Below are positions 1 through 64,000 of a DNA stretch of 64,000 bases, piece after piece. The notes under the pieces were generated by a model. The model ran no database searches and was not told the DNA's origin. It worked only from the letters and a program-made list of their open reading frames with translations. The stretch covers positions 38,564,001-38,628,000 of the forward strand of contig CM126233.1 in the NCBI GenBank assembly GCA_052327205.1, in the 5' to 3' direction. A program made the translations under genes and the position numbers. Position 1 is the first letter of the stretch. Each line of letters opens with the position of its first letter. The stretch is from Somniosus microcephalus (taxonomy: Eukaryota).

Positions 1-1480
1 AGGCAGCTGAAGGCACGGCCGCCAATGGTGGAGCGATTACAATCGGGGTTGCACGAGAGGCCAGAATTGGAGGAGTGCAGAGATCTCGAAGGGTTGTAGG
101 GCTGGAGTTGGTTACAGAGGGGGTGCCATGGACACGGGGTTGTAGGGCTGGAGGAGGTTACAGAGGGGGTGCCATGGACGCGGGGTTGTCAGGCTGGAGT
201 TGGTTACCGAGGGGGTGCCATGGACGCGGGGTTGTCGGGCTGGAGTTGGTTACCGAGGGGGTGCCATGGACACGGGGTTGTCGGGCTGGAGTTGGTTACC
301 GAGGGGGTGCCATGGACGCGGGGTTGTCGGGCTGGAGTTGGTTACAGAGGGGGTGCCATGGATGCGGGGTTGTCGGGCTGGAGGAGGTTACAGAGGGGGT
401 GCCATGGACACGGGGTTGTCGGGCTGGAGTTGGTTACCGAGGGGGTGCCATGGACGCGGGGTTGTCGGGCTGGAGGAGGTTACAGAGGGGGTGCCATGGA
501 CGCGGGGTTGTCGGGCTGGAGTTGGTTACAGAGGGGGTGCCATGGATGCGGGGTTGTCGGGCTGGAGGAGGTTACAGAGGGGGTGCCATGGATGCGGGGT
601 TGTGGGGCTGGAGGAGGTTACAGAGGGGGTGCCATGGATGCGGGGTTGTCGGGCTGGAGGAGGTTACAGAGGGGGTGCCATGGATGCGGGGTTGTCGGGC
701 TGGAGGAGGTTACAGAGGGGGTGCCATGGACGCGGGGTTGTCGGGCTGGAGGAGGTTACAGAGGGGGTGCCATGGACGCGGGGTTGTCGGGCTGGAGGAG
801 GTTACAGAGGGGGTGCCTTGGACGCGGGGTTGTCGGGCTGGAGGAGGTTACAGAGGGGGGTGCCATGGATGCGGGGTTGTCGGGCTGGAGGAGGTTACAG
901 AGGGGGTGCCATGGACGCGGGGTTGTGGGGCTGGAGGAGGTTACAGAGGGGGTGCCATGGACGCGGGGTTGTCGGGCTGGAGGAGGTTACAGAGGGGGTG
1001 TCATGGACGCGGGGTTGTCGGGCTGGAGGAGGTTACAGAGGGGGTGCCATGGACGCGGGGTTATAGGGCTGGAGTTGGTTACAGAGGGGGTGCCTTGGAC
1101 GCGTGGTTGTCGGGCTGGAGGAGGTTACAGAGGGGGTGCCATGGACGCGGGGTTGTCAGGCTGGAGTTGGTTACAGAGGGGGTGCCATGGACGCGGGGTT
1201 GTGGGGCTGGAGGAGGTTACAGAGGGGGTGCCATGGACGCGGGGTTGTCAGGCTGGAGTTGGTTACAGAGGGGGTGCCATGGACGCGGGGTTGTCGGGCT
1301 CGAGTTGGTTACAGAGGGGGTGTCATGGACGCGGATGAGAATTTTGAATTCGAGGTGTTGCCGGACCGGGAGCCAGTGTAGGTCAGAGAGCACGGGCGAT
1401 GGGTGAACGGGACTTGGTGCGAGTTAGGATACCGGTTTTAGATGAGCTTTACGGAGGGTGAAAGCGGGGAGGCCAGCCAG
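1..1480 (-). mobile_element. L2-clade LINE 3' fragment interrupted by internal tandem amplification
   Basis: 1-110 and 1334-1480 are colinear with the L2 copy at 35930-36240, whose minus strand reads LLQPYNP...[17 protein letters not shown]. Confidence 0.8.
91..1333. repeat. 46-bp tandem array, about 27 copies
   Basis: Unit GGGTTGTCGGGCTGGAGGAGGTTACAGAGGGGGTGCCATGGACGCG (catgg recurs at 541 and 587). Confidence 0.97.
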
Positions 1481-1511
1481 GCAAGCTGCACAGGAGGTTC
1501 CTTGTGCTTAC

Positions 1512-1544
1512 CTGTAGTTTTGCAAGTCAAGTTCATCCAAGACA
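1512..1544 (-). CDS. SNX22: SNX22 exon 5 (33-nt micro-exon)
   Basis: Strong acceptor ttccttttctttcag, donor GTAAGC, phase 2-2; (S)[10 protein letters not shown]. An 11-codon exon fits the recalled SNX22/24 sequence at this position. Confidence 0.75.
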
Positions 1545-4500
1545 CTGAAAGAAAAGGAATTATATTAGATCTTAATTGGCTAAGTGACTGGAAACAGAGT
1601 AGTGGTGAACAGTTTTTCAGACTGGAGGAAGGTCTACAGTGGTGTTCCCCAGGGGTCGGTTCTAGGACCACTGCTTTTCGTGATGTATGTTAATGACTTA
1701 GACTTGGGTGTGCAGGGCACAATTTCAAAATTTGCAGATGACATAAAACTTGGAAGTATAGTGAACAGTGAGGAGGATAGTGATAGACTTCAAGAGGACA
1801 GACAGGCTGGTGAAATGGGCAGACACGTGGCAGATGAAATTTAACACAGAAAAGTGCAAAGTGATACATTTTGGTTGAAAGAATTGGGAGAGGAAATATA
1901 AACTAAAGGGGGTGCAAGGACAGAGAGACCTGGGGGTATGTGTGCACAAATCATTGAAGGTGTCAGAGCAGGTTGAGAAAGTAGTTAAAAAAGCTTACAG
2001 GATTCTGGGCTTCATGAATAGAGGTATAGAGTACAAAAGTGTGGAAATTATGATGAACCTTTATAAAACACTGGTTCTGCCCCAACTGGAGTATTGTGTC
2101 CAATTCTGGGCATCGCACTTTAGGAAGGATGTGAGGCCTTAGAGAGGGTGCAGAAAAGATTTACGAGAATGATTCCAGGGATGAGGGACTTCAGTTACGT
2201 GGTTAGACTGGAGAAGCTGGGGTTGTTCTCCTTAGAACAGAGAAGATTACGAGGCGATTTAATAGAGGTGTTCAAAATCACGAGGGGTCTAGACAGAGTA
2301 GATAGAGAGAAACTGTTCCCATTGGCGGAAGGGTCGAGAACCAGAGGACACAGATTCAAGGTGATTGGCAAAAGAACCAAAGGCGACATGAGGAAAAACT
2401 TTTTTACGCAGCGAGTGGTTCAGATCTGGAATGCACTGCCTGAAAGGGCGGTGGAGGCAGATTCAATCCTGGCTTTCAAAAGGGAATTGGATAAGTATCT
2501 GAAGGAAATAAATTTGCAGGGCTACAGGGAAAGGGCGGGGGGGTGGGACTGGCTGAAATGCTCTTGCAGAGAGCCGGCACGGGCTCGACGGGCCTCCTTC
2601 CTTACTGTAACCATTCTATCAGAACAAAGTGACAGAAACAGAAAAACTCCAATCTCTATCACAAATTCTCTTGTCTGCACTACCTTGCTCAGTGCTCTCC
2701 TGAACTTTTCCTCTGTTATTCCTTGGCTCCTGATCCCCCATCCTGTACAATTGTTCCTTCCTAAAGTGTGGTGCCCAGAATTGGACACAATGCTCCAGCT
2801 GGGGCCTAACCAGTAATTTAAAGGTTTAGCAGAACTTCCCTCCTTTTGTACTCTGTGCCTTTATTTATGAAGCCCAGGATCCCGTATGCTTTAACAGCCT
2901 TCTCAACATGTCCTGCCACCTTCAATGATTTGTGTACATATCCCCCAGGTCTCTGTTCCAGCACTCCCTTTAAAATTGTACCCTTTAGTTTATGTTGCCT
3001 CCCCTCACTTCCCTCCATCCTTCCTACAATCTACAGGCGTTTGAAACCCAACTTGGAGATCTCGGAACCACTCCGCCATTTACCCAGATTTCACCTGGGC
3101 ACAGCTGTTACTGGACATCAGAACAGCGCACACTTCAAGTAGACGAGAAAACCATCCAAGGGGCAGAGTCAGGGGAGTCACCACAGACAGGACTGAGATC
3201 GATGGATCTTTGTTGGGTAAACGATGTGGAGCAAAGGTGGGTAAACAGAGTTGAGGAGGCTCGATGGGCTGAATGGCCTCCTGTCCCTGTGTCTATGGCC
3301 AAGGACCTGCTCGACACACACCGGGTCCGACACTTTTGGTTCTTGGACAGTACTGGGCTGCAACATTGCTGCTCCCACACCCCGTCGCACCGTAACCAGA
3401 GCCAGTGCCCCGTCGCACTGTATCCAGAGCCAGTGCCCCGTCGCACTGTATCCAGTGCCCCGTCGCACTGTAACCAGAGCCAGTGCCCCGTCGCACTAAC
3501 CAGAGCCAGTGCCCTGTCGCACTGTATCCAGTGCCCCGTCGCACTGTAACCAGAGCCAGTGCCCCGTCGCACCGTAACCAGAGCCAGTGCCCCGTCGCAC
3601 TGTAACCAGAGCCCCGTCGCACTGTAACCAGTGCCCCGTCGCACTGTAACCAGAGCCAGTGCCCCGTCGCACTGTAACCAGAGCCAGTGCCCCGTCGCAC
3701 TGTAACCAGAGCCAGTGCCCCGTCGCACTGTAACCAGTGCCCCGTCGCACTGTAACCAGAGCCAGTGCCCCGTCGCACTGTAACCAGAGCCAGTGCCCTG
3801 TCGCACTGTAACCAGAGCCAGTGCCCCGTCGCACTGTAACCAGTGCCCCGTCGCACTGTAACCAGAGCCAGTGCCCCGTCGCACTGTAACCAGAGCCCCG
3901 TCGCACTGTAACCAGAGCCAGTGCCCCATCGCACTGTAACCAGAGCCAGTGCCCCGTCGCACTGTAACCAGAGCCCCGTCGCACTGTATCCAGAGCCGGT
4001 GCCCCATCGCACTGTATCCAGAGCCAGTGCCCCGTCGCACTGTAACCAGAGCCGGTGCCCCATCGCACTGTAACCAGAGAGCTGTGGAGGCTGGGTCATT
4101 CAATATATTTGAATATATCCAAAGATGCACGACCCTCAGAGGTGTAGACGGGGAGGGGGGCGGGGGAAAGTGGGCTGTCCGGATTGTTTAAGTAGAGGGA
4201 CAAATATTGGCCAGGACACCAGGGAGAACTCCCCTGCTCTTCTTCGAAATAGTGTCATGGGATCTTTTACCGCCTGGGAGAGCAGACGGGGTCTCGATTT
4301 AACATCTCAGTTTAACGAAAGATGGCCCCTCTGACAGTGCGGCGCTCCCTCAGTACTGCCCCTCTGACAGTGCGGCGCTCCCTCAGTACTGCCCCTCTGA
4401 CAGTGCGGCGCTCCCTCAGTACCGCCCCTCCGACAGTGCGGCGCTCCCTCAGTACTGCCCCTCCGACAGTGCGGCGCTCCCTCAGTACTGCCCCTCCGAC

Positions 4501-7500
4501 AGTGCGGCGCTCCCTCAGTACTGCCCCTCCGACAGTGCGGCGCTCCCTCAGTACTGCCCCTCCGACAGTGCGGCGCTCCCTCAGTACTGCCCCTCCGACA
4601 GTGCGGCGCTCCCTCAGTACTGCCCCTCCGACAGTGCGGCGCTCCCTCAGTACTGCCCCTCTGACAGTGCGGCGCTCCCTCAGTACCGCCCCTCCGACAG
4701 TGCAGCGCTCCCTCAGTACTGTGCCTCCGACAGTGCAGATGCACTCGATGTCCAAAGCCCCAGGAATCCTCTGTTGGCCTGGCACTGGACCACACGTCAC
4801 TCCCGGGAACACGGAGCTGCCATTCCTCGGTGTGGCCACCAGGTGGAGCATTCGGCTTCGTGCAGTAAGTGGGAGATGGGGAAAAGCTCCAACACATCAG
4901 GGTCAAACGATCCCAGGCTTCAAATATAGTTAGTTATTTAGAGTCAAATAATTTGTGACTCTCTAACTGACCCTTCCAAGTCTCTCCGTCATAGGAGCAA
5001 AAGTCGGCCTCTCGAGCCTGCTCTGCCATTCAATAAGACCATGGCTGATCTTCTACCTCATCTCCACCTTCCCGCACTATCCCCATATCCCTTGATTCCC
5101 TTAATATTCAAAAATCTATCGATCTCTGTCTTGAATATACTCGGACTGAGCCTCCACAGCCCTCTGGGGTAGAGAATTCCAAAGATTCACCACCCTCTGA
5201 GTGAAGAAATTTCTCCTCATCTCAGTCCTAAATGGCCGACTCCTTATTCTGAGACTGTGACCCCTGGTTCTAGACTCCCCATTTCTCCTCTTCTAATCAC
5301 CTTATCCACCTCGATTAGATCACTCTTTAATCTTCAGTACACAAGGGATTACAAGCCTGGTCTCTGCAGTCTGTCCCCATATCGATGCCGTTTATCTGTC
5401 CTGCGGGCGTGCTCCCGGTGTCAATAATCAGCCCCGGAAAAGCAGGGAGTTGAATGTAAATGATTCCCAAGATCCAAGAGTGAGGGACTGACCTCAAAGT
5501 GTTTCTCTGCTTTCCGGACGGGATGTGTTTGATGCTGAGGAAGTCGAGGATCTCCCGGGGCACCTGCTGACTGTCACACACGAGGCCCTGTGTCCCAGAG
5601 AGAGAGAGCGGTCAGTGAACACAGGAAGCGTCCCATCTCCCTGCAAACCATTACATTCCCGGGCACACCAACAACATTCCCAGTCATGTTTTTGCGCCGT
5701 GCGGCCCCTTTAACAGGCTGTGCGGCCCATTCAAAATTCCATGCATGCACGGTTCCTTCAGTTTAAAAGCTGGCTCACCAGTTGTGCGGGACCTCGGAGC
5801 AGTGAAAGGAAAAACTGCCCACAATACTCGACCTGGTCACCTCCCCACTGCTTTCAAAACCCTTCTCTTGGGGTGCAGCGCTCCCTCGGTACTGCCCCTC
5901 CGACAGTGCAGCACTCCCTCAGTACTGCCCCTCCGACAGTGCGGCGCTCCCTCAGTACTGCCCCTCCGACAGTGCGGCGCTCCCTCAGTACTGCCCCTCC
6001 GACAGTGCGGCGCTCCCTCAGTACTGCCCCTCCGACAGTGCGGCGCTCCCTCAGTACTGCCCCTCCGACAGTGCGGCACTCCCTCAGTACTGCCCCTCCG
6101 ACAGTGCGGCACTCCCTCAGTACTGCCCCTCCGACAGTGCGGCGCTCCCTCAGTACTGCCCCTCCGACAGTGCGGCACTCCCTCAGTACTGCCCCTCCGA
6201 CAGTGCGGCACTCCCTCGGTACTGCCCCTCCGACAGTGCAGCACTCCCTCAGTACTGCCCCTCCGACAGTGCGGCGCTCCCTCAGTACTGCCCCTCCGAC
6301 AGTGCGGCGCTCCCTCAGTACTGCCTCTCCGACAGTGCGGCGCTCCCTCAGTACTGCCTCTCCGACAGTGCGGCGCTCCCTCAGTACTGCCTCTCCGACA
6401 GTGCGGCGCTCCCTCAGTACTGCCCCTCCGACAGTGCGGCACTCCCTCAGTACTGCCCCTCCGACAGTGCAGCGCTCCCTCAGTACTGCCCCTCCGACAG
6501 TGCGGCGCTCCCTCAGTACTGCCCCTCCGACAGTGCGGCGCTCCCTCAGTACTGCCCCTCCGACAGTGCGGCGCTCCCTCAGTACTGCCCCTCTGACAGT
6601 GCGGCACTCCCTCAGTACTGCCCCTCCGACAGTGCAGCGCTCCCTCAGTACTGCCCCTCCGACAGTGCGGCGCTCCCTCAGTACTGCCTCTCCGACAGTG
6701 CGGCGCTCCCTCAGTACTGCCCCTCCGACAGTGCGGCGCTCCCTCAGTACTGCCCTGGGCCCCTCTCTCTGGGTCTCACCTGTAAATATGCCTCCAATCC
6801 CGTCCTCTTCTGCTCCAGGGCCTTGGGACGCCGATTCAGGCCTCGCTTCGGGGGGAAGTCAGGTGTTTTTGTTGTCTTTTTCAACTGTTGGAAACAGAAA
6901 CAAGAAAAGAGCCTCAACCTGGGAACAGCCAGCCGAGCGAGACCCCTCACAGCAGGGCTGCACCGTGAGGGGGTGCAGAGACAGCCACCGTGGGGCAGGG
7001 AGGGCCCAGCGAGACCCCTCACAGCGGGGCTGCACCGTGAGGGGGTGCAGAGACAGCCACTGTGGGGCAGGGAGGGCACTGCCTTCTACCAACGGACCAT
7101 GATCGTCGTCTACCCCGGGTGAGATGCCCACAACAATGGGGGTAGCGCCCATGCGGTACTGTATGTGGGAGCAAGCCCACCTGTTGCCCCCTCAGCTCCA
7201 TTAGCCGGGGAGACGGGGCTGGGCTGGGTGTTTGTGTGCGGTCACGGGGGGTCAGCTCTATCACCGACTCTGCTGTGTTGTGTTACCGTGCTAATTTTGC
7301 CTGCACTCAAATAAACCTGTAACTCGAGCCCGCTGACAGCACAGGGCTGCAAGTAGGTCTTGCTTCCAAGACATTCCTTCACTGGCACCAGGGTCCCGCA
7401 CTCCCCGGTCACAATCTGCTCGCTGCCAACGTCAGGACTGTTATAACCAGGACCGAGAGCAGCACTGGAATCTGTCCAAAGTCCCGCAGACAGACTGCAG

Positions 7501-10500
7501 GCAAGTGACCTCCCAGGAATGGGCACCACGAACACAGCCAGCTCATCAAACTAAAGGGATTAGTCCGAGAAATGTTAGTGCCAGGGAATGGAACACTCTC
7601 CTACTTTAAACACAGTCGCAATACAGAGCCCACCCAGGGCAGGTACAGCACGGGTTAGATACAGAGTAAAGCTCCCTCTACACTGTCCCATCAAACACTC
7701 CCAGGGCAGGTACAGCACAGGTTAGATACAGAGTAAAGCTCCCTCTACACTGCCCCCTCAAACACTCCCGGGGCAGATACAGCACGGGTTAGATACAGAG
7801 TAAAGCTCCCTCTACACTGTCCCATCAAACACTCCCAGGGCAGGTACAGCACGGGTTAGATACAGAGTAAAGCTCCCTCCACACTGTCCCATCAAACACT
7901 CCCAGGGCAGGTACAGCACGGGTTAGATACAGAGTAAAGCTCCCTCTACACTGCCCCATCAAACACTCCCAGGGCAGGTACAGCACGGGTTAGATACAGA
8001 GTAAAGCTCCCTCTACACTGCCCCATCAAACACTCCCAGGGCAGGTACAGCACGGGTTAGATACAGAGTAAAGCTCCCTCTACACTGTCCCATCAAACAC
8101 TCCCAGGGCAGGTACAGCACGGGTTAGATACAGAGTAAAGCTCCCTCTACACTGCCCCATCAAACACTCCCAGGGCAGGTACAGCACGGGTTAGATACAG
8201 AGTAAAGCTCCCTCTACACTGTCCCATCAAACACTCCCAGGGCAGGTACAGCACGGGTTAGATACAGAGTAAAGCTCCCTCTACACTGTCCCATCAAACA
8301 CTCCCGGGGCAGGTACAGCACGGGTTAGATACAGAGTAAAGCTCCCTCCACACTGTCCCATCAAACACTCCCGGGGCAGGTACAGCACGGGTTAGATACA
8401 GAGTAAAGCTCCCTCTACACTGTCCCATCAAACACTCCCAGGGCAGGTACAGCACGGGTTAGATACAGAGTAAAGCTCCCTCCACACTGTCCCATCAAAC
8501 ACTCCCGGGGCAGGTACAGCACGGGTTAGATACAGAGTAAAGCTCCCTCTACACTGTCCCATCAAACACTCCCAGGGCAGGTACAGCACAGGTTAGATAC
8601 AGAGTAAAGCTCCCTCTACACTGCCCCCTCAAACACTCCCGGGGCAGATACAGCACGGGTTAGATACAGAGTAAAGCTCCCTCTACACTGTCCCATCAAA
8701 CACTCCCAGGGCAGGTACAGCACGGGTTAGATACAGAGTAAAGCTCCCTCTACACTGTCCCATCAAACACTCCCGGGGCAGATACAGCACGGGTTAGATA
8801 CAGAGTAAAGCTCCCTCTACACTGTCCCATCAAACACTCCCGGGGCAGGTACAGCACGGGTTAGATACAGAGTAAAGCTCCCTCTACACTGTCCCATCAA
8901 ACACTCCCAGGGCAGGTACAGCACGGGTTAGATACAGAGTAAAGCTCCCTTTACATTGTCCTATCAAACACTCCCAGGGCAGGTACAGCACGGGTTAGAT
9001 ACAAGGGGTTTCTGCTCCGGACTCACCTTTTTGTGAAGGGCTTGGAAGTCTCGGTACCGACGATCCACCGAGTGCTTCCGCCCATTGGTGAGAACCTCGA
9101 CCCGGAAAACCTGCAACAAGAAACAGTGTTAGTGGCTGCAGCCTCGGGACACGGGGAACTGACCGACTCCGGCCTCGGGGAACTGACCGACTCCGGCCTC
9201 GGGGAACTGACCGACTGCGGCCTCGGGACACGGGGAACTGACCGACTCCGGCCTCGGGGAACTGACCGACTGCGGCCTCGGGGAACTGACCGACCCCGGC
9301 CTCGGGACACAGGGAACTGACCGACTCCGGCCTCGGGGAACTGACCGACTCCGGCCTCGGGACACGGGGAACTGACCGACTCCGGCCTCGGGACACGGGG
9401 AACTGACCGACTCCGGCCTCGGGGAACTGACCGACTCCGGCCTCGGGACACGGGGAACTGACCGACTCCGGCCTCGGGACACGGGGAACTGACCGACTCC
9501 GGCCTCGGGACACGGGGAACTGACCGACTGCGGCCTCGGGGAACTGACCGACTCCGGCCTCGGGCCTCGGGGAACTGACCGACTCGGGCCTCGGGGAACT
9601 GACCCACTCCGGCCTCGGGGAACTGACCCACTCCGGCCTCGGGGAACTGACCCACTCCGGCCTCGGGGAACTGACCCACTCCGGCCTCGGGGAACTGGGA
9701 ACTGACCCACTCCGGCCTCGGGGAACGGGGAACTGACCGACTCGGGCCTCGGGACACAGGGAACTGACCGACTCCGGCCTCGGGGAACTGACCGACTCCG
9801 GCCTCGGGGAACTGACCGACTCCGGCCTCGGGGAACTGACTGACTCCGGCCACGGGGAACTGACCCACTCCGGCCTCGGGGAACGGGGAACTGACCCACT
9901 CCGGCCTCGGGGAACGGGGAACTGACCGACTCGGGCCTCGGGACACAGGGAACTGACCCACTCCGGCCTCGGGGAACTGACCCACTCCGGCCTCCGGGAA
10001 CGGGGAACTGACCGACTCCGGCCTCGGGACACGGGGAACTGACCGACTCCGGCCTCGGGACTCGGGGAACTGACTCACTCCGGCCTCGGGGAACTGACCG
10101 ACTCCGGCCTCGGGGAACTGACCGACTCCGGCCTCGGGACACGGGGAACTGACCGACTCTGGCCTCGGGACACGGGGAACTGACCGACTCCGGCCTCGGG
10201 GAACTGACCGACTCCGGCCTCGGGGAACTGACCGACTCCGGCCTCGGGACACGTGGAACTGACCGACTCCGGCCTCGGGGAACTGACCGACTCCGGCCTC
10301 GGGGAACTGACCGACTCCGGCCTCGGGGAACTGACCGACTCCGGCCTCGGGACACGGGGAACTGACCGACTCCGGCCTCGGGGAACTGACCGACTCCGGC
10401 CTCGGGGAACTGACCGACTCCGGCCTCGGGGAACTGACCGACTCCGGCCTCGGGACACGGGGAACTGACCGACTCCGGCCTCGGGACACGGGGAACTGAC

Positions 10501-13500
10501 CGACTCCGGCCTCGGGGAACTGACCGACTCCGGCCTCGGGACACGGGGAACTGACCGACTCCGGCCTCGGGGAACTGACCGACTCCGGCCTCGGGGAACT
10601 GACCGACTCCGGCCTCGGGACACGGGGAACTGACCGACTCCGGCCTCGGGACACAGGGAACTGACCGACTCCGGCCTCGGGGAACTGACCGACTGCGGCC
10701 TCGGGGAACTGACCGACCCCGGCCTCGGGACACAGGGAACTGACCGACTCCGGCCTCGGGGAACTGACCGACTCCGGCCTCGGGACACGGGGAACTGACC
10801 GACTCCGGCCTCGGGACACGGGGAACTGACCGACTCCGGCCTCGGGGAACTGACCGACTCCGGCCTCGGGACACGGGGAACTGACCGACTCCGGCCTCGG
10901 GACACGGGGAACTGACCGACTCCGGCCTCGGGACACGGGGAACTGACCGACTGCGGCCTCGGGGAACTGACCGACCCCGGCCTCGGGCCTCGGGGAACTG
11001 ACCGACTCGGGCCTCGGGGAACTGACCCACTCCGGCCTCGGGGAACTGACCCACTCCGGCCTCGGGGAACTGACCCACTCCGGCCTCGGGGAACTGACCC
11101 ACTCCGGCCTCGGGGAACTGACCCACTCCGGCCTCGGGGAACGGGGAACTGACCCACTCCGGCCTCGGGGAACGGGGAACTGACCAACTCGGGCCTCGGG
11201 ACACAGGGAACTGACCGACTCCGGCCTCGGGGAACTGACCGACTCCGGCCTCGGGGAACTGACCGACTCCGGCCTCGGGGAACTGACCGACTCCGGCCTC
11301 GGGACACGGGGAACTGACCCACTCCGGCCTCGGGGAACGGGGAACTGACCGACTCGGGCCTCGGGACACAGGGAACTGACCCACTCCGGCCTCGGGGAAC
11401 TGACCCACTCCGGCCTCCGGGAACGGGGAACTGACCGACTCCGGCCTCGGGACACGGGGAACTGACCGACTCGGGACTCGGGGAACTGACTCACTCCGGC
11501 CTCGGGGAACTGACCGACTCCGGCCTCGGGGAACTGACCGACTCCGGCCTCGGGACACGGGGAACTGACCGACTCCGGCCTCGGGACACGGGGAACTGAC
11601 CGACTCCGGCCTCGGGGAACTGACCGACTCCGGCCTCGGGGAACTGACCGACTCCGGCCTCGGGACACGTGGAACTGACCGACTCCGGCCTCGGGGAACT
11701 GACCGACTCCGGCCTCGGGGAACTGACCGACTCCGGCCTCGGGGAACTGACCGACTCCGGCCTCGGGACACGGGGAACTGACCGACTCCGGCCTCGGGGA
11801 ACTGACCGACTCCGGCCTCGGGGAACTGACCGACTCCGGCCTCGGGGAACTGACCGACTCCGGCCTCGGGGAACTGACCGACTCCGGCCTCGGGACACGG
11901 GGAACTGACCGACTCCGGCCTCGGGGAACTGACCGACTCCTGCCTCGGGACACGGGGAACTGACCGACTCCGGCCTCGGGACACGGGGAACTGACCGACT
12001 GCGGCCTCGGGGAACTGACCGACTCCGGCCTCGGGCCTCGGGGAACTGACCGACTCGGGCCTCGGGGAACTGACCCACTCCGGCCTCGGGACACGGGGAA
12101 CTGACCGACTCGGGCCTCGGGGAACTGGCCCACTCGGGCCTCGGGGAACTGGCCCACTCGGGCCTCGGGGAACTGGCCCACTCGGGCCTCGGGGAACTGG
12201 CCCACTCGGGCCTCGGGGAACTGGCCCACTCCGGCCTCGGGGAACTGGCCCACTCCGGCCTCGGGGAACTGGCCCACTCCGGCCTCGGGGAACTGGCCCA
12301 CTCCGGCCTCGGGGAACTGGCCCACTCCGGCCTCGGGGAACTGGCCCACTCCGGCCTCGGGGAACTGACCCACTCCGGCCTCGGGGAACTGACCCACTCC
12401 GGCCTCGGGGAACTGACCCACTCCGGCCTCGGGGAACTGACCCACTCCGGCCTCGGGGAACTGACCCACTCCGGCCTCGGGGAACTGACCCACTCCGGCC
12501 TCGGGGAACTGACCCACTCCGGCCTCGGGGAACGGGGAACTGACCCACTCCGGCCTCGGGGAACGGGGAACTGACCCACTCCGGCCTCGGGGAACGGGGA
12601 ACTGACCCACTCCGGCCTCGGGGAACGGGGAACTGACCGACTCGGGCCTCGGGACACAGGGAACTGACTGACTCCGGCCTCGGGGAACTGGCCGACTCCG
12701 GCCTCGGGGAACTGACCGACTCCGGCCTCGGGACACGGGGAACTGACCGACTCCGGCCTCGGGTCTCGGGGAACTGACCCACTCCGGCCTCGGGGAACGG
12801 GGAACTGACCGACTCGGGCCTCGGGACACAGGGAACTGACCAACTCCGGCCTCGGGGAACGGGGAACTGACCAACTCCGGCCTCGGGACACGGGGAACTG
12901 ACCGACTCCGGCCTCGGGACTCGGGGAACTGACCCACTCCGGCCTCGGGGAACGGGGAACTGACCAACTCCGGCCTCGGGACACGGGGAACTGACCGACT
13001 CCGGCCTCGGGACTCGGGGAACTGACCCACTCCGGCCTCGGGGAACGGGGAACTGACCGACTCGGGCCTCGGGACACGGGGAACTGACTGACTCTGCCGG
13101 GGTGGGGGGAATTCTCCCCGGTGTCCTGGGGCCAATATTTATTCCTCAACCAACCTCACTAAAACAGATGATCTGGTCATTATCACATTGCTGTTTGTGG
13201 GAGCTTGCTGTGCGCAAATTGGCTGCCGCGTTTCCTACATTACAACCGTGACTACACTTCAAAAAGTACTTCATTGGCTGTAAAGCACTGTGAGACGTCC
13301 TGAGGTTGTGAAAGGCGCTACAGAAATGCAAGTCTTTCTTATTGGGAAAGTCTCCCTGGGTTTTCGACTCTCTCACTCTCGCAGCCTCTCCCCTCATTAC
13401 TGCCTCACTCCGCTGGGAGCCTCGAGATATCAATACTCCCAGTCCCAGGATAAACCCCTGCAGTCAGGGCCGATCCACAGCACCATCTTCAGCCTTGATT

Positions 13501-16500
13501 TGAAGCCCATCACCAACTTGTGCCTCTTAGCCACCCTTGCACTGACGGTGGGAAGTCAACAGCAGCTAATGAACAGACTGAGAGAATCAGATCAAATTTG
13601 CATCAAATTGGCTTCATTCCAAACACAGATTCTCCTTTATAACTCAAATACAGTACATGGTGTTGCCATGGTTACAGGCAATGTCTTACAACGTGGTGTT
13701 GCTATGGTTACGTCCCATCTGTGCAAATAAAGATTCTTCACTAAACAAGCTCTGTATATGCGAGTGTTTGGATTGGGCGGTTTTAAACTTCCTCAGAAAA
13801 TCGAGCAAATCCCTTATCTTTGCACCAGACACACTCACCGTAGTCACACACTCACCATCGCACGCTCACCGTGCAGTCACACACTCACCATCGCACGCTC
13901 ACCGTGCTGTTACGCACTNNNNNNNNNNNNNNNNNNNNNNNNNNNNNNNNNNNNNNNNNNNNNNNNNNNNNNNNNNNNNNNNNNNNNNNNNNNNNNNNNN
14001 NNNNNNNNNNNNNNNNNNNNNNNNNNNNNNNNNNNNNNNNNNNNNNNNNNNNNNNNNNNNNNNNNNNNNCACTCACCACCGCACGCTCACCGTACAGTCA
14101 CACACTCACCATCGCACGCTCACCGTGCAGTCACACACTCACCATCGCACGCTCACCATGCTGTTACACACTCACCATCGCACGCTCACCGTGCAGTCAC
14201 ACACTCACCATCGCACGCTCACCATGCTGTTACACACTCACCATCGCACGCTCACCGTGCAGTCACACACTCACCATCGCACGCTCACCATGCAGTCACA
14301 TGCTCACCATCGCACGCTCACCATGCAGTCACACGCTCACCATCGCACGCTCACCGTGCAGTCACACACTCACCATCGCACGCTCACCATGCTGTTACAC
14401 ACTCACCATCGCACGCTCACCGTGCAGTCACACTCACCATCGCACGCTCACCATGCTGTTACACGCTCACCATCGCACGCTCACCGTGCAGTCACACACT
14501 CACCATCGCACGCTCACCATGCTGTTACACACTCACCATCGCACGCTCACTGTGCAGTCACACACTCACCATCGCACGCTCACCGTGCTGTTACACACTC
14601 ACTCCCACACACTCACCGTGCAGTCACACACTCGCTCCCACANNNNNNNNNNNNNNNNNNNNNNNNNNNNNNNNNNNNNNNNNNNNNNNNNNNNNNNNNN
14701 NNNNNNNNNNNNNNNNNNNNNNNNNNNNNNNNNNNNNNNNNNNNNNNNNNNNNNNNNNNNNNNNNNNNNNNNNNNNNNNNNNNNNNNNNNNNNCACTCAC
14801 TCCCACACACTCACCGTACAGTCACACACTCACTCCCACACTCGCCGTGCCGTTACACACTCACTCCCACACACTCGCCATGCCGTTACACACTCACCAT
14901 CGCACACTCAGCTCTGCAGACCAGTGTGAATATGAAAACATTTCAAACCCTTTAGAACACTAGAATTTCCAGAGTAAGAAGTGGAAAGCTCGTCCCCTTT
15001 AACAGGACCCCATTTAGTCTCCTTCAGTCGCTCTCCCCACAAACAAATCCCATTGTCTCTTCACCCCATTGCCACTGTTTCTCACCCAGCTCGATTATCT
15101 TCCTTACTCCTCACTTCCTAACGTTTGTATATGAAAAAGAAAAGACTGACGAAGGTAAATGTAGGTCCTTTACAGTCAGAGATGAGAGAATTTATAATGG
15201 GGAATGAGGAAATGGCTGAGAAATTAAATAAATACTTTGTTTCTGTCTTCACGGAGGAAGACACAAAAAACCTCCCAGAAATACGAGAAAACCAAGGGTT
15301 TGGCGAGAATGAGGAACTTAAAGAAATTATTATTAGTAAACAAACAGTACTAGCAAAATTAATGGGACTAAAAGTCAATAAATCCCAAGGACCGGATGAC
15401 CTACATCCTAGAGTTTTGAAAGAGGTGGCCATTGGGATAGTGGACGCATTGGTTGTCATCTTCCAAAATTCTATAGATTCTGGAACGGTTCCTGCAGATT
15501 GGAGGATAGCAAGTGTAACCCTGCTATTTAAGAAAGGAGGGAGAGAGAAAACGGGGAACTACAGACCTGTTAGCCTCACATCAGTAGTTGGGAAAATGCT
15601 GGAATCTATTATAAAGGATGTAATAACTGGGCACTTAGAAACTAATCGTAAGATTGGGCAGTCAACATGGATTTATGAAAGGGAAATCCTGTTTGACAAA
15701 CCTATTGACGTTCTTTGAGGATGTAACTAGTGGAGTAGACAAAGGGGAACCGGTAGATGTGGTGTATCTGGATTTTCAGAAGGCCTTCGATAAGGTCCCA
15801 CACAAGAGGTTGGTGAACAAAATTAGGACACATGGAATTGGGGGTAATATATTAGCATGGATTGAGAATTGGTTAACAGACCGAAAACAAAGAGTAGGGA
15901 TAAACGGGTCTTTTTCAGGATGGCAGGCTGTGACGAGTGGGGTACCGCAAGGATCGGTGCTTGGGCCCCAGCTATTCACAATCTATATCAATGATTTGGA
16001 TGAGGGGACTAAATGTAACATTTCCAAATTTGCTGATGATACAAAGCTAGGTGGCAGTGTCAGATGCAAAGAGGATATGAAGAGGCTTCAAGGGGATCTC
16101 GACAGGCTCAGTGAGTGGGCGAGAACATGGCAGATGGAATATAATGTGGATAAATGAGAAGTTATCCACTTTGGTAGAAAAAACAGAAAGGCAGAGTATT
16201 TCCTAAATGGTGAAAGATTGGGGAATGCAGATGCTCAAAGGGATCTGGGTGTCTTTGTACACGAGTCACTGAAAGTGAATGTGCAGGTGCAGCAAGTCAT
16301 TAGGAAGGCAAATGGTATACTGGCCTTCATTACAAGAGGATTTGAGTACAGGAGTAAAGAAGTCTTACTCCAATTATATAGGGACTTGGTGAGACCACAC
16401 CTGGAGTACTGTGTACCATTTTGGTCTCCTTACCTATGGAAGGATATACTTGCCATAGAGGGAGTGCAACGAAGGTTCACCAGACTGATTCCTGGGATGG

Positions 16501-18145
16501 CGGGACTGTCGTATGAGAAGAGATTGAGTAAACTAGGCCTGTATTCTCTTGAATTCAGAAGAATGAGAGGGGATCTCATTGAAGCATACAAAATTATTAC
16601 AGGGCTTGATAGGATGGATGCTGGGAGAATGTTTCCCTTGGCTGGGGAGTCTAGAACCAGGGGCCACAGTCTCAGGATAAGGGGTCGGCCATTCAGGACT
16701 GAGATGAGGAGAAATTTCTTCACACAGAGGGTGGTGAATCTTTGGAATTCTCTACCCCAGAGGGCTGTGGAGGCTCAGTCATTGGGTATATTCAAAACAG
16801 AGGTTGATAGATTTCTGACTAGTAAGGGCATCAAGGGATACGGAGATAGGGCCGGTGAATGGAGTTGAGGCAGAAGATCAGCCATGATCTCATTGAATGG
16901 CGGAGCAGGCTCGAGGGGCCGAATGGTCTACTCCTGTTCCTATTTCTTATGTTCGGACTTGCATCCCGTGGGATTCTGAAGCATTCACCACAATGCACAC
17001 TGGACCGGTTTTATGATTATTAAGGGAAATTACAAAATCACTGGATCACTGCACTGATCCTCCTGCCACTACCAACACTTTGCACCTCTCTCCCTGTGCT
17101 GCTTGCCCTCCACTCCGCCGAGTATAGGCTGTGAGGCTATTCCATCATGTGGGGCATCGCAATCAACCTGCTTATGTCCTCACCAGATCTCAGCAATCTC
17201 CAAAATCATCCTCCCTGGCTCATCACCCTCTCCAGCCCAGGGCTCTGAGACCAATTGTCCCAACTCCTGTCCTGGAATATGATCACTGAACTCACTATAG
17301 ACAGGGACCATTATCAGAGTCACAGATACAGAATGAATCCCACACTCTCACACAAGTACCAGAGACTGACAGATACAGAATGTAAGAAATGTTCATCCAG
17401 ATCCCACACATGCATCACTACACAACCGGCAACCAACCCTGGACACACAGACACACACAGAGACAGACACACATAGACACAGACTGACGGATAGACAGAC
17501 ACACACAGCCTGACTGCTGGGACGAGTATTGACGGGGGGGTTACCGAGCACGGGTGGCCCGGGGTTGGTGTCTGACCCCCCGGGGAGAATGAGACTGTGC
17601 TGCTCCCCCCGGTTGAACAGCTGTCCGGGTTTACCGAGTCCCGGCGGGGGGAGCTCCGCCTGTCCCTTTAAATGGGCAAACCCAGCGGAGCGGCCCCTTT
17701 AACAGAAGCTGCAGAGAATCAACATCCAGAGACCGACACCCTCCCCCCGGGCACCCGGGGACTCTCTCTCCCCCCGGGACTCTCTCTCCCCCCGGGACCC
17801 TCTCTCTCTCTCTCTCGCTCCCCCCGGGGGACCCGCACCCTCTCTCCGGGACCCTGTCTCCCCGAGCACCCTCTCTCTCTCTCCCCCCCGGACCCCTGTC
17901 TCTCTCCCCCGGGGACTCTCTCTCTCTCTCGCTCCCCCAGACCCCCCCTCTCTCTCTCTCTCTCTCCCTCTCCCCCCGGGGGACCCGCACCCTCCCCCCG
18001 GGGGACCCGCACCCTCTCCCCGGGACCCTGTCTCCCCGGGCACCCTCTCTCTCCCCCCGGACCCCCTCTCTCTCTCCCCGGGCACTCTCTCTCTCTCTCT
18101 CTCCCTCCCCCGGGGCACTCTCTCTCTCTCTCTCCCCCGGGGCAC

Positions 18146-18183
<38 letters not shown>

Positions 18184-18275
18184 CCGGGACCCTCTCCTCC
18201 TCCGCTCACCGTGTGCACTTTCTCCGAGTCTCCGCTCGCCTCCTGCCCGATGGACGGGATCCGAACCGCGATCAT
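1512..18275 (-). CDS. SNX22: Sorting nexin-22 (PX-only SNX), coding exons 1-5; 3' exons outside window
   Basis: Exons 18275-18210, 9110-9027, 6884-6780, 5587-5493 and 1544-1512 are all GT-AG and phase-compatible. They give [127 protein letters not shown], which matches the SNX22/SNX24 PX domain. IPSxG-E, VFRVEVL, PDFPxKR, GLEAY, QxVPxE and the position downstream of SNX1 favour SNX22. Confidence 0.9.
1562..2620 (+). mobile_element. CR1 LINE, 5'-truncated and degraded
   Basis: [39 protein letters not shown] spread over several frames, plus a 3'UTR. Confidence 0.92.
2690..3010 (-). mobile_element. CR1 fragment
   Basis: [31 protein letters not shown]; inverted relative to 1900-2110. Confidence 0.85.
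3378..4078. repeat. 28/22-bp tandem array
   Basis: Unit CCAGTGCCCCGTCGCACTGTAACCAGAG with 22-bp deletion variants. Confidence 0.97.
4195..4330 (-). mobile_element. Deu-domain SINE fragment running into the 33-bp array
   Basis: aaatattggccaggacacc...aaatagtg-catgggatctttta matches the SINE at 58285-58440. Confidence 0.8.
4326..4738. repeat. 33-bp SINE-derived tandem array, about 12 copies
   Basis: Unit CCCCTCCGACAGTGCGGCGCTCCCTCAGTACTG. Confidence 0.97.
4990..5280 (-). mobile_element. CR1 (HER1-like) 3' end
   Basis: Reverse complement of the gaagatcagccatg...ggagcaggctcgag tail and the [17 protein letters not shown] region. Confidence 0.85.
5493..5587 (-). CDS. SNX22: SNX22 exon 4 (95 nt)
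   Basis: Acceptor ctctctgggacacag, donor GTCAGT; [31 protein letters not shown] plus AG (phase 2). Confidence 0.88.
5873..6752. repeat. 33-bp SINE-derived tandem array, about 26 copies
   Basis: Same unit as 4326-4738; ends about 27 bp from SNX22 exon 3. Confidence 0.97.
6780..6884 (-). CDS. SNX22: SNX22 exon 3 (105 nt)
   Basis: Acceptor tttccaacag, donor GTGAGA; [35 protein letters not shown]. Confidence 0.93.
6936..7077. repeat. 72-bp direct tandem duplication (2 copies)
   Basis: agcgagacccctcacagc...ggggcagggagggc starting at 6936 and 7008. Confidence 0.9.
7632..9003. repeat. 67-bp tandem array, about 20 copies
   Basis: Unit CCCAGGGCAGGTACAGCACGGGTTAGATACAGAGTAAAGCTCCCTCTACACTGTCCCATCAAACACT. 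Confidence 0.97.
9027..9110 (-). CDS. SNX22: SNX22 exon 2 (84 nt)
   Basis: Acceptor cttgttgcag, branch point CACTAAC at 9134-9128, donor GTGAGT; [28 protein letters not shown] (PX RRY motif). Not in the ORF track. Confidence 0.93.
9141..13092. repeat. 24/31-bp CpG-rich tandem array (about 3.95 kb)
   Basis: Unit GGGGAACTGACCGACTCCGGCCTC with or without a 7-bp insert (GGGACAC or GGGGAAC). Confidence 0.97.
13108..13341 (+). mobile_element. Deu-domain SINE, 3' half
   Basis: ggtgtcctgg-ccaatatttat...ctggtcattatcacattgctgtttg...gaaaggcgctacagaaatgcaagtc, as at 58820-59000. Confidence 0.85.
13829..14905. repeat. 33-bp CA-rich tandem array with two N gaps
   Basis: Unit CACACTCACCATCGCACGCTCACCGTGCAGTCA; N runs at 13919-14069 and 14643-14793. 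Confidence 0.93.
15120..16954 (+). mobile_element. CR1 (HER1-like) LINE, 5'-truncated, nearly complete RT region with a frameshift and a stop
   Basis: [58 protein letters not shown]; frameshift near 15660, stop at about 16157; 3' tail to 16954. Confidence 0.95.
17736..18200. repeat. (CT)n / CCCCGGGG low-complexity degenerate repeat
   Basis: Polypyrimidine on +, interleaved with recurrent cccccgggggacccgcaccctctc units. Confidence 0.9.
18210..18275 (-). CDS. SNX22: SNX22 coding exon 1 (66 nt)
   Basis: ATG at 18275 with G at -3, in-frame TGA at 18299-18297 upstream, donor GTGAGC; [22 protein letters not shown]. Confidence 0.88.
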
Positions 18276-18334
18276 CCCGAATCCCGGAGTGAAGCTTCAC
18301 TGAGCCTGAGCCTGACCCCGCCTCCCGCACACCC

Positions 18335-21300
18335 GGCACTGACACTGACCAACCCGGGCCAGGCACTGACCAACCCGGGGCCAGGCACTGACCAACCCGG
18401 GGCCAGACTCTGACCAACCCGGGGCCAGGCACTGACCAACCCGGGGCCAGGCTCTGACCAATCCGGGGCCAGGCACTGACCAACCCGGGGCCAGGCACTG
18501 ACCAACCCGGGGCCAGGCACTGACCAACCCGGGGCCAGACTCTGACCAACCCGGGCCAGGCACTGACCAACCCGGGGCCAGGCTCTGGCCAACCCGGGGC
18601 CGGGCACTGACCAACCCGGGCCCGGGCACTGACCAACCCGGGGCCGGGCTCTGACCAACCCGGGGCCGGGCACTGACCAACCCGGGGCCGGGCACTGACC
18701 AACCCGGGGCCGGGCTCTGACCAACCCGGGGCCGGACTCTGACCAACCCGGGGCCAGGCACTGACCAACCCGGGGCCAGGCTCTGACCAACCCGGGGCCG
18801 GACTCTGACCAACCCGGGGCCAGGCACTGACCAACCCGGGGCCAGGCTCTGACCAACCCGGGGCCAGGCTCTGACCAACCCGGGGCCAGGCACTGACCAA
18901 CCCGGGGCCAGGCACTGACCAACCCGGGGCCAGGCACTGACCAACCCGGGGCCAGACACTGACCAACCCGGGGCCAGGCACTGACCAACCCGGGCCAGAC
19001 ACTGACCAACCCGAGGCTGGGCACTGACCAACCCGGGGCCGGGCACTGTCCAACCCGGGGCCGGGCACTGACCAACCCGGGCCAGACACCGACCAACCCG
19101 GGGACAGACTCTGACCAACCCGGGGCCAGGCACTGACCAACCCGGGGCCAGACACTGACCAACCCGGGGCCAGACTCTGACCAACCCGGGGCCGGACACT
19201 GACCAACCCGGGGCCAGGCACTGACCAACCCGGGGCCAGGCTCTGACCAACCCGGGCCAGGCACTGACCAACCCGGGGCCGGACACTGACCAACCCAGGG
19301 CCAGGCACTGGCCAACCCGGGGCCAGACCCTGACCAACCCGGGCCAGGCACTGACCAACCCGGGGCCAGGCACTGACCAACCCGGGGCCAGACTCTAACC
19401 AACCCAGGGCCAGACTCTGACCAACCCGGGACCAGACTCTGACCAACCCGTGGCCAGACTCTGACCAACGGGGCCAGGCACTGACCAACCTGGGGCCAGA
19501 CTCTGACCAACCCGGGACAAAGACACTGACCAAGCCAGGGCCAGACACTGACCAACCCAGGGCCAGGCACTGACCAACCCGGGGCCAGACACTGACCAAC
19601 CCGGAGCCGGGCACTGACCAACCCAGGGCCTAGCACTGACCAACCCGGGGCCAGACACTGACCAACCATGGCCAGACTCTGACCAACCCGGGGCCAGACA
19701 CTTCCAAGCCAGGGCCAGACACTGACCAATCCGGGCCAGACACTGACCAACCCGGGGCCAGACACTGACCAACCCGGGCCAGACACTGACCAACCCGGGC
19801 CAGACACTGACCAACCCGGGCCAGACACTGACCAACCCGGGGCCACTGACCAACCCGAGGCCAGACACTGACCAACCCGGGCCAGACACTGACCAACCGT
19901 GCCAGACACTGACCAACCCAGGCCAGACACTGACCAACCGGGCCAGACACTGACCAACCCGGGGCCAGACACTGACCAACCCGGGGCCGGACACTGACCA
20001 ACCCGGGGCCAGACTCTGACCAACCCGGGGCCAGACACTGACCAACCCGGGGCCGGGCACTGACCAACCCGGGGCCAGACACTTCCAAGCCAGGGCCAGA
20101 CACTGACCAATCCGGGCCAGACACTGACCAACCCGGGGCCAGACACTGACCAACCCGGGGCCAGACACTGACCAACCCGGGCCAGACACTGACCAACCCG
20201 GGCCAGACACTGACCAACCCGGGGCCACTGACCAACCCGAGGCCAGACACTGACCAACCCGGGCCAGACGCTGACCAACCGTGCCAGACACTGACCAACC
20301 CGGGGCCAGGCACTGACCAACCCGGGCCCGGGCACTGACCAACCCGGGGCCGGGCTCTGACCAACCCGGGGCCGGGCTCTGACCAACCCGGGGCCGGGCA
20401 CTGACCAACCCGGGGCCGGGCACTGACCAACCCGGGGCCGGGCACTGACCAACCCGGGGCCGGGCACTGACCGGGCCGGGCACTGACCAACCCGGGGCCG
20501 GGCACTGACCAACCCGGGGCCGGGCACTGACCAACCCGGGGCCGGGCTCTGACCAACCCGGGGCCGGACTCTGACCAACCCGGGGCCGGACTCTGACCAA
20601 CTCGGGGCCAGGCGCTGACCAACCCAGGGCCAGGCACTGACCAACCCGGGGCCAGGCACTGACCAACCGGGCCAGACACTGACCAACCCAGGCCAGACAC
20701 TGACCAACCGGGCCAGACACTGACCAACCCGGGGCCAGACACTGACCAACCCGGGGCCGGACACTGACCAACCCGGGGCCAGACTCTGACCAACCCGGGG
20801 CCAGACACTGACCAACCCGGGGCCGGGCACTGACCAACCCGGGGCCAGACACTTCCAAGCCAGGGCCAGACACTGACCAATCCGGGCCAGACACTGACCA
20901 ACCCGGGGCCAGACACTGACCAACCCGGGCCAGACACTGACCAACCCGGGCCAGACACTGACCAACCCGGGGCCACTGACCAACCCGAGGCCAGACACTG
21001 ACCAACCCGGGCCAGATGCTGACCAACCGTGCCAGACACTGACCAACCCAGGCCAGACACTGACCAACCCGGGCCAGACACTGACCAACCCAGGGCCGGA
21101 CACTGACCAATCTGGGCCAGACACTGACCAACCCAGGGACACTGACCAACCCGAGGCCACTGACCAACCCGGGCCGGGCACTGACCAACCCGGGGCCAGA
21201 CACTGACCAAGCCGGGGCCACTGACCAACCCGGGCCGGACACTGACCAACCCAGGGCCAGACACTGACCAACCCGGGGCCAGACACTGACCAACCCGGGG

Positions 21301-24300
21301 CCAGACACTGACCAACCCGGGGCCAGACACTGACCAACATGGGCCAGACACTGTCCAACCCGGGCCAGACACTGACCAACCCGGGGCCAGACACTGACCA
21401 ACATGGGCCAGACACTGTCCAACCCGGGCCAGACACTGACCAACCCGGGGCCAGACACTGACCAACCCGGGCCGGACACTGACCAACCCAGGGCCACTGA
21501 CCAACCCAGGGCCACTGACTAACCCGGGGCCAGTCTCTGACCAACCAAGGGCCACTGACCAACCCAGGGCCAGACACTGACCAACCCGGGACCACTGACC
21601 AACCCAGGGCCACTGACTAACCCGGGGCCAGACTCTGACCAACCCGGGGCCACTGACCAACCCAGGGCCGGACACTGACCAATCTGGGCCAGACACTGAC
21701 CAACCCGGGGACACTGACCAACCCGAGGCCACTGACCAACCCGGGCCGGGCACTGACCAACCCGGGGCCAGACACTGACCAACCCGGGGCCACTGACCAA
21801 CCCGGGCCAGACACTGACCAACCCAGGGCCACTGACTAACCCGGGGCCAGACTCTGACCAACCCGGGGCCACTGACCAACCCAGGGCCGGACACTGACCA
21901 ATCCGGGCCAGACACTGACCAACCCGGGGCCACTGACCAACTCAGGGCCACTGACCAACCCAGGGCCAGACACTGACCAACCCGGGGCCAGACACTGACC
22001 AACCCGGGGCCAGACACTGACCAACCCGGGGCCAGACACTGACCAACACGGGCCAGACACTGACCAACATGGGCCAGACGCTGACCAACCCAGGCCAGAC
22101 ACTGACCAACCCGGGGCCAGACACTGACCAACCCAGGGCCAGACACTGACCAACCCGGGGCCAGACACTGACCAACACGGGCCAGACACTGACCAACATG
22201 GGCCAGACACTGACCAACCCAGGCCAGACACTGACCAACCCGGGGCCAGACACTGACCAACCCGGGCCGGACATTGACCAACCCGGAGCCAGACACTGAC
22301 CAACCCAGGGCCACTGACCAACCGAGGGCCAATGACTAACCCGGGGCCAGACTCTGACTAACCCGGGGCCACTGACCAACCCAGGGCCGGACACTGACCA
22401 ATCCGGGCCAGACACTGACCAACCCGGGGACACTGACCAACCCGAGGCCACTGACCAACCCGGGCCGGGCACTGACCAACCCGGGGCCAGACACTGACCA
22501 ACCCGGGGCCACTGACCAACCCGGGCCAGACACTGACCAACCCAGGGCCACTGACTAACCCGGGGCCAGAATCTGACCAACACGGGGCCACTGACCAACC
22601 CAGGGCCGGACACTGACCAACCCGGGCCGGACACTGACCAACCCGGGGCCAGACACTGACCAACCCGGGGCCATTGACTAACCCAGGGCCACTGACTAAC
22701 CCGGGGCCAGACTCTGACCAACCCAGTGCCGGACACTGACCAATCCGGGCCAGACACTGACCAACCCGGGGACACTGACCAACCCGAGGCCACTGACCAA
22801 CCCGGGCCGGGCACTGACCAACCCGGGGCCAGACACTAACCAACCCGGGGCCAGACACTGACCAACCCGGGGCCACTGACCAACCCAGGGCCACTGACTA
22901 ACCCGGGGCCACTGACCAACCCAGGGCCGGACACTGACCAATCCGGGCCAGATACTGACCAACCCGGGGCCATTGACCAACTCAGGGCCACTGACCAACC
23001 CGGGGCCAGACACTGACCAACCCGGGGCCAGACACTGACCAACCCGGGGCCAGACACTGACCAACCCGGGGCCAGATACTGACCAACCCGGGGCCAGACA
23101 CTGACCAACACGGGCCAGACACTGACCAACCCAGGGCCGGACACTGACCAATCCGGGCCAGACACTGACCAACCCGGGGACACTGACCAACCCGAGGCCA
23201 CTGACCAACCCGGGCCGGGCACTGACCAACCCGGGCCGGGCACTGACCAACCCAGGGCCAGACACTGACCAACCCGGGGCCAGACACTGACCAACCCGGG
23301 GCCACTGACCAACCCAGGGCCACTGACTAACCCAGGGCCAGACTCTGACCAACCCGGGGCCACTGACCAACCCAGGGCTGAACACTGACCAACCCGGGGC
23401 CACTGACCAACCCGGGGCCAGACACTGACCAACCCGGGGCCAGACACTGACCAACCCGGGGCCAGACACTGACCAACCCGGGGCCAGATACTGACCAACC
23501 CGGGGCCAGACACTGACCAACCCAGGGCCGGACACTGACCAATCCGGGCCAGACACTGACCAACCCGGGGACACTGACCAACCCGAGGCCACTGACTAAC
23601 CCGGGCCGGGCACTGACCAACCCGGGGCCAGACACTGACCAACCCGGGCCAGACACTGACCAACCCAGGGCCACTGACTAACCCGGGGCCAGACTCTGAC
23701 CAACCCGGGGCCACTGACCAACCCGGGCCGGGCACTGACCAACCCAGGGCCACTGACCAAACCGGGCCAGACTCTGACCAACCCGGGGACGGGCACTGAC
23801 CAACCTGGGCCAGACACTGACCAACCCGGGCCGGGCACTGACCAACCCGGGGACGGGCACTGACCAACCCGGGCCGGGCACTGACCAACCCGGGCCGGGC
23901 ACTGACCAACCCGGGGCCAGACTCTGACCAACCCAGGGCCACTGACCAACCCGGGCCAGACTCTGACCAACCTGGGCCAGACACTGACCAACCCGGGGAC
24001 ACTGACCAACCCGAGGCCACTGACCAACCCGGGGCCAGACACTAACCAACCCGGGGCCAGACACTGACCAACCCGGGGCCACTGACTAACCCGGGGCCAC
24101 TGACCAACCCAGGGCCGGACACTGACCAATCCGGGCCAGACACTGACCAACCCGGGGCCATTGACCAACTCAGGGCCACTGACCAACCCGGGGCCAGACA
24201 CTGACCATCCCAGGGCCAGACACTGACCAACCCGGGGCCAGACACTGACCAACCCGGGGCCAGACACTGACCAACCCGGGGCCAGATACTGACCAACCCG

Positions 24301-25452
24301 GGGCCAGACACTGACCAACACGGGCCAGACACTGACCAACCCAGGGCCGGACACTGACCAATCCGGGCCAGACACTGACCAACCCGGGGACACTGACCAA
24401 CCCGAGGCCACTGACCAACCCGGGCCGGGCACTGACCAACCCAGGGCCAGACACTGACCAACCCGGGGCCAGACACTGACCAACCCGGGGCCACTGACCA
24501 ACCCAGGGCCACTGACTAACCCAGGGCCAGACTCTGACCAACCCGGGGCCACTGACCAACCCAGGGCTGAACACTGACCAACCCGGGGCCACTGACCAAC
24601 CCGGGGCCAGACACTGACCAACCCGGGGCCAGACACTGACCAATCCGGGCCAGACACTGACCAACCCGGGGACACTGACCAACCCGAGGCCACTGACTAA
24701 CCCAGGGCCACTGACTAACCCAGGGCCAGACACTGACCAACCCGGGGCCACTGACCAACCCAGGGCCACTGACTAACCCAGGGCCAGACTCTGACCAACC
24801 CGGGGCCACTGACCAACCCAGGGCTGAACACTGACCAACCCGGGGCCACTGACCAACCCGGGGCCAGACACTGACCAACCCGGGGCCAGACACTGACCAA
24901 TCCGGGCCAGACACTGACCAACCCGGGGACACTGACCAACCCGAGGCCACTGACCAACCCAGGGCCGGACACTGACCAATCCGGGCCAGACACTGACCAA
25001 CCCGGGGACACTGACCAACCCGAGGCCACTGACTAACCCGGGCCGGGCACTGACCAACCCGGGGCCAGACACTGACCAACCCGGGGCCACTGACCAACCC
25101 GGGCCAGACACTGACCAACCCAGGGCCACTGACTAACCTGGGGCCAGACTCTGACCAACCCGGGGCCACTGACCAACCCGGGCCGGGCACTGACCAACCC
25201 AGGGCCACTGACCAAACCGGGCCAGACTCTGACCAACCTGGGGACGGGCACTGACCAACCTGGGCCAGACACTGACCAACCCGGGCCGGGCACTGACCAA
25301 CCCGGGGACGGGCACTGACCAACCCGGGCCGGGCACTGACCAACCCGGGGCCAGACTCTGACCAACCCAGGGCCACTGACCAACCCGGGCCAGACTCTGA
25401 CCAACCTGGGCCAGACACTGACCAACCCGGGCCGGGTACTGACCAACCCGGG
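18335..25452. repeat. 18-22-bp GC-rich satellite, about 7.1 kb, directly upstream of SNX22
   Basis: Core ACTGACCAACCCGGGGCC with AGAC, AGGC, GGGC or no spacer; over 300 units estimated from length. Confidence 0.97.
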
Positions 25453-26119
25453 CCGGCCAGCACCAGGAGTCTGGCCACAGTCTGGGGCCAGTCTTGTTTT
25501 GGAACTAATCGCCCCCAGTGTCAACCTCCAGGTGTGAAAGTTCAGCCTCTGCTGATTATAAACTTCAAACACTGTCCCAATAACACCGAGTTCATTAAAA
25601 CATTGAACCGTGAGAGAACAGGAGCTGGTGCCGGGGTCCCTCCAGCTCTGCACCCACAGGCAGAATCACAGAACATTGGAAGGTTCGGGAAATCCAGTGA
25701 AAGGAAGTTAAACTAAACATGAGGTGTGGAAACTGCCCCAGAAACAGAGACTCAGCAACAGTCTGCAAACTGTCCGCTTCCATTAATATTATCAGTTGTT
25801 TGTAGGGTGGATGGTGTGAAAAAGAGAGGTAGTGACAGAGAGACAGAGTGCGGAAGGAGAGAGAGAGAGAGACAGAGAGTGCGGAAGGAGGGAGGGAGAG
25901 ACAGTGAGAGACAGAATAGCTGTCACTGGAAACCAGTTTATAAACATCATTCTGGACAATTTTTAAAAGATCAAAGTGCGGACAGTTTGAAGGAGCTCAC
26001 GGGGTTGAGTAGTGACCAATTTTCATTGACCAGCAATTGTGGATTGGTGGAAATGTTCAGATAGCGAGAGGGTGGTTGCAGAATGGATGTTAACATTCGA
26101 GATTAGATTGGAAGTGATT

Positions 26120-26240
26120 GACACTGTATGGATAGATCTGTATTTTTGTGAACAAACATGAATGTTTTCCGATGCTTTGGCAACATAAGATGTAACTTGT
26201 CATGCCAATAAAGCGATTTGAATTGAATTGAATTGATTGA
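26120..26240 (+). mobile_element. Non-LTR retrotransposon 3' tail (RTE-X-like, family uncertain)
   Basis: gctttggcaac...catgccaataaagc followed by a (TGAAT)n tail. Confidence 0.45.
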
Positions 26241-26550
26241 AGGAAAAGGCGTTCAATGGACACGGGAAGAAGGCGGGTAAATGTGATTAGAACTGTTTGC
26301 TCACGTGGAGAGTAAACAATGATTGTTTGTGTTGTAACCCCGGTGTATGTGTGTGAAAGTAAATAACAAGGGACGTTGAAAGGTGATCTACAGAAGCAAC
26401 TGTTGGAGATCCCTGTCAGCACACACCTGCTCAGTGAGCTAGGAACACCCCAAACTGACTTTAAGAAATGATAAAACTCCCAGTGTGGTTCTCAGCCCCA
26501 GGGATCAGTTGCTCAATCTGTGCCGAGCGAGCTCAAGGCAGCTGATAACC

Positions 26551-27163
26551 ATAATAATAATCAACTTTATTGTCATTGTTAGTGCAGTACAACGAAATGT
26601 AGGCTTGCGGCTCCCGAGAGTGTACATTTAGATTAAGACATTTAAACATTCAACATTCATTTGGCTTGTAATACATTAACATAAACATAACCATAATGAA
26701 GTGCATTGGCAGATGTGCAGGCTTTAGAGTTTATTTGTGGAGTTCAGTAGGATGACAGCCCTGGGAAAGAAGCTGTTCCTAAATCTGGTCGTTCAGGTGC
26801 GAATGCATCTGTAGCATCTCCCAGATGGCAGGAGGGCGAACAGACTGTGGCTGGGGTGGGTAGGGTCTTTGATGATGGTCCGTGACCTCCGTAAACAGCG
26901 TTTCTGGTATATGTGCTCTATGGTCGGTAGCCGGGTGCTGGTAATGCGTTGGGCAGTTTTGACTACCCGCTGCAGGGCTTTCCGGTCATAGTAGCTACAG
27001 CTGCCATACCATACTGTGATACAGTTTGTCAGGATGCTCTCTATTGTGCAGCGGTAAAAGTTAGAGAGGATCAGGGGTGACAGGTTACATCCCTTCAGCC
27101 TCCTTAGGAAATATAGGCGCTGCTGGGCCTTCTTCACCAGAGAGGAGGTATTGAGGGACCAGG
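26551..27163 (-). mobile_element. Rex1/Babar-clade LINE 3' fragment
   Basis: KKAQQRLYFLRRL...FYRCTIESILT-CITVWYG...LQRVVKTAQRI...HPSHSLFALLPSGR; AATAAA and (TTA)n tail at about 26551-26572. Confidence 0.85.
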
Positions 27164-29104
27164 AGAGGACAATCACTCTCGCCCAGGGTTCCTGCTCCTG
27201 ATGGTTGTGCAGTGACTCCTGCAGCAAGTGCAGGGACACCCGCTGAGGCTGAGGCCGGCTTGTGGTGCCACCTCTCCACTAGCTTGCCGAGTCTAGGATG
27301 GCGTTTGAAGAATGACCAGAGAGGAGGGACCAGGGACAGACAGTGCCCAAGGAACCAGGATTCAACACAAGTCAGCAACTGTTGGAGGGGAGGAAACTAG
27401 AATGTTTTTGAAAAAGTTGAATGCTCACAAGTTACTGAGTAAATGAGCATTTGATTCCCTGTGATTTAAGTGACTAGGTCATGTGTGGGGTGGAGTTAGT
27501 CATGCTGAATCAGTGGAAATGAAGCACTCGCTCAGTACCAACTCCAGACACTTTCTCTTTGAAGGTAAAACAAACACATTTTCATTTTCTTGTGACTGGA
27601 ATGTACCGCTCCCGGATCACTGGTTGAGAACTGCTGCGAGGAACTGCAGGAGTGGATGGAGATCTGGCAGGCGTTGAGCTAATTTCTGCCCCTCTGAATG
27701 GTAACTGCGCCCCTACCAGGCAGAGGCATCAGTGTCAGACAAGGAGGTGTGTGTAATAGGTGTTGGGTGTTAAAAGGGGACAGACAAGTCTTCAGGAAAA
27801 AGCATTTGGGAAAACCTTTTACTGAAGGAGAACTTTCAGCAGTCAGATGCATGTGCTTCAGTAATGACGTCAACCTGGCTCCCATCAGCGAGCTGGCCAG
27901 GTGCAAACACAAAGTACCGGGTTAGTGTACACAGGACAATGGAGTTACTGTCCACAGGAGAGTGGCTACAGTGCATAACCCCATAGTGTATAGGCTGGAG
28001 GGGGCCTGAACTGTGCACAGGAAGTGTCTGCTCCTCTGACCCATTATTTGCAGAGGGAATAGAACTTCATTCCCTTACCCATGGGGAAGTTGGTGTCTGG
28101 TGATTACACAGATCACTGTTGTGGGTAACCAAACAGTCACATCAGCAAACTCCACTTCCCCTTTCCAATATATCTCTTATTAAATCACTAGCAAATCCAC
28201 TCCTATATGAAACTCAACTTCAACAGTGCTTGGGCTACTGCACCACTCCCCCTCCCCCCAATTCAATATCATGGCTGATCTTCTACCTCATGTCCAGCTT
28301 CACACCCACTATCCCTTAAATTTTTGGAGACCAGCGATCTCAGTCTTGCAGTTACTCATAAACTGAGCATCCACAGCCCTCGGGGTAGAGATAAAGTTAG
28401 GGTTATCCCAGCTCCCACACAAAGCCAAACATCACGCCACTGATTTTATAGTTTTTATTTCTTCCCTCTTACACGAGGTAAAGGGTTGACCAAGTGTGTC
28501 AGATTCATTGGCAGCAGCATCTTTCCCTCGGAATTCACAGATAGCTACTAGCGGACATCAATAGTGACTCGTGTGCCAGGAGGATTGAAGGCTTCCCATT
28601 CAAAGGTTTCTTGAATGCCTCGCCTTTGTGGGAACAGAGACAAAGTCTCCCAATGAGAGGCGGCAGCTGCAGCCCCTTCAACCTTGGCTGCAATAAATGC
28701 TATTTGCATTATGCAAAACTCGGGGAGAGAGAGATGGAAAAACACTGCAGGCAAAATTCACAATAATCAAAAGGGCTTTCAGACCAGCAAATTGTGAAGC
28801 CAGGACACAACACGAATAAAATTCTAATGAGAAACAAAAGCGTGTTGGCAAATCAAACAAACAGATCCGTTGGAACATGCTTTTGATAACTAATTTACAT
28901 TGTCGGGCAAGGAAAGTAGACAGGCCTCAACAGGAACATCCGCCACTGCGCACAAGAACCATTTGGGCTTTCCAAACAGAAATTCTTTGCTCAAGTTTAA
29001 ATCTGTTGAGAGAGCAGGATGGTTAACAATTGAGGGTGTGGTGACTACACGATACATGGATGATCAACATTTACTCTTCCTCCCACGCTTGCAGCCAAAC
29101 CATT

Positions 29105-31090
29105 CATAGAAACATAGAAGATAGAAGCAGGAGTAGGCCATTCGGCCCCTCGAGCCTGCTCCGCCATTCAATGAGGTCATGGCTGATCATCCAAATTCAG
29201 TACCCGGTCCCTGCCTTCTCCCCATATCCCTTGATCCCTTTAGCCTTAAGAAATATATCCAACTCTTTCTTGAATATATTTAATGAACTGGCCTCCACCG
29301 CCCTCTGTGGCAGAGAATTCCACAGGTTCACCACTCTCTGGGTGAAGAAATTCCTCCTCATTTCAGTCCTAAATGTCCTACCCCTTATCCTTAGACTATG
29401 ACCCCTGGTTCTGGACTCCCCGACCATCGGGAATATCCTTCCAGCATCTAGTCTGTCCAGTCCTGACAGAATTTTATAGGTTTCGATGAGATCCCCTCTC
29501 AATCTTCTAAACTCCAGTGAGTATAAGCCCAATCGACACAATCTCTCCTCATATGTCATTCCTGCCATCCCAGGTATCAACCTGGTGAATCTTCGCTGCA
29601 CTCCTTCCATGGCAAGAACGTCCTTCCTCAGATAAGGCGACCAAAACTGCACACAATACTCAAGGTGCGGTCTCACCAAGGCCCTGTACAACTGTAGCAA
29701 GACATCCTTGTTCCTGTACTCGAACCCTCTTGCTACGAAGGCCAACATACCATTTGCCTTCTTAACCGCCTGCTGCACCTACATGCTTACCTTCAGCGAC
29801 TGGTGCACAAGAACACCCAGATCTCTTTGCACTTCCCCTTCTCCTAATCTATTGCCATTCAAATAATAATGTGCCTTCCTGTTTTTGCCACCAAAGTGGA
29901 TAACCTCACATTTATCCACATTATAGTGCATTTGCCATGTTTCTGCCCAATCACCTAACCTGTCCAAATCATACTGGAGTTTCATGACATCCTCCTCGCA
30001 GCATACCCTCCCACCCAGCTTTGTGGCGTCTGCGAATTTGGAGATATTACATCCAATTCCCTCGTCCAGATCATTAATATATAGTGAACAGCTGGGGTCC
30101 TAGGACTGATCCTTGCGGTACCCCACTAGTCACTGCCTGCCACTCGGAAAACAACCTGTTTATTCCAACTCTTTGCTTTCTGTCCGCCAACCAGTTCTCT
30201 ATCCAAGTCAATACCTTGCCCCCAATCCCATGTGCCTTAATTTTGCACGCTAATCTCTTATGCGGGACCTTATTGAAAGCCTTCTGAAAGTCCAAATACA
30301 CCACATCCACTGGTTCTCCCTTATCTATTTTACCAGTTACATCCTCAAAAAATTCCAGTAGATTAGTCAAGCATGATTTACCTTTTGTAAATCCATGTTG
30401 ACTTTGTCCGATCCTGTCACTGCTTTCCAAGTGCTCTGCTATTACATCTTTTATAATGGACTCTAGCATTTTCCCCACTACCGATGTAGTATAACTCCCT
30501 GCTTTTTCTCTGCCACCTTTTTTGAATAGTGGGGTAACATTAGCTACCCTCCAATCCATGGGTACTGTTCCAGAGTCTATCGAGTTCTGGAAGATGACCA
30601 GCAATGCATCTACTATTTCTAGAGCCACTTCCTTAAGTACCCTGGGATGTAGATTATCAGGCCCTGGAGATTTATCAGCCTTCAGTCCCATCAATTTTCC
30701 GAACACCATTTCCCTACAAATACTGATTTCTTTCAGTTCCACCCTTTCATCAGACCCTATGTTCTGCGGTATTTCTGGGAGGTTATTTGTGTCCTCCTTT
30801 GTAAAGACAGAACCAAAGTATGTATTTAGTTGGTCTTTGTTCCCCATTATAAATTCCCCCAATTCTGACTGCAAGGGACCTACGCTTGACTTCACCAATC
30901 TTTTTCTCTTCACATATCTATAAAAGCTTTTACAGTCAGTTTTTATGTTCCCTGAAAGCTTACTCTCATATTCTATTTTCCCTTTCTTAATTAATCCCTT
31001 TATCGAACCCTGAACTGCTCCCAATCCTCAGGATTATTGCTTTTTCTGGCCAATTTGTATGTCCTCTCCTTGGCTCTTATGCAATCCCTA
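29105..31090 (-). mobile_element. CR1 (HER1-like) LINE, 5'-truncated
   Basis: RT ORF pieces 30074-31024, 29779-29985 and 29197-29778 with CR1 motifs, plus a catagaaa-type tail. Confidence 0.95.
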
Positions 31091-31229
31091 ATCCATTTTC
31101 CCATTCTTCCTTTATCCATCAAATGGGGGAAAACCCCTTCCATATTTACCCAAACATTCCTCTCCAGTTGGTCAGGGAACTGCCTACAATCCAAAGCATG
31201 CCTTAATATATTTTCTTTATTTATTCTCA

Positions 31230-31490
31230 GGGTGTGCCCATTCCTCAGATGAAGGTGATGGGCCTTCTTGAACCGCTGCAGTCCATGTGGTGAAGGTGCT
31301 CCCACAGTGACCCAGCAACAATGAAGGATGCATGTCCAAGTCAGGATGTTGTGGGATTTGGAGGTGTTCCCCTGAACCTGTTGCCCTCATCCTTCTAGGT
31401 GGTGGAGGCCACAGGTTTGGGAGAAGCTGTCAATATCCTGTAGATAGTACACACTGCAGCCATGGAGTGCTGGTGTGGAGAGATGTGCTG
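31230..31490 (-). mobile_element. Degraded LINE 3' remnant (same family as 55305-55594)
   Basis: Reverse-complement similarity to the 55305-55594 element (e.g. ccttctaggtgg...caggtttgggag). Confidence 0.55.
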
Positions 31491-31864
31491 CAAATCCACA
31501 GCAGAAACACCGACTCCAAACCAGCCAGGTAAAAATAAATCTCGTTAGTTTGCTGAAGGCACAATCATGCTGGTCAGTGGTTCCACAGGTCCAGGTGTGC
31601 TCCTGCCCCAGTGACCATTCTTCATGTACAAGCACACCATTATCTAGTATCAGGAGCAAGAACCCTGGCCGATTTGCCCCTCACTAGTCCAGGGTGATGA
31701 GACCCATTGTAGGATCCCATCTGAGAAAGGGGACTTTCTGCTCTGTATAGTGGCATGTTACACTGGTATGGAGCAACTGGGTAAACGGCCAACTACTTAC
31801 ATCATTACTGTACAGACTCACTGCTTCGACCTCAATAAATAGACAAAGAGAAACTAGAAAGGGT

Positions 31865-33717
31865 CTAGTAAATCATTTATGAACTTTATTGTGAAAGTGG
31901 AGGTCACAAAAGCAGACAAAGAACAGAACTGTTTTTTTCTACTCTGTTCTCAAAACACACAGCAAAAAGGGAAGATCTCAGTTCCTCTGACATTAAACAA
32001 AATTTAAAAAAAAAAGGTTTAGTGCATAATGTGCAAAGATTACTGACTGTGTGCACAAGGACACCGGTCAGTACCTTTATCAAGAATACTAAACTAGCTC
32101 AACCCTATGAGGGCAGGATGTGAACACGGCAACAGGAATGTAAACAGAGCAGGAGATTCTTGCTGCCCTCCCATCGGCTTTTACCCTCAATCAGGAAACC
32201 AGCTTACTTGGCTTTATTAGGTCACCGCTTCAGGGCAGTCAGACGCACACACAACCAAGTGATTGCTATGTTTGGGCGGAGGGGGAGGCAAGAGTTTTGT
32301 TGAGGCATCTTAACGGGATTGGAGTCAAATACACTTAGTGTTTATTATTATATTGCTCCATGCCACTGTAATACATCAATAACATTGGTAACTTAAAGGG
32401 GACAGAAAATAGAAGCCCAATCTCAACCCTTGATTTTTCACCCCCTAAAACACTACGTGGTTGTGTATTTAGATTTCACAATCAGCAAACACAATGACAG
32501 TACTGAACCAATTGGGAAGTGAAACTAATGCCACTCTTACCTACACGGGTAGAGTTAGTGTAGCAGGCTTAAGGCCACAAGATGGAGGTTACAGTTGGCT
32601 CAAGCTACCCGTTCCAGTCATGGCAAAGTTGTTTGTTTGGCATTTATAAAGTCTGATCTCACAAACCCCTGTTAAGAGGGAAAACTAAAAATGGAGCACA
32701 GGGCTGGAAAGCCAACCTCGATAAGCAATACCTGGGTAGTCATCTCCACCATAGACAACCCCATCTGGAAGTTAGCTCATCCACACAGACCAGCTCATTG
32801 ACAGAGCCCTCATGAAGTGGGAGGGACTCTTATCCAACCATGTTCACAATGCTCCTTCTACAATCATTTGTATTTGATGAGAACATGTCCCACAAACTTT
32901 TAGGGAGACACTCTGTCCCCCCCCCCACTCCCAGTACAGCAGCCTGGGTAACTAATGCTAATCACATTCAAAAGAACTAGCACAGAAGGGAATGAAACAG
33001 CATGGATGGGTAGTTTCGGGGGGGGGGGGGGGGGGGGGGGGTGGAAAAAGGGGCATGTGTTCAACATCACTCACGATTTAAGAATTGGCAATTTATCATG
33101 GCTTGGCCAGTCACCAGTACATGCAGCTTGGAAGTCCCAGGCCAACTGGGCAGTTATTGCTTTGAAAGCTCGATTGGGGTTCAAAAACATTGATGTCACG
33201 TTACACAGCTGCGCGGAGTGTCTGGTCCTGACCGCGGTGCGCTCATTACTCAGATCCCAAAAAATGTCTTTGGTCCTCGCGGAGAGCTGTAGTAATCAGG
33301 CAGTCGAAGGAAAGATCGTCTCCTTTTTATTTATTTTTTTTTTTTTTTTTATAAAGAGGAACACGTCAAAATAGCAGTTCTGTGACGATGGCGAGCATGC
33401 AGAAGTTTGTCATCAGGAGAGAGGGGTGGGCGCTGTGGCAAGAGTACAAGTTCAGAGAATGGCCCCCTCCCCCTCCCAAACCCACGAGTACAATGGGCGA
33501 AAAAAAATCTCAAATTCCATCACTAAACATGGCCTTCCCACCGATCAATTCATAAGAAAATATATGAAAACTAAAGATTATACTTTAAGATTTAGCATAG
33601 GAAGAGAAAGAACTGCAACCAGAGGAGTCCCCTTTCAGGAGGTGGTACTGCAGATTCACTTATAGGCTGGAGGTATGGTGTAAGAGGCAGCAAGTGTCCA
33701 CTCAACTCTCAATCCCA
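31865..33717 (-). other. SNX1: Probable SNX1 3'UTR (about 1.85 kb)
   Basis: Repeat-poor sequence after the stop codon, ending at an AATAAA with a U-rich downstream element; the end point is inferred. Confidence 0.55.
31885..31890 (-). terminator. Polyadenylation signal AATAAA (SNX1)
   Basis: TTTATT on +, followed on the - strand by U/GU-rich TTTCTAGTTTCTCTTTGTCT (about 31860-31841). Alternative AATAAA hexamers at about 33326-33335, 32341 and 32213. Confidence 0.55.
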
Positions 33718-33768
33718 TTATGCGATTGCTTTTGCTTCTGGTAGAAAAGCTTCCCAGTATTTTATCAG
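33718..33768 (-). CDS. SNX1: SNX1 exon 15 coding part (51 nt including TAA)
   Basis: ttttgacag acceptor; [16 protein letters not shown]. Confidence 0.95.
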   Translation of the reverse strand: MIKYWEAFLPEAKAIA

Positions 33769-36700
33769 CTGTCAAAAGAAACAAGAGCGTTGGTTAGAGG
33801 TACAGTATTCCCCAAGACAAGGATCCCATTCGCAAAACACTGGCGAGGCAGGGAGTGAATCCAAGCTATAACACTGTGCTTCACAATCCCCCCACTCTTA
33901 CAGCCTGGTGGGGCTCACCCAGTCTCTGCTATTCTAACTTGCAACACAGCAAACAAACCAACTTCAACTCTTCAGCCTGTCTCGTTCCTTGGCTACCAGG
34001 GTAAAGCCTTGCCACAAAGATGGCCGTGACCAAAAGTTATAAACACAAGAAACAGGAGCAGGCCATTCAGCCCCTCGAGCCTGCTCCGCCATTCAATATC
34101 ATGGCTGATCTTCCACCTCATCTCCACCCGATCCCCATATCCCTTGATTCCCTTAATATCCAAGAATCTATCAATCCCAGTTTTGAATATACTCAACGAC
34201 TGAGCCTCCACAGCCCTCTGGGGTAGAGAATTCCAAAGATTCACCGCCCTCTGAGTGAAGAAATTTCTCCTCATCAGTTCTAAATGGCCGACCCCTTATT
34301 CCTAGACTGTGACCCCTGGGTTCTAGACTCTGCAAGAGGCTCAGTTGCTCAGCATTGGTGAACTATTCCTTTCCAGGACAGTGATAATTTGAACCAGCCT
34401 ACCAGAAATTTACTGGAAAGAATCAAGGGTGGAGGTGGTGATCCAGGCAGGTGTTCGATTCTGAGAATGGAGAATCACTTCAGCAGAAAAGAAACCTAAA
34501 TTTTCTACAGTCTTGACTGGCCATCACCACTAAACAGCACGATAAAGGTTAGGGATGAGAAAATGTCCATCGACCCAGCAAGCTCACCGCCAGTGCTGCA
34601 ACTCCCTCAGTTCAGCATCTAATTACATCTTGAATTCCCCCAATTCTACTCCCTTATCTGGTAGATTATGTCAAACGTTTATTTCCGTCTGCTCATCCTA
34701 TTTATCTGACTGACCTTTAACCATTGGCATGTTGAGTAGGCTGTGCTCCAAGTCAAGTGCAACTCCCTGTAGTGACTGAAAATCAGCAATCTAACTTCGT
34801 CATTTCATCTCTTCACCACCCCCAAGGCACAGCACCACACAACTCCCCCTCCAATCTCTTACCCCTCCCCTCCTGTACCCAGGCTCGAATTCTTCAGACA
34901 AGCAGTACCTGAACAGGATACAAGCAGCAGCAAGATATCTGAATCAACACAAATTCTATCCCAGGCCGAGGCTGCTCACCTGTTGCTGAGAGTTCTGAAG
35001 TGTTTCCAAATACACAATAACCCGGCTTTTGAAGTCTTTGATTCGCTCTTTCTGAAAGTGTGCAAAAAAGCAGGAGAATTAAAATACGTAAAGAGGGGTA
35101 CAACCATAACCAAGGCAACAGCCACACTAGTGTCCCCAGCTGAAATGGGGCGTTTATAAAAAAAGTAGCCAGGTTTAACAGAGTCCGCTCAAACCCCCAG
35201 CAGTGCTTACCTCAAACCGAGCAACTTCCTTTCGAATGGTGACCGAGATCCGCTCAAACTCTCTCTCGCATTGTAGAACTTTGGGCTCCCACTAAAAAAA
35301 GAGTAGTTAGCATCACTCTAGTCATCCATTATCTGTTTACTAGACAGCTCTCCCCTAAGGCAGTATTCCCAGTTAGCCGGCAGATGCCAGGTGTACATCA
35401 ATCTACAGGCAACAAGCTGCAAAAAGAACTCACCATCTGTTTATGTAGTCAGTAAGGCAAGATTGGGTAACCAAGTCCTTCTCACAGGACTCGCCCAATG
35501 CCAGAGTGTATTCGGCAATTAGTAGAGCCACACAGCTGAAGGTTTGATCCTTCTGAGCAGAGTTAGCTGTGGTGGTCGAGGAGCTGCAATTGGTCTCAGC
35601 ACCCTGCTGTCCCAGGTGGGGAAGGGAATAAACCAGGGTTCTGCCCTCCGATCACTATGCAGCATCCCGTACTGGAAGAACATGCCGAGGATAGGATTGG
35701 GTCTGTACCCAGAGCTTCAATCAGAACTTATATATTTATACAGCGAAACCTCCCAAAGTGCTTCACAGGAGCATTACCGAACAAAATTCGACACCAAGCC
35801 ACACAAGGAGATATTAGGACAGATGACCAAAAGCTTGGTTGAAGAGGTAGGTTTTAAGGAGCATCTTAAAAGGAGAGAATTAGAGGGGCGGAGGGGTTTA
35901 GGCAGGGAATTCCAGAGCTTAGGGCCTAGGCAGCCGAAGGCACAGCCGCTAATGGTGGAGTGATTAAAAATCAGGGGATGCGCCAGAATTGGAGGCATGC
36001 GGAGATCTGAGGGTTGTAGGGCTGGAGGAGGTTAGAGAGAAAGGGAGGGGAGAGGCCATGGAGGGATTTGAAAACAAGGAGGAGAATTTTAAAATTGAGG
36101 CATTGCTTAACCAGGAGCCGATGTAGATCAGTGAGCTCAGGGGGTGATGGGTGAACAGGAGCAAGTGAGAACACGGTCAGAGCTTTGGATGAACTTAAGT
36201 TTATGGAGATTGGAAGATGGGTGGCCAGGAGTGACGAGAAAGGCCGAGGTACTGGGTGCACCTGCACCCACCCCAGGGGTGGGGTAAAGGCAGAAGTCTC
36301 CCCTCTTCCATATTGGAATTGATCCACTGCAGCCAATCCACTAGTCTTTTGTACTTCCTCAATGTTTCCCCTGCTGAAGGGAAACTCCTGCTATTGTACA
36401 ATCCCACCGCTGCAGGTGGTGCCCTGCCCAAGCAGTCACTCTTCAGGAGCAGCTAGACAGCAGGCACTGGCAGGCTAGTGGACTGTGGAAGCCGCCACAA
36501 ACCAAGCCAATCTCGCCTTCACCGAGACATCAAATCGTACATCCCAGCGGGTTACGTGATCCTTGCTGGGAGGCTGAGGTTTCGCTCTTTAGCCCATGGG
36601 CACGGAGGCCAATTTTAGCAGCACCCCAACTGTGATCAGCTCACTCAGCGCAGATCAATGCAACCTTTCTGATCTCTACAGCACAGAGACATGCTGCCTT

Positions 36701-39700
36701 TACGAGGAAACCAAACCTTGTATTCAAAACAGTTTTAATTTACAATTCCAAATTCATCCTCTACACCAGAAGGTACGCATGGGCTTCGACAGATTGGAGA
36801 CAATCCCTTATATACTGACCCAAGTGGATTAGTGAAACGCAATGGTGCTGTAAAGAGTGGAGCCCCATCTTCAGGAGGCACCTTGTGCGAGCTGTATTGA
36901 CTGATACCTCTGTTAGCACTAACACTACCTGCACTGCCAAGAGTTAGACACTAAGTGTAGAGGCTGACCAGTGAAATGGTGCCTGCAGATAGGCTAGTAC
37001 AATTACAGAACGATTTAACATTCAAACAATGGAGACGCCTGCTCCCGCTCCTCCGTGTCCCGTACCTCGGATATCTCATCTTTGGCTTGTTGGAGCTTGT
37101 CAGGTTTGCTGGCCCATATGAGTCGAGCTTCGTTCTCTCGCTTTTTCTGCAGCGTGGTCTGAGCATCCTGCCAGCGCTGCCACGCTTTCATCCGCTGGTC
37201 AAACACTCCCTGCACCAGGACAGCACTCTTAGCATCCAGTTTAAAACTTCAACACAGAATTATCCCAATGGCTCAATTAGTAAAGCAAGTGCGCAACCGG
37301 GCCGAGCTAATCAGGTGGTCACGGGTTGAATTATTGGTCTGTGGGAGGGTTACTGCTCCAAGGGGCCCAGGACTCCTGATCCTCATCACTATCCGATGAT
37401 GCCGGACGGAGACACGGTCAGGGGTCAGTTACAATTACCCCCTATTCTTAAACAGCTTGCAGAAGCTTGCTGTGTAGGCAGATGAAGAATGGCCCTGTGG
37501 GCAAGGTACTGGGGGGCAGCTTGCAATTGTGGAACCAAATCTTTCCAAGAGGAAAGTTGCTGCGGGAGGGGGGGGGGGGGGTGGTGGAAAGAGAAAACGG
37601 CCCCACGCACTCGATTGCTCTCTTCCCAAGATAAACGGTTTCCCCACATCATTCCTCCAGAGAATGGCTGGGTAGCCACCCCAGAGCCCAGCTTTACCAT
37701 TACAGGTTCTTTCATCTCCCCAAAATAAGGGGGCAGGGAGAAAAAAACCAAAAAAAAAAGAGAAAAGTAGAAACAATCTCAGCTGCGAGGTAGTTTGTAG
37801 GATCACAATATCCAAACACAAGTAATAACCCAGTTACACTAAACTGCACGAGGGGTTCGAGCGGCAGAGTAATTAAACGGCACCATTAGCACCTGCCGAT
37901 ACCCTCACTGCAGAAATCAGGCGGATATAGTCACTCAGCAACTCGGCAAACAGGAAGAAGTCGTTGTTGGCTTGATCCTGGTAAAGCTGCTCAATCTTCT
38001 CCTCAACCTCTGCGAGCTGCGACAGCGCACGGGATAGCGCCGTGTGGTCCTCCGAGCTCCCCAGCATGGCCGCACTCTTCGCAAAAATGGCAGTGTTCAT
38101 CGCAAGCTCTGAAGATCGAAACAGATCATTACCGTCTAACTCAGACCCGTTTACTGCCTTTAGTGTTTGCGCAGAACAGGACTGATGCCCATTTAGTGAA
38201 GAACACGAAAACTTGTCCATCCACCACTGGGAACTTGCTGAACACCACCCCCCTCAAACAATGTGTTCATCGAGAAAAGTGAAACTCTCCCAGGGCAGGT
38301 ACAACACGGGTTAGATACAGAGTAAAGCTCCCTCTATACTGTCCCATCAAACACTCCCAGGGCAGGTACAGCACAAGTTAGAGACAGTAAAGCTCCCTCT
38401 CCACTGTCCCATCAAACACTCCCAGGGCAGGTACAGCACGGGTTAGATACAGAGTAAAGCTCCCTCTCCACTGTCCCATCAAACACTCCCGGGGCAGGTA
38501 CAGCAGAGTAATGCTCAACTGCCCCAAAGTGCCTAAGCCAGTCTCCTACTGTACTGGAGTAATTTTTCTACAGCTGAGCACTCTGCAATCATGAGCCATG
38601 TGCCAATGATAGTTAGTAATTAAAACTGAACAAACCTGTTTATTGCTTAAATACATCTGTTCACTGCCCTTCAGGGGAGAGAGCCTAAGCAAACAGTTTA
38701 AACATGATTCTCATATGCTTTTACTTTCAAAACTCCAGCAGACTTTGTAATATCCTGAATTTAGGCTGGTGTTTAACTAGTTGATCAATCTTGCTCATTT
38801 TATATTCCTTTGACTCTGAACAATCAGCACTCAGTCACACTGAACTAAAATAGGGGAGGGCATCCATGCCAGACTTGGGTCATGACAAGTGTGTTCTTCC
38901 CGTTCCCCTTTAGGCATCAGTGCGCGGACACAATCTCTCCCTCCCCACTTGCAAATGCTGCCAGTGAAAGTGAACATTGAGTTCACGGTTTATTGCATCA
39001 TTGCATTTGGAGTTTTTGATTAATTGTCATCAAGCAGTTAATCAACCGCTACTGCCCCAACAGGCTCACCCAATCTTAAATAATACAAAGCAGCAACCAT
39101 TGTCAGCACCCAGCAGAGAGAGTCAAGCAGAAATGCATAATTAACCCCACCCCTGTAATCCATCAAAACAGTACATTAGATTGTGACATGCACACAATCT
39201 ACTCATAATTAAGCCCAACTAAAGTTATCTATTGGGGCCCTTACAAAAACCAGATACGACAGCTCTTATACAGGAGGTTTCTGCGGTCTAACCCATGGCA
39301 TCTCCCATACAAGACAGGGAGATGGGAACCCAATAGTTTATAGTCCACTTTAGTTTGCAGGACTTGTGTTGTTGGAAGTCTCAGTTTATGCCTAGACCTC
39401 CTTTGCCAATTGTTCAAACTCTCCAGCCTCACCTTTCCTGTGATTGACGAGTGTTTCAACAACAGCGTGGAGTTTGCGTAACTGCTGGTCTTCACTCTCG
39501 ATCTCCTGAAACTTCTCTTCAAACCACTGGGGAACAGAACAGACAAATATCACATTGTGGGGGGGGGGGGGGGGGGGGAAGACAGATTGAAATGGAGCAA
39601 ATTCACCCCACATTCCTCATGGAAAGTTGCCCCAACTGGTCACTAAAAAGCTTGGAAATGCTATAAAAACCCTGAACACAGTACACAGCCCCATTCAGGA

Positions 39701-42700
39701 TCACATTAGAAGATAATTTTGCAGCTTTTGGAATCGAATAGCAAAGATCCAGAGAAACAGAAGCATCGAGCACAGAAACTCACTTTCCCTCCAACACAAC
39801 AGGTCTAATCAATAGGTCACAGGCAGGACCTGGAGCGCCAGAGAATCACTGGGGACAGAAGGACCCCCCCCTCTCCCACAGCCAATGCAGCCAGCACCTC
39901 TGCCCCTCCTTCGGATTACCATGCCTGGAATTGGCCAACTCAGCACAAACCATGGATGGGACGTGGGACCTTCTGATCTGCAGGTGTAGTTATGGGTTCA
40001 GCTATTATCTGCAGCGCTTGTTCTCCCCATTAAACATTTTTAGAAGCTCTTCAGTCATGCTTCAGCTTATCTTCAGAGACTGGAGTTACATCACTCACAG
40101 GTGCAACGTTAAACAGCAAAAAAAGTGAGGACCGTTGCTCATTACACAGTAGCCAAGAAGCACTTACTATATCCGACTCGTTCATCTTAATGGTCATCTT
40201 GCTGACCGCATCAGCAGCCTTGTTGACCATCCGAAGGAGACCAGCGCCACTCAGAGCCTGAGTGTTTACTGCTCGGGGCAACTGCAAATCAGGTGGAAAT
40301 GTCAATGTTACACACATCGCTCACTAGAATATATATATTAAGTAGATTTCTAATCCCAAAAGCCAATTGAGAAAAGTGCTGGTATGCACAACTGATGTTA
40401 GATCAGCCTTTTCTCCTACTTCATGCTAAAAGCTCAATAAAATACACAATACTACATCACCAAGTGCCAAATATGGGTGATTAGAACGTCCTACATGTTA
40501 ACAGGCGGTGGGAGCGCTACTCAAGTGCCGTAGAGCTGCACCACAATCTGGTGAGACATACCGCAGAGCACGACAAATACCAGCTCTTACCTGCTCATCA
40601 AATTCCCCTGCTGCCTGAGATAGCTGATTCAGTAGATCTCACTAGATAGTGAGAGCTGAGGAACGTGCAGGGTCTGTGATGGAACAGGGGCAGTCCAGGG
40701 TACAGAACAACCCATCAACGGTGACCAGATATCTTTACACAAGGTTCTGCAAGACTGCATCGGCTTTGATCCACTCTGGCCCACCTCTGCAATTAGCTTG
40801 CTTGCCAATATGCTTACTGTGTCAGGAGATCTTAGGAAGGTCAACTTTAAACTTGGGTAATTATCATACATCACCTCCAGATTCAGCCACAAGGGCAACC
40901 CCACAATGGATAAGCTACACAAATACATGGTGCTGAAGGTGGGGATGGCAGGTATACACTGCAAACAGGGGGCTGGAGATTGAGATTTCATATCCCTGCC
41001 TTTCATGGACTTGCAAAGAAAACACCAAGTGCTGGGAATATACAGCCAGTTAGTCAGCATCTACAGATGGAAAAGACAAGCTGACCTTTGGGGCAGAACT
41101 TTGACATGCATTATAGTAGAATCTAAAAAAAAAAAAAAAGAGGGAAGGGAAAATAATATAATCCAAATCGAAGAGGGGAGTTAATGGGATGAATCACCAG
41201 CAAACTGCTAATGAAGCAGGAAATGGTTAGATACAAGTGAACATTGTGGGGAGGCACTGGAAAAACATTAGAAAACAAATGAAAGCCAAGATGGTGGTGA
41301 CCCAGCAACAAAAGCATCAGTGAACTGGAGGGAGGAGAAAAGGGCCACAGATACAGGTGGGAAATTAACATAAATGTTGGAAACCGTGGACACAGGGGGT
41401 GGGAAAAGGTTTGTTCTCTTCCTCCCCAGAATGGAGTTTACCTCATCCTTTTCCAAGAATTCCCTCACATCAGGATCCTGCAACAGTGTGGGGTGTTTGA
41501 TGATTCTCTGTAGATATCTGCAATGATAACCAGAGGATTGTGTTTTTTTTTTTTTAGTTAATTCTTCTTTTAAAACTTTGAAAAACCCATTAACTGATCA
41601 GACATCTGTGCACACTTGGATTACACTTTCCAGGGTTTACGGAAAGCCATTTACAATTAACTGCACGCATGCAGTCTCGTTTTCACAAACACTTGTGTTA
41701 ACGGAGCAGATTTGAGCAGCTGCCACCTCAGCACACTAGAAACTGGTGCACAATACAGTCAGTGCCTTTGATAGTTATGGTGGTAGACGGGAGGAAAATG
41801 CAACAGGCCATCGGACTCACAGATTCCAATCAACTGGCAGTGAAGCATCGCCAGACCCGGCCGTTAATCTCACCACAATCAATGGCCGCTCTCAAATCGA
41901 TTCAAGATTTTCCAGCGTAACAGCGAGTTTGTGCCAGGCGCTGGATATTGTCAGAACGCTGCGTTTACAGAAATGGGCAGCAGTCTGCAATATTCCTTTA
42001 CACACCCTCATTTTAAGTGCCAAACCTCAAACTCAATACTGCACGAGCCAGAGAGGTGGTGCAGTGAAGCTTCTCACTCCTGAGTAAATTGTGGGTCAGC
42101 TGCCACCTAGTGCAAGAAACAGAAACTGCAGAACTGGTCAGAAAGACCGTTTCTCAAAGCCCTGGGAGAGGTAAATAGCCAAGTCAAGACAGCAGCATAG
42201 TTCAGAAGCCCAGGCAAGGGAAAATGATCTGTGCTTCTGCTTTCCAACTCAACACTGGACGCCCCCCACCAGACCGGCCCTCCTTCTCCCCCCCTACCCT
42301 CCACCTCCCACCCCTTCAACAGGAGACAGAGGAAGTAACCAACTGCAGAATTCCTTAAAGTAGAGAATCTGAGATATTTTGGGAAGGATGACAGAATCTA
42401 CAACAGAACGGTAATGAACGCTAGATGGAGTGGGCTCGTTGGCTTACAGTCTGCCATTGTGCAACTGGAGAATCGAAACCTGCTCAAAGTCACACGGAAC
42501 TGCAGAGAGCGCCGTGCGGCACAGATAAAGGGGACATTTTGCAATGATTAATCTTTCAGGGAATAACACTGCAGGAAAAGGTGAGTCACTCACCCACTAT
42601 CAACACCATAAAGTTCATTTACAGTCTGGATAAGGCACACTACAAAGGCGAGAGATATATACTGGGCCACGAGACTACATTCCAACAAGCACATGACCGG

Positions 42701-45700
42701 ACCAGACCACTTCGCCAATTAAATAAAGTTGAATATTTAAAACTTGGCACATTCAGGCATGGTGGGTGGGGGCACAGAGGGATTGAAGAGGCTAGCAAGA
42801 ATTAATGAGAACGGGACCTGCATATTCAGTTTGGAATATGGGTTTATACCAAAATCAACAAAAATAATTGTAAAGAGCAATTTTGCTTCAAAAAAACCAC
42901 GAACGCAAGAAACTGAACATGGCACCAGAATTAGCTTTGGCAAATGTCAGACGCTAAACCAGTTTCCACTGGAGTATGTCATTTTTCTTTCACCCCACCA
43001 GCCTCCACATTCAACGGATCATCCGCTGCCATTTCCACCACCTCCAGCGTGATCCCACCACCAAACACATCTTCCCTTCAGCATTCCGAAGAGTCGAGGG
43101 ACCACTCACTCCGCGACACCCTGGTCCACTCCCATCACCTCCAACACCCGTTCCTGTGGCACCTTTCCATGCGAATGCAGGAGATGCAACACATGCCCTT
43201 ATACCTCCTCCCTTCCCACTGTCCAGGGCCCCAAACACTCCTTTCAGGTGAAACACCGATTTACTTGTACCTCTTGCAATTTAGTATACTGCTGTATTCG
43301 CTGCTCATGATGCGGTCTGCTCTACATTGGGGAGACCAAACGCAGATTGGGTGACCGCTTTGCAGAACACCTCCGTTCAGTCCGTAAGGGGGACCCCGAG
43401 CTCCCGGTGGCCTGTCACTTTAATCCCCCGCTCCACTCAGACCTCACCGTCCTCGACCTCTTGCATTGTTCCATGGAAGCTCAGCGTAAGCTCGAGGAGC
43501 AGCACCTCATCTTTCGATTAGGCACTTTACAGCCTTTTGAACTCAACAGAGTTCAACAACTTCAGACTATAACTGTGGCCCCTATTTTTTACCCCCTCAC
43601 ATGGCAGCTGTTAGTCAGAGTGTCAGAGTTACACAGCACAGAAAGAGGCCCTTCGTGTCTGTGCCGGCCATCAAGCCCGGTCTAATCTAATCCCATTTTC
43701 CAGCTCTTGGTCCGTAGCCTTGTTTGCTATGGCGTTTCAAGTGCTCATCCAAATGCTTCTTGAATGTTGAGGGTTCCTGCCTCTACCACCCTTTCAGGCA
43801 GTGAGTTCCAGATTCCAACCACCCTCTGGGTGAAAAAGTTTTTCCTCAAATCCCCTCATCTTGAATCTATGCCCCCTGGTTATTGACCCCTCTTCTAAGG
43901 GGAAAAGTTCCTTTCGATCTACCCTATCTATGCCCCTCATAATTTTATACACCTCAATCAGGTCACCCCTCAGCCTTCTCTGCTCTAAGGAAAACCCCAG
44001 CCTATCTAATCTCTCTTCTTAGCTGAAGCGCTCCAGCCCAGGTAACATCCTGGTGAATCTCCTCTGCACCCTCTCCAATGCAATCACATCCTTCCTATAG
44101 TGTGGCAACCAGAACTGCACATAGTATTCCAGCTGTGGCCTCACCAGCGTTTTGTACAGCTCCATCATAACCTCCCTGCTCTTATATTCTATGCCTCAGC
44201 TAATGAAGGCAAGTATCCCATATGCCTTTTTAACCACCTTATCTACCGGTCCTGCTGCCTTCAGGGATCTATGTACATGCACACCAAGGTCCCTCTGATC
44301 CCCTGTCCTTCCTAGGGTCCTACCATTCATTGTGTATTCCTTTGCCTTGTTAGTCCTCCCAAAATGCATCACCTCACACTTTTCAGGGTTAAATTCCATT
44401 TGCCACTGTTCTGCCCATCTAACCAACCTGTCTATATCCTGTAGCCCAAGGCTTACCTCCTCACTATTTACCACTCCACCAATTTTTGTGTCATCTGCAA
44501 ACTTACTGATCATACCTCCTACATTCATATCTAAAATCATTAATGTACACTACAAACAGCAAGGGTCCCAGCACCGATCCCTGCGGTACACCACCGGACA
44601 CAGGCTTCCAGTCACAAAAACAACCTTCGACCATCACCCTCTGCCTCCTGCCACTAAGCCAATTTTGGATCCAATGTGCCAAATTGCCCTGGATCCCTTG
44701 GGCTCTTACCTTCTTGACCAGTCTCCCATGTGGGACTTTGTCAAAAGCCTTACTGAAGTTCATGTAGACTACATCAACTGCACTACCCTCATCCACACAC
44801 CTAGTCACCCCTCGAAAAATTCAATCAAATTGGTCACACATGATCTCCCCTGACAAAGCCATGCTGACTATCCTTGATTAATCCTTGCCTCTCCAAGTGG
44901 AGACTAATTCTGTCCCTCAGAATTTTTTCCAATAATTTCCCTACCACTGATGTTAGGCTCACTGGCCTGTAATTCCCTGGTTTATCCCTACTACCCTTCT
45001 TGAATAATGGTACTATGTTAGCGGTCCTCCAGTCCACTGGCACCTCCCCTATGGCCAGAGGTTCTGAAAATGTCAGAGCCCCTGCAATTTCCTCCCTTGC
45101 TTCACAGCAGCCTGGGATACATCTTGTCTGGGCCTGGGGATTTATCCACTTTTAAGCCCACTAAAACCGCTAGTACCTCCTCCCTCAATACTAATTTGTT
45201 GTTGATTCTGCCAGCGCCATTTACACCTCATCTAGTCATCTTTTGTTTCTTAACTTGTCCCATCACCATCTCCTTTTGCTTTGCACCATCATCCCTTTTG
45301 TCTTTTAATCTCTCCTGCCATCCATCCCATACCTTCCTTTTTGTTCTTTCCTCCTTTTCCCTGCCCCTAGTTCTGACAAAGGGTCACAGGCCTGAAACGT
45401 TAACCCGGTTTCTCTCTCCACGGATGCTGCCTGGCCTGCTGAGTGTTTCAGCATTTTGTGTTATTTCAGATTTCCAGCATCCGCAGTATTTTGCTATTGC
45501 GTTGTGTGGGAGTATGTAATTTCATAGCCTGAAACCCTACTCCGAGCCGGAGTCAGTTATACATAGAAAAATAGGAACAGGAGTAGGCCATTCAGCCCTT
45601 TGAGCCTGCTCCACCATTCAATATCATGGCTGATCCTCTATCTCAATACCATGTTCCCACTCTCCCCATACGTGTCTAGAAATCTATATCAGCTCCTTAA

Positions 45701-48700
45701 ATATATTCAGTGATTTGGCCTCCACAGCTTTCTATGGTAGAGAATTCCACAGGTTCACCACCCTGAGTGAAGAAATTTCTCCTCATCTCAGTCCTAAATG
45801 TCCTACCCCGTATCCTGAGACTGTGACCCCTCGTTCTAGAGCCCCCAGCCAGGGGAAACATCCTCCCTGCATCCAGTCTGTCTAGCCCGGTCAGAATTTT
45901 AGACGTTTCAATGAGATCCCCTCATTCTTCTAAACTCTAGTGAATACAAGTTGCCCCAATTTCCAAACAGTTCCCCATCTCTTCCCTCTTGGCCTTCGCT
46001 ATTGGATCTTTGGGAACAGATCTGAAGTTAGGTCATCAACACAAATATCTCAAAAAAATTGACCCATGAAGCAAATCTTGAAAGCCAGCATGGCAATCGG
46101 CTAGAGCCAATTAAACAACTGCAAAGGGATGTGATGCACCCCAGCCACAAGGGGCTGAAATTGAAAAGTAGCAGTGCTTTCCAAAACTGGAAACCAACGA
46201 ATGACGGAGCTGCTGCTGTCTGGAATGAGTGGCCAAGAAAGTTCACAAAAAGCTTTGCAAAGGACAGCAAACCAATACCAGCAAAAACAAGCTGCTGATA
46301 CCAATTAGCCAGAAGGAAGAATATTTTCATGAAGCAACCAATAATAGAGGGGGAAAAACAGATACAAGAACAAGCCCTTGTACGCACTGGGCTGGGGAAG
46401 ACAGGTTCCAATGGGCACTGCATAGCACCAAGCTCTTCGAGATTGTCTATGGGTTCCGCTTGGTCATTTGAACTGAGGATTAACTCGAGCTACATTTAAC
46501 AGGACTGCTTTCTACTACAGATAGTCTCAGTCACCTCACACATGCTGCTCGGAGATCTCGGTGCTCCTCGCATTCTGGTCTGAGCATCCCCGATTTTAAA
46601 ATCACTCCACCATTGGCTACATTGCCTTCTGCTACCAAGGCCCGAATCTCCAGAATTCCCTCCCTAAACTTCTCCACCTTTCAGACGCTCCTTAAAACCT
46701 ACCTCTTTGGCCAAGCTTTTGGTCATCTGTCCTAATATCTCCTAATGTGGCTTGGTGTCAAATTTTATTTGCTAATTGCTTCCATGAAGCACCTTGGGAG
46801 GTTTTACTACATTAAAGCTGCTATATAAATGCAAGTTGTTTTTGCAAATTAGAGTATACTTTACATTACTGTAGTTTGTTTCACCACAGTCACAGTACTG
46901 TCCCATTAGCTACTTTGTGGCCATAAAGTTTGTGAAGGGCATGGAGTAGAGGGAAGAGTTTTGCCATTGCTGGGTGTGGGCAGGACATTTCAAGATGGGT
47001 CCTGCCCCCTTAGTTATACTTTGCTTGCACCAACTCTGATTTCTTGTAAATTTCTGAATTGGTGATAAAGCATAAACACAGGGGCCTGTATTTACATTGA
47101 GTCCGTCCTTTCCTTGCACTTTATCCAACTTTGTTCAATGAAGGCGCTAGCTTTCTGCTAGATTACTCACGGGCTCTAGGCTCCCATATCTGCATTTTAT
47201 GTCGACTCATTCCCAGTGCTCCTACAAAATGTACACAGCTTCCAACTGACTATTGCTGCTGTTGCAATCCAGACATAACAAAACTAGGAATTGGGTGTTT
47301 TGGTAAAAAGTTCCCACACAAACAAGGACACACACGGCCACTCCAGCTAGCCACAGCAGCTGCATGGCTACAATCCAGACACATAAAGCCATTTTACCCC
47401 ACCACTCATTTAGCTCCGATTCCAGGAGACCTATGTCCCCCAGTAGGCTCCTGCCATTTACACTGCTAAATGCAGCTCTCTTGTCCGAGGGCAGAATCAT
47501 ATGCCCATGGAAAACAGTATTTACAGCACAGGAGAATTGGATCAGTACCAGAAGGAAAAAAATTGCAGGGCTACGGGGAAAGGGTGGGGGAGTGGGACTA
47601 GCTGAAGTGCTCTCAGAAATCCAGCATGGGCGTGACAGGCCGACTGGCCTCCTCCTGTGCTGTAACCATTCTATGAGGGGAGTAAAACCATCTACTGCAT
47701 TCCCTGTAGCATGAAGGAGAATTTCAGCCCCTCACCTCCAGACTTGACTATCCAATGCTCACTTGGCCTCCCATCCTCCAGAAACATCACCTCATCCAGA
47801 ACTCTGCTGCCTATAACCTATCCTGCACCAAGCCCCACTTGCCCTTGTTGACCTACATTGGCTCCCAAGGCCACCCACCTCCCTCCAACTCGATACTCTC
47901 ATCTTTGTAAAAAAATCTCCATGGTCTCACCCCTCCCCAACTGTGATCTCCTCCAGGCCTACAACTCCCTGCCCAAACTCCTAATTCCTCCACTCCAGCA
48001 ACCGTGCTGCCTCCACCTCCAAGAGCCCCCCTTCAAACCCAAGTCTCTTCACCCCTCCTAATTTCTCCCTCTGGCTCAGCAGCAGCAGCTTTCCTTGCGC
48101 CTCAGGACATGTTCCTACATTAAAAGGTGCTCTGTAAATGCAAGTAGTTGTTGAAGCTATACTGCACCTTCTTTGCCTTACACCAATTCCATTCAGTACT
48201 CACCTTTCTAATGCAGCTCGCCGCCGTTCTAGGAACTCGGCAGAGGAGGAATCTTCCTTCCCAACTTTCACTTTGGTCATACCTTACCAAAGAGAAACCA
48301 GGATTAGCAATTTGTGTTAGGAAACTGGGAGAACCAGAGACAGTGGAGATATCGCTTAGTTGGCCAGCTACATTGGCACAATTGTGGTGGTTTCTTAAAT
48401 CAGGGACAGGGACTGCAAGGAAAAAACTCCCATACAGCATTAAATTTGGTCATTGCCCAAGGAGAACATTCCAATTTGGCCCAGCTAAAAGGCTTCCCAA
48501 CTAGGAAGGTCTGGATTCCACTGATAAGACATGGTGCCCTGGTACGAATATTTGCTGCTAGAAGTCATTAGCATAATAACACATTTAGAGCATGTTAAAC
48601 ATTACGGCCAATTAGAGTCATCTTTTCAACCCTCCCTGTGCGTCTTTTTCTTCTCTGCAATCCTCTCTCCTCAGGAACACTCGTGTAGGGCAAAGTTCCA

Positions 48701-51700
48701 ACAGCACACTCAGCTGTGGGGAGAGCTCAGAGGGCAAGCCCCTCCCCACAAAGCAAGAGGGAAGTCAAGTCTCAACCAGACCACTCCCGTGACTCAGCAT
48801 CAGGTCTTGCAATAGATATTTAAGAATGTCAGAATGGGGGCCGGGGGGGGGGGGTGGAAAGGAGAATGAAGGGAGAAAGAGGAGCTATGCACAAACACAT
48901 CGACAACCAGGTACTTGAAAACACCCCAAAAAAAAAACCTCTAGAAATGAAATGTTGGGGAGGCTTCAAACAGCACTCCTTTAACATTGAATAAACTATC
49001 ATTGTTCTCCAGCCCCTCCTTTCAAAACTGTCATTTGCACCAGACTTGAGATAGTCTGGTCCCCTACACTACATTGGACAGCTGGGAGAATGAATATAAA
49101 CCAGAATCCCAGTTCAAACTCCAATGATGGGCCTACCCATTAGGCTCTTCTCGGGAGGGGGAGGGACGATGAAGCCGTTCGGCGAATGCTTTTCCGAGAG
49201 TCGGTCATACAGTCCTAGAAAATCACTAAATCTTCGCTTTACAGTGAAGTCTTTCCCCTTGAACATCTTTAAGCTGGTCTGTAAAGCAAAACAATACAAA
49301 AACTATTAGCCAATGACACATACACCAGTACGAGGTTCTGTGCCCAGCCTCTGGCAGTATCTAGTGCCCCCACCCCAGCCTCTGGCAGTATCTAGTGCCC
49401 CCACCCCAGCCTCTGGCAGTATCGAGTGCCCCCACCCCAGCCTCTGGCAGTAGAGTGCCCCCACCCCAGCCTCTGGCAGCATAGAGTGCCCCCACCCCAG
49501 CCTCTGGCAGCATAGAGTGCCCCCACCCCAGCCTCTGGCAGTATCGAGTGCCCCCACCCCACCCCCTGGCAGTATCGAGTGCCCCCACCCCAGCCTCTGG
49601 CAGTATAGAGTGCCCCCACCCCAGCCTCTGGCAGTATCGAGTGCCCCCACCCCAGCCTCTGGCAGTATCTAGTACCCCCACCCCAGCCTCTGGCAGTATC
49701 TAGTGCCCCCACCCCAGCCTCTGGCAGTATTAGTGCCCCCACCCCAGCCTCTGGCAGTATCTAGTGCCCCCACCCCAGCCTCTGGCAGTATAGAGTGCCC
49801 CCACCCCAGCCTCTGGCAGTATCGAGTGCCCCCACCCCAGCCTCTGGGCAGTATAGAGTGCCCCCACCCCAGCCTCTGGCAGTATTAGTGCCCCCACCCC
49901 AGCCTCTGGCAGTATCTAGTGCCCCCACCCCAGCCTCTGGCAGTATCGAGTGCCCCCACCCCAGCTTCTGGCAGTATCGAGTGCCCCCACCCCAGCCTCT
50001 GGCAGTATCGAGTGCCCCCACCCCAGCCTCTGGCAGTATAGAGTGCCCCCACCCCAGCCTCTGGCAGTATTAGTGCCCCCACCCCAGCCTCTGGCAGTAT
50101 CGAGTGCCCCCACCCCAGCCTCTGGCAGTATAGAGTGCCCCCACCCCAGCCTCTGGCAGTATCGAGTGCCCCCACCCCAGCCTCTGGCAGTATTAGTGCC
50201 CCCACCCCAGCCTCTGGCAGTATCGAGTGCCCCCACCCCAGCCTCTGGCAGTATAGAGTGCCCCCACCCCAGCCTCTGGCAGTATCAGTGCCCCCACCCC
50301 AGCCTCTGGCAGTATCGAGTGCCCCCACCCCAGCCTCTGGCAGTATCGAGTGCCCCCACCCCAGCCTCTGGCAGTATCGAGTGCCCCCACCCCAGCCTCT
50401 GGCAGTATCGAGTGCCCCCACCCCAGCCTCTGGCAGTATCTAGTGCCCCCACCCCAGCCTCTGGCAGTATCTAGTGCCCCCACCCCAGCCTCTGGCAGTA
50501 TCTAGTGCCCCCACCCCAGCCTCTGGCAGTATCGAGTGCCCCCACCCCAGCCTCTCATAGAAAGAGACCAAGAACAGTGCGATGGCATTCTCGCATTGCC
50601 CATGTTACCCAGTTCAAACAATTTACACATACATTACATCACAATGTCATTTCAACTATGCAGCAAGCCTTGCAACCTAAACACGTAAATAGAGCACCTT
50701 TGTTTAAATGGATCAGAATAGCTGCATGATTCACCGCGAGTCATATATACACACACAGCACAAAAAGTCATGCTACATTGCAACAGATGCCCACACACTG
50801 CTGATACATACCAAAGTGGACACTTTGTAGGCCATGTATGCAGCCATTCCATCACCTAAGTGAAATTAAAGAGAGATTATTCCAAGTACTGTACATTGCT
50901 GCTGCATGATGTTATTACAGCCACAGTTTACACACACTAGGACAATGCCTGCTCTCGACATCAGGATGGTTGCCCTCTTGGAAAGAGCATGAATAACTGA
51001 TGTGTGCAAACCCTATGGTTTTAGCTAGAAGAGAAGAGGAACACCAAGTTTGGGAGTAGTTTGTCCCTTTCTACTTCTATAGCCATGTTGATTGTGTGTG
51101 TCTCTGGACAAGCAGAACATTAGGCTTATTTAGTGCAGCCTGGAATCCCCATACACTTCTGCCAAATTCCAGACATGGCCCAGAGCTCCTGGATTTACAG
51201 TCTTGAGCCAAGAACCACACCCCGATTGGAATTTCACATCAAAGGGGAGGTTAATGTTTGGTTTCCTTCTACCGGATTCTGGCAGCAGAGACCAATGGTT
51301 ATGTGGAGCCACCAGGGCGCTGATTGAGAATGCCACCAGGTGGAAGAGCACAACACTGGGAGGCTTGTACAGCACCAAGTTACGGCAGCAGCTTAAAACT
51401 GGTCATGTTTCTGTAAAGCATTCACAGTGAGGAATGGGTGAAGCTTAATCAATGAAGACTAAGGGACATAGTTTAAAATTGAGGTCAAAAGACATTTGAG
51501 CACACTTTAAAAATACAAGAGGCTGACAGAATAGTCAGGAAAAAAAGTACCAGGGATAGTGAAACAATAAACCATGGCAGTGCTTTTTGTTTCTAAAAGG
51601 ACTAGATGGATTTCTGTCAGGGTTACTGGCTCCAGAATCATTGTAAGGAAACAGATTTGTCATGATAGGTTAAATGGACCAATAGTCCTAGTTACTGCGG

Positions 51701-54700
51701 AGGGGCCGTTTCCCCTGGCTGGGGAATCTAGTCACAGTCTCAGGATAAGGGGCTTGGCCATTTAGGACAGAAATGAGGAGAAATTTCTTCACTCAAGAGG
51801 GTGGTGAATCTTTGGAATTCTCTACCCCAGAGTTATGGTGGCTCAGTCATTGAGTATATTCAAGACAGAGATCGATAGATTTTTGGGAACAAAGGAATAT
51901 GGGGATAGTGCGGGAAGGTGGAGTTGAGGTAGAAGATCAGCCACGATCTTGTCGAATGACGGAGCAGGCTCGAAGGGTCGAATGGCCAACTCCTGCTCCT
52001 ATTTATGTTCTTATGTAGTCTTCTGCTTAAATCATTACAATGCTACATAATCCTTGCCCTCTCTCCTCTGTTGGCCAGAGTTTATTTGCTGCAAATAGTG
52101 TGGTATAAACTAGATCAACTGCAACAACCTTTATTAACATTGAGCAATTGCAATAATTGCCAATACAAGACAAAAACTTGTAGCAGATGTTGGGCCCTGG
52201 ACTGAATGAAGAAGTGTTCTCACTCCAGTCACCCACTTATTCAGTTAATTCTCAAATGATGGGCTGGCATGTTTGGTATTTTGACACACCCACTGACACA
52301 TGCCACCACTGCTCCCATACTTCACAGCACTAAAAGCAGTTACTACTTTAGCTAAGCAAGAGTTTCCATCTCCTTTCAACCTAAGCAGCCTTTAAAACAA
52401 GAGATTGCACGTAACTTTTGCACTAATTTAAAAAGTCTATCCAACAAGCACTCGAGTGACAAGTTCCCAGACCGATACAGCTGGTAATCCGTGAAAGACT
52501 AACTTAGTGGAAAATATTAAGCCACATTGGACAGCCATGGTTACAAATCTGGTGCCCTTAGATCAGGGAACCAACAGCACATTGTAAGTGCAGTTAAGCA
52601 ATTATTGCTTTAACATGTAGGTTCTGGAAGGGCCAGTGTATGGAAGTACTAGTCAACGAGCTCTGGAGAGCGGTTTAAATCCAGCATTGCATACATGCTA
52701 GTGACAGTATAGAAAAACAGTGACACGACTGCGTGTAACAGAAATCTAAAAAATATTTTTAATTACTTCACACATTATAAAGATAGTTCCAAACTTCCAC
52801 CTATTGGTCACTTCTCAGAATCTGGATAAGTCACTTTAAAGATAGGAAGCACTGGAATTCCCCTTTAAATTTTCAACAAAAACATTCTGTTCCCTCTCCC
52901 AAACGCTTTCTTCCTCCTTCCCCACCCACCCCATCCCCAGGGTGAATACCAAGTGCAGCCAGCCTCCTATGCTTCCATTAGTACTGTGCTAAACTGCTAA
53001 TGGTGTGGGGGGCCCAGGGACAACGCCTTGATTTTCCCCATGCTCCAATTCTTCAGAAGTGCCTATTCTCTGCTCAGAGTATCCCTAGTGTGACAGCTCT
53101 GATCAGGAACAGTAGGGAAGCTCACCCAACATCACATCAGCATGGTGTCCCCTCCATTAGACAATCACCCCAAATTTAAAAAAAATAAAAAAGGAGAACT
53201 GGTGGAGCCCTCAATCTGCAGGAGTACCGAAGTCAATGCTGTCAATATCGGAGAGGTTTGTGCTGAAGGCAAGGAAAGAGAAAGAAGGAAAGTGCATTCT
53301 TAAATGGCAGTCAATCATTTGCAGACAGCGTTAGCATTAGAGAAAGCAGCGCGTAGAGAGCATTAACCGACAAGTGATACATGCTCCCATTATAAACCAA
53401 CACTGACCGTGAGGCAAATCACTTCACTTTCCCCAGTTCAAAACATGATCATACACTTACCCACTTTCTCTGGCTCAGTCACTGTAACATTCATGTCAAA
53501 CTGATCCTCACCCTCCTCCTCCGCTTCTTCTTCCTCTAACTGCCAAGGGAATGAAACAGATGCACAACAGTCAGCAACCCAACAAAAGATACGCAAACCC
53601 AAAGAACAGACATTTCCGTAGAACTGATCAAACATCTTCTACGTGGCTACTTTACTATTCTTTCTACAGTAGTCATGAAGTTGAACCCAATATTTCTCCT
53701 AAATAAAAGTGGTATTTTGCTTTCTAATAACGGTGGCATAGTGGTTAGCACTGTTGCCTCACAGCGCCAGGGACCCGGGTTCGAATCCGGCCTCGGGCGA
53801 CTGTGTGTGGAGTTTGCACATTCTCCCCGTGTTTGCGTGGGTTTCCTCCGGGTGCTCCGGTTTCCTCCCACAGTCCAAAGATGTGCGGGTTAGGTTGATT
53901 GGCTATGATAAATTGACCCTTAGTGTTAGGGGGATTAAATACGTGGGGTTACGGGGATCGGGTGGGATATGTGTCGTGCAGGCTCGATGGGCCGAAATGG
54001 CCTCTATCTGCACTGTGGGGTTTCTGTGATTCTGTGAACGCAAAGGAGCAATTCCAACATTAAAGGTCTTGTATTGCACCTTTCACATCTTCAGGACACA
54101 AGTACCTCAGAACCCACGAGGGATGTGTGAAACAGCCACCATTTTGTGGAAACAGCAAGGTTACACAAAAAGCAACAAAACAAAGGACCATGCTGTTCTT
54201 CGTGGTGTTGGTAGAGGTATAATTGCTCTTCAAAGTGCAATGGATGTTCCACGGTCATCTGAACAAGCAGATAGGACCGCTGTTTAACGTCTCACCCAAA
54301 AGACAGCATCTCCACTAATGCAGCACTGCCGCAGGACTGTACTACACTGCACAGTAGTGTCAGCTTAGACAGAGTGCACCAGTTCTGGAGGGGCTTGAAT
54401 CCATACTCAGCCTGGATTTACCAACTGAGCCAAGGTGGTATTAGAATATGCCACTGCTGTCAGACTTGTACAAAGTAGCCATCAAATAATAAAAGGGTTA
54501 AGTACCATTGATATATACACACAGCTGGATAGGAAAAGCTCACTCTTGGGGCAACACTGGGAGGCAGTGCAAGGAAAATAAACCATTTTCCACAGGGATT
54601 TGGATGAACAGCACTTCCAGTAATACATTAAACTGCAGAGTTCCTAGGGCTCTGCACCACCAATACACAACAGGGGGATCACATAGGATACGAATAGGTT

Positions 54701-56680
54701 CACATTTTGGCATGCATTGTAAGGATAGATTTGCAAGGGTCCCCTTCATCCTCAGTGACGTGCATCTTTCAAACCCCTGCAACCCAAAGTCGTGCACATT
54801 AAGCAGATCTGGAAATGGAGAAAGATTCAGTGTTCAGCAAATCCCCTTGTAGTGCGCAATGGGCCAACTCGTTAAACAGCGACAAGCCAAGCTGCACAGA
54901 CCAAGATGCTCCAATTTGACCTGCAGTCGACACCGAATCAACTATTGGTAGAGGCATTGCTGTTGGCTTCAACACTCCAATCAGAAGGGAGAAAAGAAAC
55001 AGACCAAGGTTCCTGCTGCTCACTATCCAGTAAACCTGCTGGAAATAGCACCAGGGGCAGCTGCAACATCCCCTCAGATAGCAACACTCTGTCTAGCCAT
55101 AAGAATGGCCGCAGGTCTACTAATGCAACCGTAAAAGTGCAATAAACAAAAGCATCAATGTCTGAGCTCCGACAGACACTGGCCATTTGTAAGGGTGCTG
55201 ATTCAGCTCAGGGTACACATCTACCCACCTAGCACTGCTGGGGCCCGAATAAGTGACCAGCGTTGAGGAACCTGTGTAAGAATGATGGTACAGGAATGTC
55301 CTTCGACAGCACCTCCCAAACCTGCGACTTCAACCACCTAGGAGGGGGGCAGCAGGCACATGGGAACATCACCACCTCCAAGTTCCCCTTCAAGTCACAC
55401 ACCATCTAGACTTGGAAATATAGCGTCGTTCCTTCATCACCACTGGGTCAAAATCCTGGAACTCCCTCCTGAACAGCACTCTAGGAGTACCTTCAGCACA
55501 GACTGCAGCAGCTCACCACCACCTTCTCAAGGGCAATAAATGCCAGCCTTGCCAGAGACACCCACATCCCATGAATTAATGAATGAATGAATGAAGTACT
55601 GATTAGCAAAAGGTAGTATTTGCTCATTAGGCAACAGCCCTTCCTCTGAAATTAAAGTTTACCTACAGCAGAGAAAAACTGATTGATAGACAACTGGGAG
55701 GGGGGCAGGGGGAAAGAAAAAAGAGAAGTGGGATGATTTTTAAAAAGCCAAATTTCTCAAAAGTTGAGAAAAAGCACAACTCTTACACTAGGGCCTATAC
55801 TTCGTAACATTTGGAGGCTTCAAATTGAATCCTTACCTCTTGGTATATTTTGGTCTGGGATTGTATAGCAGTGCTGGGTGGAACTGTTACTGATGGGCCA
55901 GTAGCGGACGGTTTGGTCTGACTCTTATCATTTTGAGTGTTGTCCAGAGATAACTCCACAGTGGCTTCTGCAACGAGATAGCATTCAACATAACTCAGTA
56001 CTGCCACAGTACACTGCCCTCAGCATCCTTTACCACAATGAAAGGACACACATCTTTCATTGGTGTAATGACAATGCCTCTTCAACCTAAGATACACAAT
56101 CTCCATGCTACAGGCTGGGACACTCAATCCCAATGTAACAGTATTCATAACAGCCCAGGAGCGCTTGCAGCCAACACCCGCTGTGACTCCAGCAGATCTG
56201 CTGCTCCGTCTAGTTCTAGGCCTCCATTCACAGCTATGAAATGCTGCCGGAACTGGGACACAGCACGTGTCTCTCCCTATAGTTGTAAACAGATCTCAAC
56301 CCTGTGGCTCTGCTCCCCACCACCCATCTCCAGCAGAAGGCAGCTGGTTCCCACTCAGCAAATGTTCAGGATGGCACAAGTTCAGGCGCTCACTGTGTAG
56401 ATCACAGGCACAGATCCACATGCTCTCTCAGCAACAGTATTGGAGCTTGAGCGCGTTTTGGACCACACCTGCCGAGGGAGACACTGCATGGGGCTGCAGT
56501 GGTCAGAAAAGATTTAGTATATATAATCTTACCCTTCGAGAATATCGTTTGAGACACAAACTTTAGGGTTAGGGGGTCAATACTGGATTGGAGAGATGCC
56601 TGACGCACTGTCTGACTAAAAATTTCAACGTAGGATCTTCTAAATGCCAACAGGATGCCGGTTGTTAAATTTGCAAAACA

Positions 56681-56712
<32 letters not shown>

Positions 56713-57263
56713 AAAATAAACACAATGCAGCCTACTCCAAAATAACTGCATGTGAATCGGTGTTACAAATCCCAGGTACAGGACTTGCAACCTTGTTATA
56801 CTGAGAATGTGCCACGGCTATGCTGCATAGTACTCCCACCAGAAAACCAATATGAAGGAAGCAATCTCCATGCCAATAAGGTGGCTCAAGATTAGCAGGA
56901 GGCAGTGGAAGGGATGGAGCCCCAGCAGGTCTGGTCAGGGCTGAAAGCGCTGATCGAAAGGCAACCAAGCTTGGGTGGTCGCACATCTCTGCTGAAGTGT
57001 CGCTCTCCAATATAAAATGCACACGAGCACCTGCTCAAATCCTTGGGTAAAGCAACTCCGAGAGTTTCCTCTGTGCACCCATGGGACTGGCTAGCCTGGT
57101 TAAGAGATCTTACAATGGAGAAAATAGTAATGTGCTGTGCAATTACTGGAGTTTTAAACCCTTTACCCGCAAAAATATCTTGTTCATCGTCATCAGAATG
57201 TATCCCATTTGTCTTGGAGTTGCTGCTGGGAGTCTTTCTGGAATCCATCTCTAAAGGGCTGGT
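33718..57263 (-). CDS. SNX1: Sorting nexin-1 (PX-BAR), coding exons 2-15; exon 1 outside window
   Basis: 14 GT-AG exons in one continuous frame encoding PX ([16 protein letters not shown]) and BAR domains, ending [16 protein letters not shown]1-type residues ([37 protein letters not shown]) and synteny with SNX22 favour SNX1 over SNX2. Confidence 0.9.
34045..34330 (-). mobile_element. CR1 3' end
   Basis: [24 protein letters not shown] plus HER1-like tail. Confidence 0.9.
34980..35051 (-). CDS. SNX1: SNX1 exon 14 (72 nt)
   Basis: ctttcag/GTGAGC; [24 protein letters not shown]. Confidence 0.93.
35211..35291 (-). CDS. SNX1: SNX1 exon 13 (81 nt)
   Basis: ttttttag/GTAAGC; [27 protein letters not shown]. 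Confidence 0.93.
35725..36240 (-). mobile_element. L2-clade LINE 3' fragment
   Basis: [36 protein letters not shown]; [16 protein letters not shown]. Confidence 0.85.
37066..37209 (-). CDS. SNX1: SNX1 exon 12 (144 nt)
   Basis: gtgcag/GTACGG; [48 protein letters not shown]. Confidence 0.95.
37903..38108 (-). CDS. SNX1: SNX1 exon 11 (206 nt)
   Basis: tcttcag/GTATCG; [69 protein letters not shown]. Confidence 0.95.
38285..38503. repeat. Short array (about 3 copies) of the 67-bp unit
   Basis: Same unit and orientation as 7632-9003. Confidence 0.93.
39433..39526 (-). CDS. SNX1: SNX1 exon 10 (94 nt)
   Basis: ttccccag/GTGAGG; [31 protein letters not shown]. Confidence 0.95.
40168..40281 (-). CDS. 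SNX1: SNX1 exon 9 (114 nt)
   Basis: tttgcag/GTAAGT; [38 protein letters not shown]. Confidence 0.95.
41442..41517 (-). CDS. SNX1: SNX1 exon 8 (76 nt)
   Basis: cattgcag/GTAAAC; [25 protein letters not shown]. Confidence 0.95.
42990..43610 (+). mobile_element. Penelope-like element, GIY-YIG endonuclease region (degraded)
   Basis: [77 protein letters not shown] across frames. Confidence 0.88.
43615..45190 (-). mobile_element. CR1 LINE nested inside the Penelope-like element
   Basis: [42 protein letters not shown]. Confidence 0.93.
45195..45497 (+). mobile_element. Penelope-like element 3' region with a hammerhead-like motif
   Basis: Pyrimidine-rich tract, then ctgacaaagggtcacaggcctgaaacgttaac...gatgctgcctggcctgctgagt...gatttccagcatccgcagta. 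Confidence 0.7.
45370..45404 (+). ncRNA. Degenerate minimal type-I hammerhead ribozyme motif
   Basis: GUU-CUGACAA-AGG..CCU-GAAA-C-GUU-AAC; core position G8 is A. Confidence 0.55.
45561..45950 (-). mobile_element. CR1 3' end
   Basis: Close match to 29105-29520. Confidence 0.9.
46545..46842 (+). mobile_element. L2 3' end
   Basis: Inverse of 35725-36010; tail gctatataaatgcaagttg. Confidence 0.8.
47548..47675 (+). mobile_element. CR1 3' tail (same subfamily as 2500-2620)
   Basis: aaattgcagggctacggggaaagg...gggactagctgaa...tgtaaccattctat. Confidence 0.75.
47725..48152 (+). mobile_element. Old L2 remnant
   Basis: cacctccagacttgactat...catccagaactctgctgcc...gacctacattggctcc...taaatgcaagtagttgttg. 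Confidence 0.65.
48204..48282 (-). CDS. SNX1: SNX1 exon 7 (79 nt)
   Basis: tctctttggtaag/GTGAGT; [27 protein letters not shown]. Confidence 0.93.
49137..49278 (-). CDS. SNX1: SNX1 exon 6 (142 nt)
   Basis: tttacag/GTAGGC; [48 protein letters not shown]. Confidence 0.95.
49343..50553. repeat. 31-bp minisatellite, about 39 copies, in SNX1 intron 5
   Basis: Unit GTGCCCCCACCCCAGCCTCTGGCAGTATCGA. Confidence 0.97.
50812..50855 (-). CDS. SNX1: SNX1 exon 5 (44 nt)
   Basis: ttcacttag/GTATGT; [15 protein letters not shown]. Confidence 0.92.
51700..52015 (+). mobile_element. CR1 3' end
   Basis: Matches 16630-16954. Confidence 0.88.
53461..53539 (-). CDS. SNX1: SNX1 exon 4 (79 nt)
   Basis: tggcag/GTAAGT; [27 protein letters not shown]. 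Confidence 0.92.
53731..54036 (+). mobile_element. tRNA-derived V-SINE (HE1-type)
   Basis: A box TGGCATAGTGG (53734-53744), B box GGTTCGAATCC (53778-53788), V-domain gtggagtttgcacattctccccgtg...ggtttcctcccacagtccaaaga, CR1-like tail gctcgatgggccgaa-tggcct. Confidence 0.9.
54066..54435 (-). mobile_element. Old Deu-SINE remnant
   Basis: Patchy similarity to 58090-58545 (tttaacgtctca-ccaaaagac-gca-ctcc, ccaactgagcca). Confidence 0.55.
55305..55594 (+). mobile_element. LINE 3' remnant with (TGAA)n tail
   Basis: WNSL-like ctggaactccctc, AATAAA, tgaatgaatgaatgaa tail; second copy at 31230-31490. Confidence 0.6.
55837..55967 (-). CDS. SNX1: SNX1 exon 3 (131 nt)
   Basis: ttgcag/GTAAGG; [44 protein letters not shown]. 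Confidence 0.9.
57167..57263 (-). CDS. SNX1: SNX1 exon 2 (97 nt)
   Basis: ttttttag/GTAAAG; [32 protein letters not shown]. Confidence 0.85.
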
Positions 57264-58089
57264 CTAAAAAACATTAAAATTCACTTAAAGTTAGAAGCAC
57301 TAGATGATCAATGAACAGCTTTTAAAAAGGTCAAGTGGCAATAAAAGTTGATACAGCCACAAGTTAACAAGGTCAAGGCTCACCAAGCAGGAGCACCAAT
57401 GAACCTTGCTGTGTGACCCATAAATTGCCTATTCTTTAGATCACAACTGGGCACCTGCCCTCTAGGTTTGATCCTCATGGTACATCTCAAGCACTCACTA
57501 TTGAGGAAATGCAAAGCAGGACTTCCAGTAAAAAAACAAAAAAAAAAACTTTTCCCTCAGAATTAAATCACGTGAGCAAAGGCAGACACTCACTGATCGA
57601 GCCTTACTGGGGGCCTCAATCTACTCAACCAGGTTTCCAGGGGAGCAAAGCTCAGAAATGGTGGTCGTGTTGAAGTAAAAAAAAATAAAACTTCCTCTGA
57701 AAGGGTTCAACAATCTCCTCTTTTAATCTTTTGTGAGGGGGCGGAAAAAGGACAGACCGACACATGAAAGATGAAAGTGAAGCACAAGTGGCCTACGCCT
57801 ACAGTAGGCTTAAAAAAAAACTTCCAACAAAATAATTTTGATCAATATAGATATAACAGGTGGGGTGGAAGGGGGGGGGGAAAAGGTTGAAAGAGAAAGC
57901 AAAAAAAACCCAACTCCAGGCATACCACGGTCACTAAATGCCAAGAGTTTGAACTGAGTGAGGTCACAGTCAGACACCCCAAGCTCTGACCGTCAACGTA
58001 ACCAGGTAGGAAATGTAACCCTGCTCAGGATGACCATCCACCCCAAATGTGGGCAAGCCTGCTAGAAGCTAGTAATCTGCGAGATTAGG

Positions 58090-58550
58090 AAAAGACTTGC
58101 ATTTATATAGCACCTTTCACGACCACCAGACGTCTCAAAGTGCTTTACAGCCAATGAAGTACTGTTTGACCTGGAGTCACTGCTGTAACGTGGGAAACGC
58201 AGCAGTCAATTTGCGCACAGCAAGCTCCCACAAACAGCAATGGGATGATGATCAGATAATGTTTTTGTTATGTCGGCTGAGGGGTAAATATTGGCCAGGA
58301 CACCGGGGAGGACTCGCCTGCTCGTCTTTGAAATAGTGCCAGGGGATCTTTTACATCCACCTGAGAGCGCAGTCGGGGGTCACGGTTTAACGTCTCATCC
58401 AAAAGACGGCACCTCCGACAGTGCAGCACTCCCTCAGCACGCACTGGAATATCAGCCTAGCTTTATGTGCTCAAATCCATGGAGTGGGACTTGAACCCAC
58501 GACCTTCTGACTCAGAGGCAAGTGGGCTACCAACTGAACCACAGCTAACA
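58090..58550 (-). mobile_element. Deu-domain tRNA SINE (SacSINE1-like), near full length
   Basis: B box ggacttgaacc at about 58487-58497, Deu core, L2-like tail. Confidence 0.85.
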
Positions 58551-58584
58551 CTAAAGGAACCATTTAGGTCGAGGCGCTCTCAGT

Positions 58585-59005
58585 GAACCAGTGTAAGCGG
58601 GTAGCACCCTCGCCTCGGAGTCAGAAGGTTGTGGGTTCAAGTCCCACTCCAGAGACTGGAGCACAAACACTCAGCCGATATTCCAGTGCAGTGCTGAGGA
58701 GTGCTGCACTGTCGGAGGTGCCGTCTTTTGGATGAGACGTTAAACCGTGGCCCTGACTGCTCTCTCAGGTGGATGTAAAAGATCCCATGGCACTATTTTG
58801 AAGAGCAGGGGAGGACTCCCCTGGTGTCCTGGCCAATATTTATCCCTCAACCAACATCTATCTGGTCATTATCACATTGCTGTTTGAGAGAGCTTGCTGC
58901 GTTTCCTACATTAGTGACTACACTTCAAAAAGTACTTCATTGGCTGGAAAGTGTTTTAAGCTGTCCGGTGGTCGTGAAAGGCGCTACAGAAATGCAAGTC
59001 TTTTT
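58585..59005 (+). mobile_element. Deu-domain tRNA SINE (SacSINE1-like), near full length
   Basis: B box GGTTCAAGTCC at 58634-58644; gctgcactgtcggaggtgccgtctt...taaaagatcccatggcacta; tail shared with L2. Confidence 0.85.
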
Positions 59006-59609
59006 TTCTCCATTCACACTGCAAGCCTACATCCACAGGCAGAAAAAACACAAACTAAACTTGTTCCCGACAGCAGAGGGAGCCCTGGTTAAGGCATCAA
59101 AATACTGTGCTCGACAGATGTGGCGGGAGCCAGCTGCAGCAGTTATTTCTTGTTAATCTCCTCTCCCTCACTTCTATCCTCCATCAATTATAGAGGAACT
59201 GTTCCCTACTGATCTGATCATTTACACTACTCAATTCAAAAGGTCACAAGTCAAACCATCCGAATGTTTTTTTAAGCACTACGTTCCCACTTGGCTTATT
59301 TACAATGCTTAATTAAATTATTGGACAATTTGAATGAAGTGCAAAAACTGGCTGGGGTCTCTGGAGTAGTCCATTCACTAAAGAAACTTCAAAGTCTGAA
59401 ATAATGAAAATACTCAGCCTGGAGGTTGGTATCTGAAACGCTACAAAGGGTCTCGACCCAAAACCAGTCAGTCAATTAGCTTTTTCTCTTTTGGCTTCTG
59501 CATGTCCAGCATTTTGTGTTTTTAATAATTAAATTGTTACTAACTACTAGGAGATTCACTAGGGAAAGAAGTCAAATCACCTGTGGCGAGACATTGGAGC
59601 CAAACAGCA

Positions 59610-59710
59610 GTATGAAGGCGGGTAGTTGGAGTGAAGATACAGATCAGCCATGATCTAACTGAATGGCAGAACAGGCTCGAGGGGCTGAATGGCCTCCTCC
59701 TATTCCATTT
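59610..59710 (+). mobile_element. CR1 3' tail
   Basis: agatcagccatgatct...gaatggcagaacaggctcgaggggctgaatggcct. Confidence 0.75.
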
Positions 59711-60177
59711 GTTTGATAAAGTACATGATGTGGGGTGCCAAGGATGGGGAGGGAATTCATACACAGACTTGCAGTCTCCCCCCCCCCCAAAGTATGTGAC
59801 TCAAGTCAGCATGAACAGTGGCCTTGCTCACTGCTGCATGATACAGCCTGTTGGAAATATCCCACACTGGTGCAGTACCAAGACCATGTGTGGTATGGGC
59901 TTAGGCATGTTATTGGGGAAAAGGAGGCAGCTTTACTTGGCATTGGACTGCTATTCTTGACAGAATAACTGGAGCCACACAGACCAGGACGACCTCCGGT
60001 TCAATCCCGAGGATGTGCTGAGTTTGCTGGTCTTGGGCAAAGAGGTGGCACATGGGCTGCTACTGGCATGGGAGGGGGGAATAAACAAAAGCAAAACATG
60101 GTGGCAACTCCTGATCACTTGACAGCAACCCACTCTGGAAGTGTGCACACGTGAATAGGGTGAATTATTGAATGATC

Positions 60178-60660
60178 AGTACAGGATGCCATTCGGCCCA
60201 TCATGCCAGCTCATTGGTAGAGCTATCCAATTAATCCCACTCCCCTGCTCTTTCCCCATAGCCCTTTAAAAAAAAATTACATTCAAGTATTTATCCAATT
60301 CCCTTTTGAATCTGCTTCCACCGCCCTTTCAGACAGCACATTCCAGGTCACAACTCGCTGCGTAAAAAAATGTTTCTTATTCTTCCCTCTGGCTCTTTTG
60401 CCAATTACCTTAAATGTCTCCCCTCTGGTTACCCACCTTCCCCCCCCACTGGAAACAGTTGCTTCTCATTTACTCCATCAAAACCTTCATGACTTTGAAC
60501 ACCTATCAAATCGCCTTTACCTGCTCTGCTTTAAGGAGGAGAACAATTCCAGCTTCTCCAGTCTCCACATAACGGAAGCCCTCATCCCGGGTACCATTCT
60601 AGTAAATCTCCTCTACACCCTCTCCAAGGCCATGACATCCTTCCTAAAGTGAGGTGCCCA
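60178..60660 (-). mobile_element. CR1 3' fragment
   Basis: Inverse of 2100-2560. Confidence 0.8.
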
Positions 60661-60899
60661 GTCTTGAAGACAGGATCTGATCTGCTGTGATGCCTACTGT
60701 AGTCAAACAGCCCATCAACACTCACTGTCAAAGCTCACAAATTAAAGACCATGAGTAAGGTAGCAGAGTGTGGCTGCTGCCCACAAAACCCTGACTCCAG
60801 CATGAGGAAAGAGAAAACAAGGATCTTAAAGAATATACAGTAGCTTTACTACATTACAGTCACACGCCCACAACAGCTTCCCCACATTACACCAAGATT

Positions 60900-61100
60900 C
60901 ATCGTTCGGCCCAACTGCCTGCCTCTCTCCCGCGGCCATGTTCGCGCCCGGGTGGCCATGGAGATGGAGCACACTGCGTCCTCTGGCACGCTCGAGGCCT
61001 TCCGCGACCGGTGAGCGCCACAGAAACCGGAGTGCATCACCACCCCGGCCAACGAAATTTTAATTGAATTGGTTAAGTTTTATTTAGTTATTTTAGTTAC
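60900..61100 (+). mobile_element. Tx1/L1-type LINE 3' fragment
   Basis: CpG-rich; reads PNCLPLSRGHVRARVAMEMEHTASSGTLEAFRDR*APQKPECI, resembling a Tx1 ORF2 C-terminus, followed by a T-rich 3'UTR. Confidence 0.55.
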
Positions 61101-63189
61101 AGTCTATTTGTTTATGTGCCCATCAGAAGAGTACACCACGATTCAGTTGCTTGAAGTACAATTAAAACCCAACACAATAACGTCTGTACAAGTCATACTT
61201 GGCAGGAGGGAAATCTTACAATGTTAATCACTTCAGAAAATCCCCTGCCTTGATCCCTAGGTTCAGCAGAGTCACATTCCAGCTGCAAGCTTACTCTGAA
61301 GCAAGGCAAGATTCCTGTGGCACAGAGATTCTTTGGGTCATTTTAAAGTATAATCGCACAGGAAGGGCTCACTCTCCAAGGAACCAAGTACATATCACAG
61401 CTCGTGCCACCAGTAAGATGGACTTGGGATCCCGGCACTCATGGTTAAACTTCAAGGCTCGAGTGGATTGACTTCAAGTCCTGTAAAGCAAAGCCTTGTC
61501 GCAAAACTGATAGATGGATAGCGCTACCTACACTCTAGTGCATGAAGCAGCAGGCTCCAACAAGCAGAATTCTTCCTCACTTAACCAGACACACCCAAGC
61601 CCTGCAATCTGCTCTCCTTAGCAGTCAGAGGTAACTATAGCATGCCTGCACCATAATGAACACAAATTTCCACAACAGGAGAGGCATGCAGTATGGAATT
61701 CAAAGACCACCTCAGAAGCAGTGTGCAGGTTCTCTGCAAAGTGTGGCTGTCTGTAAACAGTGGGTTTGCCGTTTTGCAATGTATTTTGTATCAGTGCCGG
61801 ATACTGGGCCATGTCCACATAGAAAGTGGGAAGCACAAACAGTGTCTGATGAATTCACTTCCTTAAACACAGTAGCACCTGTTCCATTACCAGAAACACA
61901 AATATAATGAACCAACATTCACTAGTTATTCATGGGCCAAGTTACATGCAGAGGTTTCTTGTATTTGCTAGATAGAAATAAAAGCTTGCGGTACTCTGCT
62001 ACAAATTTACATTTGCCACAATCTCATGTCTTTGCCCAATAATGTAACAGTCTCATTTCCACACCCTATTCTTATGGTTCACATCCCGTTGCCAATTTAA
62101 TCGGCAGTTCTATGCTGTCCTAGCCACCATGGACTAAGTTAAAACTCCCCAGAGTCAGTGATCATTGGACAGTCAGCAGGGAGGGGCAAATTCCCTCTCC
62201 TGTCTGGATCCAAACCCCACAGGTGAAAGGGCAACATTCTAACTCATCAAATTCAGATTGTTTTCAATTTAAAAAAATGCTCAGTGTTTTGCAGATGCAC
62301 CCAGCTTGCTTTCTGCTGGCTTAACTGCCAGAGCCTTGGGTACAGATTCAGATTTCTTGCTCCTCCTAGCATCACAGTCCCTCTGTGGACACCTTCAAGC
62401 AGCTAAGCTCAGCATTTGCTGTTCTCATACACAGGTACTGAATGCAGTTAAGTCTGAGATTTTCCTCCTGTTCCAGTTCAGGCTGTGCAATTTAACCTTG
62501 ATTGCAGCCAACACTGGATTCTGCAGGAGGTCGCACTTCCTAAATGGATGCACGGAGTAGTTTCAAACCAGACCCAACGACTGACTCATGGTGTGCCACT
62601 TTTGCAGCGACCTTTAGCCAAGGTGCTCCTCTCAATTAGTTTGCTGAAGCCAGGAAATTCCTTATATCTGTTCATAACAAGTGCTTGTACTGCCAATAAG
62701 CCACCTCTATCCCAAGAAATATAGACTTAATGACACTGCCATTTCTTTCTGATTGAGACAGGAATGGTGGACAGGAAGGTCACTAAAAAAGTCACCTTCA
62801 CAATTGAAGTTATTGCCCATCATCTTACTCCCATACATGTGCAAGCATCCATTACAACATCTCATTATTAAATAGTGAATGTTTCACCACAGGCCAGCTT
62901 GCTGGCAGGAGTTGCTGGGCTGGACTCAAAGTTGGGCTAAAGTGGCACAATGAAGGTTTCTGGCTTACGTTTCATGTGTTACTCCTCTCCTTTATGAAGT
63001 AGTGGCTTGTGATCTTTAACATCCATCTGAACTACTAGCACAGGCAAGAGTTGAGGGAGCCATCGGTAGAGTAGGCCACTTCTATTTTGTGTCCAACTTG
63101 ATATCAATGTTTAATGCTCATGTGCCCAGTTTAGTGTCACACCCAAAGCATGGCATCTGCTCAGTAATGCCACAAGTGTCAGCCCACAT

Positions 63190-63290
63190 TAAAAGACTTG
63201 CATTTCTGTAGCGCCTTTCACGACCCAAAGCAGTTTTACAGCCAATGAAGTACTTTTGAAGTGTAGTCACTTTTGCAGGGTAGGAAATGG
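63190..63290 (-). mobile_element. Deu-SINE 3' tail
   Basis: aaagacttgcatttctgtagcgcctttcacgacc...acagccaatgaagtact. Confidence 0.75.
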
Positions 63291-64000
63291 TGCATATAAA
63301 CCCACAACTTTGACTCTCTAGCATTAATGCCTCAGAGACCACCACTTTTACCCTGGATTTCACCTGCAGTACTTGCAGCTTAGCAATAAACACCAAGCCC
63401 AAGTTGGATCAGATAGGAAGTGCCCTGCTGGTCCCCTGCCCTGTGACAAATTGAAGAGCAGTCAAAGAAACTGGATCCAAATGCAAATCAAGCTGCAGTA
63501 ATTTGATCCAAATAAATGTATTCATCTTTCTGAACCAAAGTATGCAAGTTTGCCAGTCACTCGATGACCAATAGACATCTAAAAAGAGAAAAAAGTTAGC
63601 TAGAAAAAGCAAGAGTATTAAGGAAGTTTAGAAATCTAGATTTCCAGAGTTCTGTCCCTACATCATACATAGCGGCCAACATGCTGACAGGCCATTTTGC
63701 AGGAAATCCATTGTTCAGCAAAGTACAATTGCAAAATTTTTAATTTTTTTTTTTTTTTTTTTAAAGTGGCAATATTTGAAGTTTACTAAAGTGCATGGAA
63801 CAAAGTAAAGCCATGAACACAGGCAGCGAGCACAATCCAAAGGAACCTCGAGCCAGACTTCAACTAGTCACTTTAAAAAAAGGTTAGCCCAACTAAAAGG
63901 GAGGTAAAGTTAGCAAGTGCAGCACGGCGAGTCTTGTAATGCTCCAATACATGATACCACGCTGCGGCACTCCATCTTAAGCTGCATGACCAGCCTGATC

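Follow-up and report, generated by a model that had tools for sequence, protein, structure and literature searches.

The SNX22 gene of Somniosus microcephalus lies in a multi-megabase, GC-rich minisatellite belt whose arrays have likely grown by recombination near scaffold ends

The window, which is the whole stretch of 64,000 nucleotides of Somniosus microcephalus DNA that was analysed (contig CM126233.1, positions 38,564,001 to 38,628,000), contains five exons of SNX22 and, to their right, SNX1. SNX22 consists of seven exons that form an open frame of 193 codons, and all of its introns have GT-AG ends (Table 1). An intact gene of five exons had been predicted; the splice acceptors, donors and open frame within the window were recovered as described, but the exon count had to be raised to seven, as exons 6 and 7 are located approximately 235-915 bases to the left of the window, in flanking locus L001. 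Exons 1, 2 and 3 are joined by RNA reads of run X22 across the intronic arrays. RNA depth over exon 2 is 18-39 and is confined to the exon, and exons 6 and 7 have RNA depth on one strand, with little over intron 6. SNX22 is an intact gene, and its first three exons are correctly spliced.

The top PDB match of exon 3 is the SNX22 entry 2ETT (E 6e-7). Exons 2 and 3 resemble 2ETT and the SNX24 entry 4AZ9 about equally, and because of this SNX22 and SNX24 are inseparable by sequence alone. The left neighbour has PPIB as its top match (121 bits vs 107 for PPIC), and the right neighbour has SNX1, with no SNX2 entry among the matches. In the human gene order, SNX22 is found alongside SNX1 and PPIB, and the same synteny is present at this locus.

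Table 1. Exons of SNX22 and tandem arrays (called by TRF) in the 64-kb window; the last two exons are given in the coordinates of the left flanking locus
Feature	Position	Strand	Remarks
46-bp array, 27 copies	91..1334	.	SNX22 intron 5; within a LINE ORF2 fragment, towards its 3' end
SNX22 exon 5, 33 bp	1512..1544	-	AG/GT; frame open on through exons 6-7
28/22-bp array	3380..4079	.	SNX22 intron 4
33-bp array, 12.5 copies	4325..4736	.	SNX22 intron 4; inside a SINE copy; genome-wide family
SNX22 exon 4	5493..5587	-	AG/GT; open frame
33-bp array, 27 copies	5873..6755	.	SNX22 intron 3; SINE flank on neither side
SNX22 exon 3, PX domain	6780..6884	-	AG/GT; 35 RNA reads to exon 2
72-bp two-copy duplication	6932..7077	.	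SNX22 intron 2; TRF
67-bp array, 20.5 copies	7633..9003	.	SNX22 intron 2; genome-wide family
SNX22 exon 2, PX domain	9027..9110	-	AG/GT; similar to SNX22 and SNX24 PX domains
24/31-bp single-locus array, 3.9 kb	9152..13094	.	SNX22 intron 1; imperfect internal 1.42-kb duplication
CA-rich 33-bp array	13830..14909	.	SNX22 intron 1; interrupted by two 151-base N runs, content not judgeable
CT-rich degenerate 16-34-bp repeats	17754..18181	.	End 28 bases from SNX22 exon 1 donor
SNX22 exon 1, coding part	18210..18275	-	ATG at 18275; GT donor; 7 RNA reads of run X22 to exon 2
22-bp single-locus array, 7.1 kb	18341..25452	.	Begins 66 bases upstream of SNX22 ATG
67-bp family array, 3.4 copies	38282..38505	.	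SNX1 intron
31-bp array	49343..50555	.	SNX1 intron; TRF
SNX22 exons 6, 7	L001:9704-9765, L001:9087-9223		Complete 193-aa frame

Arrays make up 17,059 of the 25,452 bases (67.0%) at window positions 1-25,452, which agrees with the predicted two thirds, and 1,624 of the 38,548 bases (4.2%) to the right. Two single-locus arrays contribute 11 of the 17 kb, and the cover is 42% when they are left out. As anticipated, none of introns 1-5 lacks an array: the cover is 57, 71, 74 and 28% in introns 1-4 and 82% in the in-window part of intron 5. Exon 2 is a 148-base island with an array on either side; the 67-bp array stops 23 bases from its donor, and the second 33-bp array stops 24 bases from the donor of exon 3. 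TRF recovered all of the arrays originally listed as at least eight satellites, although at 0.2-7 kb these are minisatellites in size. Over the whole window, arrays span 0.15-7.1 kb, below the tens to hundreds of kb of classical large-block satellites, and the window units are minisatellites, not large satellites. The GC content is 0.64-0.71 in the 46, 28, both 33, 24/31 and 22-bp arrays, while it stays below 60% in the 67-bp array (0.53) and in the CA-rich one (0.58). SNX1, described as having only one large array, also contains a short one of the same 67-bp family as SNX22 intron 2.

The original prediction placed these arrays in a localised domain with a sharp boundary, that is, a zone of instability specific to SNX22 that ends near 25.5 kb. 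Positions 1-25,452 are the densest 25 kb among the 264 kb examined, and the adjoining 53 kb (25,452-78,754) holds just two arrays of at least 200 bases. However, the 120 kb to the left is 22% array and the 80 kb to the right is 17%, the introns of PPIB also carry arrays, and the edge is the terminus of one array, the 22-bp one, with the 67-bp family present on either side of it. In addition, 15 of the 40 distal 10-kb samples taken at a matched distance of 3.3 Mb from scaffold ends reach at least 50% cover, and the density of positions 1-25,452 falls inside this distal range. A local domain is thus largely refuted and very improbable, and the sharp boundary was dropped on account of the arrays in both flanks. 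The introns of SNX22 are typical of the repeat-rich distal belt in which they lie. The contrast between SNX22, a local peak of array cover, and SNX1, a local trough, is real and likely reflects patchiness inside the belt.

The window is located 3.27 Mb from the end of the 42-Mb scaffold C32, within approximately 5 Mb of that end. The last 10 kb of C32 consists of a 50-bp satellite and contains no tandem telomere repeats, and the true distance to the telomere may therefore exceed 3.27 Mb. Array density was measured in samples of 10 kb each, in which some arrays are clipped by the sample ends or counted twice. On C32, the cover is 28.7% at less than 8 Mb from an end (26 samples) and 2.3% in the interior (14 samples; p 6e-4). 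Of the 40 samples taken 3.3 Mb inward of the ends of the 20 largest scaffolds (C1-C20), 37 contain an array of at least 200 bases and the mean cover is 39.7%, compared with 3/20 samples and a median of 1.5% in their interiors (p 9e-7). Array density is thus not uniform across the genome, and at positions 1-25,452 it greatly exceeds that of interior DNA (median cover 1-2%). GC is also higher in the distal samples of C1-C20 (0.51 vs 0.46). The belt is present near most large-scaffold ends and fades gradually over approximately 7-10 Mb, with a median cover of 16% at 1 Mb, 41% at 3.3 Mb, 9% at 9 Mb and 1.1% at 15 Mb and beyond. The scaffold ends are not all alike. In the terminal 10 Mb on the right of C5, the mean of 8 samples is 3.9%, though the one at 3.3 Mb has 23%. 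One interior sample (L064) is wholly satellite. The description of the locus as subtelomere-like holds in that the window is part of this distal belt. Its description as microchromosome-like was dropped because the interior of C32 is repeat-poor; also, the largest scaffolds show the same belt at their ends.

Assembly expansion is an extremely improbable source of these arrays. An internal duplication of 1.42 kb is present in the 24/31-bp array, and shorter ones occur in the 67- and 22-bp arrays, but the longest exact internal repeat, in the 24/31-bp array, is 320 bases. Word depths in the DNA runs are rough, with contig depth not equal to copy number. In run X1, which may be the assembly's own source, 24/31-bp words give approximately 34 copies (445/13.2) vs 35.8 assembled and 30 (398/13.2) vs 25, whereas run X3 gives approximately 6-7 vs 25-36 assembled. 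X3 is labelled as a different organism, and therefore true length variation fits equally. Tandem 33- and 67-bp joints are plentiful in both runs.

The 151 sampled distal arrays represent 97 families, including 84 singletons, and two multi-locus families account for 40 arrays, approximately a quarter. The expectation of many unrelated seeds holds in general; the 33-, 67- and 46-bp units, on the other hand, are genome-wide families or derive from dispersed retroelements. The 33-bp unit belongs to a dispersed tRNA-headed SINE, of which 53 single copies with matching flanks were found; a tRNA-like head was detected approximately 30 bases from the seed in one of four loci (ARAGORN, relaxed threshold). 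This SINE may resemble SacSINE1, a Deu-domain SINE. The array at 4325-4736 has a SINE flank on one side only (106 bases, 10% diverged), and 17/24 arrays run into SINE sequence upstream and 16/28 downstream. In the interior, 34 seeds are monomers and none is tandem, compared with 19 monomers and 34 tandem seeds in distal DNA (p 9e-11). By distance band, the tandem fraction is 3/6, 28/38 (2-5 Mb), 9/27 and 0/27 (beyond 10 Mb). The consensuses of 28/30 arrays are identical at 26 sites, and this array sequence is matched by just 7 of the 53 monomers. The 33-bp arrays show the SINE origin, terminal continuity, subtelomeric bias and homogeneity that define SINE-derived satellites (sSat).

The junction between 33-bp units is a derived one, with 248,695 exact matches genome-wide, corresponding to at least 248,695 units and 8 Mb or more. 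The junction expected under simple local slippage has 3,247 matches and is 77 times rarer. Among 1,284 sampled units, 6 have the slippage-expected junction and 853 the derived one, and slippage of every local SINE monomer on its own was therefore rejected as the source of the 33-bp arrays. The rarer junction forms interior clusters on C1 at approximately 256, 320, 327 and 369 Mb.

The shared derived junction would also be explained, through a single origin, by retrotransposition of a SINE subfamily in which a short tandem of the 33-bp unit was already present, followed by mainly distal insertion or retention and local growth, with no exchange between loci. The flanks that are in register on one or both sides of most arrays fit this explanation, and short internal duplications in SINEs have been reported (PMC10702118). 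It is nevertheless doubtful. None of the 27 seeds beyond 10 Mb is tandem, almost no private changes are fixed in the array consensuses, and the array at 5873-6755 and most of the 67-bp arrays are without a host element. The SINE flanks of arrays are approximately 10% diverged, like those of monomers, and are scattered in the flank tree, in which arrayed copies form no clade (8 changes vs 7.6 in shuffles); the power of this tree is low because it is star-like and has just 8 arrayed among 54 copies. Five downstream flank columns differ nominally between arrayed and monomer SINEs (best p 0.008, none fixed). Non-CpG divergence is 3.1% in array units and 5.7% in monomers, which is not significant (p 0.24).

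The 67-bp unit, which may have an LF-SINE-like origin, was found in 15 arrays with one consensus on 7 scaffolds, and it has 146,424 exact matches genome-wide. As candidates for a host element of this unit, only diverged single copies of approximately 60-75 bases were seen, at two loci (L062, L126). A motif scan of L094 and L157 placed monomer seeds of the 46-bp unit at 615 and 964 nt downstream of a YADD RT motif in a LINE that presumably belongs to the L2 clade. The frames of this LINE contain stops. The 24/31-bp unit has 35/35 of its genome matches at the SNX22 array and the 22-bp unit 28/28 at its own array. The 28/22-bp unit was not found at other loci among the 80 searched, and the CA-rich 33-bp and SNX1 31-bp units have no match at other sampled loci.

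Growth of the shared units through their own sequence, by a protein-bound or structure-forming motif, and not mainly through position, is improbable. The 33- and 67-bp units do align over a 19-base C-rich stretch with 16 matches (top of 200 shuffles, for one of 45 pairs), and there is a weak similarity between the 24/31- and 22-bp units (p 0.03, uncorrected). However, an identical seed stays single in interior DNA, and 84 of the 97 distal families are singletons. The G-quadruplex pattern is missing from 8/9 window arrays, and growth driven by it was dropped.

The GC-rich minisatellite belt around SNX22 has probably grown by recombination near scaffold ends, and we infer by analogy that recombination may be what drives it. 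In places where recombination concentrates, arrays would expand through unequal crossing-over and gene conversion, possibly by two routes. In the first, local duplications at chance seeds would give single-locus VNTRs (24/31, 22, 28/22 and CA-rich 33 bp), and other units would be carved separately from LINE copies (36, 40 and 46 bp, with differing end points). In the second, a handful of successful units (33 and 67 bp) would become common to chromosome ends, with their likeness between ends probably kept by ectopic conversion or templated repair, and the 33-bp unit would grow inside SINE copies solely where those are distal. Exon islands likely persist through selection that purges arrays hitting exons or the approximately 20 bases of splice signal, whereas added intron length would be tolerated. 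More tentatively, the 33- and 67-bp units could be self-propagating, "homing" minisatellites: ectopic repair would place copies of one derived unit in old, diverged SINEs and in unrelated chromosome-end sites, at least 18 Mb would form one concertedly evolving pool over most ends, and telomere distance would set which SINEs are converted.

Comparable systems have been described. In Xenopus tropicalis, extended subtelomeres contain a 52-bp SINE/tRNA-V minisatellite; the SINE is found genome-wide, its fragment is expanded solely in subtelomeric copies, and distal recombination has been mapped (10.1101/2021.10.18.464293 = PMC10794172). Frog and shark share multi-megabase distal belts of tandem repeats, raised GC and arrays of SINE or LINE parts. 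The Xenopus belt, however, measures approximately 30 Mb, compared with 7-10 Mb in the shark; the shark unit is located just behind the tRNA-like head, that of Xenopus in the 3' tail, and the sampled distal cover of up to approximately 40% in the shark is a further difference. The sSat of squamates are also subtelomeric, with distal recombination, and share with the shark arrays terminal units that enter the SINE, a bias towards subtelomeres and a single dominant variant that is homogeneous within and between loci; they belong to another SINE family and taxon, and arrays with both SINE flanks, frequent in the shark, are a minor variant there (PMC10702118). Human subtelomeric VNTRs have GC above 60% and units longer than 15 bp, are enriched at less than 5 Mb from the ends and can be numerous in intact genes such as PTPRN2 (PMC7608644); in the shark, by comparison, approximately one in four of the distal arrays sampled belongs to two multi-locus families. 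Shark chromosome ends have higher GC, with gradual change with distance from the end, and the content of simple tandem repeats in elasmobranchs increases in shorter chromosomes (PMC10620051, PMC13100897). The accessible text of these two studies describes no minisatellite families and no SINE or LINE origin, and it plots simple tandem repeats of the zebra shark at 0-25%, by another measure (RepeatMasker, 100-kb windows). The status of PRDM9 in sharks is unsettled (PMC5519329). A description of the shark minisatellite families reported here was not found in the literature searched, mostly outside subscription journals.

The pattern of frogs and squamates is thus extended to sharks, with a belt of approximately 40% tandem repeat at approximately 3 Mb from the ends. 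The belt offers a proxy for possible recombination sites that is read from DNA alone, and such belts are relevant in practice to assembly and gene annotation. Since the 33-bp seed occurs both as monomers and as arrays, the spread of a minisatellite by retrotransposition or by ectopic conversion becomes testable by a full census. The significance lies in this genomic context of a very large shark genome; the SNX22 locus itself, where an intact and unremarkable gene happens to be distal, matters little. One further SNX22 paralogue locus is present at 150.85 Mb on C1, where the array cover is 1.7%.

SNX22 is an intact gene in which the exons lie between tandem arrays. TRF found arrays where the original prediction had placed them, with 67.0% cover in the window's first 25,452 bases (17,059 bases in arrays) versus 4.2% in the other 38,548 (1,624 bases). 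The reading frame runs on past exon 5, and exons 6 and 7 complete a predicted protein of 193 residues. Four splice sites have arrays 23-41 bases away and the ATG has one at 66 bases, but none of these sites is touched. The PX-domain match of exons 2 and 3 to SNX22 (2ETT) is about equal to that to SNX24 (4AZ9), and the gene was therefore identified by its neighbours, a cyclophilin with PPIB as best match on the left and SNX1 on the right; SNX1-SNX22-PPIB is also the human gene order. One further paralogue is present at 150.85 Mb on scaffold C1.

Exons of SNX22 (window coordinates; L001, adjoining stretch)
Feature	Position	Strand	Remark
Exon 1	18210-18275	-	canonical splice sites
Exon 2	9027-9110	-	canonical splice sites
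Exon 3	6780-6884	-	canonical splice sites
Exon 4	5493-5587	-	canonical splice sites
Exon 5	1512-1544	-	canonical splice sites
Exon 6	L001:9704-9765		just left of window
Exon 7	L001:9087-9223		just left of window

Raw reads of the RNA run X22, checked against the window, join exon 2 to exon 3 in 35 cases and exon 2 to exon 1 in 7, and splicing therefore passes over the 67-bp array and the 3.9-kb 24/31-bp array. Read depth of X22 on exons 6-7 and the 3' UTR is on one strand and is low in intron 6. The second RNA run, X21, has zero reads on these exons and has no bearing on splicing. About ten X22 reads on the gene's strand at 9140-9215, inside the 24/31-bp intron array, are probably unspliced pre-mRNA. 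The array upstream of the ATG is a 7.1-kb single-locus array (18341-25452, within the upstream stretch 18276-25452), and its position 66 bases away predicts that a VNTR probably contains or adjoins the promoter or 5' UTR of SNX22. In the 3' UTR, a substitution and a 3-base insertion (L001:8719 and 9015) are common to X22 and the DNA runs X1 and X3 and are absent from the assembly; these may represent another allele or an assembly error.

The arrays were also compared with the DNA runs X1 and X3. The longest exact internal repeat among the window arrays is 320 bases, the 24/31-bp array contains an imperfect 1.42-kb duplication, and the CA-rich array is interrupted by two 151-base N runs. The 24/31-bp and 22-bp arrays are single-locus (35/35 and 28/28 genome matches, respectively, fall there), which makes word depth comparable with the assembly. 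In X1, which may be the source of the assembly itself, 24/31-bp words gave 445/13.2, or ~34 copies, versus 35.8 assembled, and 398/13.2, or ~30, versus 25, as rough values since contig depth is no copy number. In X3, which carries another organism label, rough depth indicated ~6-7 copies. Both runs are rich in tandem joints of the 33- and 67-bp units.

The window (C32:38,564,001-38,628,000) lies 3.27 Mb from the end of scaffold C32 (41.9 Mb) in a 6.45-Gb genome, inside array-rich distal DNA, which bears out the subtelomere-like position originally predicted. The accompanying idea of a localised domain with a sharp boundary was not sustained, as arrays occupy both flanks over 264 contiguous kb, with 21.8% cover on the left (12 samples) and 17.3% on the right (8 samples), and the edge at ~25.5 kb is the end of one single-locus array. 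The SNX22 stretch is the densest 25 kb of these 264 kb, with two single-locus arrays making up 11 of its 17 kb of array sequence, and the following 53 kb holds two arrays only. A microchromosome-like character is contradicted by C32 itself, where mean cover is 28.7% within 8 Mb of either end (26 samples) but only 2.3% in the interior (14 samples).

The same pattern is observed on C1-C20 (distal versus interior, p 9e-7), where an array of at least 200 bases was present in 37/40 samples taken 3.3 Mb from both ends versus 3/20 interior samples. Distal cover had a mean of 39.7% and a median of 29.8%, reaching at least 50% in 15/40, and the interior median was 1.5%, with one sample fully satellite. 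The 200 kb around the C1 paralogue showed 1.7%. Across ten scaffolds, 20 samples per distance gave median covers of 16% (1 Mb), 41% (3.3 Mb) and 9% (9 Mb), and 56 samples at least 15 Mb from the end, 20 of them from the contiguous paralogue locus, gave 1.1%. Cover thus seems highest some Mb inside the scaffold end (1 versus 3.3 Mb, p 0.08). Scaffold ends vary, the right end of C5 being poor (3.9%, 8 samples). The final 10 kb of C32 carries a 50-bp satellite and no tandem telomere repeats; the telomere is not assembled.

Grouping of 151 distal arrays yielded 97 families. Of these, 84 are singletons, whereas the 33-bp family has 26 arrays and the 67-bp family 14; many unrelated seeds had been proposed, but not all seeds are unrelated. 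The 33-bp unit is part of a dispersed SINE, possibly SacSINE1/Deu, with a tRNA-like head close by. This seed was single in 34/34 interior cases and tandem in 34/53 distal cases (p 9e-11; 160 loci and the window), and with 40 more loci the tandem share was 3/6, 28/38, 9/27 and 0/27 at 0-2, 2-5, 5-10 and 10+ Mb, although arrays severed by sample ends or broken by insertions may be tallied twice. A 33-bp array is not a clone of its local monomer, because 28/30 array consensuses are identical at 26 sites versus 7/53 monomers matching. The junction expected if the SINE's 4-base direct repeat had simply slipped is found in 6/1,284 units, versus 853 with a one-base variant (3,247 versus 248,695 genome-wide).

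A shared consensus could arise from a retrotransposing, array-bearing SINE subfamily or from exchange among distal loci. The SINE flanks of arrays are ~10% diverged, as for monomers (p 0.81 upstream, 0.16 downstream), arrayed flanks did not group in a low-power tree (8 arrayed among 54 copies with both flanks), and the window array at 5873-6755 has no SINE flank whatsoever; these sequence comparisons favour exchange, short of proof. Units are 3.1% diverged versus 5.7% for monomers, which is not significant (p 0.24). Two nearly identical SINE-plus-array copies 5.4 kb apart (L052, ~4040 and 9400) are probably a local segmental duplication.

Fifteen arrays of the 67-bp family, spread over 7 scaffolds, have a single consensus, but their flanks are unrelated and their phase varies; the family has 146,424 exact matches genome-wide. 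The 46-bp unit maps to the 3' portion of a LINE ORF2, and nearby LINE copies gave 36- and 40-bp units with different end points, indicating separate local origins. This LINE-derived seed was single in 10 and tandem in 0 interior cases, and single in 19 and tandem in 10 distal cases (p 0.04). One 36-bp LINE-derived array (L010:2451-4016, minus strand) has an open frame running through 522 codons and is likely to give rise to false gene calls. The 33-bp (4325-4736) and 67-bp (7633-9003) units have a C-rich 19-base stretch in common (16 matches), and the 24/31-bp and 22-bp units weakly resemble each other. In both RNA runs, 33-/67-bp tandem units at L001:8613-8686 and 9534-9570 reach depths in the thousands, whereas SNX22 exons have 30-40; their strand bias is opposite between the runs, and the reads originate from many loci.

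The data show that the gene is intact and is spliced over the arrays, that the distal belt falls off gradually, that the seeds are of mixed origin and that one SINE seed forms arrays depending on its position. Distal recombination would drive unequal exchange and conversion, successful units would pass between scaffold ends via ectopic or templated repair, and selection would keep the SNX22 exons and splice signals array-free. We regard this overall explanation, an intact gene in a distal array belt shaped by recombination and selection, as probable. No account of these shark minisatellite families was found in the literature searched. A frog genome paper (10.1101/2021.10.18.464293) describes long subtelomeres in which recombination is concentrated, and a SINE/tRNA-V fragment that has expanded in subtelomeric copies only; PMC10702118 describes squamate SINE-derived satellites that lie in subtelomeres and are homogeneous from locus to locus. 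PMC10620051 and PMC13100897 report that GC is raised at the ends of shark chromosomes, that shorter chromosomes carry more simple tandem repeats and that positional clines are gradual, and PMC7608644 reports a 21-fold enrichment of human GC-rich VNTRs in subtelomeres. Among the first 100 matches listed of the rarer 33-bp junction, 21 fall in interior clusters on C1 (~256.46, 320.5, 327.3 and 369.5 Mb), and these clusters may be remnants of old end-to-end fusions, by analogy with those reported in frogs.
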